DNA of 64,000 nt, taken from Raja brachyura (taxonomy: Eukaryota). The notes below the pieces were generated by a model. The model had not been told where the DNA came from. It did no database searches and worked only from the letters and a program-made list of their open reading frames with translations. Below are positions 1-64,000 of this stretch, piece after piece. The first letter of the stretch is position 1; every line of letters starts with the position of its first letter. The translations under genes were made by a program, and so were the position numbers. The stretch spans positions 28,458,001 through 28,522,000 of the forward strand of contig OY740806.1 in assembly GCA_963514005.1 (NCBI GenBank), read 5' to 3'.

Positions 1-913
1 CACATGTTAACTGCTTTCTCAGAGAATCATAGAAACATTCTGCCAGAAACAGGCCCTAGGTAAATAAGGGTTGGTCTTGGCGTCATGTTCGGCACAGACA
101 TTGTGGGCCGAAGGGCCTGTTCATGTGCTGTACTGGTCTACCTTCTATGTTGAGAAGAGGAAAGAGTTGAAAAGTGCCGAGTCCTGAGGGGGGAATAGTG
201 GGTGCCCATGGGTTATGAACGGGCTCAGTTTTTATAGATCTCCACGTCAGATAATGCACACACAAAAAAAATCACTTGATATGGTAACCATACCTCCATA
301 GTATTGTAATGAATGGTGTTGATGGGCAACAATTAACATGAACATGTCTTCCTCTGCCCAGTTACAGTCAGATGCCCAGGTCAATGGCTGGTTATAATGG
401 ACCTGGAGTATCCATGGATGTTACAATGTTCACCCTACGACTTGCCTCATCCGGACCCATCAAGGTGCCTACCTTCACCAAATTCGCAGATATTTTCCTC
501 AGCTTGGACGCACATAACTTCAATACACTCATGAAACCACTAAAAACTATTTGCAACTATCTAAAATACCTTTGTACATATGAATATCCATTTACATGAG
601 GGCGGACTGCCCAATGAAACTACATTGATAAATGTATGTCCGTAGACCTCCCTCTTGCTGATCGGTGTTACACATCATTCACTTTATCCGCTACAGATTC
701 ACGGGCAACTGAATGATCCCAATTGTCACCTGTCCATTTCCCTCCACAGATACTTCCTGACTCACAGAGTTCCTCCAGCAGGTTTTTATTTTACCCAAGA
801 ATGAAAATATACTGATGCGCATTCTTAAATAATGCATCATTGTGAAAGGATAGGATTAGGTTGCTGGTGATATGGATGCCTAAGAACTTGAAGCAATTAT
901 CAGGTATCATGGA

Positions 914-1277
914 TAAGACACAAAATGCTGGAGTAACTCAGCAGGTCAGGCAGCATCTCTGGGGAAAAGGAACAGGTGACGTTTCGGGTCGAGCCCCTCC
1001 TTCAGACTGAGAATCAGGGGAGAGGGAAACTAGAGGTATGAAATGGAACAGAACAAATCAGAGCAGGCACTGATGACTCGGGATGACTCCATAATGGTCC
1101 ATTGTTGGCTGGTGAAGTGATAACAAATGGAGAAGTCTGTTCGTTATCCTGACTCTCAGTCTGAAGAATGGTTTCAACCCGAAATGTCACCGATTCCTTT
1201 TATCCAGAGATGCTGCCTGACCGGCGAAGTTACTCCAGCTTTTTGTGCTTATCTTCAATGTAAACCAGCATCTGTAC
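914..1277. mobile_element. Penelope-derived short element: two terminal-repeat copies in tail-out inverted arrangement
   Basis: Left arm 914-1010 (gacacaaaatgctggagtaactcagc...ttcagactga) is the approximate reverse complement of right arm 1156-1250. The same repeat terminates the Penelope fragments at 14445-14943 and 54812-55670. Confidence 0.8.
1156..1193 (+). ncRNA. Minimal type I hammerhead ribozyme motif in Penelope terminal repeat
   Basis: tcagt-CTGAAGA(1161-1167)-atggtttcaaccc-GAAA(1181-1184)-tGTC-accga. Core boxes intact; helix I tcagt/accga pairs 4 of 5. Confidence 0.6.
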
Positions 1278-1589
1278 TTGCACAATCCTTCCTGCACATC
1301 AGTTATCAATGCACATTTCAAATGCCTGCAAGTATTTATTTGTCATTGAAGGATTGCTTGAGGCAGAAATATATTATTAGCTCACAGAACATCCAAATGT
1401 AAATATCTACTTTATATCAATATCCATTTTATATGCAAGCGCAGTTATAGTGAAGTATTTAGAAAACTGGTCCTTGACTAATGAGGTGCAATCTTGTTCT
1501 GCAAGCTAATAATATATTTCTGCCTCAAGTAATCTGTCAATGACAAATAAACACCTATAGGCATTTGAAATGTACATTGATAAGTGATA

Positions 1590-1860
1590 ATAACAGCTTC
1601 AAGTTCTTAGGCATCCATATCACCAGCAACCTAACCCGATCCCTTCACAATGATGCAGTGTTTAAGAAAGTGAATCGGCGTATTTAAAAAATAACCTGCT
1701 GGAGGAACTCAGCGAGTCAGGTAGTATCTGTGGAGGGAAAAGGACAGATGACGTTTCAGATCGTGCCATTCTTCACGACTTTACCTTTCTTGACCATGAG
1801 GATTCCATCATGCATCTACAGATATGAGATAAAGAGTATTCAATGCATCTCAGCCTGGTA
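1590..1860 (+). mobile_element. Old Rex1/Babar LINE fragment, 5' part (host of the younger Rex insertion)
   Basis: Decayed RT C-terminal coding (SFKFLGIHITSNLT). It breaks at cagcctggta and resumes at ~5013 (tgacaactcc). It also contains a Penelope-repeat fragment at ~1690-1778. Confidence 0.65.
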
Positions 1861-2026
1861 TTCAATTCAATTCAATTCAAGTTTAATGTCATTGCACAAA
1901 TACAAGTATAGGTACAACGAAATGCAGTTTAGCGTCGTTCCTAGTGATAGCGATATAGAAAAATAAATACAGAGTGCAGTGGTAGCAATATGGAAAATAA
2001 ATAAATACAGGGTACAGACAAATCTA

Positions 2027-5012
2027 TCAGCTGGGCTCCGAGTTCAGCAGTCGGATGGTGTAGTTGAAGAAGCTGTTCTTCGTCCTACTGGTGCGGGACC
2101 TGAGGCTCCTGTACCGCCTCCCTGATGGGAGGAGGGCAAACAGTCCATGATTAGGGTGTGAGGGGTCCTTGATGATCTTCCCGGCCCGCTTCAGGCACCG
2201 TTTTCGGTGGAGGGCATCCAAGGCAGGGAGCGGGGCACCGATGATGTACTGGGCGGTTTTCACCACCCGTTGTAGTGCCTTCCTGTCTGCCACGGTGCAA
2301 CTGCTGTACCATACCGTAAAGCAGGTGGTCAGGATGCTTTCGATGGTGCAGCGGTAGAAGTTCGTCAGGATCTGGGGGGACAGGTGGGCTTTTTTGAGCC
2401 TCCTCAGAAAGTAAAGGCGCTGCTGTGCCTTTTTGATTAGCTTTGAGGTGTTGAGGGACCAGGACAGATCCTCCGAGATGTGTACCCCGAGGAATTTGTA
2501 GTTGGAGACCCGCTCCACCTCAGTCCCGTTTATATGGATGGGGGTGTGTCTGCCCCCTCTGTTCTTCCGAAAGTCAACAATTATTTCCTTCGTCTTCTGG
2601 GAGTTGAGGACGAGGTTATTGTTGGCACACCAGGTAGTCAGGTGCTGGACCTCCTCCCTGTAGGCTGATTCGTCATTATCACTGATCAGTCCTACCACCG
2701 TGGTGTCATCGGCAAATTTTATGACGGCGTTGGAGCCATACTTGGGGATGCAGTCATGCGTGAAGAGGGAGTAGAGGAGAGGGCTGAGCACACAGCCCTG
2801 TGGCACGCCGGTGTTCAGTGTTATAGTGGAGGAGGTGAGGTTGTTGACCCTAACAGACTGTGGTCTGTTAGTGAGGAAATCCAGTGTCCAATTGCAGAGG
2901 CAGGTGGAGATGCCAAGACCGCTGAGTTTGGTGATCAAGCTAGCGGGTATGACAGTGTTAAAGGCAGAGCTGAAGTCAATAAACAGCAGCCTGATGTAGG
3001 TGTTGTTGCTGTCCAGGTGGGTCAGGGCAGAGTGTAGGGCCGTCGATATGGCGTCCTCTGTAGACCTGTTTGACCGGTAGGCAAATTGGTGGTAGTCCAG
3101 TGTGGGGGGGAGGCTGGCTTTGAGGTGAGCCAGGATCAGCCGCTCAAAGCACTTAGCGATGACAGGGGTGAGTGCCACTGGCCGGTAGTCGTTGAGACTC
3201 CCTGTCGCTGATTGTTTGGGCACTGGCACAATGGTAAATGTCTTGAGGCAAGTGGGGACGACACCCTGGGCCAGTGACAGATTGAAAATGTCAGTGAGGA
3301 CCAGGGATAGTTGTCCGGCACATGCCCTGAGCACCCGCCCGGGGATGCCATCGGGGCCGGCAGCTTTGTGCTCATTCACCTTGCTCAGTGCGTCTTGTAC
3401 AGCAGAGGTGGAGAGACTGAGGGGTTGTTCATTCGGGGGTGGAGCAACTTTGATGGCGGGAGTTTTGTTGTCCCGGTCAAAGCGAGCATAGAAGTGGTTT
3501 AGCTCATTAGGAAGGGAGGCGTTGTCCGGGGGGGGGGGGGTGTTGATTTTATGGTAGTCGGCAATGGACTTAATTCCTTGCCACATGCGCCTGGGGTCGG
3601 AGTTGTTTCGGAAATGCTCCTCAATCCGCTGTTTGTGATTGAGTTTAGCATTCCTAATTCCCTTTTTCAGATTGGCCCTGGATGAGCTGTATCCCTCAGC
3701 GTCGCCAGATTTAAAAGCGGCGTCTCGAGCCTTCAGCAGGAGTCTGACCTCCCTGCTCATCCACGGCTTCTGATTAGGGAAGGTCTTTATCACTTTATGG
3801 GTGGTGACGTTATCAGTGCAGAATTTTATGTAGTCCAGAACAGTTGAGGTGTATGAATTTATGTCCACTTGGGAGTTAAAGGTGGCCTGGGTGGCAAACA
3901 GACTCCAGTCTGTTTGCTGAAACTGTTCCTGTAAGACAGAGACAGCCCCCTCAGGCCAGACCTTCACTGTCCTCGCGGTAGGTTTCACACGTCTGATCAG
4001 AGGTGTGTATTTGGGGAGCAGGAACAAAGAGAGGTGATCAGACTGTCCCAGGTGGGGGAGGGGAAGGGCTTTGTATGCTTCAGTAATATTAGTATATACT
4101 AGGTCCAAAATATTGTTACGTCTGGTTGGGCAGGAGACAGGATTTGAGTATAGGAGCAGGGAGGTTCTACTGCAGTTGTACAGGGTTTTGGTGAGGCCAC
4201 ACCTGGAGTACTGCGTACAGTTTTGGTCTCCAAATCTGAGGAAAGACATCCTTGCCATGGAGGGGGTACAGAGAAGATTCACCAGACTGATTCCTGGGAT
4301 GTCAGGACTTTCATATGAGGAAAGATTGGATAGACTCGGTTTGTACTCGATGGAATTTAGAAGATTGAGGGGGGATCTTATAGAAACCTACAAAATTCTT
4401 AAGGGGTTGGACAAGCTAGATGCTGGAAGATTGTTCCCGATGTTGGGGGAGTCCAGAACAAGGGGTCACAGTCTAAGGATAAGGGGGAATTCCTTTAGGA
4501 CCGAAATGAGGAAAACATTCTTTACACAGAGAGTGGTGAGTCTCTGGAATTCTCTGCCACAGAAGGTAGTTGAGGCCAGTTCATTGGCTATATTTAAGAG
4601 GGCGTTAGATGTGGCACTTGTGGCTAAAGGGATCAGGGGGTATGGAGAGAAGGCAGGTACGGGATACTGAGTTGGATGATCAGCCATGATCACATTGAAT
4701 GGCGGTGCAGGCTCGAAGGGCCGAATGGCCTACTCCTGCACCTATTTTCTATGTTTCTATGTTGGTGGAATCTGGGGAGCACAGTTTTTAGGTTGGAGTG
4801 GTTAAAATCGCCAGCAACAATAAAAGCCCCCTCTGGGTGGGCAGTTAGTTGTTTGCTGATAGCAGCTTGCAGCTCTTCCATTGCAAGCCTGGCATTAGCG
4901 TCCGGGGGTACATAGACTGCAGTGATGACAGTCGATGTGAATTCCCTGGGCAGATAGAAGGGCCTGCACTTTAACATCAGGTATTCTAGGTCAGCAGAGC
5001 AGTGGCTACCTG
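2027..5012 (-). pseudogene. Rex1/Babar APE endonuclease-reverse transcriptase ORF (4760-5012 joined to 2027-4139), disrupted by CR1 and 5'-truncated
   Basis: Removing 4140-4759 joins LPRFHQH to VSCPTRRNN in frame. No stops are visible in the retained portion. Confidence 0.9.
4140..4759 (+). mobile_element. CR1-clade LINE 3' end (5'-truncated, young)
   Basis: ORF reads LVRPHLEYCVQFWSP...RRLRGDLIETYKI...TRGHSL, typical of the CR1 ORF2 C-terminus. Ends in a (TTTCTATG)n tail. Confidence 0.95.
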
Positions 5013-5460
5013 TATGACAACTCCTCTGCTCTTGACCACCTGAACCTGCAGAGTGGTGAACATAGCCCAGTCCATCACAGGCTCATCACTTCCTTTCATC
5101 CAGTCCATTTTCTTGGTGCAAGTATCATCAAGGATGCCTGCCACCCTGGCCATTCCCTTTTCCCACTTCTACCTTATTGGAGAGGATACAGGAGCTTGAA
5201 AGCCCAGACATTTAGACTTAAGAACAACTTCTTTCCAACCTATCACCTCTCTCTGAGATGCTGTCACATACACTTACTATTAACAGTACTGCAATCAGTT
5301 ATTCTGTTATTGCATTTTTTTATACAACCATGCACCATTAAACTGCTGCTTTTCACATGTCATTATATTGTATCTATACCGTTTATTCTGTAAGCCTTGG
5401 GCGCATGAGGAATATCATTGCTTCCTGGTGCATATGACACCAAACTAAAGCTGAATTACT
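5013..5460 (+). mobile_element. Old Rex1/Babar LINE fragment, 3' part
   Basis: Decayed LQRVVNIAQSITG / IIKDACHPGHSLF / FRLKNNFFPT coding followed by 3'UTR. Confidence 0.7.
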
Positions 5461-5684
5461 AAGAAATACAAATGACGAGGGAAGCAATTGTGATGTGCAT
5501 TTGGGGCACATTGGAGTAGAGAACAGTGAGAGCAGATTATATAGTCCTTCAAACTTGCTGGGTAACTCAATACCCAGCACGATGGCTAATCATCCCAGAA
5601 GGAACAGGAACTAGATTAGGTCACTCAGCGCAGGAGCAATGCGTGATTCCATAATGTACAAGGTCCACCTTACCTTATAAGGAC

Positions 5685-5995
5685 ATAGAATAAGGTTATT
5701 TGGCCCATCTGGTCCATGCTGGGTTCAAGGCAAGCAATTTTATTCATCCCAAGACCCTCCTTTTTTCCCTGTGCCGTATTCCAATAAATGCCCATCAACT
5801 TCCCTCTGATTCTTTTTGGCCATTAATCTACACAAAGGGTTAATTTACAGTGGACAATTCACCACCGATACATTTTCAGGATATGGATGGGAACCAGAGC
5901 AACCAAAGGAAACCCAAGCATCAAGAACAAAACTCGTAAAATTGCAGCAGAGAGCACTGAAGGCTCGGATCGAACCTAAGTGTGCGGGCCTGCGG
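5685..5995 (-). mobile_element. Decayed HE1/V-SINE
   Basis: Reverse-complement similarity to the HE1 copies at 17787 and 35577. Confidence 0.5.
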
Positions 5996-6999
5996 GGTGA
6001 TGGATTTACAAAGTGGCAATTCATGTCTATGATATAATGTAAAAGAGAAACAGCTGGTGGATTTCTTTCAAAGGATAAGTTTCTCCTCAAAGGTTAAATC
6101 ACAGATTTGAGATTTTTTTTTGCTCCACTATAATACAAAATCAAAATACCACACAAGATAACAAGTAAGGAGGGCAAAATTGAAAGCGTTGTGTAGGACA
6201 GATGTTGCGCACATACACTCACTCTGGCGATGTATGCCTGGAACACATTGTCATGGATGGTGGTGGGCGCAGATATGATAGCGGCATTTAGTAGGTGTTT
6301 GGATAGGCACATTAATATGCAGGATATGGATCATGTGCAGTCAGAGGAGATTAAGTTAAATTTGGAATCATGTTCTGCACTGCATTATGGGCAGAAGAGC
6401 CTGGTCCTGTGCTGTACTGTTTTATTACTAAAGCAAAAAACACTGGAGATGTACAACAGCCCAGTGGAGGAAGATGAGAGTTAACGTTCCAGGGACAAAT
6501 GGATGAACTGTGATCCTCTCTCCACAGCTGCTGCCTGACCTATTTTTATTTTCGTTCTCTGTTGACGTATAGCGAGTCTTAGCACAGCTCGTTAATCAGG
6601 TACCCTAGATCCTACAGCAATTAACTGCCTCAGCACTAACATCGTGACATTTATCTTCTCTGATATATAAAGATAAATCCAACCTACCTTTTTCAGGTCA
6701 GTTAAGTGAGACAATTGGATTGCACGCCGTGAACTTATCTTCAAGCCAGAAGAATTGTTCAGGAACAACAGGGCATTTAACCTCAAATCCAAAAAGAAAC
6801 AGCAGCCAGGATTTCCATCAGATTTTCCCATTTTCATGCTGATTCGATTCTGCAGGATATTGAGAGGGTGCAGTTGAAAAATCAGAACATCATCAGTCCC
6901 ATTTTTATACACTTCTTTTTTTTTTTGTGCCCCAAAATTCTGGGAGAAAATGAGCTGCCTTGACTCCGATTCAGACTGCAGAAATTAAGCACAGCCTTA

Positions 7000-7225
7000 G
7001 TGGCCTGTCCCACTTTCACGACCTAATTCACAACCTTTTTTACTCGTGGACATTTTTCATCGTGTTGAAAAACGTCCCGACCTACTTAATCCCACGAGTA
7101 CCTACGACTAGCATCACGACCTGCTATGACCTACCTACGACCTTGTGACGACCATGCTGCGAGTATGAGAAAAGGGCAAACTCTGCAGCAGTCGTGAATT
7201 AGGTCGAGAAGGTGGGATAGGCCCT
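7000..7225. mobile_element. PIF/Harbinger-like MITE
   Basis: TIRs ggcctgtcccactttcacgacctaattc / gaattaggtcgagaaggtgggataggccc. TTA on both flanks (6997-6999, 7226-7228). Internal acgacc repeats. Confidence 0.75.
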
Positions 7226-7751
7226 TTACCTGATACAACAACCAATCAATCAGTGGGAGTAAAATGCCGACGCAAGGAATTGGAGATGCTGGTTTACAAA
7301 TATAGACACTAAGTCAAACAGGGATTTATTTAAGATAGTTAATCTTTCACTGATCACTGCCTTAGTAGCAGCAGAACCCATCAGGAGTGAGTTAATCCTC
7401 ATTATAAACACTTTCACCTGCAGTATTGTGTGGATCATTAAAAGTTAACTGCTTCTGTTTCAAGCTCAGAATTTTGTTCAGAATCTAGAAAGTTGGGTTA
7501 AGAAGATTATTCACATTTTGAACCTTCGAATTATGCTGCAAGTACCTCTCATAGACCTTTTACAACAAAGTTCTCCTTGGATTATGATGTGACATTAAAG
7601 GAGCCTTAACTTCTACCTCTGTGTTAATATAAAGCTTCTTTTTTGCATTACAAAGTAACAGTTGTATTTATAAATCCTCTATCACAAGCTCAGTGCATGC
7701 CAAGGATTACCGGCCAAGTAATACATGAAATGACAGAGCCAATCAGCAGAG

Positions 7752-8000
7752 AAACAGAAGATGGACACAAAATGTTGGAGTAACTCAGAAGGTCAGGCAG
7801 CATCTCTGGAGAAAGATAATAGATGACGTTTCAAGTCGAGACCCTTTTGCGGACTGCGAAACTCTCAATCTGAAGAAAGGGTCTCAACCCGAAACGTCAC
7901 CTATTCCTTCTCTCCAGAGATGCTGCCTGGTCCGCTGAGTTGCTCCAGCATTTTGTGTCAATTTTCGGTGTAAACCAGCATCTGCCGTTCCTTTCAACAC
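7752..8000. mobile_element. Penelope-derived inverted pair of terminal repeats
   Basis: Arms ~7763-7856 and ~7866-7960 are approximate reverse complements. Confidence 0.8.
7866..7903 (+). ncRNA. Minimal hammerhead ribozyme motif (best-preserved core)
   Basis: CTGAAGA(7870-7876)-aa-gggt-ctca-accc-GAAA(7891-7894)-CGTC(7895-7898). Palindromic ACGT helix III; helix I is weak in this copy. Confidence 0.6.
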
Positions 8001-8095
8001 AGCACAGAAACAGACCCTTGCCAACAAAGTTGCTTAACTCAGCTAATCCCACTTGCTGGCACTTGATCCACATCCCTTCAAACATTTCCTATATA

Positions 8096-9708
8096 CAGTG
8101 GCTTGCAAAAGTTTTCATACCCCTTAAACTTTTCCACATTTTGTCACGTTACAACCACAAACGTAAATGTATTTTATTGGGATTTTATGTGACAGACCAA
8201 CACAAAGTGGTGCATAATTGTGAAATGGAAGGAAAATAATACATGGTTTCCAAATTTTATTACAAATAAAAAACTGAAAAGTGTGGCGTGCAAAAGTATT
8301 CCACCCCCCTGATTCAATACTTTGTAGAACCACCTTTCGCTGCAATTACAGCTGCAAGTCTTTTGGGGTATGTCTCTACCAGCTTTGCACATCTAGAGAC
8401 AGAAATTTCTGCCCATTCTTCTTCGCAAAATAGCTCAAGCTCAGTCAGATTGGATGGAGAGCCTGTGAACAGCAATTTTCAAGTCTTGCCAGAGATTCTC
8501 AATTGGAGTTAGGTCTGGACTCTGACTGGGCCATTCTAACACATGAATATGCTTTGATCTAAGCCATTCCATTGTAGCTCTGGCTGTATGTTTAGGGTCG
8601 TTGTCCTGCTGGAAGGTGAACCTCCGCCCCAGTCTCAAGCCTTTTGCAGACTCTAACAGGTTTTCTTCCAAGATTGCCCTGTATTTGGCTCCATCCATCT
8701 TCCCATCAACTCTGACCAGCTTCCCTGTCCCTGCTGAAGAAAAGCATCCCCACAGCATGATGCTGCCACCACGTTTCACAGTGAGGATGGTGTGTTCAGG
8801 GTGATGTGCAGTGTTAGTTTTCCGCCACACATAACGTTTTGCATTTAGACCAAAAACTTCAATTTTGGTCTCATCAGACCAGAGCACCTTCCTCCACATG
8901 TTTGCTGTGTCCCCCACATGGCTTGTGGCAAACTGCAAACGGGACTTCTTATGGCTTTGTTTCAACAATGGCTTTTTTCTTGCCACTCTTCCATAAAGGC
9001 CCGATTTGTGGAGTGCACGACTAATAGTTGTCCTGTGGACAGATTCTCCCACCTGAGCTGTGGATCTCTGCAGCTCCTCCAGAGTTACCATGGGCCTCTT
9101 GGCTGCTTCTCTGATCAATGCTCTCCTTGCCCAGCCTGTCAGTTTAGGTGGACGGTCATGTCTTGGTAGGTTTGCAGTTGTGCCATACTCTTTCCATTTT
9201 CGGATGATGGATTGAATAGTGTTCCGTGAGATGTTCAAAGCTTGGGATACTTTTTTTATAACCTAACCCTGCTTTAAACTTCTCCACAACTTTATCCCTG
9301 ACCTGTCTGGTGTGTTCCTTGGGCTTCATGATGCCGTTTATTCACTAATGTTCACTAACAAACCTCTGAGGCCTTCACAGAACAGCTGTATTTATACTGA
9401 GATTAGATTACACACAAGTGGACTCTATTTACTAATTAGGTGACTTCTGAAGGCAATTGATTGCACTGGATTTTATTTAGGGGTATCAGAGTAAAGGGGG
9501 CTGAATACTTTTGCACACCACACTTTTCAGTTTTTTATTTGTAAAAAAATTTGAAAACCATGTATCATTTTCCTTCCACTTCACAATTATGCGCCACTTT
9601 GTGTTGGTCTATCACATAAAATCCCAATAAAATACATTTACGTTTGTGGTTGTAACGTGACAAAATGTGGAAAAGTTCAAGGGGTATGAAAACCTTTGCA
9701 AGCCACTG
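8096..9708 (-). mobile_element. Full-length Tc1 (IR/DR-type) DNA transposon
   Basis: ~215-bp TIRs starting CAGTGGCTTGCAAA. TA target duplication (8094-8095, 9709-9710). Inner direct repeat caaaagtattc. Inserted into a CR1 3' remnant. Confidence 0.97.
8314..9329 (-). pseudogene. Tc1 DD34E transposase, frameshifted
   Basis: MKPKEHTRQ start at 9329; WSDETK, QQDNDPKH, SPDLTPIE with 34 residues between D and E. Frameshifts near 9250 and 8460; stop at 8314-8316. Confidence 0.93.
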
Positions 9709-10199
9709 TATATCATCTTTTAAATGCCATAATTGTACCCGCCTCTCCCATTTCCAGTGGCATCTCGTTCCACATACCCATCACCCTCAATTTCTCACCT
9801 GTGTGAAAGATTTGACCCTCAGGTTCCTTTTGAAACTTCCCCACTCACCGTAAACCTATGCCCTTTAAAGTCATAGTCATACTTTCAATGTGCAGGTATG
9901 GTTGTAATGTAGTAAATGCAGTAGTAGATGTGTGCACTGCAAGCTTCCATGAGCAGTGATGGTGATTCGGTACTTTTTGTAGTTAATGTGATGGTGAATA
10001 TTGGCCAGGATATTGGAGATAAGTAAAATTAATATCCTTCAGAAGCACTAATAATGCCTCTCCAAATCATCATCCAAAAGACATCACTTGTGGTACTCCT
10101 TTACATGAAGCTTTGATTTTTTTTCCATTAAAGTTCCAGGAGCAGAATATGAATGTTACTCATTCTGCCACAGTAATGAAGATGCAACACAGTAATCAG

Positions 10200-10478
10200 C
10201 AGGTCTAATCAAGTTAGGGGAATGGATAAAGTGAACGCTCAGAGTCTTTTTCCCAGGGTAGAGGATTCCAAAATTAGAAGCCATAGGTTTAAGGTGAGAG
10301 GGGGGATATTTAAGAAGGAGCTCAGGGGCAGCTTTTTCATTCAGCGGGTAAGTCCAAGTAGTTTTTAAATGTTGTTATAGTACCTTCCTCAACTACTGCC
10401 TCTGGCATCGCATTCCATATACCCACCGCCCTCTGTGTGAAAATGTTGCCTTTGAGCTCCCTCTTAAATATCTCCTCT
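10200..10478. mobile_element. CR1 3' remnants in opposite orientations (plus 10200-10345, minus 10350-10478, the latter resuming after 11556)
   Basis: Decayed SLFPRVEDSKIRSHRFKVRG (plus) and FTQRAVGIWNAMPE (minus) coding. Confidence 0.65.
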
Positions 10479-11556
10479 CCGGAAGTGGCGGCGCTGCTTG
10501 GCAGCTGCGGCTCACCTGCAGTCCGTCTATCTTTTATTTTATTTTTGTCTTCGTGCCTGTTTTTAGGGGTTATTTTTGGTTTGTTAGGTTGTGTATGTGT
10601 GGGGGGGGAGGGTGGGAGAAACGGGGTTTTAGTCTCTTCCTTCGGGGGGGGATGCAACTTTTCTTGTCGTGTCCCCCGACACCGTCTCCGTCTGTGCTGA
10701 GGCCCTAATGGCAGAGCTGGCGGCCTCCAGCTTCCAGCGGCGGCGGCACGGCTTTCGGAGCTTCAGCGGCGACCTGGCTCCCTCTGAGCTGCGGTGCTCC
10801 AGCGGTGACCTGGCTTCAGGGATGCGGTGCTCCAGTGGCGTTCCGGCGGCGACCTGGCTCCCTCTGAGCTGCGGTGCTCCAGCGGCGACCTGGCTTCGGG
10901 GATGCGGTGCTCCAGTGGCGTTCCGGCGGCGACCTGGCTCCCTCTGAGCTGCGGCGCTCCAGCGGTGACCTGGCTTTCGGGAGCTGCGGTGCTCCAGCGG
11001 CGACCTGGCTTTCGGGAGCTGCGGTGCTCCAGCGGCGGCCTGGCCTTCGGGAGCTGCGATGCTCCAGCTGCGACCTGGTTTCGGAGCTGCGGTGCTCCAG
11101 CGGCGGCATGGCTTTCGGGAGCTGCGGTGCTCCAGCGGCGGCCTGGCTTTCGGGAGCTCGGTGCTCCAGCGGCGACCTGGCTTCGGGGCTGCGGTGCTCC
11201 AGCGACGTTCCAGCAGCGGGCCCTGTGGCGGTGTTCCGGTGTTCCGGCGACAGCGGTGGCGGCAGCCCAGTTTCGGAGGCTCGGCCGCGGGCCTGGTGGA
11301 CGGCAGCGGTGGCGGCGGCCTGGATCTCCTCAGCGCAAAGGGAGAATAAGGATGGAAGAAGAAAGAGACTCTAAGACTTTTGCCTTCCACCACAGTGAGG
11401 AGGTGTTTGGTGAACTCACTGTGGTGGATGTTAATTTTGTGTTTATTGTGTGGTTTTGTTATTTTTATATATGTATGACTGCAGGCACGAAATTTTGTTC
11501 AGACCGAAAGGTCTGAATGACAATAAAGGCTATTCATTCATTCATTCATTCATTCA
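10479..11556 (+). mobile_element. GC-rich non-autonomous retroposon with central VNTR and (ATTC)n tail
   Basis: Inserted into a CR1 remnant. Starts ccggaagtggcggcg and ends aatgacaataaaggct(attc)n. No transposon coding motifs. Confidence 0.8.
10755..11215 (+). repeat. GC-rich VNTR with ~30-40 bp units (gagctgcggtgctccagcggcgacctggct...)
   Basis: About a dozen degenerate tandem units, with a higher-order repeat in 10770-10960. Confidence 0.95.
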
Positions 11557-11687
11557 CCTCAAGGCTCTGGCCTCTAGTTCTTGATTCCCCTACTTTAGGA
11601 AAAAGTCACTATGCACTCACTCGTTACATGTCCCATTAGTTACTGTAAAATAAGAACATTTAATTTATTTATTCATTAGGCAATATA

Positions 11688-12713
11688 CTAGGTATGTTAC
11701 AAAACTTACCTTTAGCGGTGCTGCAGTTCTGTCACTGGCCGTGTGCGCGACTTTAGCGCCTTTGGGGGGGGGGGGGCGGGGTTAAAATGCTGTTTTCCCC
11801 TTGCCATCCGGAATTATATTTTCTCGGTGTGCGAGCTTTTTCTAAAGATTCATTAGTAAGTTAAAAAAAATGTTTTAATCGCCCGACTATTTCAGCGCTG
11901 CAGTAAAATAAAAATTAGTTCCTAATGCCGTGAACACCGACAACGGGGACGGATTTTACGTAGGGGACAGGTAAATGAAAGTTGTTTATTTTTTCATATA
12001 AACTTGTTTGTTTAGATGCCCTTAATCAACATTTCATGTTGCGAAACAGTGATTTATTCCCCATACGAACCGGCAGAATTTTTCTTGCCGATATTGGGTT
12101 TAAACCGCAAAGTTCCAATCCACCGCGTTCCATAAAATCCCACTCGCAAGCTGATTTAAATGGCCTTTAATTTACGGGCATTAAACACTAAATTCCTTCA
12201 ATTTGACCTATAAATTAATGACAATTAGATTTTAAAAACATGTTATATTGTGAATTCTTGTGTGAATGTTATTTGGACACTTAGGCTTAAAAGAAAATGT
12301 TAATTTTTTTCTTAAGAAATGGATAGATGTTTAGATCTAGTAATTGAATTTTGTAATTAGCTACAATTGGTTAACTAACTAATTATATGCTTTAATTTCA
12401 GGTCATCCAAGTAAGATTGTTTCATATTTCTTTCAGAATGCTTCAATCTAAAATAACTGAAAATTTCTTTCTCTTAATTTTTAAGAAAGTTATGGGCTTT
12501 TGACTGTCCTCGATCACACCTTTTGTGTTGTCAATAGAAAAGCAATAGGAAACAAGTTGCTAATTTCCGAGTATGGAAATGGCCATAACATTTTTAATAC
12601 TAAAGATATGAAAGTGAATTAGGTGTCAAATTAAACTTCTTTTTATGCTTTATCTGATGGGATAAATTGCAGACTTGAATTTTAAAATCTCAAAATTTTG
12701 TAACATTGTTAAG
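11688..12713. mobile_element. Non-autonomous DNA transposon (~1 kb), superfamily uncertain
   Basis: Imperfect TIRs ctaggtatgttacaaaactt / aaattttgtaacattgttaag, TA on both flanks, no ORF. Confidence 0.65.
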
Positions 12714-12983
12714 TATACCCTGTAATTTAACTTAGATTGACATCATCTAATTTTCCAACTGATTGAACAAATTCCATGTAAATGGATTTGAATGTAAATT
12801 AATCATTGCTATTACTTTTACTCATGGGCCAGTTTTTGGCCACCAGGAAGTAATCCGATAATTGACAGGTTCACAGGTCTAGGTCAGAACATGAAACTCA
12901 GGTTTTGCCTCACACTGAACAAACCTTAGGTTGCGAGCTACTGCAAACATTACCTCCACAAACGGAGTTTGGACTTAATCAAA

Positions 12984-13157
12984 CAGTGGCACAGCGGTAG
13001 ATCTTCTGCCTTACAGCACCAGAGACCTGGGTTCGATCCTAACTACGGGTGCTGTCTGTAAGGAATTTGTATGTTCTCCCTGTGGCCACCGGTGTTTTCT
13101 CTGGGTGCTCCGGTTTCCTCCCACATTCCAAAGACGTGCAGTTTTGCGGGTTAATTG
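12984..13157 (+). mobile_element. HE1/V-SINE, 3'-truncated
   Basis: tRNA-derived head with A box tggcacagcgg and B box ggttcgatcc, followed by the V-domain ctccggtttcctcccacattccaaagacgtg. Confidence 0.85.
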
Positions 13158-13771
13158 CTGGTAGAGCTCACATCGCCAGAGACCCGCGATATCGGGTGTT
13201 CTCTGTGTGGAGTTTGCAGGTGCAAGGACCCACACCACTCTGGCCACACTCTCATTTCACTCCTACCATTGGGAAAGGGGTACCGGAGTCTGAAAACGCT
13301 GACCTGATTTAAGAATTGCTTGAAAACAATAGTCACCCCAGTGTAATAACAATGTTCATTTCATATATCGTATCCATAAGACTCAGTTGCTGTAAATAAA
13401 GCAAGAAAACATTTGATAAATGTGAATTAAGCTATACTCTAGATGTCATCATTTGTAAATCCTTGTTCCCAACCCACACAATTAACAAGAAAAGGATGGG
13501 AGTCAGTCTCAAGATTAATCACTAATGGCTGCTTCTAATTGAAATTTCCTAAGCAGCCATTTAAAAGATTTACATTTATAATTTAGTTCAATTCTTAATG
13601 CTTCAACTACCACTTGTGTTTCTGTTATTTCTGAACAGTTTATATCAGGAGCTTTGAAGGCCAGGATGAGAGGAGGAGCAGCAGTGGCTATCAGTCCCTT
13701 TGTGCCACTTCCAAGTAACTTTTATAATGGAGAATAAATAGGATCCCAGTATCCTGCTAATCTGAAAAGCA

Positions 13772-13930
13772 GAGACACAAGGAAGAGCAGATGCTGGAAC
13801 CTTGAGTAAAACAAAAAGTGCTGGAGTAACTCAATAGGTCAGGTAGCATTACTCGAGAGAACAGACGTTGTCTGTCCATTGCCTCCACAGATGCTGCCTG
13901 ACCCGATGATTCCCCTATCACTTTATTTTT
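13772..13930. mobile_element. Penelope terminal-repeat inverted pair with the central (ribozyme) part deleted
   Basis: gtgctggagtaactcaataggtcaggtagcat and agatgctgcctgacccg are inverted copies. Confidence 0.7.
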
Positions 13931-14059
13931 AGCAATCTGAAAAGCACCAATTTCATTCCTGATTCATTGGTTATCCCTGTATCAGCAATGTCAATTTTCC
14001 AGGTTAAAACGTGAACATTTAAACAACAGATATCCTGAAAGAAAAACGTTGCAGATATT

Positions 14060-14285
14060 AAAGGTAAAGACTTGCACTTCTACAATGTTTCCAAGATCTT
14101 AAGATGTCACTAAATGCTGCGTGGCACAACGTCCTTCTGTGATGTGTCCATAGTTGTAGCATTGGACATGCACCTACTCACTTGCACACAACAAGATCCC
14201 GCAACAGTAATGGAGAGATAATAAAAGATAATTTGGATACACCAGTCAAAGGATAAACATAGGTCACTTAAAAGTGGCACCATTG
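14060..14285 (-). mobile_element. Decayed DeuSINE-like remnant
   Basis: Reverse-complement resemblance to the 3' half of the DeuSINE at 59640-60005. Confidence 0.4.
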
Positions 14286-14444
14286 AGTCAAGCGTTGGAC
14301 AGAACGAAAACAGGCCCTTCGGCCCACCTTGTCCACATCGAACAAGTTGGCACATTGGGCTAGTGCATTTACCTGCATTTGGCCCACAGCCCTCTAAACG
14401 TTTCCTATCCATATATCTGTCTTAATTATATCCGATTCTTATGC

Positions 14445-14943
14445 CTGACCCGCCAAGATCTGCTGGATCTCACAGTTGTTAATCATTTTAACTACCCTTC
14501 CCATTCCCATACTGACCTTTGTCTTACTAACATCTATTGTCAGAGCAAGGCCACACACTAACTGGAGGAACAGCACCTCATGTTCCACATGGGATGCTTA
14601 TAACCCGATGGTATGAACAATGAATTCTACATTTTGTGGTAACTGAACTACAAACATCCCTCCCCCCTTTTCTCCCCATCTCTTCCCTGTGCCATACTTC
14701 ATTTATCTTCTTTCCCCTTCCCTCCATTCCTTCAACCATATCCATCCCCTGGTTGCACATTTCATGCCACTTCTTTCCTTATCTTTTATCTCACATTTTT
14801 GTCTTTTCATGTCTAGCCCTTGTCCAATCATCAGCCAAACAAAAACCTCTCTCACACTGTATCCACCTATCACTTTCCAGGCTTTATCCCGCCTCCACCC
14901 ATCTTTCACCCCCCCCCCCCCCCACGTCGATCAGTCTGAAGAA
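14445..14943 (+). mobile_element. Penelope-like element 3' fragment (GIY-YIG C-terminus plus 3'UTR)
   Basis: Decayed DLTVVNHFNYPSHSHTDL...YCQSKATH*LEEQHLMFHMG...PDGMNNEF, a pyrimidine-rich UTR, then tcagtctgaagaa (start of the hammerhead motif). Confidence 0.85.
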
Positions 14944-16544
14944 CAGCTAGGCAGTGCTGCGAGTTAATCCACATCAGTCCAAACATTCCGTAAAAGCTAC
15001 CAACATCTTGAAAATCTAATGGCGTTCCCTCTTGCCATGCTTCATAAAATCCGCCAAAGGCACACACAATTCAAAGCGTGGAAGATGTCTCGCACAATAC
15101 CAATGAGAAAATCAAACCAAAAGTGAAAATCAAAGGAACCACCACCGACATGATTAACTGGCACAGCATTGAACATTGAAATTCTCTTTCAAAACCATCC
15201 CTCTATTGTTGACAGGGATGGTGAAGAGGTTGACAGCTGAAGTGGTTGCTGACATTGCCTGCTTGTCAGAACAAGAATGCAATCAAGATATTTCATTACA
15301 TAGAGCAATATCTGATTCCTCCTCCTATGCCAGTTCTATCAGACAAAAGGGAAATATTAATCTCTGCCTTCGTTCTTGGCTCTAGTTATCCCCAACACCA
15401 AGCTTCAACACATGTAACCAATTGATACTGGGTAAATGGAAGTAGGACTGAGATATTCACTCTGATATGAAGAACAAAGTCTATGAAATTGCTTGACATG
15501 CACTGAATTGCTGTGAAACCTGCAGACAATGAATATGAATGACGTTTGAAAAAACACGTTTACTCCTGACAATTGTCCACAGGTAAGAAAAAAAATCTTT
15601 TGTTTTCTGTTCATAGGAATATTCTTTCCGCCCTCTTTTACTTTCTTTATTGACCTGATGGGCCAGATGCATGTAAATGGGACCATTCAGAATGCCAACT
15701 TGGTCAAAACAGGCAAGTTGGGCCCAAAAGGCCCATTTCCATGCTGTGCAGATCTATGACCCTTATAGGAATGAAAATGGATGACATAAACAAAAGTCAA
15801 GCAGCTCAAAGGATTAAAGATACAGAAACATGTTAAAAAAGAAAAATTAGGGGTACGGTGACTGGAATTGCATCATTTATAATATTTAAATGATTTAATG
15901 GCACAAATAGTAGGCAGGTATGATCTACTTGTCATTATCCAACTCGACACCCAAAGCTCAGAACTAAATATTACAGGGTATGCAGCATTTAGGAAGGAGG
16001 AAAAAATAGAACAAATGTTTGTTAAGGGAGAAAATAAGTGCAGTGACAAAATCTTGCCTTAACAAGATTTGTTACATGCTGATACATCCCATTGTCTCAG
16101 GATGCATCACAACCTGGTCGGGCAACAGCTCCGCCCAAGGCCACAAAGAATTGCAGAGAGTTGTGGAAAAAGCCCAGCCCATCATAGAGGTGAGTTTCCT
16201 CCTCCCCTCCCCACATGCAGAGGGCAGAAAACATAGGTAGGAATTATTGATATCCATTCAAATAGAAGTTGTGATGTTGGTTATGACATAGATCAGAAAA
16301 TTATTGGTGTGTGATACTGGAACTTTATCGTAATCATGGGAAACTTTAGCCTCCATGCAGAGTGGGCAAAATCAAATTTTTTATTTGTAATAAGATCGAA
16401 GATGAATCTGTAGAACGTATATACAATACTTTTCATAAATATACTGAAGAATCAACTGGGAAAAAGCTATTTTGGATCGGGTTTTGTGCAGTGAGAGAAA
16501 GTTAATTGATGATCTTGTTGTCAAGGTATAATTGGGGAAGAGTA

Positions 16545-17580
16545 TATGATAGAACTTGACATTAAGTCTGTGAGTGATATGGTTCAATGTAAAATTAGGT
16601 TCTTAAATCTAAACCAAGGGAGCTACGAAGACATGAAGGGAGAGCTGGCTGTGGTTGAATTAGAGAACATATTGACAAATATAATAGTGGACAGGCAATG
16701 GTTAGCACGGAAATAAATAATCCATAAATCACAAAATAAATCCTTCAAGGCACAAAAACTCAACAGAAGTGATTCATCCGTGGCTGGTGAGTAATTAAAT
16801 CAAATGAAGAGCCCCACAAAGTAGCCAGAAATAGCAGTACCTGAGGATTGGGAGCATTTTTGAACCCAGCAAAGGAGCATCAAGATGTTGATAAGGAAAG
16901 GCAAGATTGAATATGAATGTAGAAAACAAACTGCTTTAGGATCGATTGACCAAAGGATGTTTCAAAGGTGGTGATGAATTTCATCATAAACGTCTTCAAT
17001 GAGAGATGGCTCCTGAGATATGGAAACTGGTCTTCCAGCAGTTTGTTTGGCTCCAGTATCTGCAATCTCTTGAATATGAAAGATTTGTAAAAAAAATAAC
17101 GTTAAGAGCTTTTATAAGTCTAGGAAAAGTAAAAGACTTGCAGGGTATGTGTGGGCCCTCTCACACAGAGACAGTAGAATTTATAATGAGGAACAAGAAA
17201 TGGTAGAGTAATTAAACAATAACATTGCATCTGACTTCAGTATTTCGATGAATACTATATTGAACATTAACAGGCGTACTGTAGAGAGCACACTGACTTG
17301 CATCATGTATTGGTTCAGTAACGCCCAGGAACAAATCAGACTACAGAGAATGGTAATATTACCCTTTCCATCACAGAATCTGGTCTTCCCACCATCGAAG
17401 GGATTTGCAGAAAACCCTGGCCATGCTCTCATTTCAGTTTTAGAGATAGCAGATGTGATGCTCTGGTTACCACTTTCTAAAGTGCCATAGATTCAGAAAA
17501 AGTTTGCAAGGATTGGAGGGTAGCAAACGTGGCCCTACTATTTAGGAAAGGGGGGCAGAGAAAAGAGGGAATTGTTAATC
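16545..17580 (+). mobile_element. Highly decayed CR1 ORF2 fragment with nested Penelope-repeat and Rex pieces
   Basis: Remnant motifs VLNLNQGSYEDMKGELAVV, HPWL and DWRVANVALLFRKG. It appears to continue at 19152-19330. Confidence 0.6.
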
Positions 17581-17786
17581 TGTTTGCTGAATCACTTTAC
17601 CAAGCATCCCCCACAGCACTCAAACAATACAGGTCCTGGAAAACATGGACAGCTTCCCATATCTCAGGAGTCACCACTCATTGAAGGACGTTCATGGTGA
17701 AACTCTTCTCCAACTTCCAATTGAGCCTATGATCAATTGAGAAGGATCCATATCCCAGAACGAATACAAAACTCAGTCTATACATA

Positions 17787-18062
17787 GCGGCACAGTGGTG
17801 CCGGGGAGGAGTTGCTCCCTTACAGCACCAGAGACGCAGGTTCAATCCTGACTGTGGATACTGTCTGTACATTCTCCCTATGCCCCGTGAGTTTTCTCCG
17901 GGTGTTCCGGATTCCTACCACACTCCAAAACGAAGGATAATTGGCTTTATTAAAAATTATAAAATTGTCCCTAGTGTGTAGGATAGGATTAGTGTACAGA
18001 TGATCGCTGGTCGGCGTAGATTCGCTGGGCCGAAGGGCCTGCTTCTGCTCTATATCACTAAA
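17787..18062 (+). mobile_element. HE1/V-SINE
   Basis: tRNA-like head, V-domain, and the CR1-type tail gggccgaagggcctg. Confidence 0.85.
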
Positions 18063-18510
18063 AGTCAAAAAATAAATCAGACGTAAATCTCCAGCTTCCA
18101 ATTGAGCCTTTGGTCAATTGAGGAAAAGAGTACTTGATGATCCAGAACAGAGAACTGGTACAAAACTTGGCCTACAGGGCTCTCTCGTATGAGACTCGGA
18201 ATACCAACGGCGGGCCTCTGCAAAATACGATCAATGCCATCTCTGGAAAACATTCAATACGGGATTAAGAGTTGCAAGGCCATACCTGGCCAACATTCAA
18301 TGGGCTGTAGCTCATTTTAGATGGCAGAAGGAATGACCTACTCAGAAATTACCCACATGCCCACCCTATCTGTCACCTCCTGCCCCATCCGTACAAGAGT
18401 CTGTTAGCTCGTCAGACCCCATAATTCAAAGTAAAAGCAAGTCATTTTTGATCCCAAGGGACTGATAAAGAAGGGACAATGCTGGAATCTATATTATTTT
18501 GATGAAATGT

Positions 18511-19151
18511 TTCAAGTTCAAGTTTCAAGTTTCAGTTTACATTTATTGTCACTGCACCAATTGGTACAGTGAAATTTGAGTTACGATACAGGCATCCGAA
18601 TAAAAAGAACACAACACATGATAGAATTTTACATGAACATCCCCAGACAGCGGAATCAACATTTCCCACTGTGAGGGAAGGCAATAAAGTTGTCTTCCTC
18701 TTTGTTCACCCGTGGTCGGGGCCTCGAGCCCTCCGCAGTCGCCGCTACGGCGGCCCGATGTTCAGGCCCTCTTGCCGGGATGATCGAAACTCCGACGTCG
18801 GAACAGAAGAACATTCTCAGCGGCTTGGAGTTTCCGAATCGGCCACTTCTTACCGGAGACCGCGGCTCCCGAAGTCCACAGGCCGAGCTGGGCGGAGATT
18901 CAACACTGGCGGCCCTCGGCAAAGGGATCCCAGGACTCCGCTATGTTAAAGTTAGCGCCGCCCATGGCTGGAAGCTCCGCAGACCACAGCATTAAAGTCA
19001 GCAGTCCCAGCACTCCGGAGCTCCACACGGCGACCCCAGTAAGGCATCGCCCGCTCCGCGATGGTTCTCCAGTGCTGTGCTGCTGCTGAAGCTGAAGCAC
19101 TGGCCAGTCTCCGGCAGGAAAGGCCGCGCCAATCCAGATGGTAGGCCGCAG
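18511..19151 (-). mobile_element. GC-rich non-autonomous retroposon related to 10479-11556
   Basis: On the minus strand: ctgcggcctacc 5' end, the gccttccctcacagtg...ggatg block, a terminal stem-loop, gacaataaa and a (CTTGAA)n-like tail. Confidence 0.75.
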
Positions 19152-19575
19152 GAGAACAATTCGAAAATAATAAGATTGAGCAGAGCCAACATGGATTTAT
19201 AAAGTAAAATCCCATTTGACTAATCTGGAGTCCTTTGAGGATGTGACTAATCAGCAGATAAGGTGGAATTAGTGGATGTGTTTTCACATGTGGACGGGTT
19301 TTGATAAGATCCCAAACAGGAAGGTTGATCAGCAAGGTTGGAATTGTTGTTCATATGTTGACAAGGCAACTGTTTCCACACAAAGGAAAGTTGGTATATG
19401 GAATGAGCTACCAGAGGAAGTGTTTGAGGTAGGTACAATAACAACATTAAAAAAATATTGGATAGATACATGGAGAGGGAAGGTTTCGAGGGATTTGGGC
19501 AAAACACAGGCAAATAGGACTGGCAAGGACGGATTGGACTGAAGGGCCTGTTTCCATGCGACATATACTATGACT
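19152..19575 (+). mobile_element. CR1 RT and 3' end remnants
   Basis: SQHGFIK...LTNLE and FDKIP motifs, then the FHTK...WNELPEEV 3' end. Confidence 0.65.
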
Positions 19576-20006
19576 AGTGGTCAGAGAAAATCTCAAGGTG
19601 GTGGAAGCAGATATGATAGTGGCTTTTAAGAGGCTTTTGGAAATTCAGGGAATGGATACATATGGATTACATGCTTGTAGAGAAGAATAGTTTAACATGG
19701 CATCATATTTGACATAGTCAGTATGGGCTGAGTGGCTTGCTCCTGTAGCTCCTATAGCCACCGGCCCTCCAGCCTGGCTGGAGTCATCTTGCAGATGCCT
19801 TCAACATATTAGACCTTTGCACATGGCTGTATATCCAGTATTCAGCATTGATCTCGGTCCATGATCTCCAGCCTTGTCGTGATATTACTGAGATGCAGGG
19901 CAGTTTCTCACCAGTGCGTTACTCTGTCACATAAAACATCATAAAACATGGGAGACACAAGGGATTGCAGATGTTGGAAGCTTTGCAGCACAGAACGCTA
20001 CAGGAG

Positions 20007-20241
20007 ATCCTTTTTCCCTGCGGCTCTCAAACTGTACAACTCCTCCCCCTTCTGCCGTGAGGTAGACTGACTTACCCCCTCCCCCCCCACTCTTCCCCAA
20101 TCTTTGCACATTCCAAATCCTAGACTTTCTACTCGTCCATTTAATTTCATGTTTCATGCATCTTGTTGTGTTTTATGACTGTTGGCAGACCAATTTCCCT
20201 CCTGGGATAAATAAAGTTTTCATCGTATCGAATCGTATCGT
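20007..20241 (+). mobile_element. Rex1/Babar-type LINE extreme 3' end nested in a Penelope repeat
   Basis: SFFPAALKLYN, a UTR, aataaa and an (ATCGT)n tail. The flanks 19948-20000 and 20245-20330 belong to one Penelope repeat. Confidence 0.7.
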
Positions 20242-21662
20242 TGAGCAGTGTTGGAGGAACTCAGCCGTTCAGACAACATCTGTGTGGAAAATGGACAGGT
20301 AATGTTTCAGGTCAGGACATTTCTGCACTCTGTCAGATTCAGATTAGGCCCTGTTTTTTTGCTGTGTTTCGCATCTGACAGCGTGGGTGTCCTAAGTACT
20401 TCAGAAAGTGTGGTGTGCATCAGTGGCTGGCAGGGCTGCCCCCAGATTAAAGCAAGAAGACATTCACTGAAGACACAGGCAACATCCAAAGAGCAAAAGG
20501 CTTTATGCTGCCTCATGGGGATCATATTATCCACCCACATATCTGAATAAGCTGCCAGTAATTCATCATAACAGTTCACCTTGTTAAGTCAATGATCTTT
20601 TGACCTCAATAAATTTTGCACACTCTAAAGAAGGACATATGACACTGGAGCTGATAAAATCGTGGGAATATAACAGCCAGAGGTGAGACGTTAAAGTAAT
20701 TCTTATTCTGAAACAGGTTTAAAATGGAATGTGATTTCTTCTCTGTCTATATTTTAAGTGAATTTGATGATTATTTAATCAAGATCCCAAGGCTTGAAAT
20801 GAAAAGAGAGTGCTCTTTTTAGGTCTTGTGGGGGAAGAGTGTTGGACAGAGCAAGGAATAAATTACATTCCATGACTTTTAAGAATAAAGAGAAACCAGG
20901 AAGTTTGGAAATGTTGAGAGATGTTTCTCCTGACATGAAGACTGCTGTGCAAATATTTTCATTGCGAACGACAATATCCATGTGTCACCCATCCAAATAC
21001 TGCAGGTAGCTTTGCAATGCTGGGCTTTGTTCCACTGATGAGCAGACATAAAAGAGAATGAGGACTGAGCAGCTCTACTTTCCACCCCTTGGCTGTCAAT
21101 TAGGGCAGAAGCAATATTGCTCACCTGCAATGCGACCCAACAGAGGCAAAAATATCAAATAGAAAAAGATGTCCTGTCTGATCTTACAAATATTTCCTTG
21201 AACAACAAATCAAAATAATGTTAAATGAAAATATTAGGCAATATAAACTTTTGTCTCTTTTGTGCAATGCATAAACTACAATGAATGATTACTTCTAAGC
21301 ATAAATAATATAAAATATTCACTTGCAAGAAATGCATGTTGCTCGGTGTGAAGGTTGCCATAGTTCTATTAGCTTTACTCCCTGGTATAAACCAGTGAGA
21401 TGTGAGCATAACTACACTTCCATAAATTTGACCACAAGCCTTAGGTTGGCACCAAGGAAGTGCTGTTGCTGTGCATTTGCTGTTAAATGTGGGCCAAGTC
21501 CAATCTCTCAAGCAATATCAAAAGCATGGTAGACCGTCGCGTATTCGTACTGCAGAAGATCACAATGTTTGGTCACTAAGGTGTTGCCGCTATGGGAGCT
21601 TGCTCTGCACAAACCATCAGCCACATTCCTAAATTCCAGGAACAGCTTCAGGAACATTGTGT

Positions 21663-21978
21663 GGGTGGCACAGTGGTGTGGAGCAGCACAATGGAGCAGA
21701 GGTAGAGTTGCTGCCTTACAGCGCCAGAGACCCGGGTCCAATCCTGACTAGGGGTGCTGTCTGGACAGAGTTTGTACGTTCTCCCTGTGACCGCGTGTGT
21801 TTTCTCCTGGAGCTTCAATTTCTTCCCACACTCCAAAGAAGTACAGGTTTGTAGGCCAATTGGGTTCAGTAAAATTGTCCCCAAAAGTGTTGGATAATGT
21901 TCGTATATGGGTGATCGCTGATCGGCGTGGACTCGGTAGGCTGAAAGGCATGGTTGGCACTATTTCTAAAGTCTAAAG
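21663..21978 (+). mobile_element. HE1/V-SINE
   Basis: ggtagagttgctgccttacagcgccagagacccgggt head, V-domain and ctaaa tail. Confidence 0.85.
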
Positions 21979-22395
21979 CTTCTTCCCCTTGTAATACAGC
22001 TTCTGAACAGTCCTTCCATAAGTTAGGGCACTGTCCAATTCATCTCTACCCCATCGCTCGCATTGGACATCGTCTCTGGAACTGATGCACTTAAATGCTG
22101 AGAACTATATTCTGCATTCTGTACCTTCCCTTTTGCTCTATCGATTGTACTTAAGTTTGCCGATTATATTTATGCACAGTATTATCTGATCTAATTATAT
22201 AGTATGCAAAATAAGGCATTTCGCTGTACCTTGGTACATGTAACAATGGTATTAAATTTAAACCCAAACAAATTACAATGGGGACTATATCACAGAAATA
22301 TTTAATTAGCATAAAGTGCTTTTGGATGTTCCAAAATGTCCCCTGCAATGCTACCTTTGGAGATAAAAAGATGCCGGCACGCAGGATTAATAAGT

Positions 22396-23680
22396 CAGTT
22401 TAGCGTGTACCGAGGTACAGTGAAATGTATTTGTTGCGTGCTATCCAGTCAGCAGAAAGACAATACATGATTGCAATCACGCCATTTACAGTGTATAGAT
22501 TCATGATAAGGGAATAACGTTTAGTACAAGATAAAGTCAGTAAAGTCCGATGAAGGATAGTCCAAGGGTCACCAAAGAGGTAGATAGTAGTTTACCACTG
22601 CTCTCTGGTTGTGGCAGGATGATTCAGTTGTCTGCTAAAAGCTGGGGGAAAACTGTCCCTGAATCTGGAGCTGTGCGTTTTCACATTTCTGTACCTTTTG
22701 CCTGATGGGAAAGGGGAGAAGAGGGAGTGGCCAGGGTGCGACTCATCCTTGATTATGCTGCTGGCTTTGCTGAGGCAGTATGAAATATAAATGGAGCCAA
22801 TGGAAGGGATGTTGGCTTGCGTGATGGTCTGGGCTACGTGTACAATTCGCTGCAATTTCTTGCGGTTTTGGATGGAGCTGTCCCCAAACCAATCTGTGAT
22901 GTATTCTGATGAAATGCTTTCTATGGTGCATCAGTAGAAGTTGGTGAAAGTTGTCGGGGACATGCCGAACTTCCTAAACCTTCTGACGAAGTAGAGGCGT
23001 TGGTGTGCTTTCTTGGTCGTTGTATCAATATGGGTGGTCCAGGAGTTATTGTTGGCGATATTGACTCTTAGGAATTTGAAGTTTTCAACCATCTGTACTT
23101 CAGCGCCATCAATGGAAACTGGGATATGTGTACCGCTGGTGGATATGTGAAGTTGTGAGTGTACAAGATGTAAAGAAGGGTGCTGAGAACGCAGCCTTGT
23201 GGAGCACCAGTGTTGAAGATTATCGTGGAGGATGATTTGTTCTCTATCCTCACTGATTGGGGTCTGTTAGTCAGGAAGTCGAGGATCCAGTTGCAGAGAT
23301 GACTGCTGACACCAAGTTCCGCGAGTTTGGTGATAAGCTTGGATGGTATAATGGTATTAAAGGCAGAGCTGTAGTCCATGAATAGGAGTCTGACGTAGGT
23401 GTCTGTCTTATCCAGGTGTTCTAGGGATTATTGTAGGGCTAGGGCAATGGCATCATCCGTGAACCTGTTGTGGCAGTAGACGAACTGCAGTGGGTCAAAT
23501 GCAGTGAGTAGACTGAATTTAATGCATTCCATAACTAGCCTCTCAAAACAATTCATGATGGTGGATGTCAAGGCCACAAGACGGTGGTCGTTTAGGCATG
23601 AGGTCTTGCTTTACTTTGGCACTGGGATGATGGTGGTCTTTTTGAAGCAGGTGGGTGCCTCAGAATGGAGTAGGAGAGAG
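22396..23680 (-). mobile_element. Decayed Rex1/Babar LINE (RT plus 3' end, internal deletion)
   Basis: [43 protein letters not shown] and IIKDESHPGHSLF. The FADD region is deleted near 23140. Confidence 0.9.
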
Positions 23681-24479
23681 ATTAAAGATGAACGGAGTAG
23701 GGAGAAATTAAAGAGATTAAACATACATGTTGCTTTGGACAGAAAACAAATTAATGACTTTTAACTTTTTAAGGGTGTCGGTACATTATACAATCTCCAT
23801 CTCGTAACCCAGGTGCTGACACGGTCATGCAAGGTGGAAATGAGCCGGCATTCTGGGCAGAAACAGGCTGATGTTGTGAAATCACATACCATCACAACAA
23901 AATGCACTGGTGCTATATAAGTACAAGTCTTTTGTCCTGCATTTCATTAGCCGTAGTGAATCATATTTTGTACCTCCGCAGCCTCACCGTGAGCCTCGGT
24001 GTTCGCTTGTTGCTCAGTAAAATGATCAGCAGTTCAGCTTCATTCCCCTCAAGAAAATATTTGACTGATGACCTCCAGCTTTCATAAAGTCGTGAGATTT
24101 GTGCACTGAGGTGTATCATTATCCTCTTCTGTGGAGTAAGCGATTATTTATGGGCAATTATCTTGGCTGACTACACTGTCTTTCACATTAGAAAGTAATC
24201 TTGGAGTGTGGGAGCAGCAATAAACTCCTCGAGTGACAATGGAAATGCATTAATTCCTTAGTCTTGCAGTTATTATATCACACAAGTCAACCTTGGCACT
24301 GGCTCGATCATGCATATCTCCGATGCACTGCATATAAACAGTCAGATTTTCCTCTTCATGGGTTGAGAGTAGGAGCAAGCAGTCCTGCAGCAGCTTGTGG
24401 TGAAGTTAAATAAAATCACGAATGGCCAGTCCTACCTTTCTTCTTGCATGCGGCAGGACCATAACACGTAAATTCTGTT

Positions 24480-24680
24480 GAAGCCAAAGAATTCTGTCGG
24501 GCACCCATTCATACTAATACAATGTTATTCTATTTTCTCATCCACTCCCTACACACTCGGGGCAATTTACAGAGGCCAACTAGCCTATAAACCCACACGT
24601 CGTTGGGATGAAACCGACCTGCTTCTAGATCAAGAACGAAGCCGGGTCTCTGGCACTGTGAAGCAGCAGCTCTATCAGCA
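24480..24680 (-). mobile_element. Decayed HE1/V-SINE
   Basis: Reverse-complement head (ccgggtctctggcactgtgaagcagcagctct) and body. Confidence 0.6.
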
Positions 24681-26789
24681 TGTCTGATTCAGCCCATATC
24701 TGATCCAGGGTAATGCAATCACAGGCATATGAAGATCTGAATTGACACGTGCATTAAAAGTGGCCACATACCCCATTCAGAGGAGTGGCCAAACCAAGCT
24801 GTGATGTATCTCAATACAATGCTTTAAATGGTATACCTGTACAAATTGGTAAGTGTATTTTTCTGACAGGACTCATGCAGTGTATTAAAGCAAAGCATCA
24901 GCAAATACTTTCCATCAACAGATGCTGCCTGACCTGCTGTTCCTCCAGCAGATTGTTTGTTGCTCCAGATTCCAGCACCTACAATCTTTGCATCTCCACA
25001 GATGGTACTCTAATGGATTGGTGCATCTTGCGGCGCACACAGAATTTCAGGCGAATAGGTTACAGGGAAAATTAGCGGGATAGTATTACTTAGAGAGCAC
25101 GCATAGACTCCATGTCAAATGGCCTTTTTCTGTGCTGCAAGGAGATAGGAGAAATCAATGAGGATTAAGGATTGAGAATCTGAAAGTAAAAACCATATTT
25201 GGAAACACTCTCCACAGAAGCTGCCTGGCCTGTTGAGTATTACCTCACTGCTTTTATGGGATTTCTAGTTCTATGTGCAAATTCAGACATTTGAAATGTA
25301 TCATTAAAGAGGAATTTGGCCTGACCTCAACCTTTGAATGCAGAACAAAGCTATTCTGCGTTTGGGTCAATTGTTATTTGCTCTGGGTGTTGAGATGACA
25401 TTTTGACTGACCTTTGGATTGGCTCCATCATATTTCTCACAAAAGTCATAACGGATTTATAATACAAAAATAGTTTGATAGTTGATCAAAAGTCAACTTA
25501 TTTTTTCTATAATGAGAAAGACAGATATTTGCAGTTGATTTACTTATTTAAATCAGATCTAATTGCAATAGATATGATCATCTTGGTGTGAAAGTTATCT
25601 TTTATTATACACAGGATTGCACAGGCAAAGTGAGGATGATATGGACATATAGCATTGAATCAGCCATCTAGCCCATTGAGCCCCGGCCGACATTTATACT
25701 CCACTGTTGCTTTTTCTCCATTATAATAGAGCTGCTGCCACACAGCGCGAGATTACATGGAACTGGTGTGAATTGGTGATCGATGGTCGGCTTGGACTCA
25801 GTGGGCTGAAGGGCCGGTTTCCATGCTGTATCTTTCAATCAGTCAGTATCAGTGTAACCCTCCGTTCCCTACTCCGTTTATTTTGCCTTCCCTTAAGTAC
25901 GTCTGTGCTCTTCCTATGACCACTCAGGTGAAACTTCAGCAGGAAAATAACATTAAGTTATTCTGGACATGTGTGTGTCTGTTTGATCCTACAGATTTTG
26001 GCTTTCAAGTTCCTACACAAGACTTATTCCATCAACAAAAATGAATACTGCTTGGCTTGATGGGCACTACAGCTGTGAGTGCTTTACTTTTGAGGAGATT
26101 CACTGGTTTCTACTGTGCAAGAAGGAGGCTGTTAATATTGCTGTAAGTTTTGAGTCCAGCTGCCCTGATTATTTTGCATATCTTCATGTGATGTGGGGGA
26201 TTGTTGGCAAGGTCGGCATGTAATAATTAACTCTAATTATCGTTGACGAGCTGGTGCTCATAACTGAGCGCTCTGGAGGCCATGTTAAAGGGTAGGTAAA
26301 AGCCTTAGCGATTGTGGGTCACATTTAAGCCAGACCAGGGCAGCGAGTTCAAATGTCCTTCCCCAAAGGGCATTAATGTACCAGATGGACCTTTAACCAT
26401 ACCCCAGTAGTTTCATGAGCAGTATAAACTTAATTATTAAAAAAAAATTCTAATTGAAATTAAATTCTCCAGCTGCTGTGATGGGATTTGAACTTTTACT
26501 TTCCAGAACATTACTCCAGGCTTCTAGAATATGAATCAAGCATCTTAATCAGCTCTGCCTTCAACACTATAATTCCAACCAAACATTTCTCCAGATTTTT
26601 GGACCTAAGACTCAACAACCTCCTCTGCAGCTAGATCCTTGAATTCCTTCCTCACCCATGCACCACAATCTGTAAGGATATGTAACAAAACATTCTCTGC
26701 AATAACTCTGACCACTTGTCCCCTGCAAGACTGGGTTCTCAGCTCCTGACTGTACTCACTGTACACTCAGGACAGCTGGCCAAAATTCT

Positions 26790-27115
26790 GCGTTAACTCC
26801 ATTCGTAGGTTTACGAACGACACCATTATATTAGGCTGGATCTCAAACATTTACTGGACAGAGTACAGGAAGGAGATGAGAATATAGTAACATGGTGTCA
26901 AGTCAACAACTACTCTCTCAACGTCAGCAAGAAAATCTGACCATCTACTTCAAAAAGCAATGTGAAGTACGTACTCCAGACTGTATCAACCATGCTGAAG
27001 TGGAGATGACTGAGAACTTCATGCCTAGCTGTATCACCAACAATATGTGTCGCTCCAGTCACTGAAACCCCAGCCAAGAAAGTACACCAATGGCTCTACT
27101 TGCCCAGAAGACTGG
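26790..27115 (+). mobile_element. Decayed Rex1 RT fragment
   Basis: NSIRRFTNDTIILGWIS...EYRKE...TWCQVNNYSLNVSK. Confidence 0.6.
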
Positions 27116-27254
27116 TTATTGCTCCATAGTACAGCCCATGATTTGCTATTTATCTGTTCCCTCAAGAAATTCCTATTGGTGCAATCACTTTAACAGGAAC
27201 AAATGTATATTAGATAAATTGAAATAAAAGTAAATCTGCAGCTTCTGGCAATCT

Positions 27255-27812
27255 TACCCATATCCCTCCAAACCTCTCCTGCCCATGTACCTGCCCAAGT
27301 GTCTTTTGAATGTCGTGATTCTATCACCATCCTCTGAGTGGAAAAGTTGCCACTCAAATCCCTTTCATATCTTTCCCCTTATCACTTTAAATAGGCCTCT
27401 GGTATATCCTCCACAATGAGGAAAGCCCAGATATTCAACTTATTAATGCCCCTCATAATTTTATAAATATCAATAATGTCACCCCTCAGCTCCATAGCCT
27501 CCAGAGAAAATAATTCCTAGTCTACCCAGCCACTTCTTACAACACAAATCTTCCAGACCCAGTAACACCCTCATAAATCTCGTCTATACTATTTCCTGAC
27601 ATCCCTTCCTACAGCAGGGCGACCAGGAATATTCACAGCTCTCCTTACCAACGTCTTGTACAGCTGTAACATGGCATCCCAACTCCTGCACTCAATACAC
27701 CAATGAAGGCAATAATGCTGAATGCCTTTTTCACCGCCTTATCAACTGTGTCTCTATTTCATGGAACAATGTACCTGCGCGCCAAGGTTCCTCTGTTCTG
27801 CAGCACTCCCCA
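27255..27812 (-). mobile_element. Decayed CR1 3' fragment
   Basis: Reverse-complement similarity to the CR1 ORF2 C-terminus at 4140-4759. Confidence 0.7.
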
Positions 27813-30414
27813 GTGAGAGAGGGCTTCATAGCAATAGTACTAAAATGTTAGTATATCCATCAAACAAATTTAATTTATATGCCAAATTCCTTTGAGACCA
27901 TCCCAAAGCATTTTATAGCTTATAATCACTAAGTAAATGAAAATGAAAGTGTAATCACTGCTATAATGGAGTGAACACAGCAGCCAGCTTGTGCCACAGC
28001 AACTATTTAAAGAAAAGCATGGTAATTCCTTCCACTGTTCTGGGAAATGTTGGCCAACCAATAATATTTTTAAAATCTGGTCATTACCCTGCTTTTGCTT
28101 GGAATGTAGTGCACACATTAAGTACTGTATTCTTCATACAAGTTAACAGCTGCAGTTCAATCGCACTGTATTGGGGTAAAACAATTGAGACACGGGGGAA
28201 TGTACAAATACAAGTTGCTATTAACTTCACATCTTTAATTATTCCAAGTCATTAAAAGTGGAAATAAACATAAACTAGGATATGTTTCAAATAGCACTGA
28301 ATGAAAACAAATTGCAAAGCATTTGCACCATAATTATTTATGCACTTCACAATAATCTATTTTTACATTTAAAAGTACTATAATAGATGGCTATTACAGT
28401 ATTATTAGGACTGCTGCATTTCATGTGGGAGTAGATTATATGAATGTATGGAGTTAAAATTGGTTCTAATGCAAATATATAACATCCAACAGGATCAGTT
28501 ATTGTGATTTGTTTAAACATTTATTACTTATATCTAATTTGGAAATGTTATTTACATAATGGAATGGAAGTTGTCCATTAAATAGCGGAGACAAAATCTT
28601 GATAAAGAACTATCTTTTAGATAGGTGCATGCATATGCTGGGAATGGAGGGATATAGATCACGTGCAGCTAGAGTAGATTAGTTTAACATGTTTTCATGC
28701 CCAGTTTGTGGGCCATAGGGCCTTTTCCTGTGCCGTACTGTTCTATGTTCACTACAAATGCTCATGTTTGTTTCATGAATTGGACAAATGCAATGATTTC
28801 CTCCTGGATCTTGTCAAATATTGCATTTCCTTCCCCTGGCTACACACTCACAATGTGTAAAAATAATGCACCATTGTTGTTGATTATCCATTGCAAGCTG
28901 GAACTTGGCTCAAGGGATATTTCCATCAGTGGTTCCCCCACAATATCCTGGTTAACAGATACATGCATCTGCATCTTGTACCTATGCAATAATAAACTCT
29001 TCCCTTGTTAACCAGCCCAGAGTGCAACAATTCCTTCATAAACCTCCATTCATATTTCTTAACATCATTCTTTACAAGAACAAACATTGGTAACCTGAAC
29101 TTACATATTTCACAGCTCATTAAAGTGCAATATCAGTTACAATTTCCATAGTTGATCTACACTTTTATCCAATACCTGAGATTAACCGTCAATTACATAG
29201 TGAAAGCTAAGGGCATCAATTCAGTGTGCAATGGCATTTCCTCTGCAATAAGTCAGCATGGGCAAGTTGGGCTGAAGGACCGGTTTCCATGCTGTATGAT
29301 TCTATGACTATTGATTCTAATGACTGTTTGTTTACCCATACTGTATTTCAGTTTGTGGACGATTGGCATTTATTGGCCATCCTTAAGTGACTTAAACCAC
29401 TGTCGTCTTTCTTACAGTTTCCTTATTCTTTTAATGCAATTCAGTTACAATACTACTGAATAGCTTTCAGAGCCATTTCTGAAGACTAGCTTGAAAGCAT
29501 CAAGATTCAAGAAAGTTTAATGTACTGGAAAAAGAACAATATAATTATTACTGGCTGCAGATTAATAGGCCCATAAACATAATAACACACAAATAAATAT
29601 ACAACCATAAAAAACACAATAAATTTAAAGGAGGAAAACTCGGTAACCAGATCACAATCGTGCAAAACCGAAATCTTCAGTGCAATCAAAACACAGTCGA
29701 TATAAGATCATAACTGCTGAGATAGGGTTGAAGTTAGTGTTGTGCAGTTGTGCAGCCTGATGGTTACTGGGAAGAAGATGGCTCTTGAACCTGGAGGCCA
29801 CGTTTCTCAGGCTCCTGACAGCAATGCAATTAGACAACCAAGATGTTTCTATTTGCTAATGAATGCTCAGAATTTCATCTCATTCCTTTCATATGTTTTC
29901 AATGCCCTATCCTTTAAAAACACCCCATAAGATTGTTGAAATTCTGATTTCCTTTTTCCTATGGAAGTCTAAATCAATGTAAGTCATCAATAAGTGACTG
30001 GGGGTTTGTGTGGGGGGGGGGGGGGGGTTCTGAGAATGTATTTCCCCTCATAGGAATATAATGAACTAGGTGAGGGGGGAGGGGCATTGGTTCCAGACAA
30101 GGAGTTGTCCTTTAAAAAAGGCAATGAAGAAATTTGAGATTTTTTAATTAGTTTCTAATTTCATTGAAATTATGCAATGCTGAGTTATTTGAGGGAGAAG
30201 GGATCAAAGGTTATGGGGAACAGGCAGGAGAGCGGAACTGGTGACAACATCAGATCAGCCATGATCTTATTGAATGATGGGGCAGGCTTCGACACCATGC
30301 GGTCTATCCCGATCTTATTTCTTATGATAATTCCTGATGGGATTCCTCCATGGTTTAGTTTGTAGATCCTTCAATGTAGGATTTGGTTCATGTGTCAGAA
30401 ACCCACATGACCCC

Positions 30415-30700
30415 CAGGCAAAAGAAATGTTAAAAAAAAAACCAAAAGTGCTGGAGTTATACAGCAGGCAAGTAAATCGGCAAGTCTCCAATGCTAGAGC
30501 CCTGCGGTCTGGAGTTATGGGCAACATTCCTCAATTGTCTCCAGGCGTTATTGCCTGGAGACAATTTGGGTCAGGACATTTAATCTGAAGAAAGGACCCA
30601 ACATGAAACTTCACCTATCTATGTTCTCCTGCCTTACATGCTCAGTTCCTCCAGCACTGTCTTGTTTTTATGTAAACCAGCAACTGCAGTTCCTTATTTT
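30415..30700. mobile_element. Penelope terminal-repeat inverted pair with a foreign insert in the left arm
   Basis: aaagtgctggagtta...tttgggtcaggac left arm; right arm ctgaagaaaggacccaacatgaaacttcacc...ccagcaactgcagttcctt. Confidence 0.7.
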
Positions 30701-31129
30701 TGCCAAAAGATAAATATCAATTATATATTTATAGATTAAAGCAAAATCACTGGCTTTTGATCTGCGGATATTTAGGATGAATGTAAAGTAGCTGCCATCC
30801 ATTTAGTTTATTGTAATTTGATTATAAATCACACTCAGAGCGCAGTATTGCGATCCCAGTATAGGTTTAACACAGATGTTTGCGCTTTGTGAATTGCTGT
30901 GAAGTGTCTTCTGCTAAATAGGTTACTGACTTGCAGTAAATGAGTATATTTGATTCCACAGGCTCTCTGGGACTCTGAGAAAATGAATGACTTAGATAAG
31001 TAGGATTTCCTATTTGTAGTGAAATGGAAACCTTAGTTGTATAAACTCTCTAGTCCTAAAGGACCTCATTACTTTATATCTATAGGCCACATGCAGAAGT
31101 GGAAATACTGCTCCCTTGGGTTGAAAATC

Positions 31130-31980
31130 AGAAAACTGAGGAAGTTCAGCATGTCTCCAATGTCTCTTACCAATGTATAACATGCACCATAGAAAGCATC
31201 CTGTTGGAATGCATCATAGCTTGTTTGACAACTGCTCTGCCCAAAACCACGCAGAAAATTGTGGACATAGCCCAGTCCATCACACAGTCCAGACTCCCAC
31301 CCACCCCCATCCCTACCCCCTGCCCCACTGACTCCGTCTACACTCCACGCAGCCGACAAATTGATTGATTGAAAGATACATCATGGAAACAGGCCCGAGG
31401 CCCAACAAGTCCACGCCGACCATCAACCACTCGTTCTATGTTCGCCCTCTTTCGCACCCAGTTCCTACACGCTCTGAGCCATTTTACTCAAGTCCAATTA
31501 ACCTACAAACCTGCACGTCTTAGGGATGTGGGAGGAAACCCATGTGGTCACAGGGAGAACATGCAAACTCCACACAGACAGCACCTGAGGTCAGTATCCT
31601 CTATTGAAGGACCCTTTTCACCCCAATCATTTGCTTTATTCCATTATCCCATCGGGCAGAAGATACAAAAGCTTGAAAACATGTAACCATCAGATTACTG
31701 AACAGTTCTCTCATAAGCTAAAGCTAGTATCATGATCTTCTGAATTACCTCACTGCAGCCCTTGCACTATTTTTTTTCATCTGCACTTTCTAACTGTACC
31801 ATTATAATGTTGTAACACTATATCCTACAATCTGGTATTGTTCTCTTTGCACTACCTGTTTTACTTGTATATATTATATTCACGTATTAATTATATTCAC
31901 GTATTGTATGATTTGACTGGATAGTACGCAAACAAAGGCTTTTCACTGTATTGTGGTACATGTGAAATAATAAAGCAATA
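31130..31980 (+). mobile_element. Decayed Rex1 3' end with nested minus-strand HE1 SINE (31366-31593)
   Basis: TCTIESILLECIIAC...IVDIAQSITQ coding, then the SINE in reverse, then a Rex 3'UTR ending gtacatgtgaaataataaa. Confidence 0.7.
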
Positions 31981-34604
31981 CCAATACAAATGCTACCGAA
32001 GCTACCACGGTAACAGTGTCAGTGAGGTTCACTGTGGTACTGCAGCAGCTGACAGTACAATGAATGATCTCCCCACTCTGTGAGAAACCTTGTCGCCAGG
32101 CAGTCATGGACATGATCTCCAGCTTTGTTCACTGGTTTGCTGATTGCCTGCTCAGTGTACTCGACATTTCTCCATAGCTGTGGATCCATAGACTCTTCTG
32201 GGAGCTGACAACTGTGGGCATCAGACCCCCTATCCCATCACCTGGATGCAGGGAACTCACCAGCTGAGGACTCTTCCTCTCGGGGTCAGACCAAGTGACG
32301 TTACATTTCGCTGACTGGCAAAGAGTTCTTTACTTCATCTGCATGAAACAGAAAGAGATGAAGGTCTCATCTTTGGTACTGAGGGAGAGCAGAAACAGAA
32401 GTGGATAAGGCGTGCAACTGCAAATCCGCATGCGGAGTGTGTTGGTGAAATCAAAGAAAAGGAAGTGTGGGGCACAGAGTAGAACATCTCCTCTGGCAAC
32501 ACCAGTGTTCAATCTATAGTGCTCCTATCAGGAGATTGTCTCTGTGTGATGGAAGACATGTAAATCGGCAAGTCTCCAATGCTGGAGCCCTGAGGTCTGG
32601 AGTTATGGGCAACATTCCTCAATATATAATGTGTTGCGTAAGATGGTTGAAAATGTTTGAAAAATTAGCTTATTCTAGTCAGTTAACTGATATGCAGTGA
32701 GTCAGTGTGTAGTGCAGGGATGTGATATCTGTATTAACATTAAGCGAGAAAAAATATTTATTAAAACAATGAAGGTAAGATTCAAGAACCTTTGCAGAAC
32801 AGCACTGTACAGGACATGAACTGGCCCTTTCATCATAATATCCTGGCTGAACAAGATGCCAAGTTACAGCTATCTCCGCAGCCTGCACATGATCCACAGC
32901 CCTCCATTTCCTCCATATCCATGTGCTATCTACAAGCCTCTTAAATGCCACTATCGTATCGGCATCCACACCAACCCTGGCAGCACATTCCAGGCAACCA
33001 GAACTGCACATCAGTCGATGGGAAGAAGACCACTGTAAGGTGTGAGAGGCACAGTATTAACCCATCCTGATTGAATTTCTCTCCAATTGCAGCAAAGGTC
33101 AGTTCAGATAGCCTCTTGGCTTTGACTTTTCTCTGCGATCTTTTTACATTATAATCTAAGAGGAAAAGTCTACAGATACTGGAATTCTGAAGTATAAAGG
33201 AATAATGCTACAATTGCCCAGCAGATCAGGAGGTACATTTTCTATACTGTCAGAGGAAGTAACGCCTAGATGGATGAGATACAGAGGATATGACTGGTGA
33301 AAATATCTAATTCACTTAAGAGTCCTGGAGTCAAACAGCACGGAAATAGGTACTTTGGTCCAACTCGATCTTGCTGATCAAGTTTCCCCATTTGAGCGAG
33401 CCTCATTTGCCCATGTTTTCCCTTATCCCTCCAAAACTCTCCTATCCTTGCTCCTGTCTGTGTCTTTAAAATGCTGTAATCGTTACCTGCCTCCACTACT
33501 TCCTCTGATAGCTCGCTCATACACCCACCACCATCTGTATGAAAAAGTGGCCCCTCAGGTTCCTTTTAAATTTCAAAAATTTTCCGCTCTCATGTTAAAC
33601 CTGTGCCCTCTAATTCTTGATTCCCCAACCCTGAGAAGGCCACCTATTTATACAAATGTTTTACTGGATAGAGCAGGTGCATCGAAAACATCTGGATGAA
33701 TAAATGGCAAAAAAACAAGACGACTCACCTGGCTGTGAGGTGTGCAGAAGGGGAATCATTTTCTACAAATCCCACACAGTAAATTATTCCCTAGTGAATG
33801 GCTTTGGGCTAAATCAAGGCTTTGTTACAATCTACTGCTTGTCATGCCTTGAGTGAATTTCATTAAGTTAAGCAAGAGTGAGGCTCTGTGGTTATTCACG
33901 GCATTCTCATCCAATGACAATTTTTAACCCAGAGTCACACAGGATTGCAGCTTAATCCAGTTATTCAGACAGTCGAGACACATAATTTAAATGGAATGGT
34001 GCACTCGCAGTCCTTTACAAATAATCTGCCGTCTTTTAAAGCGTCTCCAGAGTGCTACTGAAATCACTACTCTTTGAGATTGCATTTGTTATCTTTATAT
34101 GGGAAGTGATGTGGGCCCAAGACAAAGAATATCTCTGTTCCTGGTGTAGAGGAGATATATTTGTTGTTTCAGTCCAGTGAAGCACATGTGTGCTTATGAA
34201 GGGAAGGGATTACCATGTCAAAGGACACTTTCCTTATTCCTTTGCTACATCTGTGACAAACCTGGAAAACCTGCAAGTAAGCTGCAATATTCTTCATTCA
34301 TTGGGAGGAGATAGGTGAAGAGGATGTCTGGACCTTCATCTTCACTAACTATGGGTTATTTAGGATGTGGCGCTCCACCAAACATTCTTTAGGCATTCTG
34401 CTCTCCTTCAAAGACAATGCAGCAGTTTTCTACACAGCCTGGTTTAGGGAAACATTGCAGAACTCGAGTACAGATGGGACTGAAGATATATGCATTTGGT
34501 TCTTCCAAAGACGGCATGTTTCAGTTCTATGTGAGAGAATCACAAAAAATTGTCAACATACTGCAACATGCACAGAGAAGCAGAGTTAGCATTCCATGTC
34601 ATAG

Positions 34605-35097
34605 AGTCATATAGCACAGATACAGGCTCTTTGGCCTAACTCGTTCATGCCGACCAAGATGTTCCATCTAAGATTGTCCCATTGTCCCATTGACCGCATG
34701 TGGCCCATATCCCACTAAATCTTTCCTATCCACCTAATCAAATGTCTTTTAAATGTTAATGTTATTGTACCTGCCTCAATTCTTCCATTGGCAGCGCATT
34801 CCATATTCCCACCACCCTCTGGGTGAAAAACATGCCCCTTGGGTCCTATTAAAACTTCTCCCCCTTACCTATGTCCTCTGGTTCTTGATTCCTTTACTCT
34901 GGGAAGAAAAACTGTGCATTCACCCCTCAAGAATTTATATACCTCTACAAGACCATCCCTCAGCCTCCTACGCTTCAAGGGACTAAGTCCTAGCCTGTCC
35001 AACCTGTCCCTATAACTCAGGCCCTCGAGTCCTGGGAACATCTTTGTAAATCTTCCCTGCACTCTTTCCAGCTTAATGGCGTCTTTCCTATAGCAAT
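34605..35097 (-). mobile_element. CR1 (HER1-like) 3' fragment
   Basis: QGRFTKMFPGLEGLSYRDRLDRLGL...RRRLRDGLVEVYK...SRTRGHR. Confidence 0.85.
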
Positions 35098-35158
35098 GTC
35101 CATGAAAGTCAGTGAAACGTCTGATGAAAGGTCAGCAACCAGAAATGTTAATTGCTCA

Positions 35159-35189
<31 letters not shown>

Positions 35190-35576
35190 TTGTGCACTTG
35201 GTGTTGCAGCTGGCAGTTGGTAGCTGACACACATCTACAGGAGAACCATGGTGTGATTGCTCAGAGGCTATACCGTCTACATCACAGAATTCCTACAGAA
35301 GATGAAGAATCGTCTTTTGGGATTGTAAAATATTTATTATGCTCTCTTTTGATCTTGCTAATTATTTCTTGTTGCGGTAGAATGCAGCATAAACAGCTAT
35401 TTAGAGTGCCTGATGTTGTTCAAAAAGCAGAGTGTGGCTGAAATTAATCAATGAAATTGATATTAACCATGTGGTAACGATGAAATTAATAGAGGATTAA
35501 TAATTAATTCAGTTTCCATTTATAAAAAGGTGCGTGGGCAGTGAAAGCACCATGGAAAAGATGTGTTTTCAATTTA

Positions 35577-35897
35577 GGGACACAGGGGTGCAGCTGGTAG
35601 TGCTGCTGCCGCACAGCGCCTGAGAACTGGGTTCGATCCCGACATTGCGGGATGTCTATGTGGAGTTTGCATGTTCTCCTTGTGACCGCTTTGGTTTCCT
35701 CTTGTATCCTCCCACTTCCCAAAGACATGCAGATTTGTAGGATAATTGGCCTCTGTAAACAAAATTGCCCCTAGTGTGTGTGTAGGGAGTAAGAACATGG
35801 GATAGTATAGAATTAGTGTGAACTGGTGATCGATGGTCAGCATGGATGCGGTGGACAAGGGGTTGTTTCCATGCTGGATCTCTAAAGTAAGCTAAAC
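35577..35897 (+). mobile_element. HE1/V-SINE
   Basis: B box gggttcgatccc, V-domain and CR1-like tail. Confidence 0.85.
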
Positions 35898-36202
35898 TAT
35901 TTCAGGACCAATCTAATGGAAAAAAAAGTACCTCAAAAACTACAAACATTTTTACCAAAAACATCACAAAACAAATATACCACCAACAGCTTTCTATGCT
36001 TCTCCAGATCCCATAAAAGTAATCCAGGCTACTATTACTCTAACACCTCAACTCTTTCCAGTTGCAACACCCTCTCCACGGCCACAACCCTCTCTCAGGT
36101 CTTCCCTTGCTTTCTGCCAGCTTGTCTTCGGGATCCCCTTAATCAGCCAAATCACAATCCAACAAGCTGCTCTGGAACATCTAGGTAACTCCAGCTGATT
36201 CT

Positions 36203-36476
36203 CTACAGTACCAGAGACCCGGGTTCGATCCCGACTACGGGTGCTGTGTGTACAGAGTTTGTACGTCTCCCCGAGACCTGCGTGGGTTTTCTTCGAGATC
36301 TTTGGTTTCCTCCCACACTCCAAAGACATACAGGTTTGTAGGTTAATTGGTTTGGTGTGTGTAAAAATCGTCCATAATGTGTGTGTAGGATAGTATTAAT
36401 GTGCGGTGATCGCTGGTCGGTGCAGACTCAGTGTGCCGAATGGCCTGTTTCCACACTGTATTTCTAACCACTAAAA
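36203..36476 (+). mobile_element. HE1/V-SINE, 5'-clipped
   Basis: ccagagacccgggttcgatcccgactacgggtgctg through ggcctgtttccacactgtatttctaa. Confidence 0.85.
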
Positions 36477-36813
36477 AAAAACAAAACCAAGAAAACCATG
36501 TGAACAAGGCCCTTACTGTATTAGAATAGAGGATGCATCACTCGCTTTTGAATGCAATATTAAACTAAGCCCATCACAGAATGGAGACACGTGACTGCAG
36601 ATGCTGGAATTTTGAGCAAAACTATTTTGGAGGAACTCAGTATGTCAGACAGCATCTACTTTCTCCCCCCTATTGCATCAGTCCTGACCCAAAACGTCAC
36701 CTATCCATTCCCTCACAGAACCTGCCTGACCCGCTGACTTCCTCCAGCACTTTGTTTTTTTGCCTGCCACAGAATACAAGATTGAGAGAAATTATATAAA
36801 GTATGAGCTCGGG

Positions 36814-37023
36814 CAAGGGATCCCAACCAGAGGGTAAATTTCACTTACCCAGGGGGTAAATTTGATGATTCTGGATTGGTACGTATTTTTTCTCATTGAC
36901 TGACTGTGTTTGGTTCTGGTATACTGTTCATCATTAGTTGTTCATAAATAAGTGAAATAAAATTGTCATGCGCTATTAGAGATGCCTGGGGTAAATGGGA
37001 TGGAAAAGGGTTGGGAACCCCTG
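36814..37023. mobile_element. hAT-Charlie-like MITE
   Basis: TIRs caagggatcccaacc / ggttgggaacccctg. 8-bp flanks agctcggg and atctaggg match at 6 of 8. Confidence 0.7.
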
Positions 37024-39339
37024 ATCTAGGGTGTTCGTGTTGGTCTCATGGAATTCCTGGCTAATATTTGAAAATAAATGACTAGACCATCCTCTCTGGC
37101 CATTGTCACAATAACGTTCATGGGATCTTGTTCAGTACAAATTGCATCCTATAAGGAGAAACATCCCTTGAAGGTTCATGAGTAAGTGAGGAGGCCAGAA
37201 AATTGGAAACAAAATGGAGGGAAAAGCCAAGCAATCAAACTGTCATGTGTGAGGCAATTAAGTTACTAGGCCAGGACCTTGGCTCTGAAAAGGTTTGTCC
37301 GCTGATTAAAGAGATTTGAACTGCTAATGGTTTAGAAATGGTGCAAATAATCCCAAAAGTGATTGTAATCGTTGCATATTCTAATCTCACAGAGGATGCT
37401 TTAAAATTGAGCATAGGGAGTGGCTTGAGATACAGAGAGGGAGGAGGCAGAGGAAGTAGAGAACAAGAACAAATGTCAGGACATTGAGTAAAATACAAAA
37501 TGTTAGAAAAAATCTGCAGGTCAGGCAGCATCTATGGAGGTAATGGACAAGCTACATTTTGGGTCAGGACCCTTCTTTGGAGTAATTTGCTCGAGATTCC
37601 AGCATCTGCAGTCTCTAGTGTCTCCATAATATGAAGAGGTGGCAAGGACAGTGACAAGAAAGTGAGATATCTGTTTTCTTATTTTATCTGAAAATAACAT
37701 TAAGATCAATTAATATATGAATAAAGCTGTATGGCAGGTATTATCAACTGAATTAAAAGCCAATCACATTGTACATATCCACACCCTTTCTCACATCAGA
37801 CTGCTGAATGCTAACAATGGAAATACACTAAAATGTAAAATTAACTCCAATTCGTATTCCATTTAGTGCTATACAAGGGGAGCAGTATGACAGCACGTTG
37901 TGCATTCATTTCACTTCTGCTGCGCAATGACTCAAGGGTGACTATTGTGAGCTGAATAATAAGCTACAAAGCAAGTAATGGAAAATTTCTTAATGGGATC
38001 ATTTGTTTAACAGGAACATTTGCTCGACTGCTGATTCAACAGTGTGCAGCTTTTTGTTAAATAGGAATCAAGTAAAAGAAATGTTCATCACTTGCTGCTG
38101 GAATGTCCAATTAACAAGGCATCAAAGCTGAAAACATTGCTCAAAAGAAAGCTTCTGAATAGACTACAAATATTCTGGAACTCAGAGCGAGTTGTGCCTG
38201 AAAATTCCACACCTCTGATACCAATGGTCTCAGCAAACCCATCAAGAGAAGGCAGCAATCCAGTGGCCAGTGGAAGGGAAAGGAAGATAAATATTGCAGG
38301 GGCGAATGGTTTGTTGCACACCGTGTAATAAACCTCATGTTGCAGCTACTCCTGGTGCGTCAACTCATGTATCAGATTTGGTTTATTATTGTCCCATGTA
38401 CCAAAATACAGAGAGAAACTGTTTGGCAAACTATCCAGGCAGATTGTACCATATATGTGTACAGCAGATAGTGGGAAAGAGAAAATAAACAGAGTGCGAC
38501 GTCTACAGAGAAAGTGCAGGGAAAAAAGTTCAAGGACTGCAGCAAGGTAGATTGTAAGATCTCATATCCTTTGCTTATGAGAGATCCATCTACCAAAGGG
38601 ATAGCAAGACCAGAAAAAAACGATACTTTATTCAATTTTATGCTCCTAATAATTGCTTCAGGTGACTATTCCGTAATAACCAAAACGAACACTAGAAGAA
38701 CACAATGGGTCAAACAGCATTTATGAAGCCAAATGCTTCGGTTAAATTGATTATCATGACATTAAAAACTAATGAGGGAGAAAAATGATTCTGAGGTCAG
38801 TCTGACAAATGAGATCAAATAGTAAGATTAAACAAGCTTACCAGTTTGAAATTTGATCTTTATTTTATGAGGATTTACAATGAGGGATCACGAGAAGAAC
38901 CCCATACAGCCGTTGGTGCGTCAATCTTCAAAGCAGCGGAGTGAAATCACAGGTAATAATGACTGAAGTATAATAGTAAGTTAACAGAGACTAGAACTAC
39001 CAGATGATATTTCATGAGGGTTGGGAGCGGAGGGCATGTAATCCCTCATCGTAAGTCCTCGTAAAATAAATATCAAACGTCAAACTGGTAAGTTCTCGTT
39101 TAACCTTACTATTTTACTTCGGAGTCATGTGAAGATTTCAAAGCTCTGTGATTTCATGCCACAGACCGAAATCCGGGGTTCACACTGCATCGATTGACTC
39201 AAAAGTCAATAAATAATCAATAATGCATCAATCATAACATTGTCAAATGAATAACAGTTTATTTACAAACAAAACAATAACAACCCCTCTAACTCAGGGC
39301 GAAACTATAACAGAACACAAAACAGAATCAGCAAACACC

Positions 39340-40277
39340 CCCAGCCTTGTAATCAGCTTATGATAAAAATTTTGGAAGGTCAGCTCACTGGACCATCCTG
39401 CGGCCACGAGGATATGGTCTATAGGCACGTCCATCACCTTTGCCGCGGAAGTTGATGCCGCCCTGGTGGAATGAGATTTGAATTTATCAGTATCAATCCC
39501 AGCACTTCCCAGAACCTGCTTTAGTCACCTTGAAATTGTTTGCACCGACACCTTACTGTGTGTTTTGTTGTGGCTAATAATTAATGCAGATAATAGGGCT
39601 CTGGTGGCCTCAATATAATGAGATAAATGTGAAACTACACGCAGGCGAGCATCTGTGGGGTATGCTGAAAACACAATCTTACATCTTGTCATGCCTATTC
39701 TACTATGTTTGAGCAGATCATAGACATAAAAAGTAATGGTATCTGCCGATACCTGCATTCTGTCTAGCTGTAGCTTTTGCAATGTTTGCACACGTTGGGC
39801 TGAAACCAACGCCATAAGCATGACCACCTTCATGGTTAGTTTGGCTAGAGATAGGCTTGTAACAGGAGTCCACTGGCAAAGAAGCATAAGAACTTTGCTC
39901 ACATTCCAAATACCGGCATACCTAGGTTTAGGAGGATTAGAATTGAAAACTCCCTTCATAAATCGAGAAACTAACGGATGTGTCCCTACTGAATGTAACT
40001 CTGAACTCATGGGTAAATAAGAAGACAGAGCACTTCTGGCTGTATTTATCGCACTATAGCTTAATTTTTGATCAAAGTAAAGAGTGGACAAAAACTCCAG
40101 TACATCTGTGATCCCTGCAGTTTGATATGAGCTATTCTGCTGTAGACAGAATACCTCCCATTTCCTTATCAAGGTGATGTACTGCTTCTGAGTACTATCC
40201 CTGCAGGCCGACGTGAGAACATCCACGGTAGGATCAGACGGTTCTCTCCCCAGGTATGGTATCCTTAAAATCTGCAA
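39340..40277 (-). pseudogene. DIRS tyrosine recombinase with SAM-like N-terminal domain, interrupted by a stop
   Basis: LSYSAINTARSALS, LMALVSAQRVQTL, and after the stop FKSHSTRAASTS...AAGWSSELTFQNFY (RHRY tetrad). Confidence 0.9.
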
Positions 40278-40295
40278 ATTAACAGATCAATACAA

Positions 40296-40690
40296 TCATG
40301 TTAACATGTCAATATGATCATTGCCAGTTACTGGATTTACCAGTAGATTTTTATGTTTGGGAATAATCATGTAAGGCTGACTAGCCATTTGCAACACGAG
40401 AGGGAACCATGGTTGTGTAGGCCAATCTGGCACTACCAATACTCCTGAAGCGGAGTCCTGCTTGATTTTTTTGCAAGCATTGACTGATGAGACAGAATGG
40501 AGGAAATGCATAGACAAACATTCCACCCCAATGCAGCGAGAATACATCCACCGCTGCTGCACCAGGATCTGGTTCCCATGAAACATATCTGGGCAACTGA
40601 TGGTTTAGTCTAGATGAAAACAAGTCAATATCTGGCATTCCATACTGAGCAACTACTTGATTTAATATGTCCCGATTTAACATCCATTCT
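40296..40690 (-). pseudogene. DIRS DNA N6-adenine methyltransferase-like domain, frameshifted
   Basis: DIDLFSSRLNHQLPRYVSW...VYAFPPF and, in the next frame, LVVPDWPTQPWFP. Confidence 0.85.
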
Positions 40691-40699
40691 ATGTTATCA

Positions 40700-41950
40700 T
40701 TGAATTTCCGTGACCTAATGTCAGCTACTGTGTTGAATCTACCTGGTAAATATATTGCTGAAAGGCAGATATTTTGGTCAATGCACCAGCCCCAGATCTA
40801 ATTAGCCAGTCTATCACAAGACTGTGACTTGACTCCACCCATATGGTTAACATATGCCACTGCTGTAGTGTTGTCAATCTGAACCTGCACATGCAAGTCA
40901 CTCCTGGCAGAGCAATAAGCTTTAAGCCCATACCAGGTTCGCAACAGCTCTAAATAATTGATCCCTCTTAATTGAAGAAGGGATGTCTCATCTGTATTCC
41001 ATCTGCCTCCGTAACTGGAAGACATATCTGTGGCACCCCAACCCAGTCCACTAACATCCGTCTGTAATATTATGGAAGGTGGCTCAACCAAAACCTCCCT
41101 GGAGCTTTTTGAGACATTTATGATCCACCATTGAATGTCTGAAATTGCCCCAGCTGACAATTGCATAGGCCTATCAAAATGACCCGCATGTGTCCTCAGT
41201 GCCTGTTCTTTTGCTCGTTGTAATTGTTGATAATGCAGAGGTCCAAACTGCACAGCTGGAAAAGCAGCCACCAATTTACCAATTAAACTGGCTACTTGTC
41301 TAATTAAAGGTCGTTGTTCACTAAGGAGATTAACACAATCCTCAATTAACTGCTGCCATTTGTCCCTAGGCAAAGTCACTAACATGTGATTTGAATTAAT
41401 GGTAAAGCCAAAATAATCAATGATTTGAACTGGTGATAATTTGGATTTATCTGGATGAATGACGAACCCTAATTGTTCAAAAGTGAGTTTAACAATTGAA
41501 ACAGATGATTCAGCTACAGCCCGAGTCTTCCGAACAATTAAAATATCATCTAAATAGGCCATTACAACATGCCCCTGAGCTCAGAGTAATCCTAGAACAG
41601 GTTTTACCAATTTGGTAAATAATCTAGGAGCTGTAGTTAACCCATTAGGCAATGCTTTGAATTGCCACAACTGACTCATCCAGGTAAATTTTAAATACTT
41701 CCTATCACCACAATGACTAGACACTGAGTAATATGCATCCTTTAAATCAATGCTGGCCATATAACACCCTTTGGAAACCAGATGTTTAGCTGTAGAAAAA
41801 TTTTGAAATGCCTATAGCAAACAAAGGAGTTCAAGCTTGTCAGGTCTAGAATTATTCTACATCCCCCAGTCTTTTTAGAGAAAAATAGGAAAAATACTTG
41901 ACACAAACTGACGTTTTTGACAAACTGACTTCTCAATAAACTTGAATGAG
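40700..41950 (-). pseudogene. DIRS reverse transcriptase / RNase H, disrupted
   Basis: GGCRIILDL, IDLKDAYYSV, LPNGLTTAPRLFTK, AYLDDILI, TDVSGLGWG, INYLEL and DNTTAVAYVNHMGG. Confidence 0.92.
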
Positions 41951-42149
41951 CACATTCTCTTCTTCTGAAAATATAATTTTCCGACTTGGAACATGCTGAT
42001 TAGGTGGACACACAGTAGAGTAAAATTCAATTTGAACCCACTCTATACTACTCAGTATAAATTAATCTGATGTTATCTCCTGCCATTGTTTGGGAAACGA
42101 GTGTAATCTGCCCCCAATTTGAACATCTATTTCACTTGATTCACTTTCT

Positions 42150-43290
42150 TTAAGAGGAAAATGTCTCACCTGCATACGTCCTGGCTGCCCTTGTTGCCCC
42201 CGGCCTTTTGTGGGGAAAGTCATCCTTCCCCTCACGCCTGTGGCAGGCTGCCAGCTCCGAGACTGTGAAGCTGAGTGGCTGGTCCCTTCCCCGGCGTCCA
42301 TAATGGTACACCGCCGGTAAGGAAAAACCCTCTTTCCTAGTTTGCCACCCACCCAGCTTGATGAGGCTCATAGTTTTAGCGTCCTCATGGAGTTCTTTAA
42401 CTCGCTTGGCGAGATCTCCGCCAAATAAAAGATTAGGCGGTTGTGCGCTGGGCGGTTTACACAATGATGCCAGATTAGGATTAATAACTGGCCGAATAGC
42501 ACTTCGTCTTATATTGTTTATTTCAAAATAGGCACTACACAGAAGTCCCAGTGCATCTTGGTAAGCTTCCGACATATGCCCCTTGTCTACTGTAATAGAA
42601 AATGCCGTAAGCCCTGCTGAAAGTAATTTCAATATCTTTTGGAACTTTAGTTCTTGGGATCTTGCTGACACCCCCAACTGTATCCAAATAAGATGGTTTA
42701 CCATTGGTACTTTCAGTAAACCGCAATTGATAGGGGCTTCATACTTTTTAGCCGCCTCATCCATGGCCAATTCTTGCAGCTGATGAGAGGGCATATATTG
42801 GATGGCTGATGCCAATTCTTCCCCTAACGGCTCTCCTGCCTCTCTCGGGAATGTAAATTTCTCAGCTATATTCGGGATCACTTCAAGTTCCACTCCCTTG
42901 TGGCTCTCCCCAGCCACTGATTCAGCGTCAGTATACCCTCCTCAAAAGTTGAGTATTCTTGCAGTGGGTATCCACTGGCCTGGCGTGGGCACCACTCCTC
43001 CTCACGGAGTTCGTCCCTGTCGAGCATCTTCTGTAATAAGACCCCGACCTGGGAGATCCGTGAGCAAACGGTCTCTCCTTTTGAGGATAAAACCTCCATG
43101 CCCGACTCTGGGTCAACGGGCCTATTTGATTTTGTAGTAGCCTTACGCCCTACCGGCATGGCTCCGCTGCTCACAGGCAGCAGGTCCGGTATAGCTAGCT
43201 CCATTGCTGGCGTCAGACTTGGTGTCCTAAGCGGGCATCCGCTAACAATACTATCACGGTCCTCGACCCTTTTCCCTGTGGATCGCCATC
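42150..43290 (-). pseudogene. DIRS gag-like ORF1, frameshifted
   Basis: Lies upstream of RT. PINCGLLKVPMVNHLIW, RRSAIRPVINP and LFGGDL motifs resemble DIRS gag. Confidence 0.75.
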
Positions 43291-45261
43291 GTTGACACCT
43301 TCTTCACTTTCTGTAACATTTTAATGGTGTATACTCTACCGCTGAAACAGAAAATGAACGCAAGAAAAGTTTGAAACTTACCTTGTGTTTTTAAACTTAC
43401 CGCTTGGAGGAGCTCTGCTGCTCCAACCGGCCGACTGCACCAATGCGTCTGACGTAATGACGCACCAACGGCTGTACGGAGTTCTTCACATAGTCACTCA
43501 CGTGACTCCAAAGTAAAATCAAACGTTATGAGCTTATACAGCGTGGAAATAGGCCCTTCGGCCCAACTTGCTCACATCGGCCAACATGTCCCAGCTACAG
43601 TAGTCCCACCTCCCCGCGTTTGGCCCATATACTTCTTGGATATAATAGAGAAAGAATGCAGCTAAAAAAAAAAGGCAAGACATGGACAATAATAATAGGA
43701 AACAAGAAATGGCAGATGTTACATAAGGATTTACATTTGACTTCATGGTTACAACAAACATCCCAAAGATAGCAACGTTTTGTTTGCTAGTTTTCTAGAG
43801 AGCAGTCCTGAACTACCATCTTTTCATGGGGACTCTCGGACTATCTTTGATTGGAATTTACTGCTCTAAACGTTATTCACGTTATTCTTGCTCTAAACGT
43901 TATTCATGTTATTCCCTTATGTTTTTGTATACTGTGGATAGCTTGATTGTAATCATGTATTGTCTTTCCGCTGATTGGTGGGCACGCAACAAAAGCTTTT
44001 CACTGTACCTCAATACACGTGAACAATTAACTAAACTCTCAACTTATACAGAACTTGCAACAATCTTTATCATGAGGAGCAAGGTATTGGAAAAACTTGC
44101 GGAACTATACATTCACCTTTATCGCTAAGAGTTGAGGCCTGGGATAGATCAGCCATGATGATATTGGATTTTAGAGCAGGCTTAAGTGGCCAACTCCTGA
44201 TCTTATTCTCTTATGTGTAAAAGAGAGATAAAAATTAGCAAATTAAGTGGGGCATGTTTGACTACAGGGCAAAAATGAAGATTGTTCATTAAACAGTATA
44301 AGATTCCTTTCAACATTTTAATATATTAGTCAGTGTGGCACATGTTAACTTAATCAATCTGGGATTCAGTCCAAGTCCTTTATAATCATCAAAGCCCCAA
44401 GGAAAATACTGAGCACCCAGATGAATGTTTGGGCCTTTGCAATGACAGGGGCAACAGTACATTATGTCGTCACTATTTCACATTGTTGCCTTCCAGCTGC
44501 AAATGCCATCTGCCAGATAAAGCAAAGAGTAGCATTCATGCATTAACAAAACCGTGTGAAATGAGAGCCGCAAGGGGAGAGAGCTAGAAGGATCAGAAGA
44601 TGGTTTGGTGTTAGGGATTATCTAGTCCATGAAGGAACTGACTGGGTCCAAGAAGCACAGCAATTATCTCCTGTACACACATATGGTACAATCTGCCTGG
44701 ATAGTTTGCCAAACATAAATTTCAACCGATGTGCACTGAGATGGGACAGCAGTCAATGGAGACAAGAAACAAATGACTGGAAAAACTCACCCAAATCAGG
44801 CAACATCTGAGGAAGCAAAGGGATGGTCAACATTTCAGGTCAAAATCATGCATCTTGTGTTGCTAGTTTATAACGACTGTTGTAGTAAATTCCGGCCACT
44901 TTGTCCAATAAATGTTAGCAAGTAACATTTCTCAGATGCAAATGCCAGAGAGTCTCTAGGATCCAGCCTGTGGCCTTCGGCAAGCATCACTTGTGGTCAG
45001 GTCTGCTTCTCAAATGCAAAACGCACATACCTGCAAAACCTTTCCCAAAATGTAGATTATATTCCAGCAGCTCCAAATGAATTTGGAAAAATGACCTAAA
45101 GGTGCACAGGAGGCTGCAGAGTTGTGTAAATGATAAAGATTCATATTATAAACTGAAACTGTCCTATAACTCAAAGAAGTTATCTTTCTAGCATCTGCAG
45201 TTCTTTCTTAAACAATATAACTCAAAGATGCTTTTCCTATAGGAAACAGAGTCCTGGAATC

Positions 45262-45545
45262 ACAGAACAGGCCCTTCAGCCTAACAAGTCCACGCAGACC
45301 ATTAAATTGCCCATTTTTATTGCTCCCACACTAATCCCATTTTATAATTCCATCAACTCCTGCCAGATTCGACCCATCAACTATATTCTCGGGGCAATTT
45401 ACAGCTGCCAAGTTACCTATCAACCCAGATGTTTTGGGGCAGGAGGTGGTAGGAACCTGAACACCTCGAGGAAACCTATGCTGGAGAATAGAGGTCAGGA
45501 TTGAACCTGAGTTGCTGGAGCTGGACTTGCTATGCTGCTTTGACA
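45262..45545 (-). mobile_element. Decayed HE1/V-SINE
   Basis: Reverse-complement tail aacaggcccttcagcc and head caggattgaacctgagttgctggagctg. Confidence 0.6.
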
Positions 45546-46444
45546 TCCCCATTATTCCAACAAATCTCCAGTTTTAACCACAAGCTGTCTTGATTTCTGG
45601 CATCTCACCCATGCACTGTCTGCTTTGAATCTCCTTCAATGGTAAAGACAGACAGAATTGCAATATTTCCCACAGCTGAGATAGATGGAGCTGTGGAGGA
45701 GCAGAGGGACCTGGGATTCAACATGCACAATTCAGCACAAGCTAGTGAACAGATGCAAAGCATAACAGAATATTGGCCTTTAACTCAAGAAGGGCAGTAA
45801 TACAAAAGTTAGGAATTTAAATTGCACTGCAACTGACGGCAGTCATATGTCAACTGCAATATTACTTTTCATCGTGCCCAGAGAAACATAAGGAAAGATA
45901 CAGTATGAATAGCACAGACTCACTACAAAGACAGAGACTGGCAACATTATATGGATTGTTCATTCATTTACTCGATGCAACATTGCTGATAAGCCAATAT
46001 TTATTGGTCACTCTGATTGCTCTTGCCTGGCACTTGCCAAAAAAAGCGCTTAAGGGACAATTATAGTGCTATGTGTCTGGCTTACACGTAGGGCAGACAG
46101 GTAGAGGTAGCAGATTTCCTTCCCCAAATGATTTAAGAGCACTATGTTCACAGTAGCTGCCCCAAGCTTTTTATTCCATATTTATTTGGTTAATGAAATT
46201 TAAATCCTCCACTTCTTAGAAGGGGAGATGAACAGTATCTTCAAATGGAGTTACTGGATACTGAAGGATGGAACCAGCAGATTTAAAAATTTGATTTGTT
46301 CTCCCATTGATTTATTTGCCTTCCTTGTGAGTGTGGCACTATGTTAGGACAGCAACATTATATCACTTTCTATCACTCCTGAAGTGTTGAGTGGACAGAA
46401 TGGGTAAGTACAGTACCAGAAGATTCTGGTCTAATGTTGCATGT

Positions 46445-47290
46445 CAGAGAAGGTTCAACTTCTCCAGTTTCTCTCACCAGTTTCCGGATATTCTGAAGCC
46501 ACAACTTTAAATTCCTATAAACATGCTACTACATACCCCATTGTTACATGACCCCAACTCAATTATAAACTGCCCCTCCTTGCCTACCTTTCGATGCTCT
46601 CATTCTAAAATCCCGTCACTTACCAGCACATTCCAGTCTTGTTTGCTTTCTGGAGCTCCTCTTGTCTTTTCTCACATCAACGGTGTTACAAGGTTTACCT
46701 GCCACAGCTCAAGTCCATCCTTTAACTGTACAGCATTGCTTGTGTGCTCCAGCATTCATGTTATAGTTGTTTCCGGGATGCTGAGCCAAACACATTGTCA
46801 GCAATAGGTGGCCTTTAAAATCTTTTATAAGCTGTTCATGTTTAATAAGTTGTAATCATCCATGTCAGATCCATTTCTTGCGATATCTCTGTTTCTTTCA
46901 ACTCCTCCGCTTTTCCACAATAGATAGGACACAGAGCTATCATCCTTTCATATGATGTTATCAGCAATGCCATCGGCATTAGATCACATGGCCATGAAAG
47001 CCCCGTTACATTCTTAAATGTACTCGGTTCCGTTATCCAAGTTAACAATATAGATTGTAAATAGTGGAGGCTCCACTAGACACTGACCTCTAATCCTAAA
47101 TTGACTTGTTGAGCCTGACTCCTAGGTTAATCCCTGGTACATTAACCCCTCACCTGTGCACCCTTGCCTTGTGCAGGAACCTCTCTGTCACTTTGTCATT
47201 TGTCTTGTGGACATCTAAATCCACCAGATCTATCTGTTCTCTTTTACTGCAATGTAAACAGTAGTCCATTAAACATAATTGTTCTTTAAG
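46445..47290 (-). mobile_element. Highly decayed CR1 RT fragment
   Basis: Remnant DLVDLDVHKTNDKV (DFQKAFDKV-like) and neighbouring CR1-like sequence. Confidence 0.5.
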
Positions 47291-48554
47291 CCAAAGGCCA
47301 CATTCTCTGAATGATGGAAGGATTGGACTCTGCATCAGGGAAGAACAAAACTTTGTTGTGTTGGCAGTGTGATAAGGCTTGGAGATGCCCAGCATCAAGA
47401 CTGGATTAAATCTGCCTGCAAACATCATGTGGGGCGCCACGGCTGTGGTGCTGAGCGGCGGCTGAGAGCACTGTCTGAGATGGGCAAAGCTTCCTCCTCT
47501 TGCTGAGTGGGCAGGTGTCACAGGGGAAGGTCTCCTCTCTCCAACCACATGCAGAGTCCTGTCACATCCCCCATCACATGTCAAGATGTGGCACAGCTTT
47601 GCTGACTTGAAATTAACACCAAGCTGCTTGTGAATTTAATGTAGATGTGGAGAAAATCCCAGCTTGATCCTGGCCTCTGGCCCTCATCCACAGATGCACA
47701 GAGGCAGCTTGTAGATCCTGTGTTCCTGCCATTTCCTCTCTGTGAAACACACATTGCAAGGGAATTGGGCTGGAGGGTGAGCAGGTGGGGGAAGCATTTC
47801 TAATACATTGACCTCACAGCTCCAGGGTTTCCTCGGCATGGACTGATGTTGTGTATTCGAGGAATTTCATTCTGGTTTGATAAGAATTAAACTGGTGCCT
47901 GAATGTAAAGGTTGAATTTAAGTTAAAGTGTAGACTGTGTGTTAGAACTGTTTACAGAACTGATTGAACATCTCAAATGCTTTCCCTGATGTGTTGTATT
48001 ATTCAGTAGCACTTAGAACAGCAGCGGTGGGGAACTGCTGGCAGAGTTGTGAGGATCACCTCCCTCTGTTGTGGAGACCAGTTGGAATCGGGGAACCACT
48101 TCTGATTTATACTGCACCAATACTACATCCCACATTGATAACTAAAGCAATATCTCCCTCCAGAACAAGGAATTGTACTACAGGCATACAAATCCGAAGA
48201 ACAGCACGTCACTTTCCCCTTGGGTAGCCCACAATTCAAAGGCATGAACATTGAATTATCCAATTGCTCCCAGCTTTTTCACACAAAGGGTGCTGGCTGT
48301 ATAGAATGAACTGCCAAATGAAATGGTTGAGACAAGTACTACAACAACATTTAAAATACATTGGATGGATACATGGAGAGGAAGGTTTCAAGGAACATGA
48401 CCAAATGGTACTATGCTCACTGAACTAAAAACAGGCTGACAGTACAACCCTGAGGGTGAGTTTCCTGGTCATTGGTGCCATCTTTTTGTTGAGACAGTAA
48501 CATTTAAAAGAAGGACAGGAATTAACCCTGGTATCACGGAACAAATATTTCTGC

Positions 48555-49665
48555 ATCAAACTCATATTCATAGACTACAGCTCTGTTTTCACTACCATTA
48601 TCCCATGTAAGCTCAATACATTTGTTGAACTTGGAGTCAGCATTCCCCTCTACAACTGGATTCTCGACTTCCTGGCCAACAAGACCACAATCAATGAGGT
48701 TCGGTGACAAATCATTCTCTACGATAATCTTCAACACAGGTTCCCTGCAAGGATGCCTTCTCAGCCCCCTTCTATACTCCTTATACACTCATCACTTTGC
48801 AGCCAAATACCAATCCAACTCAATTTACAAATTTGCAGGTGACACCGTGGGCTGGATATCAGATAAAGACGAGACGGAGTTCAAGAAGGAGATTGAGAAC
48901 CTCCTAACCTGGTTCCAAGACAAAAAACCCTCCCTCAATGTCAGTAAGGCAAAGGTTATTAACTTCAGAAAGCAAAGCTGTACACGCATTAATTGATGGC
49001 ACCGATGTAGAGATTGTTGAAAATGTAGGAATAAATATCAGCAGCAATTTGTCCTGGACCAGCTGCATCGAAGCTATGGCCAAGAAAGTACAACACCTTG
49101 ACTTCCTTAGGTTTAGGAAGTTTGGTATGTCCCCAACAACCCACACTAACATCTACAGATAAACCATAGAAAGCATTTTATCACGATGCATCACAGCATG
49201 GTTTGGGAACAACTCCATTAAAGACTGCAAGAAACCAACCTCCATTTCATTGACTCCATCGACGCTTCACGCTGCCTCGGCAAGGCCACCAGCATAATCA
49301 AGGACCCATCTTACCTCTCTCACTCCCTCTTCACCCCTCTATCATCAAGCAAGAGGTATAGAAGTGTTCCTCCAGATTCAGGAACAGTTTCTTCCCAGCT
49401 GTCATCAGGCAACTGAACCATCCTCTCACCAACTAGAGAGCAATCCTAACCACCCATCTACCTCATTGGAGACCTTCGAACTATCTTTAATCAGACTTTA
49501 TAGACTTTATCTTGCACTAAACGTCATACCCTTTATCCCGTATCTGTATACCGTGGACGGCTTGAATGTAATCATGTATTAGTCCATTCGTTGACTGAAT
49601 AGCATGAAACAAAAGGCTTTTCATTGTAACACGGTACATGTGACAATAATAAACTAAATTAAACT
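48555..49665 (+). mobile_element. Decayed Rex1/Babar LINE (RT plus 3' end)
   Basis: FIDYSSVFTTIIP, RPQSMRFG, NTGSLQGCLLSPLLYSLYTH, YKFAGDT and a 3'UTR ending gtgacaataataaactaaa. Confidence 0.9.
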
Positions 49666-50684
49666 CAACCAACATCTCAAAAGCAGTCTATTTTACATTG
49701 TCATACGTGGAAGTTTGCTGTGAGCAAGTTGAATGCTGCAATTACACTTGACAATATGCTTGTAGATTCTATTCTTGTGATCTGTGGCACCCCTCCTCAG
49801 ATTGTGATATCTTACTTGCAGGGAAAATTAATTTCCCCCAACAATAAGAAAACCTGTACAACAAATAAGACTGAACAATTAGCCGTAGAACTTATCAAGA
49901 TGTTATGCCTTATTGATATTTCAATGTCCCCTGCCACTTTGGCCAGTTAACTGAGATATAGGTGGATTACACTTACTTTGAGTAAGCTCTAACAGAAAGA
50001 AATATGTGCCTAGCTGTTGAGGGTCAGACCCAGGTGAACAAGGGAATGAGCTTGAGGAGATGAACCATCTATTGCATTTCCAATATCTGGCTAACGTACA
50101 AATCTCTCACAATGCTTGTCATTTTTCATTCTTGAAGCTCTGAAGATCATGCAACTATTTCACCCAAAGCAAATAAATCATCTTAATTAATTGCTTTTGC
50201 CAGAGAAAATTGCCTGGTAATGTTATTTGGTCTTATTTTGTTGAATTAGCAGAAATGTGCTTTGTATCTGCACTGATAGCTCCGCACTCCTGGGATAATA
50301 ATTATTGAACAGGAATGAACGTTCCCCTGGCAACTCGGCACTTGAAATGTTGCATTGCATTCTGCATCCTAGGTTTGAATGATGTTGAACAGATGAGGCT
50401 AACTTAAAACACTCTAGGAAACAAATGCCACAGCTTTCCAACTGGAGAGTAATCCTATATACCATTAAACAATGATGATCAAATGAACCAGCTGCTCTGA
50501 ATTATAATTGACTTTGCATGACTAATGTAGGCACACTTAACGAGATGAACACATGCAGAGCCCTGGAGACCTCATCTGGACGACAATGCATACATCACGG
50601 TTAGAACGCTGTCACTTTCACTTAGGCAGTAAATCATACTGGAGTGAAGCTTTAATGAGAGTGGCATGGAGGAAAAGAAGTAAA

Positions 50685-51222
50685 AAACACTGCGGGATGA
50701 ACTCACTGGGTCAGACAGTATCTGTGGAGGAAAAGACAGATGATATTTCAGGTCAGGTTACTTCTTCAGACTGTTGGAGTTATGCCCCTGTACCACTTAG
50801 GAAACCTGAACAGAAACCTCTGGAGACTTTGCGCCCCACCCAAGGTTTCCGTGCGGTTCCCGGAGGTTTTTGTCAGTCTCCCTAATGGTCGAAAGTGGTT
50901 TCCGCTTCTTCTATGTTCCGGCGATTATTTCAAAAAATTGATAAAACCTCCGGGAACCTGACAAAAACCTCCGGGAACCTCCGGGCGCAGTCTCCAGAGG
51001 TCTCTGTTCAGGTTTACTAAGTGGGACAGGGGCATATGGCAAAGTTTGCAAGGCGCCTCACCCACTCTTTTTCAGATTCCTCCCCCTACTCCTTCAGTCT
51101 GAAGAAGGGTCCCGGCCTGAAATAATGGCGTCCATTCCTACCACAGATACTGCCTGATTTGCCGAATTCCTCCAGCACTTTGAGTTTTGCACCAGATTCC
51201 AGCATCTGTAGTCACTTGTGGC
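50685..51222. mobile_element. Penelope terminal-repeat inverted pair hosting a MITE
   Basis: Minus arm 50685-50773 (cagtCTGAAGAagtaacctgacctGAAAtatc) and plus arm 51093-51222 (CTGAAGAagggtcccggcctGAAA). Confidence 0.75.
50782..51035. mobile_element. Harbinger-like MITE
   Basis: ~45-bp TIRs atgcccctgtaccacttaggaaacctgaacag / ctgttcaggtttactaagtgggacaggggcat. The terminus resembles the MITE at 7000-7225; TSD unclear. Confidence 0.75.
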
Positions 51223-54200
51223 TCCAGGAAAAGAAACAGCTCTGACTTGGCTAACCTAGCAGTGGAGACAGGGTCTAGTTCTATGAATCGCAAGAACATC
51301 AAAATATGCACTGGCCCCAAAAGCAGAAATCAAATGGGAAAGAGAGGTTTCAACTGACAAAGAGCAAAGTTCTAAAATGTCGACAAGTCCGAGTTCAGTT
51401 CGCAAGCAAGCCTGATTTGTTCCGGGTATTCTGCAAGCCATGTTGATATTTCCTGAACATAAAACTGAAAACAGCATGATAAATCCTGTTCATAAAAAAG
51501 TCAAGAGTTTTTTTATAAAAAAGAAAGACCCAAGTATCCCATCTCTCTATTCTGCTAAGAAGGCCTATTAGAGTTTTAGCAGTTAAGCTTGCTGACAAAT
51601 ATATTAGATAGCTTGGATTACAGGCATCTCTGTGCAAAGGCAGTGTGTGATTTACTCAAACAAAAATCTATTACTGAAATACATGCAAAGCAATAGAACA
51701 TTTATTAGGCTTATAGTACAAAAATTCTGATGTGTGCTAAACAACAGAAATGAGCCTGCATTCAACACTTTTAATATAATGCGATCTTTCAAGATGTTTA
51801 ATGGGATTCCAGTAAACAAATTTTAACAGCCCCACAAAGAAACACAGATGAATAAATGTTCAGGTCAAGAGCACTGCCGAGAAATTGGACTGGTTTGCAC
51901 GTGCAGTTGACAAAAACATTGTGGATAAAAGCAGTTTCCTTTGGGTTGGATCACTGGGCATCATATCTGGATCAATGAGTGGCATTAGAAAATGGGCCAC
52001 AGTCACTTCCAAGTCTGAATCCCCTTCGCAATACTGATGTGGCCCAGCATCAGGCACTGAGCTCATGATCCCATCTCTGTGAATGCCAACATGAACTGGT
52101 GTATAAATACCAAGCAGCAGATCCTTCAGAAATTCAGACACAAAATGAAAATTGACAACACAAGGAACAACAGATACTGGAATCTTGAGCAAAATACAAA
52201 GTGCTACAGTAACCCAGCGGGTCAGGCAATGTCTGTGGAGGAATTAAACAGCCGATGTTTCGTGACATAAATGGACGTTCCTCAGAGTGATCTCTATGTT
52301 TAACGCCCAGCTTGGTCCGAAAGTTGTCATTGCTCTGACTTATGCAGAGGCTCCCTCAAGAATGGCTGGAATTTTACAGAAGCATCACAGTCTGGGTTGC
52401 TGCTCCTTCTGAATAGTGTAGGGCTGGGACCTGTGTAACAACCCCTCAAATGCTTCACTGATGCAATGTTCATGGAAGAAAGAGACTGGTGTTGAAACAT
52501 TGCAAGGGAACATATGTAATTGTTGATGCAGTGAACACAGAGAAAGGCATTTCCCAATTTACTGATTGGAGTAGAGGGAAGAAAGATAGAAAATAAAAAT
52601 GGGGATGGGGCAATAGCAAGTGATAGGTGGATACAGGTGGGGGTGTGATTGGCAGATGGGCTAAGTAAGTGTTACAGAACTAAAGAATCACGCAACTTCA
52701 TCTCCGACAGAGATTTAGTTCTATACAGCCAACATTTACAGTGGGTTAGGTGGAGAGGCCAGTTATGGCCAAAGGATCCTAAAGCGTCAGGGAGTCAGTT
52801 GAGTTGCTGTTAACGTTGGGTCACATTAACTTGTAGATCTGTCGTCGTCCCCGAACTGGACAAATGGACAACCTGGCCACAGAAAGGAGTGAACATCAGC
52901 AGTAGGACGTTACAACTGTGGATCTGTAGGGAGCCTCTCTGGCAATAGCGAGAGGTAGCAATCAAAATTAGAGGGAATTTCGGACCAGTAATGTCTACGC
53001 CCAATAGTTGAGTATCTTCAGCGCAGAGGGGAATGTGAATTAAAGCCAAATATTAATAGACAATAGACAATAGGTGCAGGAGTAGGCCATTTGGCCCTTT
53101 GAGCCAGCACCACCATTCACTGATCATGGCTGATATTAACACTGATGTTTTGCTGATGTCATTTCAAAAAGCATATTGTAAGAAATTTGAAAATGCAAAA
53201 AGGTAAGAATGCAAGTCTTTATTTTGTTATATGTGGGTAATGTGTCAATGACAGTATTTTGCTGAGATAGTTTAAGCTGTTGATTACCCAGTCATCTATT
53301 CATTTCTCCTAAGAACAAAAATGTAGAATTAGGGACCCTAAGTAAATATGTCTGTACAATATTTAGATTTTATATTCAATTATACTGTTTAGATATAATT
53401 TTAGTATCAAATCACAAATCATTCAATGCGTAGAAGTCTTTTTTTACACCTGTCATCTGTAGGCTGCAAATATAATTATTTGTGATTTGAGTCTATACAT
53501 TTTTCTGCATGTACTTTCTTCATGTTAATGTTGCAGTTTGTTCAGTTCTGTGACAGCAGAAACATTCTGTGCCGACTCTCTCCCACATGATCACCACAAT
53601 GACACTGCACATTGGAAAGTATTCATTTGCCATTAGGGATCATAAAATAACCTTTCTCATGTCTTAAATAGATTTTGACTTGCATGAGAAATGCAACGTA
53701 TCTAACTTTCAATCTGACAGAATGTAAGTCCATTTCGTCAAACTGCTCCATAAACTTAGTTTGAATAGGCAAACTTAGCCTAATGTTCCGCAACGTTGCC
53801 AAACAGAATTTAATTTTCCCGATTGCCCATTATACAATTTATGGAAAATGCATATTTTTCTTGATGAGGTTGCAGGTTTTAAATTATACAATGAATCCGA
53901 GCCCAGTCAGAAAGGGCAGAAACAAAACGCTTCACTGACGGCATAAGGAACTGAAGATGCTGGACTTGAGCAAAGCACAAAATGCTGCAGGAACTCATCG
54001 GGTCAGGCAGCATCTGTAGAGGGAATGGATAGATGTTGTTTCGGGTCAGGACCTTTCTTCATAAGTTCGTAAGTCATGGGATCAGAAGTGGGCCATTCAG
54101 CCCATTGAGTCTACTCCGCCATTCAATCATGGCTGATCTATCTTTCCCTCTCAACCCCACTCTCCAGCCTTCTCCCCATAACCATTGACATCCTTGCTAT

Positions 54201-54811
54201 ATAAGTCCTTTATGGAGTGTAGATACCTTAGATCCAGGTTTAACCTGAACTGAGAGGCCTGGAATTGGAGCTGGAAGGCACTGGATGGTCAGAGCATTCA
54301 GAAACAAAGGTCGAGAATGGAAATATATGTTTAGGGCAGTAATTTAAGAAGATATTTACACAACTTCTTTCAAGTAACAGTGTCACAAAAATCCACAGAG
54401 AGTCACTGATAATGCCAGCTTCATATCCATTCAACCTCCCCTTTCCCCACATTAGAACAGGACAGTGGTATTCATGCCTATTCCAGCTTGATGAGGTTTC
54501 AGGATGTAAACAGCTTTAAGTGAAAGACTTGTGTTTAGACAGAAATCCTATTGATGATGAAGTAGTGCCAAAGCAGATTCTAATAGGAGCACTTCCATTA
54601 CAGAATCTGTGCAACATCCAATTCTCATCAGAAACCTGCTACATAAGCAATAGACTTCATTTCTGTGATGCAGCTCATATAATCATACAGTGCGGAAAAA
54701 GGACCAGTCCAACCAAGATGCCCCATCTAAGCTTGTATCTTTTGTGCACGCTTGGCCCATATCCCTCTTAACATTTCTTATCCATGTACCTGTCTAACTG
54801 CCCTTTAAATG

Positions 54812-55670
54812 TAGAAACAAGGAACTGCAGATGCTGGTTTACAAAAAATGACACAAACTGCTGGAGTAACTCAGCGGGTCAGGTAGCCTCTCTAGATAAC
54901 ATGGGTAGATGATGCCTAGGGTTGGGACCCTTCTTCAAACTGACGGTGTTGAGGGGTGGGGGAAGAAGCTGGAAGAGGTGAGGGGCAGACCAAATCCAGA
55001 CGGGTAATAGGTGGATACCAATGAGGACTTTTTTTTGACAGGCAGATGGTTGGACAAATGCCAGAGATGGAAAGATGAAGACATGAGATGCTGTTTCTCC
55101 AGTTTACATGTGACCTTACTCTGGCAATGGAAGAGGCCCAAGCCAGAAAGGTCAATATGGGAATGGGAAGTTAAAATGGTTAACAACTGGGAGATCCAAC
55201 AGGCCTTGGTGGGCCAAGTGTAATTGTTCAGCTAAACGGTCGTCGAGTCTACATTTGGTCTCACTAATGCACAGGAGGCCACTGGATGCAGCAAATGAGA
55301 TTATATGTGAAGCATGTGAACTCCTCATTCTCTCTGGAAGGACTGCTGGGGTCTCTAGATGGAGGTGAGGGGGTAGGTATAGGGATAGGTGTTACATCTC
55401 CTGCAGTTGCAGGGGAAAGTACTTGGGGAGGGGGTTGTTTGGAAGGAAGGGATGAGTGAACCAAGAAGTTATGGAGCGATGCGGAAAGGGGGGAGGATGG
55501 GAAGATATGACTGGTGCTGGAATCACTATGGAGGTGACAGTAATGTTGGATGTGGAGGTTATTGGTGAGAGGTGAGGACCAGGTAACTCTATCCCTTGTT
55601 CCATCTGGGGGGAAGGGCCGTGAAAGCAGAACTATGGATCAAGGAGGAGATATGCGTGAGAGATTCATGA
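54812..55670 (-). mobile_element. Penelope-like element 3' portion (GIY-YIG endonuclease, 3'UTR, terminal repeat)
   Basis: Decayed FTCFTYNLICCIQ, LCISETKCRLDDRLAEQL (YIGET-like) and HCQSKVTCKLEKQHLM. The terminal repeat at 54812-54943 carries a decayed hammerhead motif. Confidence 0.88.
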
Positions 55671-55679
55671 CAGAAGGGG

Positions 55680-55980
55680 ATTACATCACGTTTACTATCT
55701 CCGCTACATCATCGACTGCATCGGGGCTGCCTTCCGCAGAACCCGTTGATTTAATTAACTTTACCACGAACTTTCACCCTGCCCTCAAATTCACGCGGGC
55801 TATCTCTGACACCTCTCTCACCGTTCTTGATCTCTCTGTCTCCATTACGGGGAACATATTATCAACCGACATCAATGAGAAACCCATCGACACCCAGTTT
55901 CCTGGCCTGCACCTTATCCCACACTGCCACTTGCAAAGGCGCTATCCCATACTCCCAGTTTTTGTGTCTCAGCCACATTG
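55680..55980 (+). mobile_element. Penelope RT C-terminal fragment, inverted relative to its 3' portion
   Basis: ctccgctacatcatcgactgc (RYIDD-like), INFTTNFHPALKFT, LDLSVSI and TDINEKP. Confidence 0.85.
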
Positions 55981-56049
55981 ATGTGAACACTGATGTGTCA
56001 TCAATGAGAAACCCATCGACACCCAGTTTCGAGCCCCCATAGGTCCCGA

Positions 56050-57510
56050 TGTTATTGTAATCACAGTCACCAAGGTCGATGTCAGAAGATCCTTCAGGAG
56101 GGGGACCCCTTAGCGAGTGTCTGGACCTGATGTTCTCAAATCCTGCACAGACCAACTGGTTGGATATTTATGGACATCTTCAACCTCTCATTACTGTCTG
56201 CAGTTCCCACCTCCTCTGAAAGGGCTTTAATAATACCAGTTCTCATGAAGAGTACGGTGACATGTCTTGGTGACTGCCGACCAATGGCACTAACATCCAT
56301 GGTGATGAAGTGCTTTGAGAAGTTGGTGGTGGCACATATCAACTCCTACCTCAGCAAGATCCTGGACCAACTACGATTTGCCTACCACCCCAGTAGATCT
56401 ACGGGGATTGCAATCTCGCTAGCTCACAACTCAGCACTGGACCACGGATAATAAAAAGATATGCAGCAGGCTGTTGTTCATAGACTACAGCTTGGTGTTC
56501 AATACCATCATCCCCTCCAAACCTGTTACCAAGCTCACGGAAGGTCTCTGCACGTCCCTTTGCAACTCGATCCTTCGACTTCCTCATCAACAGAACAAAT
56601 CGGTAGAAATTGACAAAAGCAGCTCTTCCTCCTTGATAACCATCATCACAGGGGCACCTCCAGGCTGTGTGTTCAGCCCCCTGCTATACTCAATCTATAC
56701 CCATGACTGTGTAGCCGGACACAGTTCCAACTTCATCTTTAAGATATTTGCTATATTTACGAGGGAGTTAGATGTGGCCCTTGTGGCTAAAGGGATCAGG
56801 GAGTATGGAGAGAAGGCAGGTAAGGGATACTGAGTTGGATGATCAGCCATGATCATATTGAATGGCGGTGCAGGCTCGAAGGGCCGAATGGCCTACTCCT
56901 GCATCTACTTTCTATGTTTCTATGTATAAATTCGCTGACAACACCACCATCATTGGATGAATTATGGATGATGATGAATCCGTGCATAGGAGGGAGATCG
57001 ATCATCTGATTGAGAGGTGACAGAACAACAACCTGTGTTCATCTACAAATCAAATGGTGGAGAGAGTCACCAACTTCAAGATCCTGGGCGTGCATATCTC
57101 TGAAGATCTCTCCTGGACCCAGCACATTGATGCAATCATAAAGAAAGCCAAAACACTTCCAATTCCATAGTAGATTGAGGAGATTCTGTAGGTCAACAAA
57201 TACTCTCTTGAACATCTACAGGTGTACGGCAAAGGCATATTGACTGCTTGTGGCCTGGTTTGGCAACTCAAATGCCCACGAAATTCCAAAGGAGATTACA
57301 AAGAGTGGTGAACACAGCCTGGTCTATCATGGACACTGACCTCCTCACCATTGAATGGATCTATGAGTCGCTATCTCGAAAAGGCAGCCAGCGTCATCAA
57401 GGACCCATACCACCCTGGCTCTCATTTCACTCCTGCCATAAGGAAGATGGTTTTGGAGTCTGAAATCTGTAATGCACAGGTTCAGGAACTGCTTCTTCCA
57501 AACAACTATC
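56050..57510 (+). mobile_element. Decayed Rex1/Babar LINE with nested CR1
   Basis: DIFNLSL, RPMALTSMVMKCFEKL, FIDYS, GAPPGCVFSPLLYS and KFADNTT. Confidence 0.9.
56743..56925 (+). mobile_element. CR1 extreme 3' end, same subfamily as 4140-4759
   Basis: Nearly identical to 4585-4762, including the ttctatgtttctatgt tail. Confidence 0.93.
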
Positions 57511-59230
57511 ATGTTAAGTTTTTAGTTTTAGAGATACAGCTTTGAAACAGGCCCGTTGACCCACTTAGTGGGTCAACCTCAATCACCTTATCAATTCCCC
57601 ACCTCTGTAAGATGACCCATCAGCCTTCAGAGTTCCAAGGAATAAAGTCATAGCTTACCAAATCTCTCACTGTAGCTCAGGCACTTGAGTCCTGGCAACA
57701 TCCTCGTAAAAGTATTTCATATTTTAATTGGATACTAAAGATTCAGTTCCCCCTGAGATGTTTACATTCAATAGTTGGAACTATGGCTTCTTAATCTGCC
57801 TCCAATTGATAACTGACCACTCAATTTAAAGTTACTTAAAATAATTTAATTTCATGGTTCATATTCAAAAAATAGCGTGAACTGCCAAGTTTTCCCAGGG
57901 AGCTCATTTAAGGCAATGCCATTACATTAGGTAAAGCCAAAAGGTTTCTGTATGTTTGAGAAGTGTGCCTTCTCCTATAATAGCCGAGGAGCAAATCAAT
58001 TCAGCTCTAACCAAGTACTATTTAATGTAAGTATGTAATGGGTCGCTTTCACCATAAATATTTTGTTGCATTTGAAGTTTGATAATTCTAGAATCATTAC
58101 AAATTATATTGAAATCATGGACTTTAAAGAAAGCTTAAATAATGGAAATACAAATGACCACATTTTTCAGCTGCAAATTAGCTGCAGAGACACTGGGAAT
58201 ATATTAGGCTGAGGCTTTATGACCACTCTGAAATTGAACTAGAAAGCTGACAGAAAGAAGGAGCTATATGCACAGAAGGAACATTAATCAAATTACAGAT
58301 CATTACATTTGCCACATGGCAGAAACCTATGAGATTTGAATCCCAGCTAAATTTCAAGGAAATTTCTCTTCTGTACATTATCTCGAATAAAGAACAGCAT
58401 TCTCTATTTTTCTTTCTTGAAGCAAGCAACAGGCCTGCTAAGCTTCAGTTTAATTTCCATGCAATGCAAGTTTAATGTCTCTGCAAAAATACAGGCACAA
58501 TCATGGTTGATAATTAAACAGATTCCTATCAGTCGTGGTGGAGAGAAGCAGAAGGACTTCATGTTGGCAAAGACAACGTATAACTTCACATTTAGAAAGT
58601 TAATACATTAAACTAGTGAGTTGCCGAGTGTTTCTGCCTGTCTTAATCAGCCTAAAACTTAACGGCCTTGTTATTTTGGGTAATAATATACTTCTCATGA
58701 TTGTGACCCCCAACAGTTCCTGAGCAGTTAACCTTATCCTCTGATAGTAAATGAAGTTTTAATTGCATGACATCTGTCCACACATTCATAAATAGGTACA
58801 GATTAATAGGATTTGTCATTGTGCAGCAATTGTAAAGAGAGACACTGAATATTCCATGTATAGCTTGTCTCAAAAAGAAAGAATTCTATTATCTCCAAAG
58901 CTATTCAGTATCTTAATGTATAAAAAAACTTCCTTCATTGTTCTTTTAGCTCAGTGGGAGACCTCATTTTGTTGATAATTGTATTAAAGTTAATGTATTA
59001 AATTTACATGCAGTCATTACAGATGCACATCAACTATCGCATCACCAACTATAATCCTGCTGTCCTTGCCTACACGTCAATCAAGTTAATAAATGTGAGA
59101 TATTAACCATTGTATCCTTGCTCATTCAGGGGATACTTCTGCTGTCCTGACATAATTCAATATCCTCATTCTGTAGAGATACAATCAATGAGATCAGTCT
59201 GATCAAGGGTGCCAACCGAAAATGTCTTCT

Positions 59231-59507
59231 TAGTTTAAAGACACAGAGTGGAAACAGGCCCTTTGGCCCACCAAGTCTGCACCGATCAGTGATCTCCTAT
59301 AAACTAGTTCTATCCTACACGCTAGAAACAATTTACCAAAAGGCAATTAATCTACAAATCTGCACATCTTTGGAATGTGGGAGGAAACCGGAGCACCCAA
59401 TCACAGGGAGAATGTGCAAGCTATCAATCAGCACCCATAGTCAGGATCAAACCCGGGTCTTTGGCATTGTAAAGCAGCAATTCTACCGCTATGCCACTGT
59501 GCTGTCC
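59231..59507 (-). mobile_element. HE1/V-SINE inserted in a Penelope terminal repeat
   Basis: Reverse SINE flanked by cagtctgatcaagggtgccaaccgaaaatgtc and tctgtccattcc...actgcctgactcgctgagttcc. Confidence 0.85.
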
Positions 59508-59639
59508 TAAATCTGTCCATTCCGGCCATGAATACTGCCTGACTCGCTGAGTTCCTGCAGCAGTTTGTGTTTCCCTCTCATTCTGAGACTGAGTGGATCA
59601 CTATCTTGTTCATTATTCCAAATTCCACCCAAAGACGAG

Positions 59640-60005
59640 CTCAAAAGTGTAGCTGGATGTCTCCAGTACGGCGCTGAAAGAGTGCTGCACTGCTGGATAT
59701 GTTGTCTTTCAGTTGAGACATCAAACAGAGATCTCAACAACTCTCAGGTTGACTTTAAAGATCCCATGACACTGTTTTGAAGAAGAACATGTTAACTCCA
59801 GTGTTCTGGCCAAATATTTATCCCTCCTTCAACATAGTTGAAAAGAATCACTTGGTGTCAGTGGGAGATTACTGAGCATGAATTATCTGCTGTGTATCCT
59901 ACATCCCTAACAATTATGCTCAGAAAGTATTTTATTGGCACTGAATGGCTTTGAAACTCCCTGAAAAGGATGTAGAAGACACCATAGAAATTTAAACCTT
60001 TCTTT
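59640..60005 (+). mobile_element. DeuSINE (SacSINE1/AmnSINE-related) remnant
   Basis: Deu-domain-like aaagatcccatgacactgttttgaagaag...ttctggccaaatatttatccctc. Confidence 0.65.
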
Positions 60006-60701
60006 TCCTTTTGAATTCTCAGATTATGCTATATGAAATTGAAAATATTACTATAATAGCATTTGACTAGCTTCATTACCGCATTGTGAGCTTTAACCCA
60101 CCAAAGGTATATCTGAAATACAATTGGATTTCAAAGTTAAATACTTCAATTCTTCTTTCACTTTCCCTCATTTACCATCCCCTTTCTATCTGGCCCATTT
60201 CTTGCCTCGCCAATTAAAATTGGAACTACAGTTTTACTCATCTATTTATTTCATTGGTAAAATGTTTAATCTTCCACTTACATATAAAATCCTGAGGATT
60301 GTTCTCAGGAGGACTCGGAGAGGATGTTCCTCCTGCTGGAATTTCCGGAACCGATGGCCACTGCTTAGAAATAAGTGGTCACCTGTTTAAGACAGAAACA
60401 ATGTCTATTGTCAGAGGGTGCTGGTAACAAGGTTTGGATGTTTTTAAGTATGGTCAACATACAAAATGTATTAATTTAAGATCCTTATGTGTAAACACTT
60501 TTTTTCTCCACATTGAATCTAGCATGATATGAACCTCTGCTGAGAAATCAGGATTTGTTTTTACTCATTGTGTCCACAAATCCTTTTCAATTTAATAGAA
60601 CAGACATCTTCCCCTTCCTCTCCCAATATTTATAAATATTATCAATATGTATATATAAAATGTATTTAATATTTATTGGCCATCGTAAATTATTTCTGGT
60701 G

Positions 60702-61168
60702 TGTAGGTGATGTAGTAGCTAATTAGCTTAAGTAAGTGTGTTATAACTATAACCTATTACCTTTAAATTTTATCTACCTGTAATTATGTGGGTGGAATTT
60801 ATGCGTAGTCTGAGCCGTGTTTGCGGCTGGCATTCTCGCGCAGTACTTAGACTCCCTAGTACTTAGTTTAGTTTGCATAAGTACGGGGGAGAGGTCACAG
60901 CTTTTGACCATGCACGAGTATGGCCACGAGTAAGATTACAATGTACTTATACAAGAAGAAGTTTGGATGAATGTCTTACTGTTTTTTTACTCCTACAATA
61001 AAGAAACTATTAATCAAGGGACTGTGTTTGGAAGATGTATCTTTCGACGGCTTTGAATGTGTCGTGGGGAGCTCGTGAGTGCTTTTCGATTATCTCCTGA
61101 CCCCCTGTCTTCAATCACAGTGACTAAAGGACAGATTCCTTGAAACGATATAAAAATCTGTCACTACA
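60702..61168 (+). mobile_element. Putative solo LTR
   Basis: TGTAG...CTACA inverted termini, internal AATAAA (~60997), and more CpG than the flanks. No matching TSD seen. Confidence 0.5.
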
Positions 61169-61179
61169 CTAGAGTCGTA

Positions 61180-61800
61180 GCATCTGAGGGAGTTTGATGC
61201 TAATGGGGGGGAAATAAAAATAATGGGATTAATGTGGGTTTAGCCACATTTGAAGTGTTACAGTATATGCAATTCTGGTTGTTCATTACTGGAAGGATGT
61301 GAAGGCTTTGGAGAGGGTGCAAAGAGGTTTACCAGATTGATGCTTAGATTGGATAGTATTAGCTATAAGGAGAGATTGAACAAACTTGCTTTGTCTTCTC
61401 TGAAGCATCAGATGCTAAGCAGGTACCTGATAGAACTTTATAAAATTATGAGAGTCACATAGAAGGCAGACAGTCAAAAGTTGTTTTCCCAGGTACGAAA
61501 TGCCAATGATTAAAGGGTATAGCTTTGTAAGAAGGGAAAATTGAAAAGAGATGTGTGGGGCAAGCTTTTTACAGAGACGGTGATGGGTGCTTGGAACGTG
61601 CTACCAGGGGTGGTGCTGGACGCAGAATGATAGCATTTTTAATAGGTTTTTGGATAGGCACATTGATATTCAGGGAATCCGGGATATGGATTAATGGACT
61701 ACGCGCAGGCGGAGAGGATTAGTTTAACTTGAATCATGTTCAACATGGGTATGTGGGCCAAAGGGTGTGGTTCTATATCATACTTTTCTATGTTGTATAT
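61180..61800 (+). mobile_element. Decayed CR1 3' fragment
   Basis: KRFTRLMLRLDSISYKERLNKL...LIELYKIM and 3'UTR. Confidence 0.8.
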
Positions 61801-63594
61801 GGTGCCAATGTTGGGTTGATTGTTGTCACTGTCTTGGTGGACTGAAGAATATGTTCTATGCTGTTCTTCTCTATGACTCTACTAATAGGTGAGGAGATGA
61901 TTCAAAGATTACCACAGGCAGGTACAATCAAATTAGCCATTCTTCTGATGACTGGCAAAGTAAGCTTGAAGGATCGAGTGGTCCTACTGCATACATTGAA
62001 GGATACCTGTGTCTCCTTGCTAAGATTTTCTGCATTATACAGGTAGAAATTATTTTATTGATTTATTAATAAAACCAGGTTCTGCAGATTGACCTGGCAG
62101 ATTAATGATCGCAGTAATGTGTGGATTTGAATACATTTGAACACAGCTAAATGAAACATTTTGCCTGCTACCTCCATTCTTTACTGTAATTACTAATTGT
62201 GGACACTTGTATTTACAGAGACCAATAAGATACAAAACCTGGAACAAAAGGAGAACACAGAATGTGTTGGAGGATGTGTTGAAGTGCCTCCTTACTTGCA
62301 ATTAAGAAGGGTTGTTATGGAAGTAATCCCAATTATTCAATTTACATTATGCATCCAAAAGTAAAGAAACTCATTCAACCCGTCCCGGTAGTACCTGCAA
62401 ACCAAAACAAATCCTATTGCCACGCTCCTTCCCAAAGCACTGCACCTTTCCCTTAATCATCGCCAACTAACCTCTTTGAAAATGAAATGGCTTTTCAATA
62501 AATCCATCTTGTAAAAAAGCAATCTATGTTGCATTAATGCATTGAAAAGAGGTGAAGGTTGACAATAAAATTTAACCAGCTGCAGGATTGAAGCCATAAT
62601 CTCAGCACCATTCTGTCTCTGTCGTCTTTGAACTTAGGGAAAAGATGCCTATTATAGGAGGAATATGCTGCTGCGTGAAGAAATTCCTGAAGCAGCTTTA
62701 AACTTCTGTAACGCATTGAGTGATCAAAGCTTAACACGGTGAATTGAGTCATTTCTCTGTTGGTGTTCATGTTAAAATATAATAATGGAGAGAGTTTAGA
62801 ATCTTCATGTCCAAATTCATGATTGATCTCCACTGTTTATCTGCAACATCTGACATTCCTAAAGATTCTGGAAAGGCCCCTAGCTCAGCTGGCTCACTAT
62901 TTCAAGCTTGCTCCTTCTTTTGCCATCAATTTACACTGATCCTGTTTTTCCACAATGGGCATACAAATATAATGTGGTACAAAAAATAATGCATACATGT
63001 AAAAATCACTAACATTAAATTTTACTTAAATGCTAACCTGAAATTTATGCTCACTTTACTGATTGCAAACCATTGGCATTTGAAAGTGGTATACCAAAAT
63101 GGCATGACTGTTTATAAGACAGGAATTTACAGCATTGAAATGGGGAAATAATGTATTCTGAGTCAATATTCTGCTTAATAATGTAGCCACGAGCAGAATT
63201 TGTAACATATTTTACAACAACTAACATTAAAGCATATTAAATATTAAAATCTGGAACCAAACATAAGAGTGGAAGAAATTGCAAATGCAAACAAAATAAG
63301 GCATTGGTCCTTAAAAATGCATAAATGTTATGTTTAACATTACACTATAAACAGGTCCAGACTCCCTCTGTCACATCTGTCAATCTCCTATGAAATATGA
63401 CTGCAGAAGGAAAAAAATACTGCACAGGATCCTGTCATAGTGAAGCAGAGCCAAAGAGACGTTAATACAATTGCACATTATAACACAGCGTAATAATTTT
63501 AATGCAAGAATAAACTATGATGCCCAATTACAGTGTAAGATTTACAATCTGGGTATGAAAAAGAATTGGTGCAGAAAAATCAAATCGGTGAAGC

Positions 63595-63990
63595 TATACA
63601 GCATGGAAACGGCCCTTTGGCCAAAGTAATGCATACCGACCAATATGCCTACATGAGCTCGTCTCGCTTGCGTCTGGCACTTATCCCTTCAAACATTTCC
63701 TATCCATGTATCTGTCCAAATGTGTTTTACATGTTGTAATTTTATCCACCCCTACCCTTTCCTCTGGCACTCCTTCCATACCCCTACCACCCTTGTTATG
63801 GAAAAAGCTGCCTCTTTGGTTTGTTTTAAATCTTTCTCCACACACATGAAATATATAATCTTTAGACTCCCCTCTCCTGGGGAGAAGACTGTGGTTACTC
63901 ACCTCATCGATCCCCCTCATGATTTTATAAACCTCTGTAAGGTCACTCCTCAGTGACCCAGCCTATTCGGCCTCTCCTTACAACTCAAAC
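63595..63990 (-). mobile_element. CR1 (HER1-like) 3' fragment
   Basis: MRGIDEV...HLDRYMDRK and the tail ggccgtttccatgctgtat. Confidence 0.8.
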
Positions 63991-64000
63991 GTTTCAGACG

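Follow-up and report, generated by a model that had tools for sequence, protein, structure and literature searches.

An abundant SINE-like repeat of Raja brachyura as the probable hammerhead-bearing end of a Penelope-like element

A short SINE-like repeat dispersed through 64,000 nt of Raja brachyura DNA (hereafter the window: GCA_963514005.1, contig OY740806.1, positions 28,458,001–28,522,000, forward strand) is very probably the 3′ end (pseudo-LTR) of a Penelope-like element (PLE) that belongs to a cartilaginous fish, encodes an endonuclease and is probably of the Neptune type; the inserted copies of this end have very probably decayed neutrally. The repeat unit consists of a minimal type I hammerhead, followed by ~60 nt and an optional tail of ~30 nt. 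Read in this way, the annotation of an abundant SINE-like repeat is corrected to a Penelope end, and the known PLE hammerhead motif is extended to a group of fishes that the 2014 survey (PMC4209133) did not include.

The repeat family and its hammerhead consensus

Using an iterated nhmmer profile (E < 0.01), we detected 26 repeat pieces in the window, 13 on each strand, which sum to 2832 bases (4.4% of the window); none was found in the reversed window, which served as a control. The family (D1, D2) also tops the list of direct repeats. Motif-like sequence was seen at all ten positions given by the initial annotation, eight of them inside profile matches; the 35121 site was missed by the family profile, and the 59199 site was matched by the first profile only (E = 0.023). 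An exact match to the two-box core pattern is present at a single site in the window (7870–7898) and in none of 100 shuffles. The motif had been placed on both strands, which holds for the orientation of the copies, but the reverse complement of the consensus has no hammerhead. The very high numbers proposed for the family were borne out, each of three public runs yielding >100,000 contigs that match at ≥80% likeness, although such contig totals are not copy numbers. The pieces, together with related features, are as follows.

699–814 (+): old copy with six core changes, in the left arm of an inverted duplication
892–1025 (−): copy without tail; hammerhead region 1005–978, A9 changed to G, helix II 3/4
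901–1297 (unstranded): single insertion comprising two divergent copies with ~135 nt between them, ends ± a few bases
1143–1294 (+): copy with tail; hammerhead region 1161–1188, core boxes intact, U-C replacing G10.1-C11.1
1679–1793 (−): old copy, right-arm partner of 699–814 and so not an independent insertion
7752–7872 (−): left arm of a divergent pair, without tail; core changed at three positions
7848–7998 (+): right arm of a divergent pair, with tail; hammerhead 7870–7898, core boxes intact, two extra bases ahead of helix II, helix I of 1 bp
13769–13873 (−): left arm of a divergent pair, with tail; 5′-truncated within the hammerhead
13843–13970 (+): right arm of a divergent pair; hammerhead mostly gone, no tail
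19949–19983 (−): tail-only piece, profile match
20247–20348 (−): decayed copy without tail
24862–24991 (+): decayed copy with four core changes
30569–30710 (+): copy with tail; core boxes intact (30585–30612), helix II 2/4, palindrome broken
35121–35149 (+): CUGAUGA variant with intact core boxes and mismatched 10.1–11.1; force-aligned, outside the profile matches, probably belonging to an older related family
36578–36657 (−): left arm of a divergent pair, with tail; no hammerhead
36675–36764 (+): right arm of a divergent pair; first box missing, no tail
37453–37599 (−): left arm of a divergent pair, without tail; core changed at three positions
37583–37628 (+): right arm of a divergent pair; tail only
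44727–44869 (−): decayed copy, profile match
50676–50788 (−): copy without tail; core boxes intact, helix II 1/4
51082–51230 (+): copy with tail; U16.1 changed, pyrimidine tract upstream
52151–52306 (−): copy with tail; core boxes intact, helix II gone
53934–54085 (−): copy with tail; C3 and U16.1 changed
59194–59226 (+): hammerhead half-copy with G8 and G12 changed; unrelated repeat after it
59509–59586 (+): downstream half, with 280 nt of another repeat inserted ahead of it; probably one copy together with 59194–59226, split by this insertion

The 50676–50788 and 51082–51230 copies point away from each other across a palindromic element. 5′ ends of copies in the window also fall at profile positions 31, 47, 52, 64, 73, 96, 111 and 121.

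The window consensus, itself a mixture of subfamilies, has the order CUGANGA, one extra base after A9, a 4-bp helix II with a 4-nt loop, closed by G10.1-C11.1, GAAA, the palindromic 15.2–16.2 and GUC. The match covers every one of the 11 core positions and, jointly with them, the extra base, the G10.1-C11.1 pair and the palindrome, at the site where PLE hammerheads lie. The palindrome lacks loop III and is C-G in the consensus, with 81% of helix III cells paired. The same helix II stem is visible in the loose-end consensuses of four public runs and has a probability of 0.8–0.94 in the folded consensus, in which both helix I pairs have a probability of ~0; the fold is no more stable than those of shuffles (z −0.17). 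The consensus departs from the published consensus line only in the length of helix I. The published descriptor allows a helix II of 3–7 bp closed by G10.1-C11.1 and asks for 3 bp or more in helix I (PMC4209133, Fig. S7), so that the consensus, with 4 and 2 bp, respectively, falls outside it. This bars the repeat from the strict descriptor class, but not from the wider group of PLE minimal hammerheads, because the same paper files 2-bp cases from Drosophila virilis and Culex under this kind. As a family feature, a 4-bp helix I with a bulge was weighed but rejected: the outer pair is kept in 7 of 16 copies, and the other added pair is lost, since 57–75% of depth has C at position 7902. The modelled dimer lies 8.3 kcal/mol above two folded monomers, compared with a median of 4.3 among 61 similar motifs in other animals, so that the ribozyme may have been weak in the source element as well. 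A search of the window against Rfam, suggested as a check, gave 10 matches at E ≤ 5, none to a hammerhead family.

The hammerhead core described initially is thus a property of the consensus, which has PLE minimal-hammerhead anatomy, but of no single copy in the window: among the 20 copies covering the core, the boxes CUGANGA and GAAANNUH are intact in six and the whole hammerhead in none. The two copies put forward for cleavage assays (1156–1193 and 7866–7903) do keep both core boxes, yet both are defective.

Association with Penelope-like elements

Fragments of PLE coding sequence were found at two loci.

14421–14627 (+): C-terminal fragment of a GIY-YIG endonuclease with stop codons; tblastn match to residues 379–445 of P0006 (44% identity, E = 4e−11 within the window)
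14628–14935 (+): pyrimidine-rich PLE 3′ region, closing with a C tract, then CAG
14936–14943 (+): first hammerhead box alone, the remainder of the repeat being absent
54804–54953 (−): 3′ end of a truncated PLE, with tail; G12, A14 and A15.1 changed
55082–55617 (−): PLE linker and GIY-YIG endonuclease fragments, frameshifted; tblastn matches to P0004–P0006 (best E = 1e−13 within the window)
55678–55970 (+): PLE reverse transcriptase fragment, inverted relative to the endonuclease part

The reverse transcriptase fragment is 65–69% identical to stingray PLE proteins, which contain both a PLE-type reverse transcriptase and a GIY-YIG endonuclease. The cysteine-rich linker before the endonuclease, given for Neptune and also for Nematis (PMC8557442), is present in the related P0006 and degraded in the window at 55414–55390. 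The relatives P0005 and P0006 have a weak Pfam GIY-YIG match (E ~1e−3), below the cut-off; eight frames of the PLE fragments in the window gave no Pfam match, and searching proteins with the 14451 piece brought up no candidate. The pyrimidine-rich region at 14628–14935 is 68% alike to the corresponding region upstream of 54938.

The motif had been described as directly following a GIY-YIG ORF and UTR at two loci. Endonuclease fragments do lie upstream at both, but the supposed ORFs are frameshifted fragments, none of which Pfam recognises. At the 14445 locus the GIY-YIG fragment is there, but the hammerhead is reduced to its first box, whereas at 54812–55670 the repeat does end a truncated PLE, but with the three core changes listed above for the 54910 copy. 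Neither a full-length PLE nor a tandem pseudo-LTR pair is present in the window, and the source element was not seen; nor was a host gene identified there, 14 further unexplained frames being without a Pfam match.

The arrangement of the copies points in the same direction. The tail is present in 12 of the 26 pieces and, in all six divergent pairs of the window, on exactly one arm, a pattern expected with a probability of ~0.02 if arms were independent. PLE insertions are drawn with the tail at one end only (PMC8557442, Fig. 2), and the one-arm tail is a PLE hallmark. Moreover, the 901–1297 pair is missing from the other arm of the local inverted duplication, and this empty site identifies the pair as one insertion. 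The proposal that the SINE-looking repeat is a Penelope terminus is thus upheld by endonuclease fragments at two loci, the one-arm tail and the empty site.

Judging from PLE biology, the PLE protein would prime reverse transcription on RNA that has not been cleaved, at either of two sites lying 3′ of the hammerhead, and early stops of reverse transcription would leave very many dispersed short ends in which the hammerhead is complete. For the anole PLE, insertion proceeds mainly from uncut RNA, and cleavage by its hammerhead requires the protein (PMC11167929). The hammerhead of the source element most likely cut a tandem precursor RNA after GUC, either as a dimer or helped by the PLE protein; after insertion, copies would decay neutrally and as a rule be inert.

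Alternatively, the short unit could be a non-autonomous PLE derivative (solo retrozyme- or SINE-like) whose own RNA, from which it multiplies, begins at the 5′ border of the hammerhead, the PLE protein being supplied in trans. We regard this as rather unlikely, but it can hold alongside the terminal origin, as both can be true. In three of four public runs, loose ends before position 7877 share just the last 11 bases of the 5′ side of the motif, beyond which the consensus is A/T-rich with a low agreement of 0.44; however, subfamily-specific upstream regions would by themselves blur such a consensus. Nine of the 13 copies examined have no strong upstream pyrimidine tract, and a preprint describes PLE-derived retrozymes in one chondrichthyan, but the scattered 5′ ends in the window fit random truncation. 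The repeat end joins back to its start in 22, 29, 8 and 2 contigs, with the intervening letters unread, whereas tandem arrays are absent from the window.

Decay of the inserted copies

In the window the repeat looks like a fossil and not like a working device. The initial annotation considered most copies mutated, and indeed every core-covering copy is damaged; even with helix I waived, no window copy passes the published descriptor. The core was expected to be better kept than its flanks, but conservation is 77% in the core (152/197) and 76% in the tail (1160/1528; p = 0.79). Two tail blocks are better kept (452/520, p = 0.002), which we do not read as selection because the same blocks drive detection. 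Helix II covariation was likewise looked for, and among 16 window copies, all of them old, no measure exceeded shuffles (71% of cells paired versus 73%; score 0.174 versus 0.197). C-to-T changes at 11.1 in several copies were rejected as covariation and attributed to CpG decay. The catalytic G12 itself decays at the pace of other CpGs: in four public runs it is changed in 12–13% of depth, compared with 9–12% and 14–18% for two tail CpG guanines. The depth sums behind these values come from contigs and are not copy counts; some differences went uncounted, and the table leaves out the first box and helix II. Folding of seven stretches from five copies produced none that beats shuffles or adopts the hammerhead form. 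Copies continue past the cut site instead of terminating there. Adjacent same-strand (tandem) copies are absent from the window, same-strand neighbours lying 0.8–17 kb apart, and the inverted pairs cannot dimerise in one RNA because their motifs sit on opposite strands. The conservation and covariation tests address selection on inserted copies and not the ribozyme activity of the source element.

The suggestion that copies cleave read-through transcripts is left unsupported, two of the three outcomes named beforehand as speaking against it having been observed (core no better conserved, no covariation). That a sizeable fraction of the dispersed copies are working ribozymes acting on host transcripts is accordingly very improbable. 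Each of three runs does contain ~2,000–3,000 pieces at 99% likeness or more and 11,000–14,000 at 95–99%; these young relatives make intact copies elsewhere likely, and the predicted helix II of the consensus would also favour activity. On the other hand, there is no intact copy in the window, helix I hardly forms in the folded consensus, and neither the inverted pairs nor the distant same-strand neighbours favour dimers. Furthermore, a published monomer remained uncut and dimers were weakly cut (PMC4209133), and the anole data are without RNA ends at the cut site (PMC11167929). If young copies did cut RNA in cells, a high-copy repeat would be tied to host transcript turnover.

Highly doubtful, too, is a more elaborate scenario in which cartilaginous fishes hold huge numbers of hammerheads that have a 2-bp helix I, escape the published descriptors and are switched on only by the PLE protein bound to the downstream stem or by splicing. 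In the latter case, an acceptor-like pyrimidine tract and CAG just before the core would provide helix I with another 5′ strand. By either route, expression of the element would lead young, intact copies in introns to cleave host pre-mRNA.

Finally, an accidental hammerhead likeness of a SINE or protein-binding sequence within the repeat can practically be dismissed: the lack of an Rfam hammerhead match, the shuffle-like folding of the consensus and its failure of the 3-bp helix I rule would fit it, but the joint match described above falls where PLE hammerheads sit. Moreover, among 123 matches of the same two boxes in metagenome contigs, taken without constraining helix II, 62 have a helix II of at least 4 bp after one extra base, compared with 3.1 in shuffles (maximum 9; 200 shuffles), and one such pair (L043, L044) flanks the reading frame of a PLE that includes a GIY-YIG domain. 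Among 120 of the ~2,100 loci of the metagenome pattern scan, none falls in the repeat family by profile.

Comparison with known systems

The literature searched, with most subscription papers and repeat databases outside its scope, contained no report of PLE hammerheads in cartilaginous fish, and none of these fish appears in Table S1 or Fig. S3 of Cervera and De la Pena 2014 (PMC4209133). That survey already published the motif type, the extra base, the loopless palindrome and the opposite-strand pairs, which are therefore nothing new here. Common to both are type I, CUGANGA with the extra base, G10.1-C11.1, the absence of a helix III loop, the palindromic 15.2–16.2, the GUC site and mostly solo, variable copies; its pairs lie on opposite strands 100–700 bp apart, and opposite-strand pairs likewise occur in the window. 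The difference lies in the 2-bp helix I, owing to which descriptor searches would overlook the repeat. The density of ~1 piece per 2.5 kb, counted in one window with decayed pieces included, looks far above the 4,000–9,000 intact motifs per genome reported there.

With the Neptune-clade PLEs and the general PLE insertion structure of Craig et al. 2021 (PMC8557442), the window shares a C-terminal GIY-YIG endonuclease, 5′ truncation, an inverted truncated copy at the 5′ end and a tail at one end, which in PLEs is optional and 30–40 bp long, and its relatives have the cysteine linker; the window has no full reading frame. Non-LTR retrozymes (bioRxiv 10.64898/2026.07.22.740005), known from one chondrichthyan genome, are also non-coding and PLE-derived with a type I hammerhead, but they are tandem units with a whole hammerhead each (mean 363 bp in the chondrichthyan), whereas copies in the window are solo or inverted and ~90–150 nt long; tandem units with whole hammerheads were not found in the window, and head-to-tail joints are few in public contigs.

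In the Poseidon element of the green anole, PAc (Frangieh et al. 2024, PMC11167929), the hammerhead likewise resides in the pseudo-LTR, copies pass the cut site, two 3′ ends correspond to the optional tail and insertion sites are A/T-rich. The proteins closest to the PLE of the window have a Neptune-type linker, unlike PAc. PAc is, moreover, an intact element whose hammerhead was shown to cleave with protein help, whereas its counterpart in the window consists of fragments.

Hammerhead anatomy of the repeat family

A profile seeded with six copies and iterated twice (threshold E<0.01) identified 26 pieces of the repeat, 13 per strand, accounting for 4.4% of the window, and the reversed window used as a control yielded no match at E<0.01. 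The motif was seen at all ten positions (10/10) listed in the initial annotation. At the start of the repeat consensus stands a hammerhead of the minimal type I, made up of CUGANGA, an extra A, helix II, GAAA and the GUC site; the numbering of residues and the part assigned to G12 are those of the cited hammerhead papers. Its helix II pairs GGGU with ACCC (4 bp) and is capped by a loop of 4 nt; positions 15.2-16.2 form a C-G palindrome. No hammerhead was matched in an Rfam search of the window or found in the reverse complement of the consensus.

Downstream of the hammerhead lie about 60 nt and then an optional tail, whose 20-nt block was found in 12 of the 26 pieces at a threshold reached by 1.4% of random stretches. 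In folds of the consensus and of tailed copies (7905-7995 and others), the start of the downstream region is predicted to pair with the tail block in a stem of 8-9 bp, which could mark a priming or protein-binding site; the overall folding of these sequences was not above that of shuffles.

Penelope origin and insertion structure

The proposal that the repeat is a terminus of a Penelope-like element (PLE) was borne out by endonuclease fragments upstream of the motif at two loci and by the one-sided tail in divergent pairs, that is, copies on opposite strands pointing away from each other. Fragment 55544-55978 matches six proteins of the stingray Hypanus sabinus (65-69% identity), pointing to a cartilaginous fish. 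Mapping these proteins back to the window delineated the first three of the following pieces:

14421-14627, + strand: PLE endonuclease C-terminus
55617-55082, - strand: PLE linker and endonuclease pieces
55678-55970, + strand: PLE reverse transcriptase piece, inverted relative to the rest
48181-48264, + strand: short C-terminal remnant of an endonuclease, the third such piece (within-window E 0.001), with no repeat hit downstream

At the 14421 and 55617 endonuclease loci a pyrimidine-rich region leads from the endonuclease into the motif. The Pfam match to GIY-YIG is weak and present in two of the six stingray proteins, and the domain was not recognised in a Pfam search with the window's own PLE frames. 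In the remnant 55082-55970, the plus-strand reverse transcriptase piece stands back to back with the minus-strand endonuclease part, an arrangement that we take to resemble a twin-priming inversion; a 32-nt stretch at 55999-56030 duplicates part of this remnant.

The tail block is present on exactly one arm in all six divergent pairs (6/6); the arms of one pair are separated by 300 nt containing another element and may stem from separate insertion events. Pair 901-1297 is a single insertion into an A/T-rich target, as seen from a local inverted duplication whose other arm is empty. The arms of this duplication (715-1762) span 715-1391 and 1495-1762 and are about 86% similar. The later PLE insertion went into the left arm; the right arm retains the unoccupied site, where 4-5 bp may be duplicated. 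Inverted truncated copies and a 30-40 bp tail on one side are described for PLEs in PMC8557442; inverted copies and a one-sided tail are common to those elements and the repeat. A palindromic, MITE-like element of about 250 nt (50781-51040) lies between two repeat copies. A second abundant family, of ~280 nt, occurs at 59227-59508 and about a dozen further sites, one copy interrupting a hammerhead repeat near its cut site. Other elements in the window are:

2027-4387, - strand: open non-LTR reverse transcriptase frame, 786 codons
4690-5082: endonuclease piece accompanying that frame
near 4400-4760: another element, inserted beside that frame
8091-9713: DNA transposon of Tc1/mariner type, with 225-nt inverted ends (94% complementary)
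8441-9262: transposase frame within it, 273 codons
10757-11203: G+C-rich tandem array, units of 35 and 80 nt
39525-43303, - strand: successive reverse transcriptase and tyrosine-recombinase-like frames, probably a DIRS-type retrotransposon

Decay of the inserted copies

The half-core at 14936 and eight coreless pieces aside, twenty stretches span the core: 18 of the profile hits, together with 35121 and 59199. All 11 core positions are kept in six of them, and the helices in none of these six. Both copies put forward for cleavage assays (1161 and 7870) turned out to be defective. The descriptor of PMC4209133 (Fig. S7), with helix I waived, retrieved no site in the window and one site in each of 5 of 60 shuffles; the consensus satisfies the descriptor only when helix I is relaxed to 2 bp. 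Neighbouring copies on the same strand are separated by 0.8-17 kb, and inverted pairs cannot form a dimer within one transcript.

Neither expected signature of constraint was recovered. Identity to the consensus is 152/197 in the core, 97/144 in helix II and 1160/1528 in the next 70 nt, so that the core is not better conserved than the tail (p=0.79), and when 16 core regions were aligned with MAFFT, no pairing measure exceeded that of the shuffles. Hammerhead structure scores are above those of slid controls solely because the consensus already has the structure. In four public runs aligned to the 7845-8005 copy (103,659, 104,345, 118,888 and 12,060 contigs), G12, which lies within a CpG, is A in 11.9-13.3% of depth and two tail CpG guanines are changed in 9.1-12.3% and 14.2-18.5%, these being summed contig depths rather than copy counts, with some differences uncounted and the first box and helix II outside the table. 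Loose-end consensuses from these runs share this helix II; their loops vary, but the stem has no paired change. The inserted copies show no sign of selection.

RNA processing and relation to known hammerheads

The anatomy and position of the hammerhead, its insertion structure and its decay can be read directly from the window. As to processing, PMC4209133 reports weak cleavage for the dimer of a minimal hammerhead and none for its monomer. According to PMC11167929, the hammerhead of an anole PLE cuts only with the element's own protein and is dispensable for insertion in vitro; the main template is uncut RNA, and none of the RNA reads terminates at the cut site. Reverse transcription may likewise begin here on uncut RNA, at one of two sites 3' of the hammerhead, and its early stop would scatter short ends carrying the whole motif. 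The extension of copies through the cut site fits reverse transcription of uncut RNA.

Four copies carry a splice-acceptor-like pyrimidine tract (80-84%) and a CAG a single base upstream of the hammerhead core:

14900-14935: tract and CAG
51064-51098: tract and CAG
1006-1040: tract and CAG
54939-54973: tract and CAG

Since an intron of Drosophila virilis Penelope extends up to the helix I 5' strand (PMC4209133), splicing at these sites could, by analogy, restore the short helix I of the repeat.

A scan of metagenome contigs with the two boxes fixed and helix II free gave 123 matches in 120 of ~2,100 loci, none belonging to the window's family. At least four helix II pairs follow one extra base in 62 of the 123 (shuffle mean 3.1), and the architecture of two boxes and helix II is real. 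A PLE frame of 784 codons, with a GIY-YIG domain, lies between two of the matches. Helix I reaches at least 3 bp in 53 of 61 comparable motifs, its first pair being fixed by the search pattern, which places the 2 bp of the window's family at the short end; the dimer modelled for this family is predicted to be less favourable than the median of the 61. The loci also include several large families of minimal hammerheads with helix II of 6-7 bp in host DNA, some of them as opposite-strand pairs (L056, L069, L092). In a tandem PLE array at locus L043, a 494-codon frame (2003-3487, - strand) lies between the hammerhead and the reverse transcriptase-endonuclease frame; it had no hit in Pfam, and a few of its residues seem to us reminiscent of SGNH esterase.

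For PLE hammerheads, PMC4209133 had already described in 2014 the extra base and the palindrome as well as dispersal as solo copies and as pairs on opposite strands; its Table S1 and Fig. S3 list no cartilaginous fish. In the literature searched we found no report of such PLE hammerheads in this group, and the supplements of a 2026 preprint (bioRxiv 10.64898/2026.07.22.740005), which describes PLE-derived retrozymes in one chondrichthyan, may include the window's family. The repeat falls outside the strict descriptor class because its helix I is short (2 bp); its hammerhead is a further member of the known PLE minimal kind.
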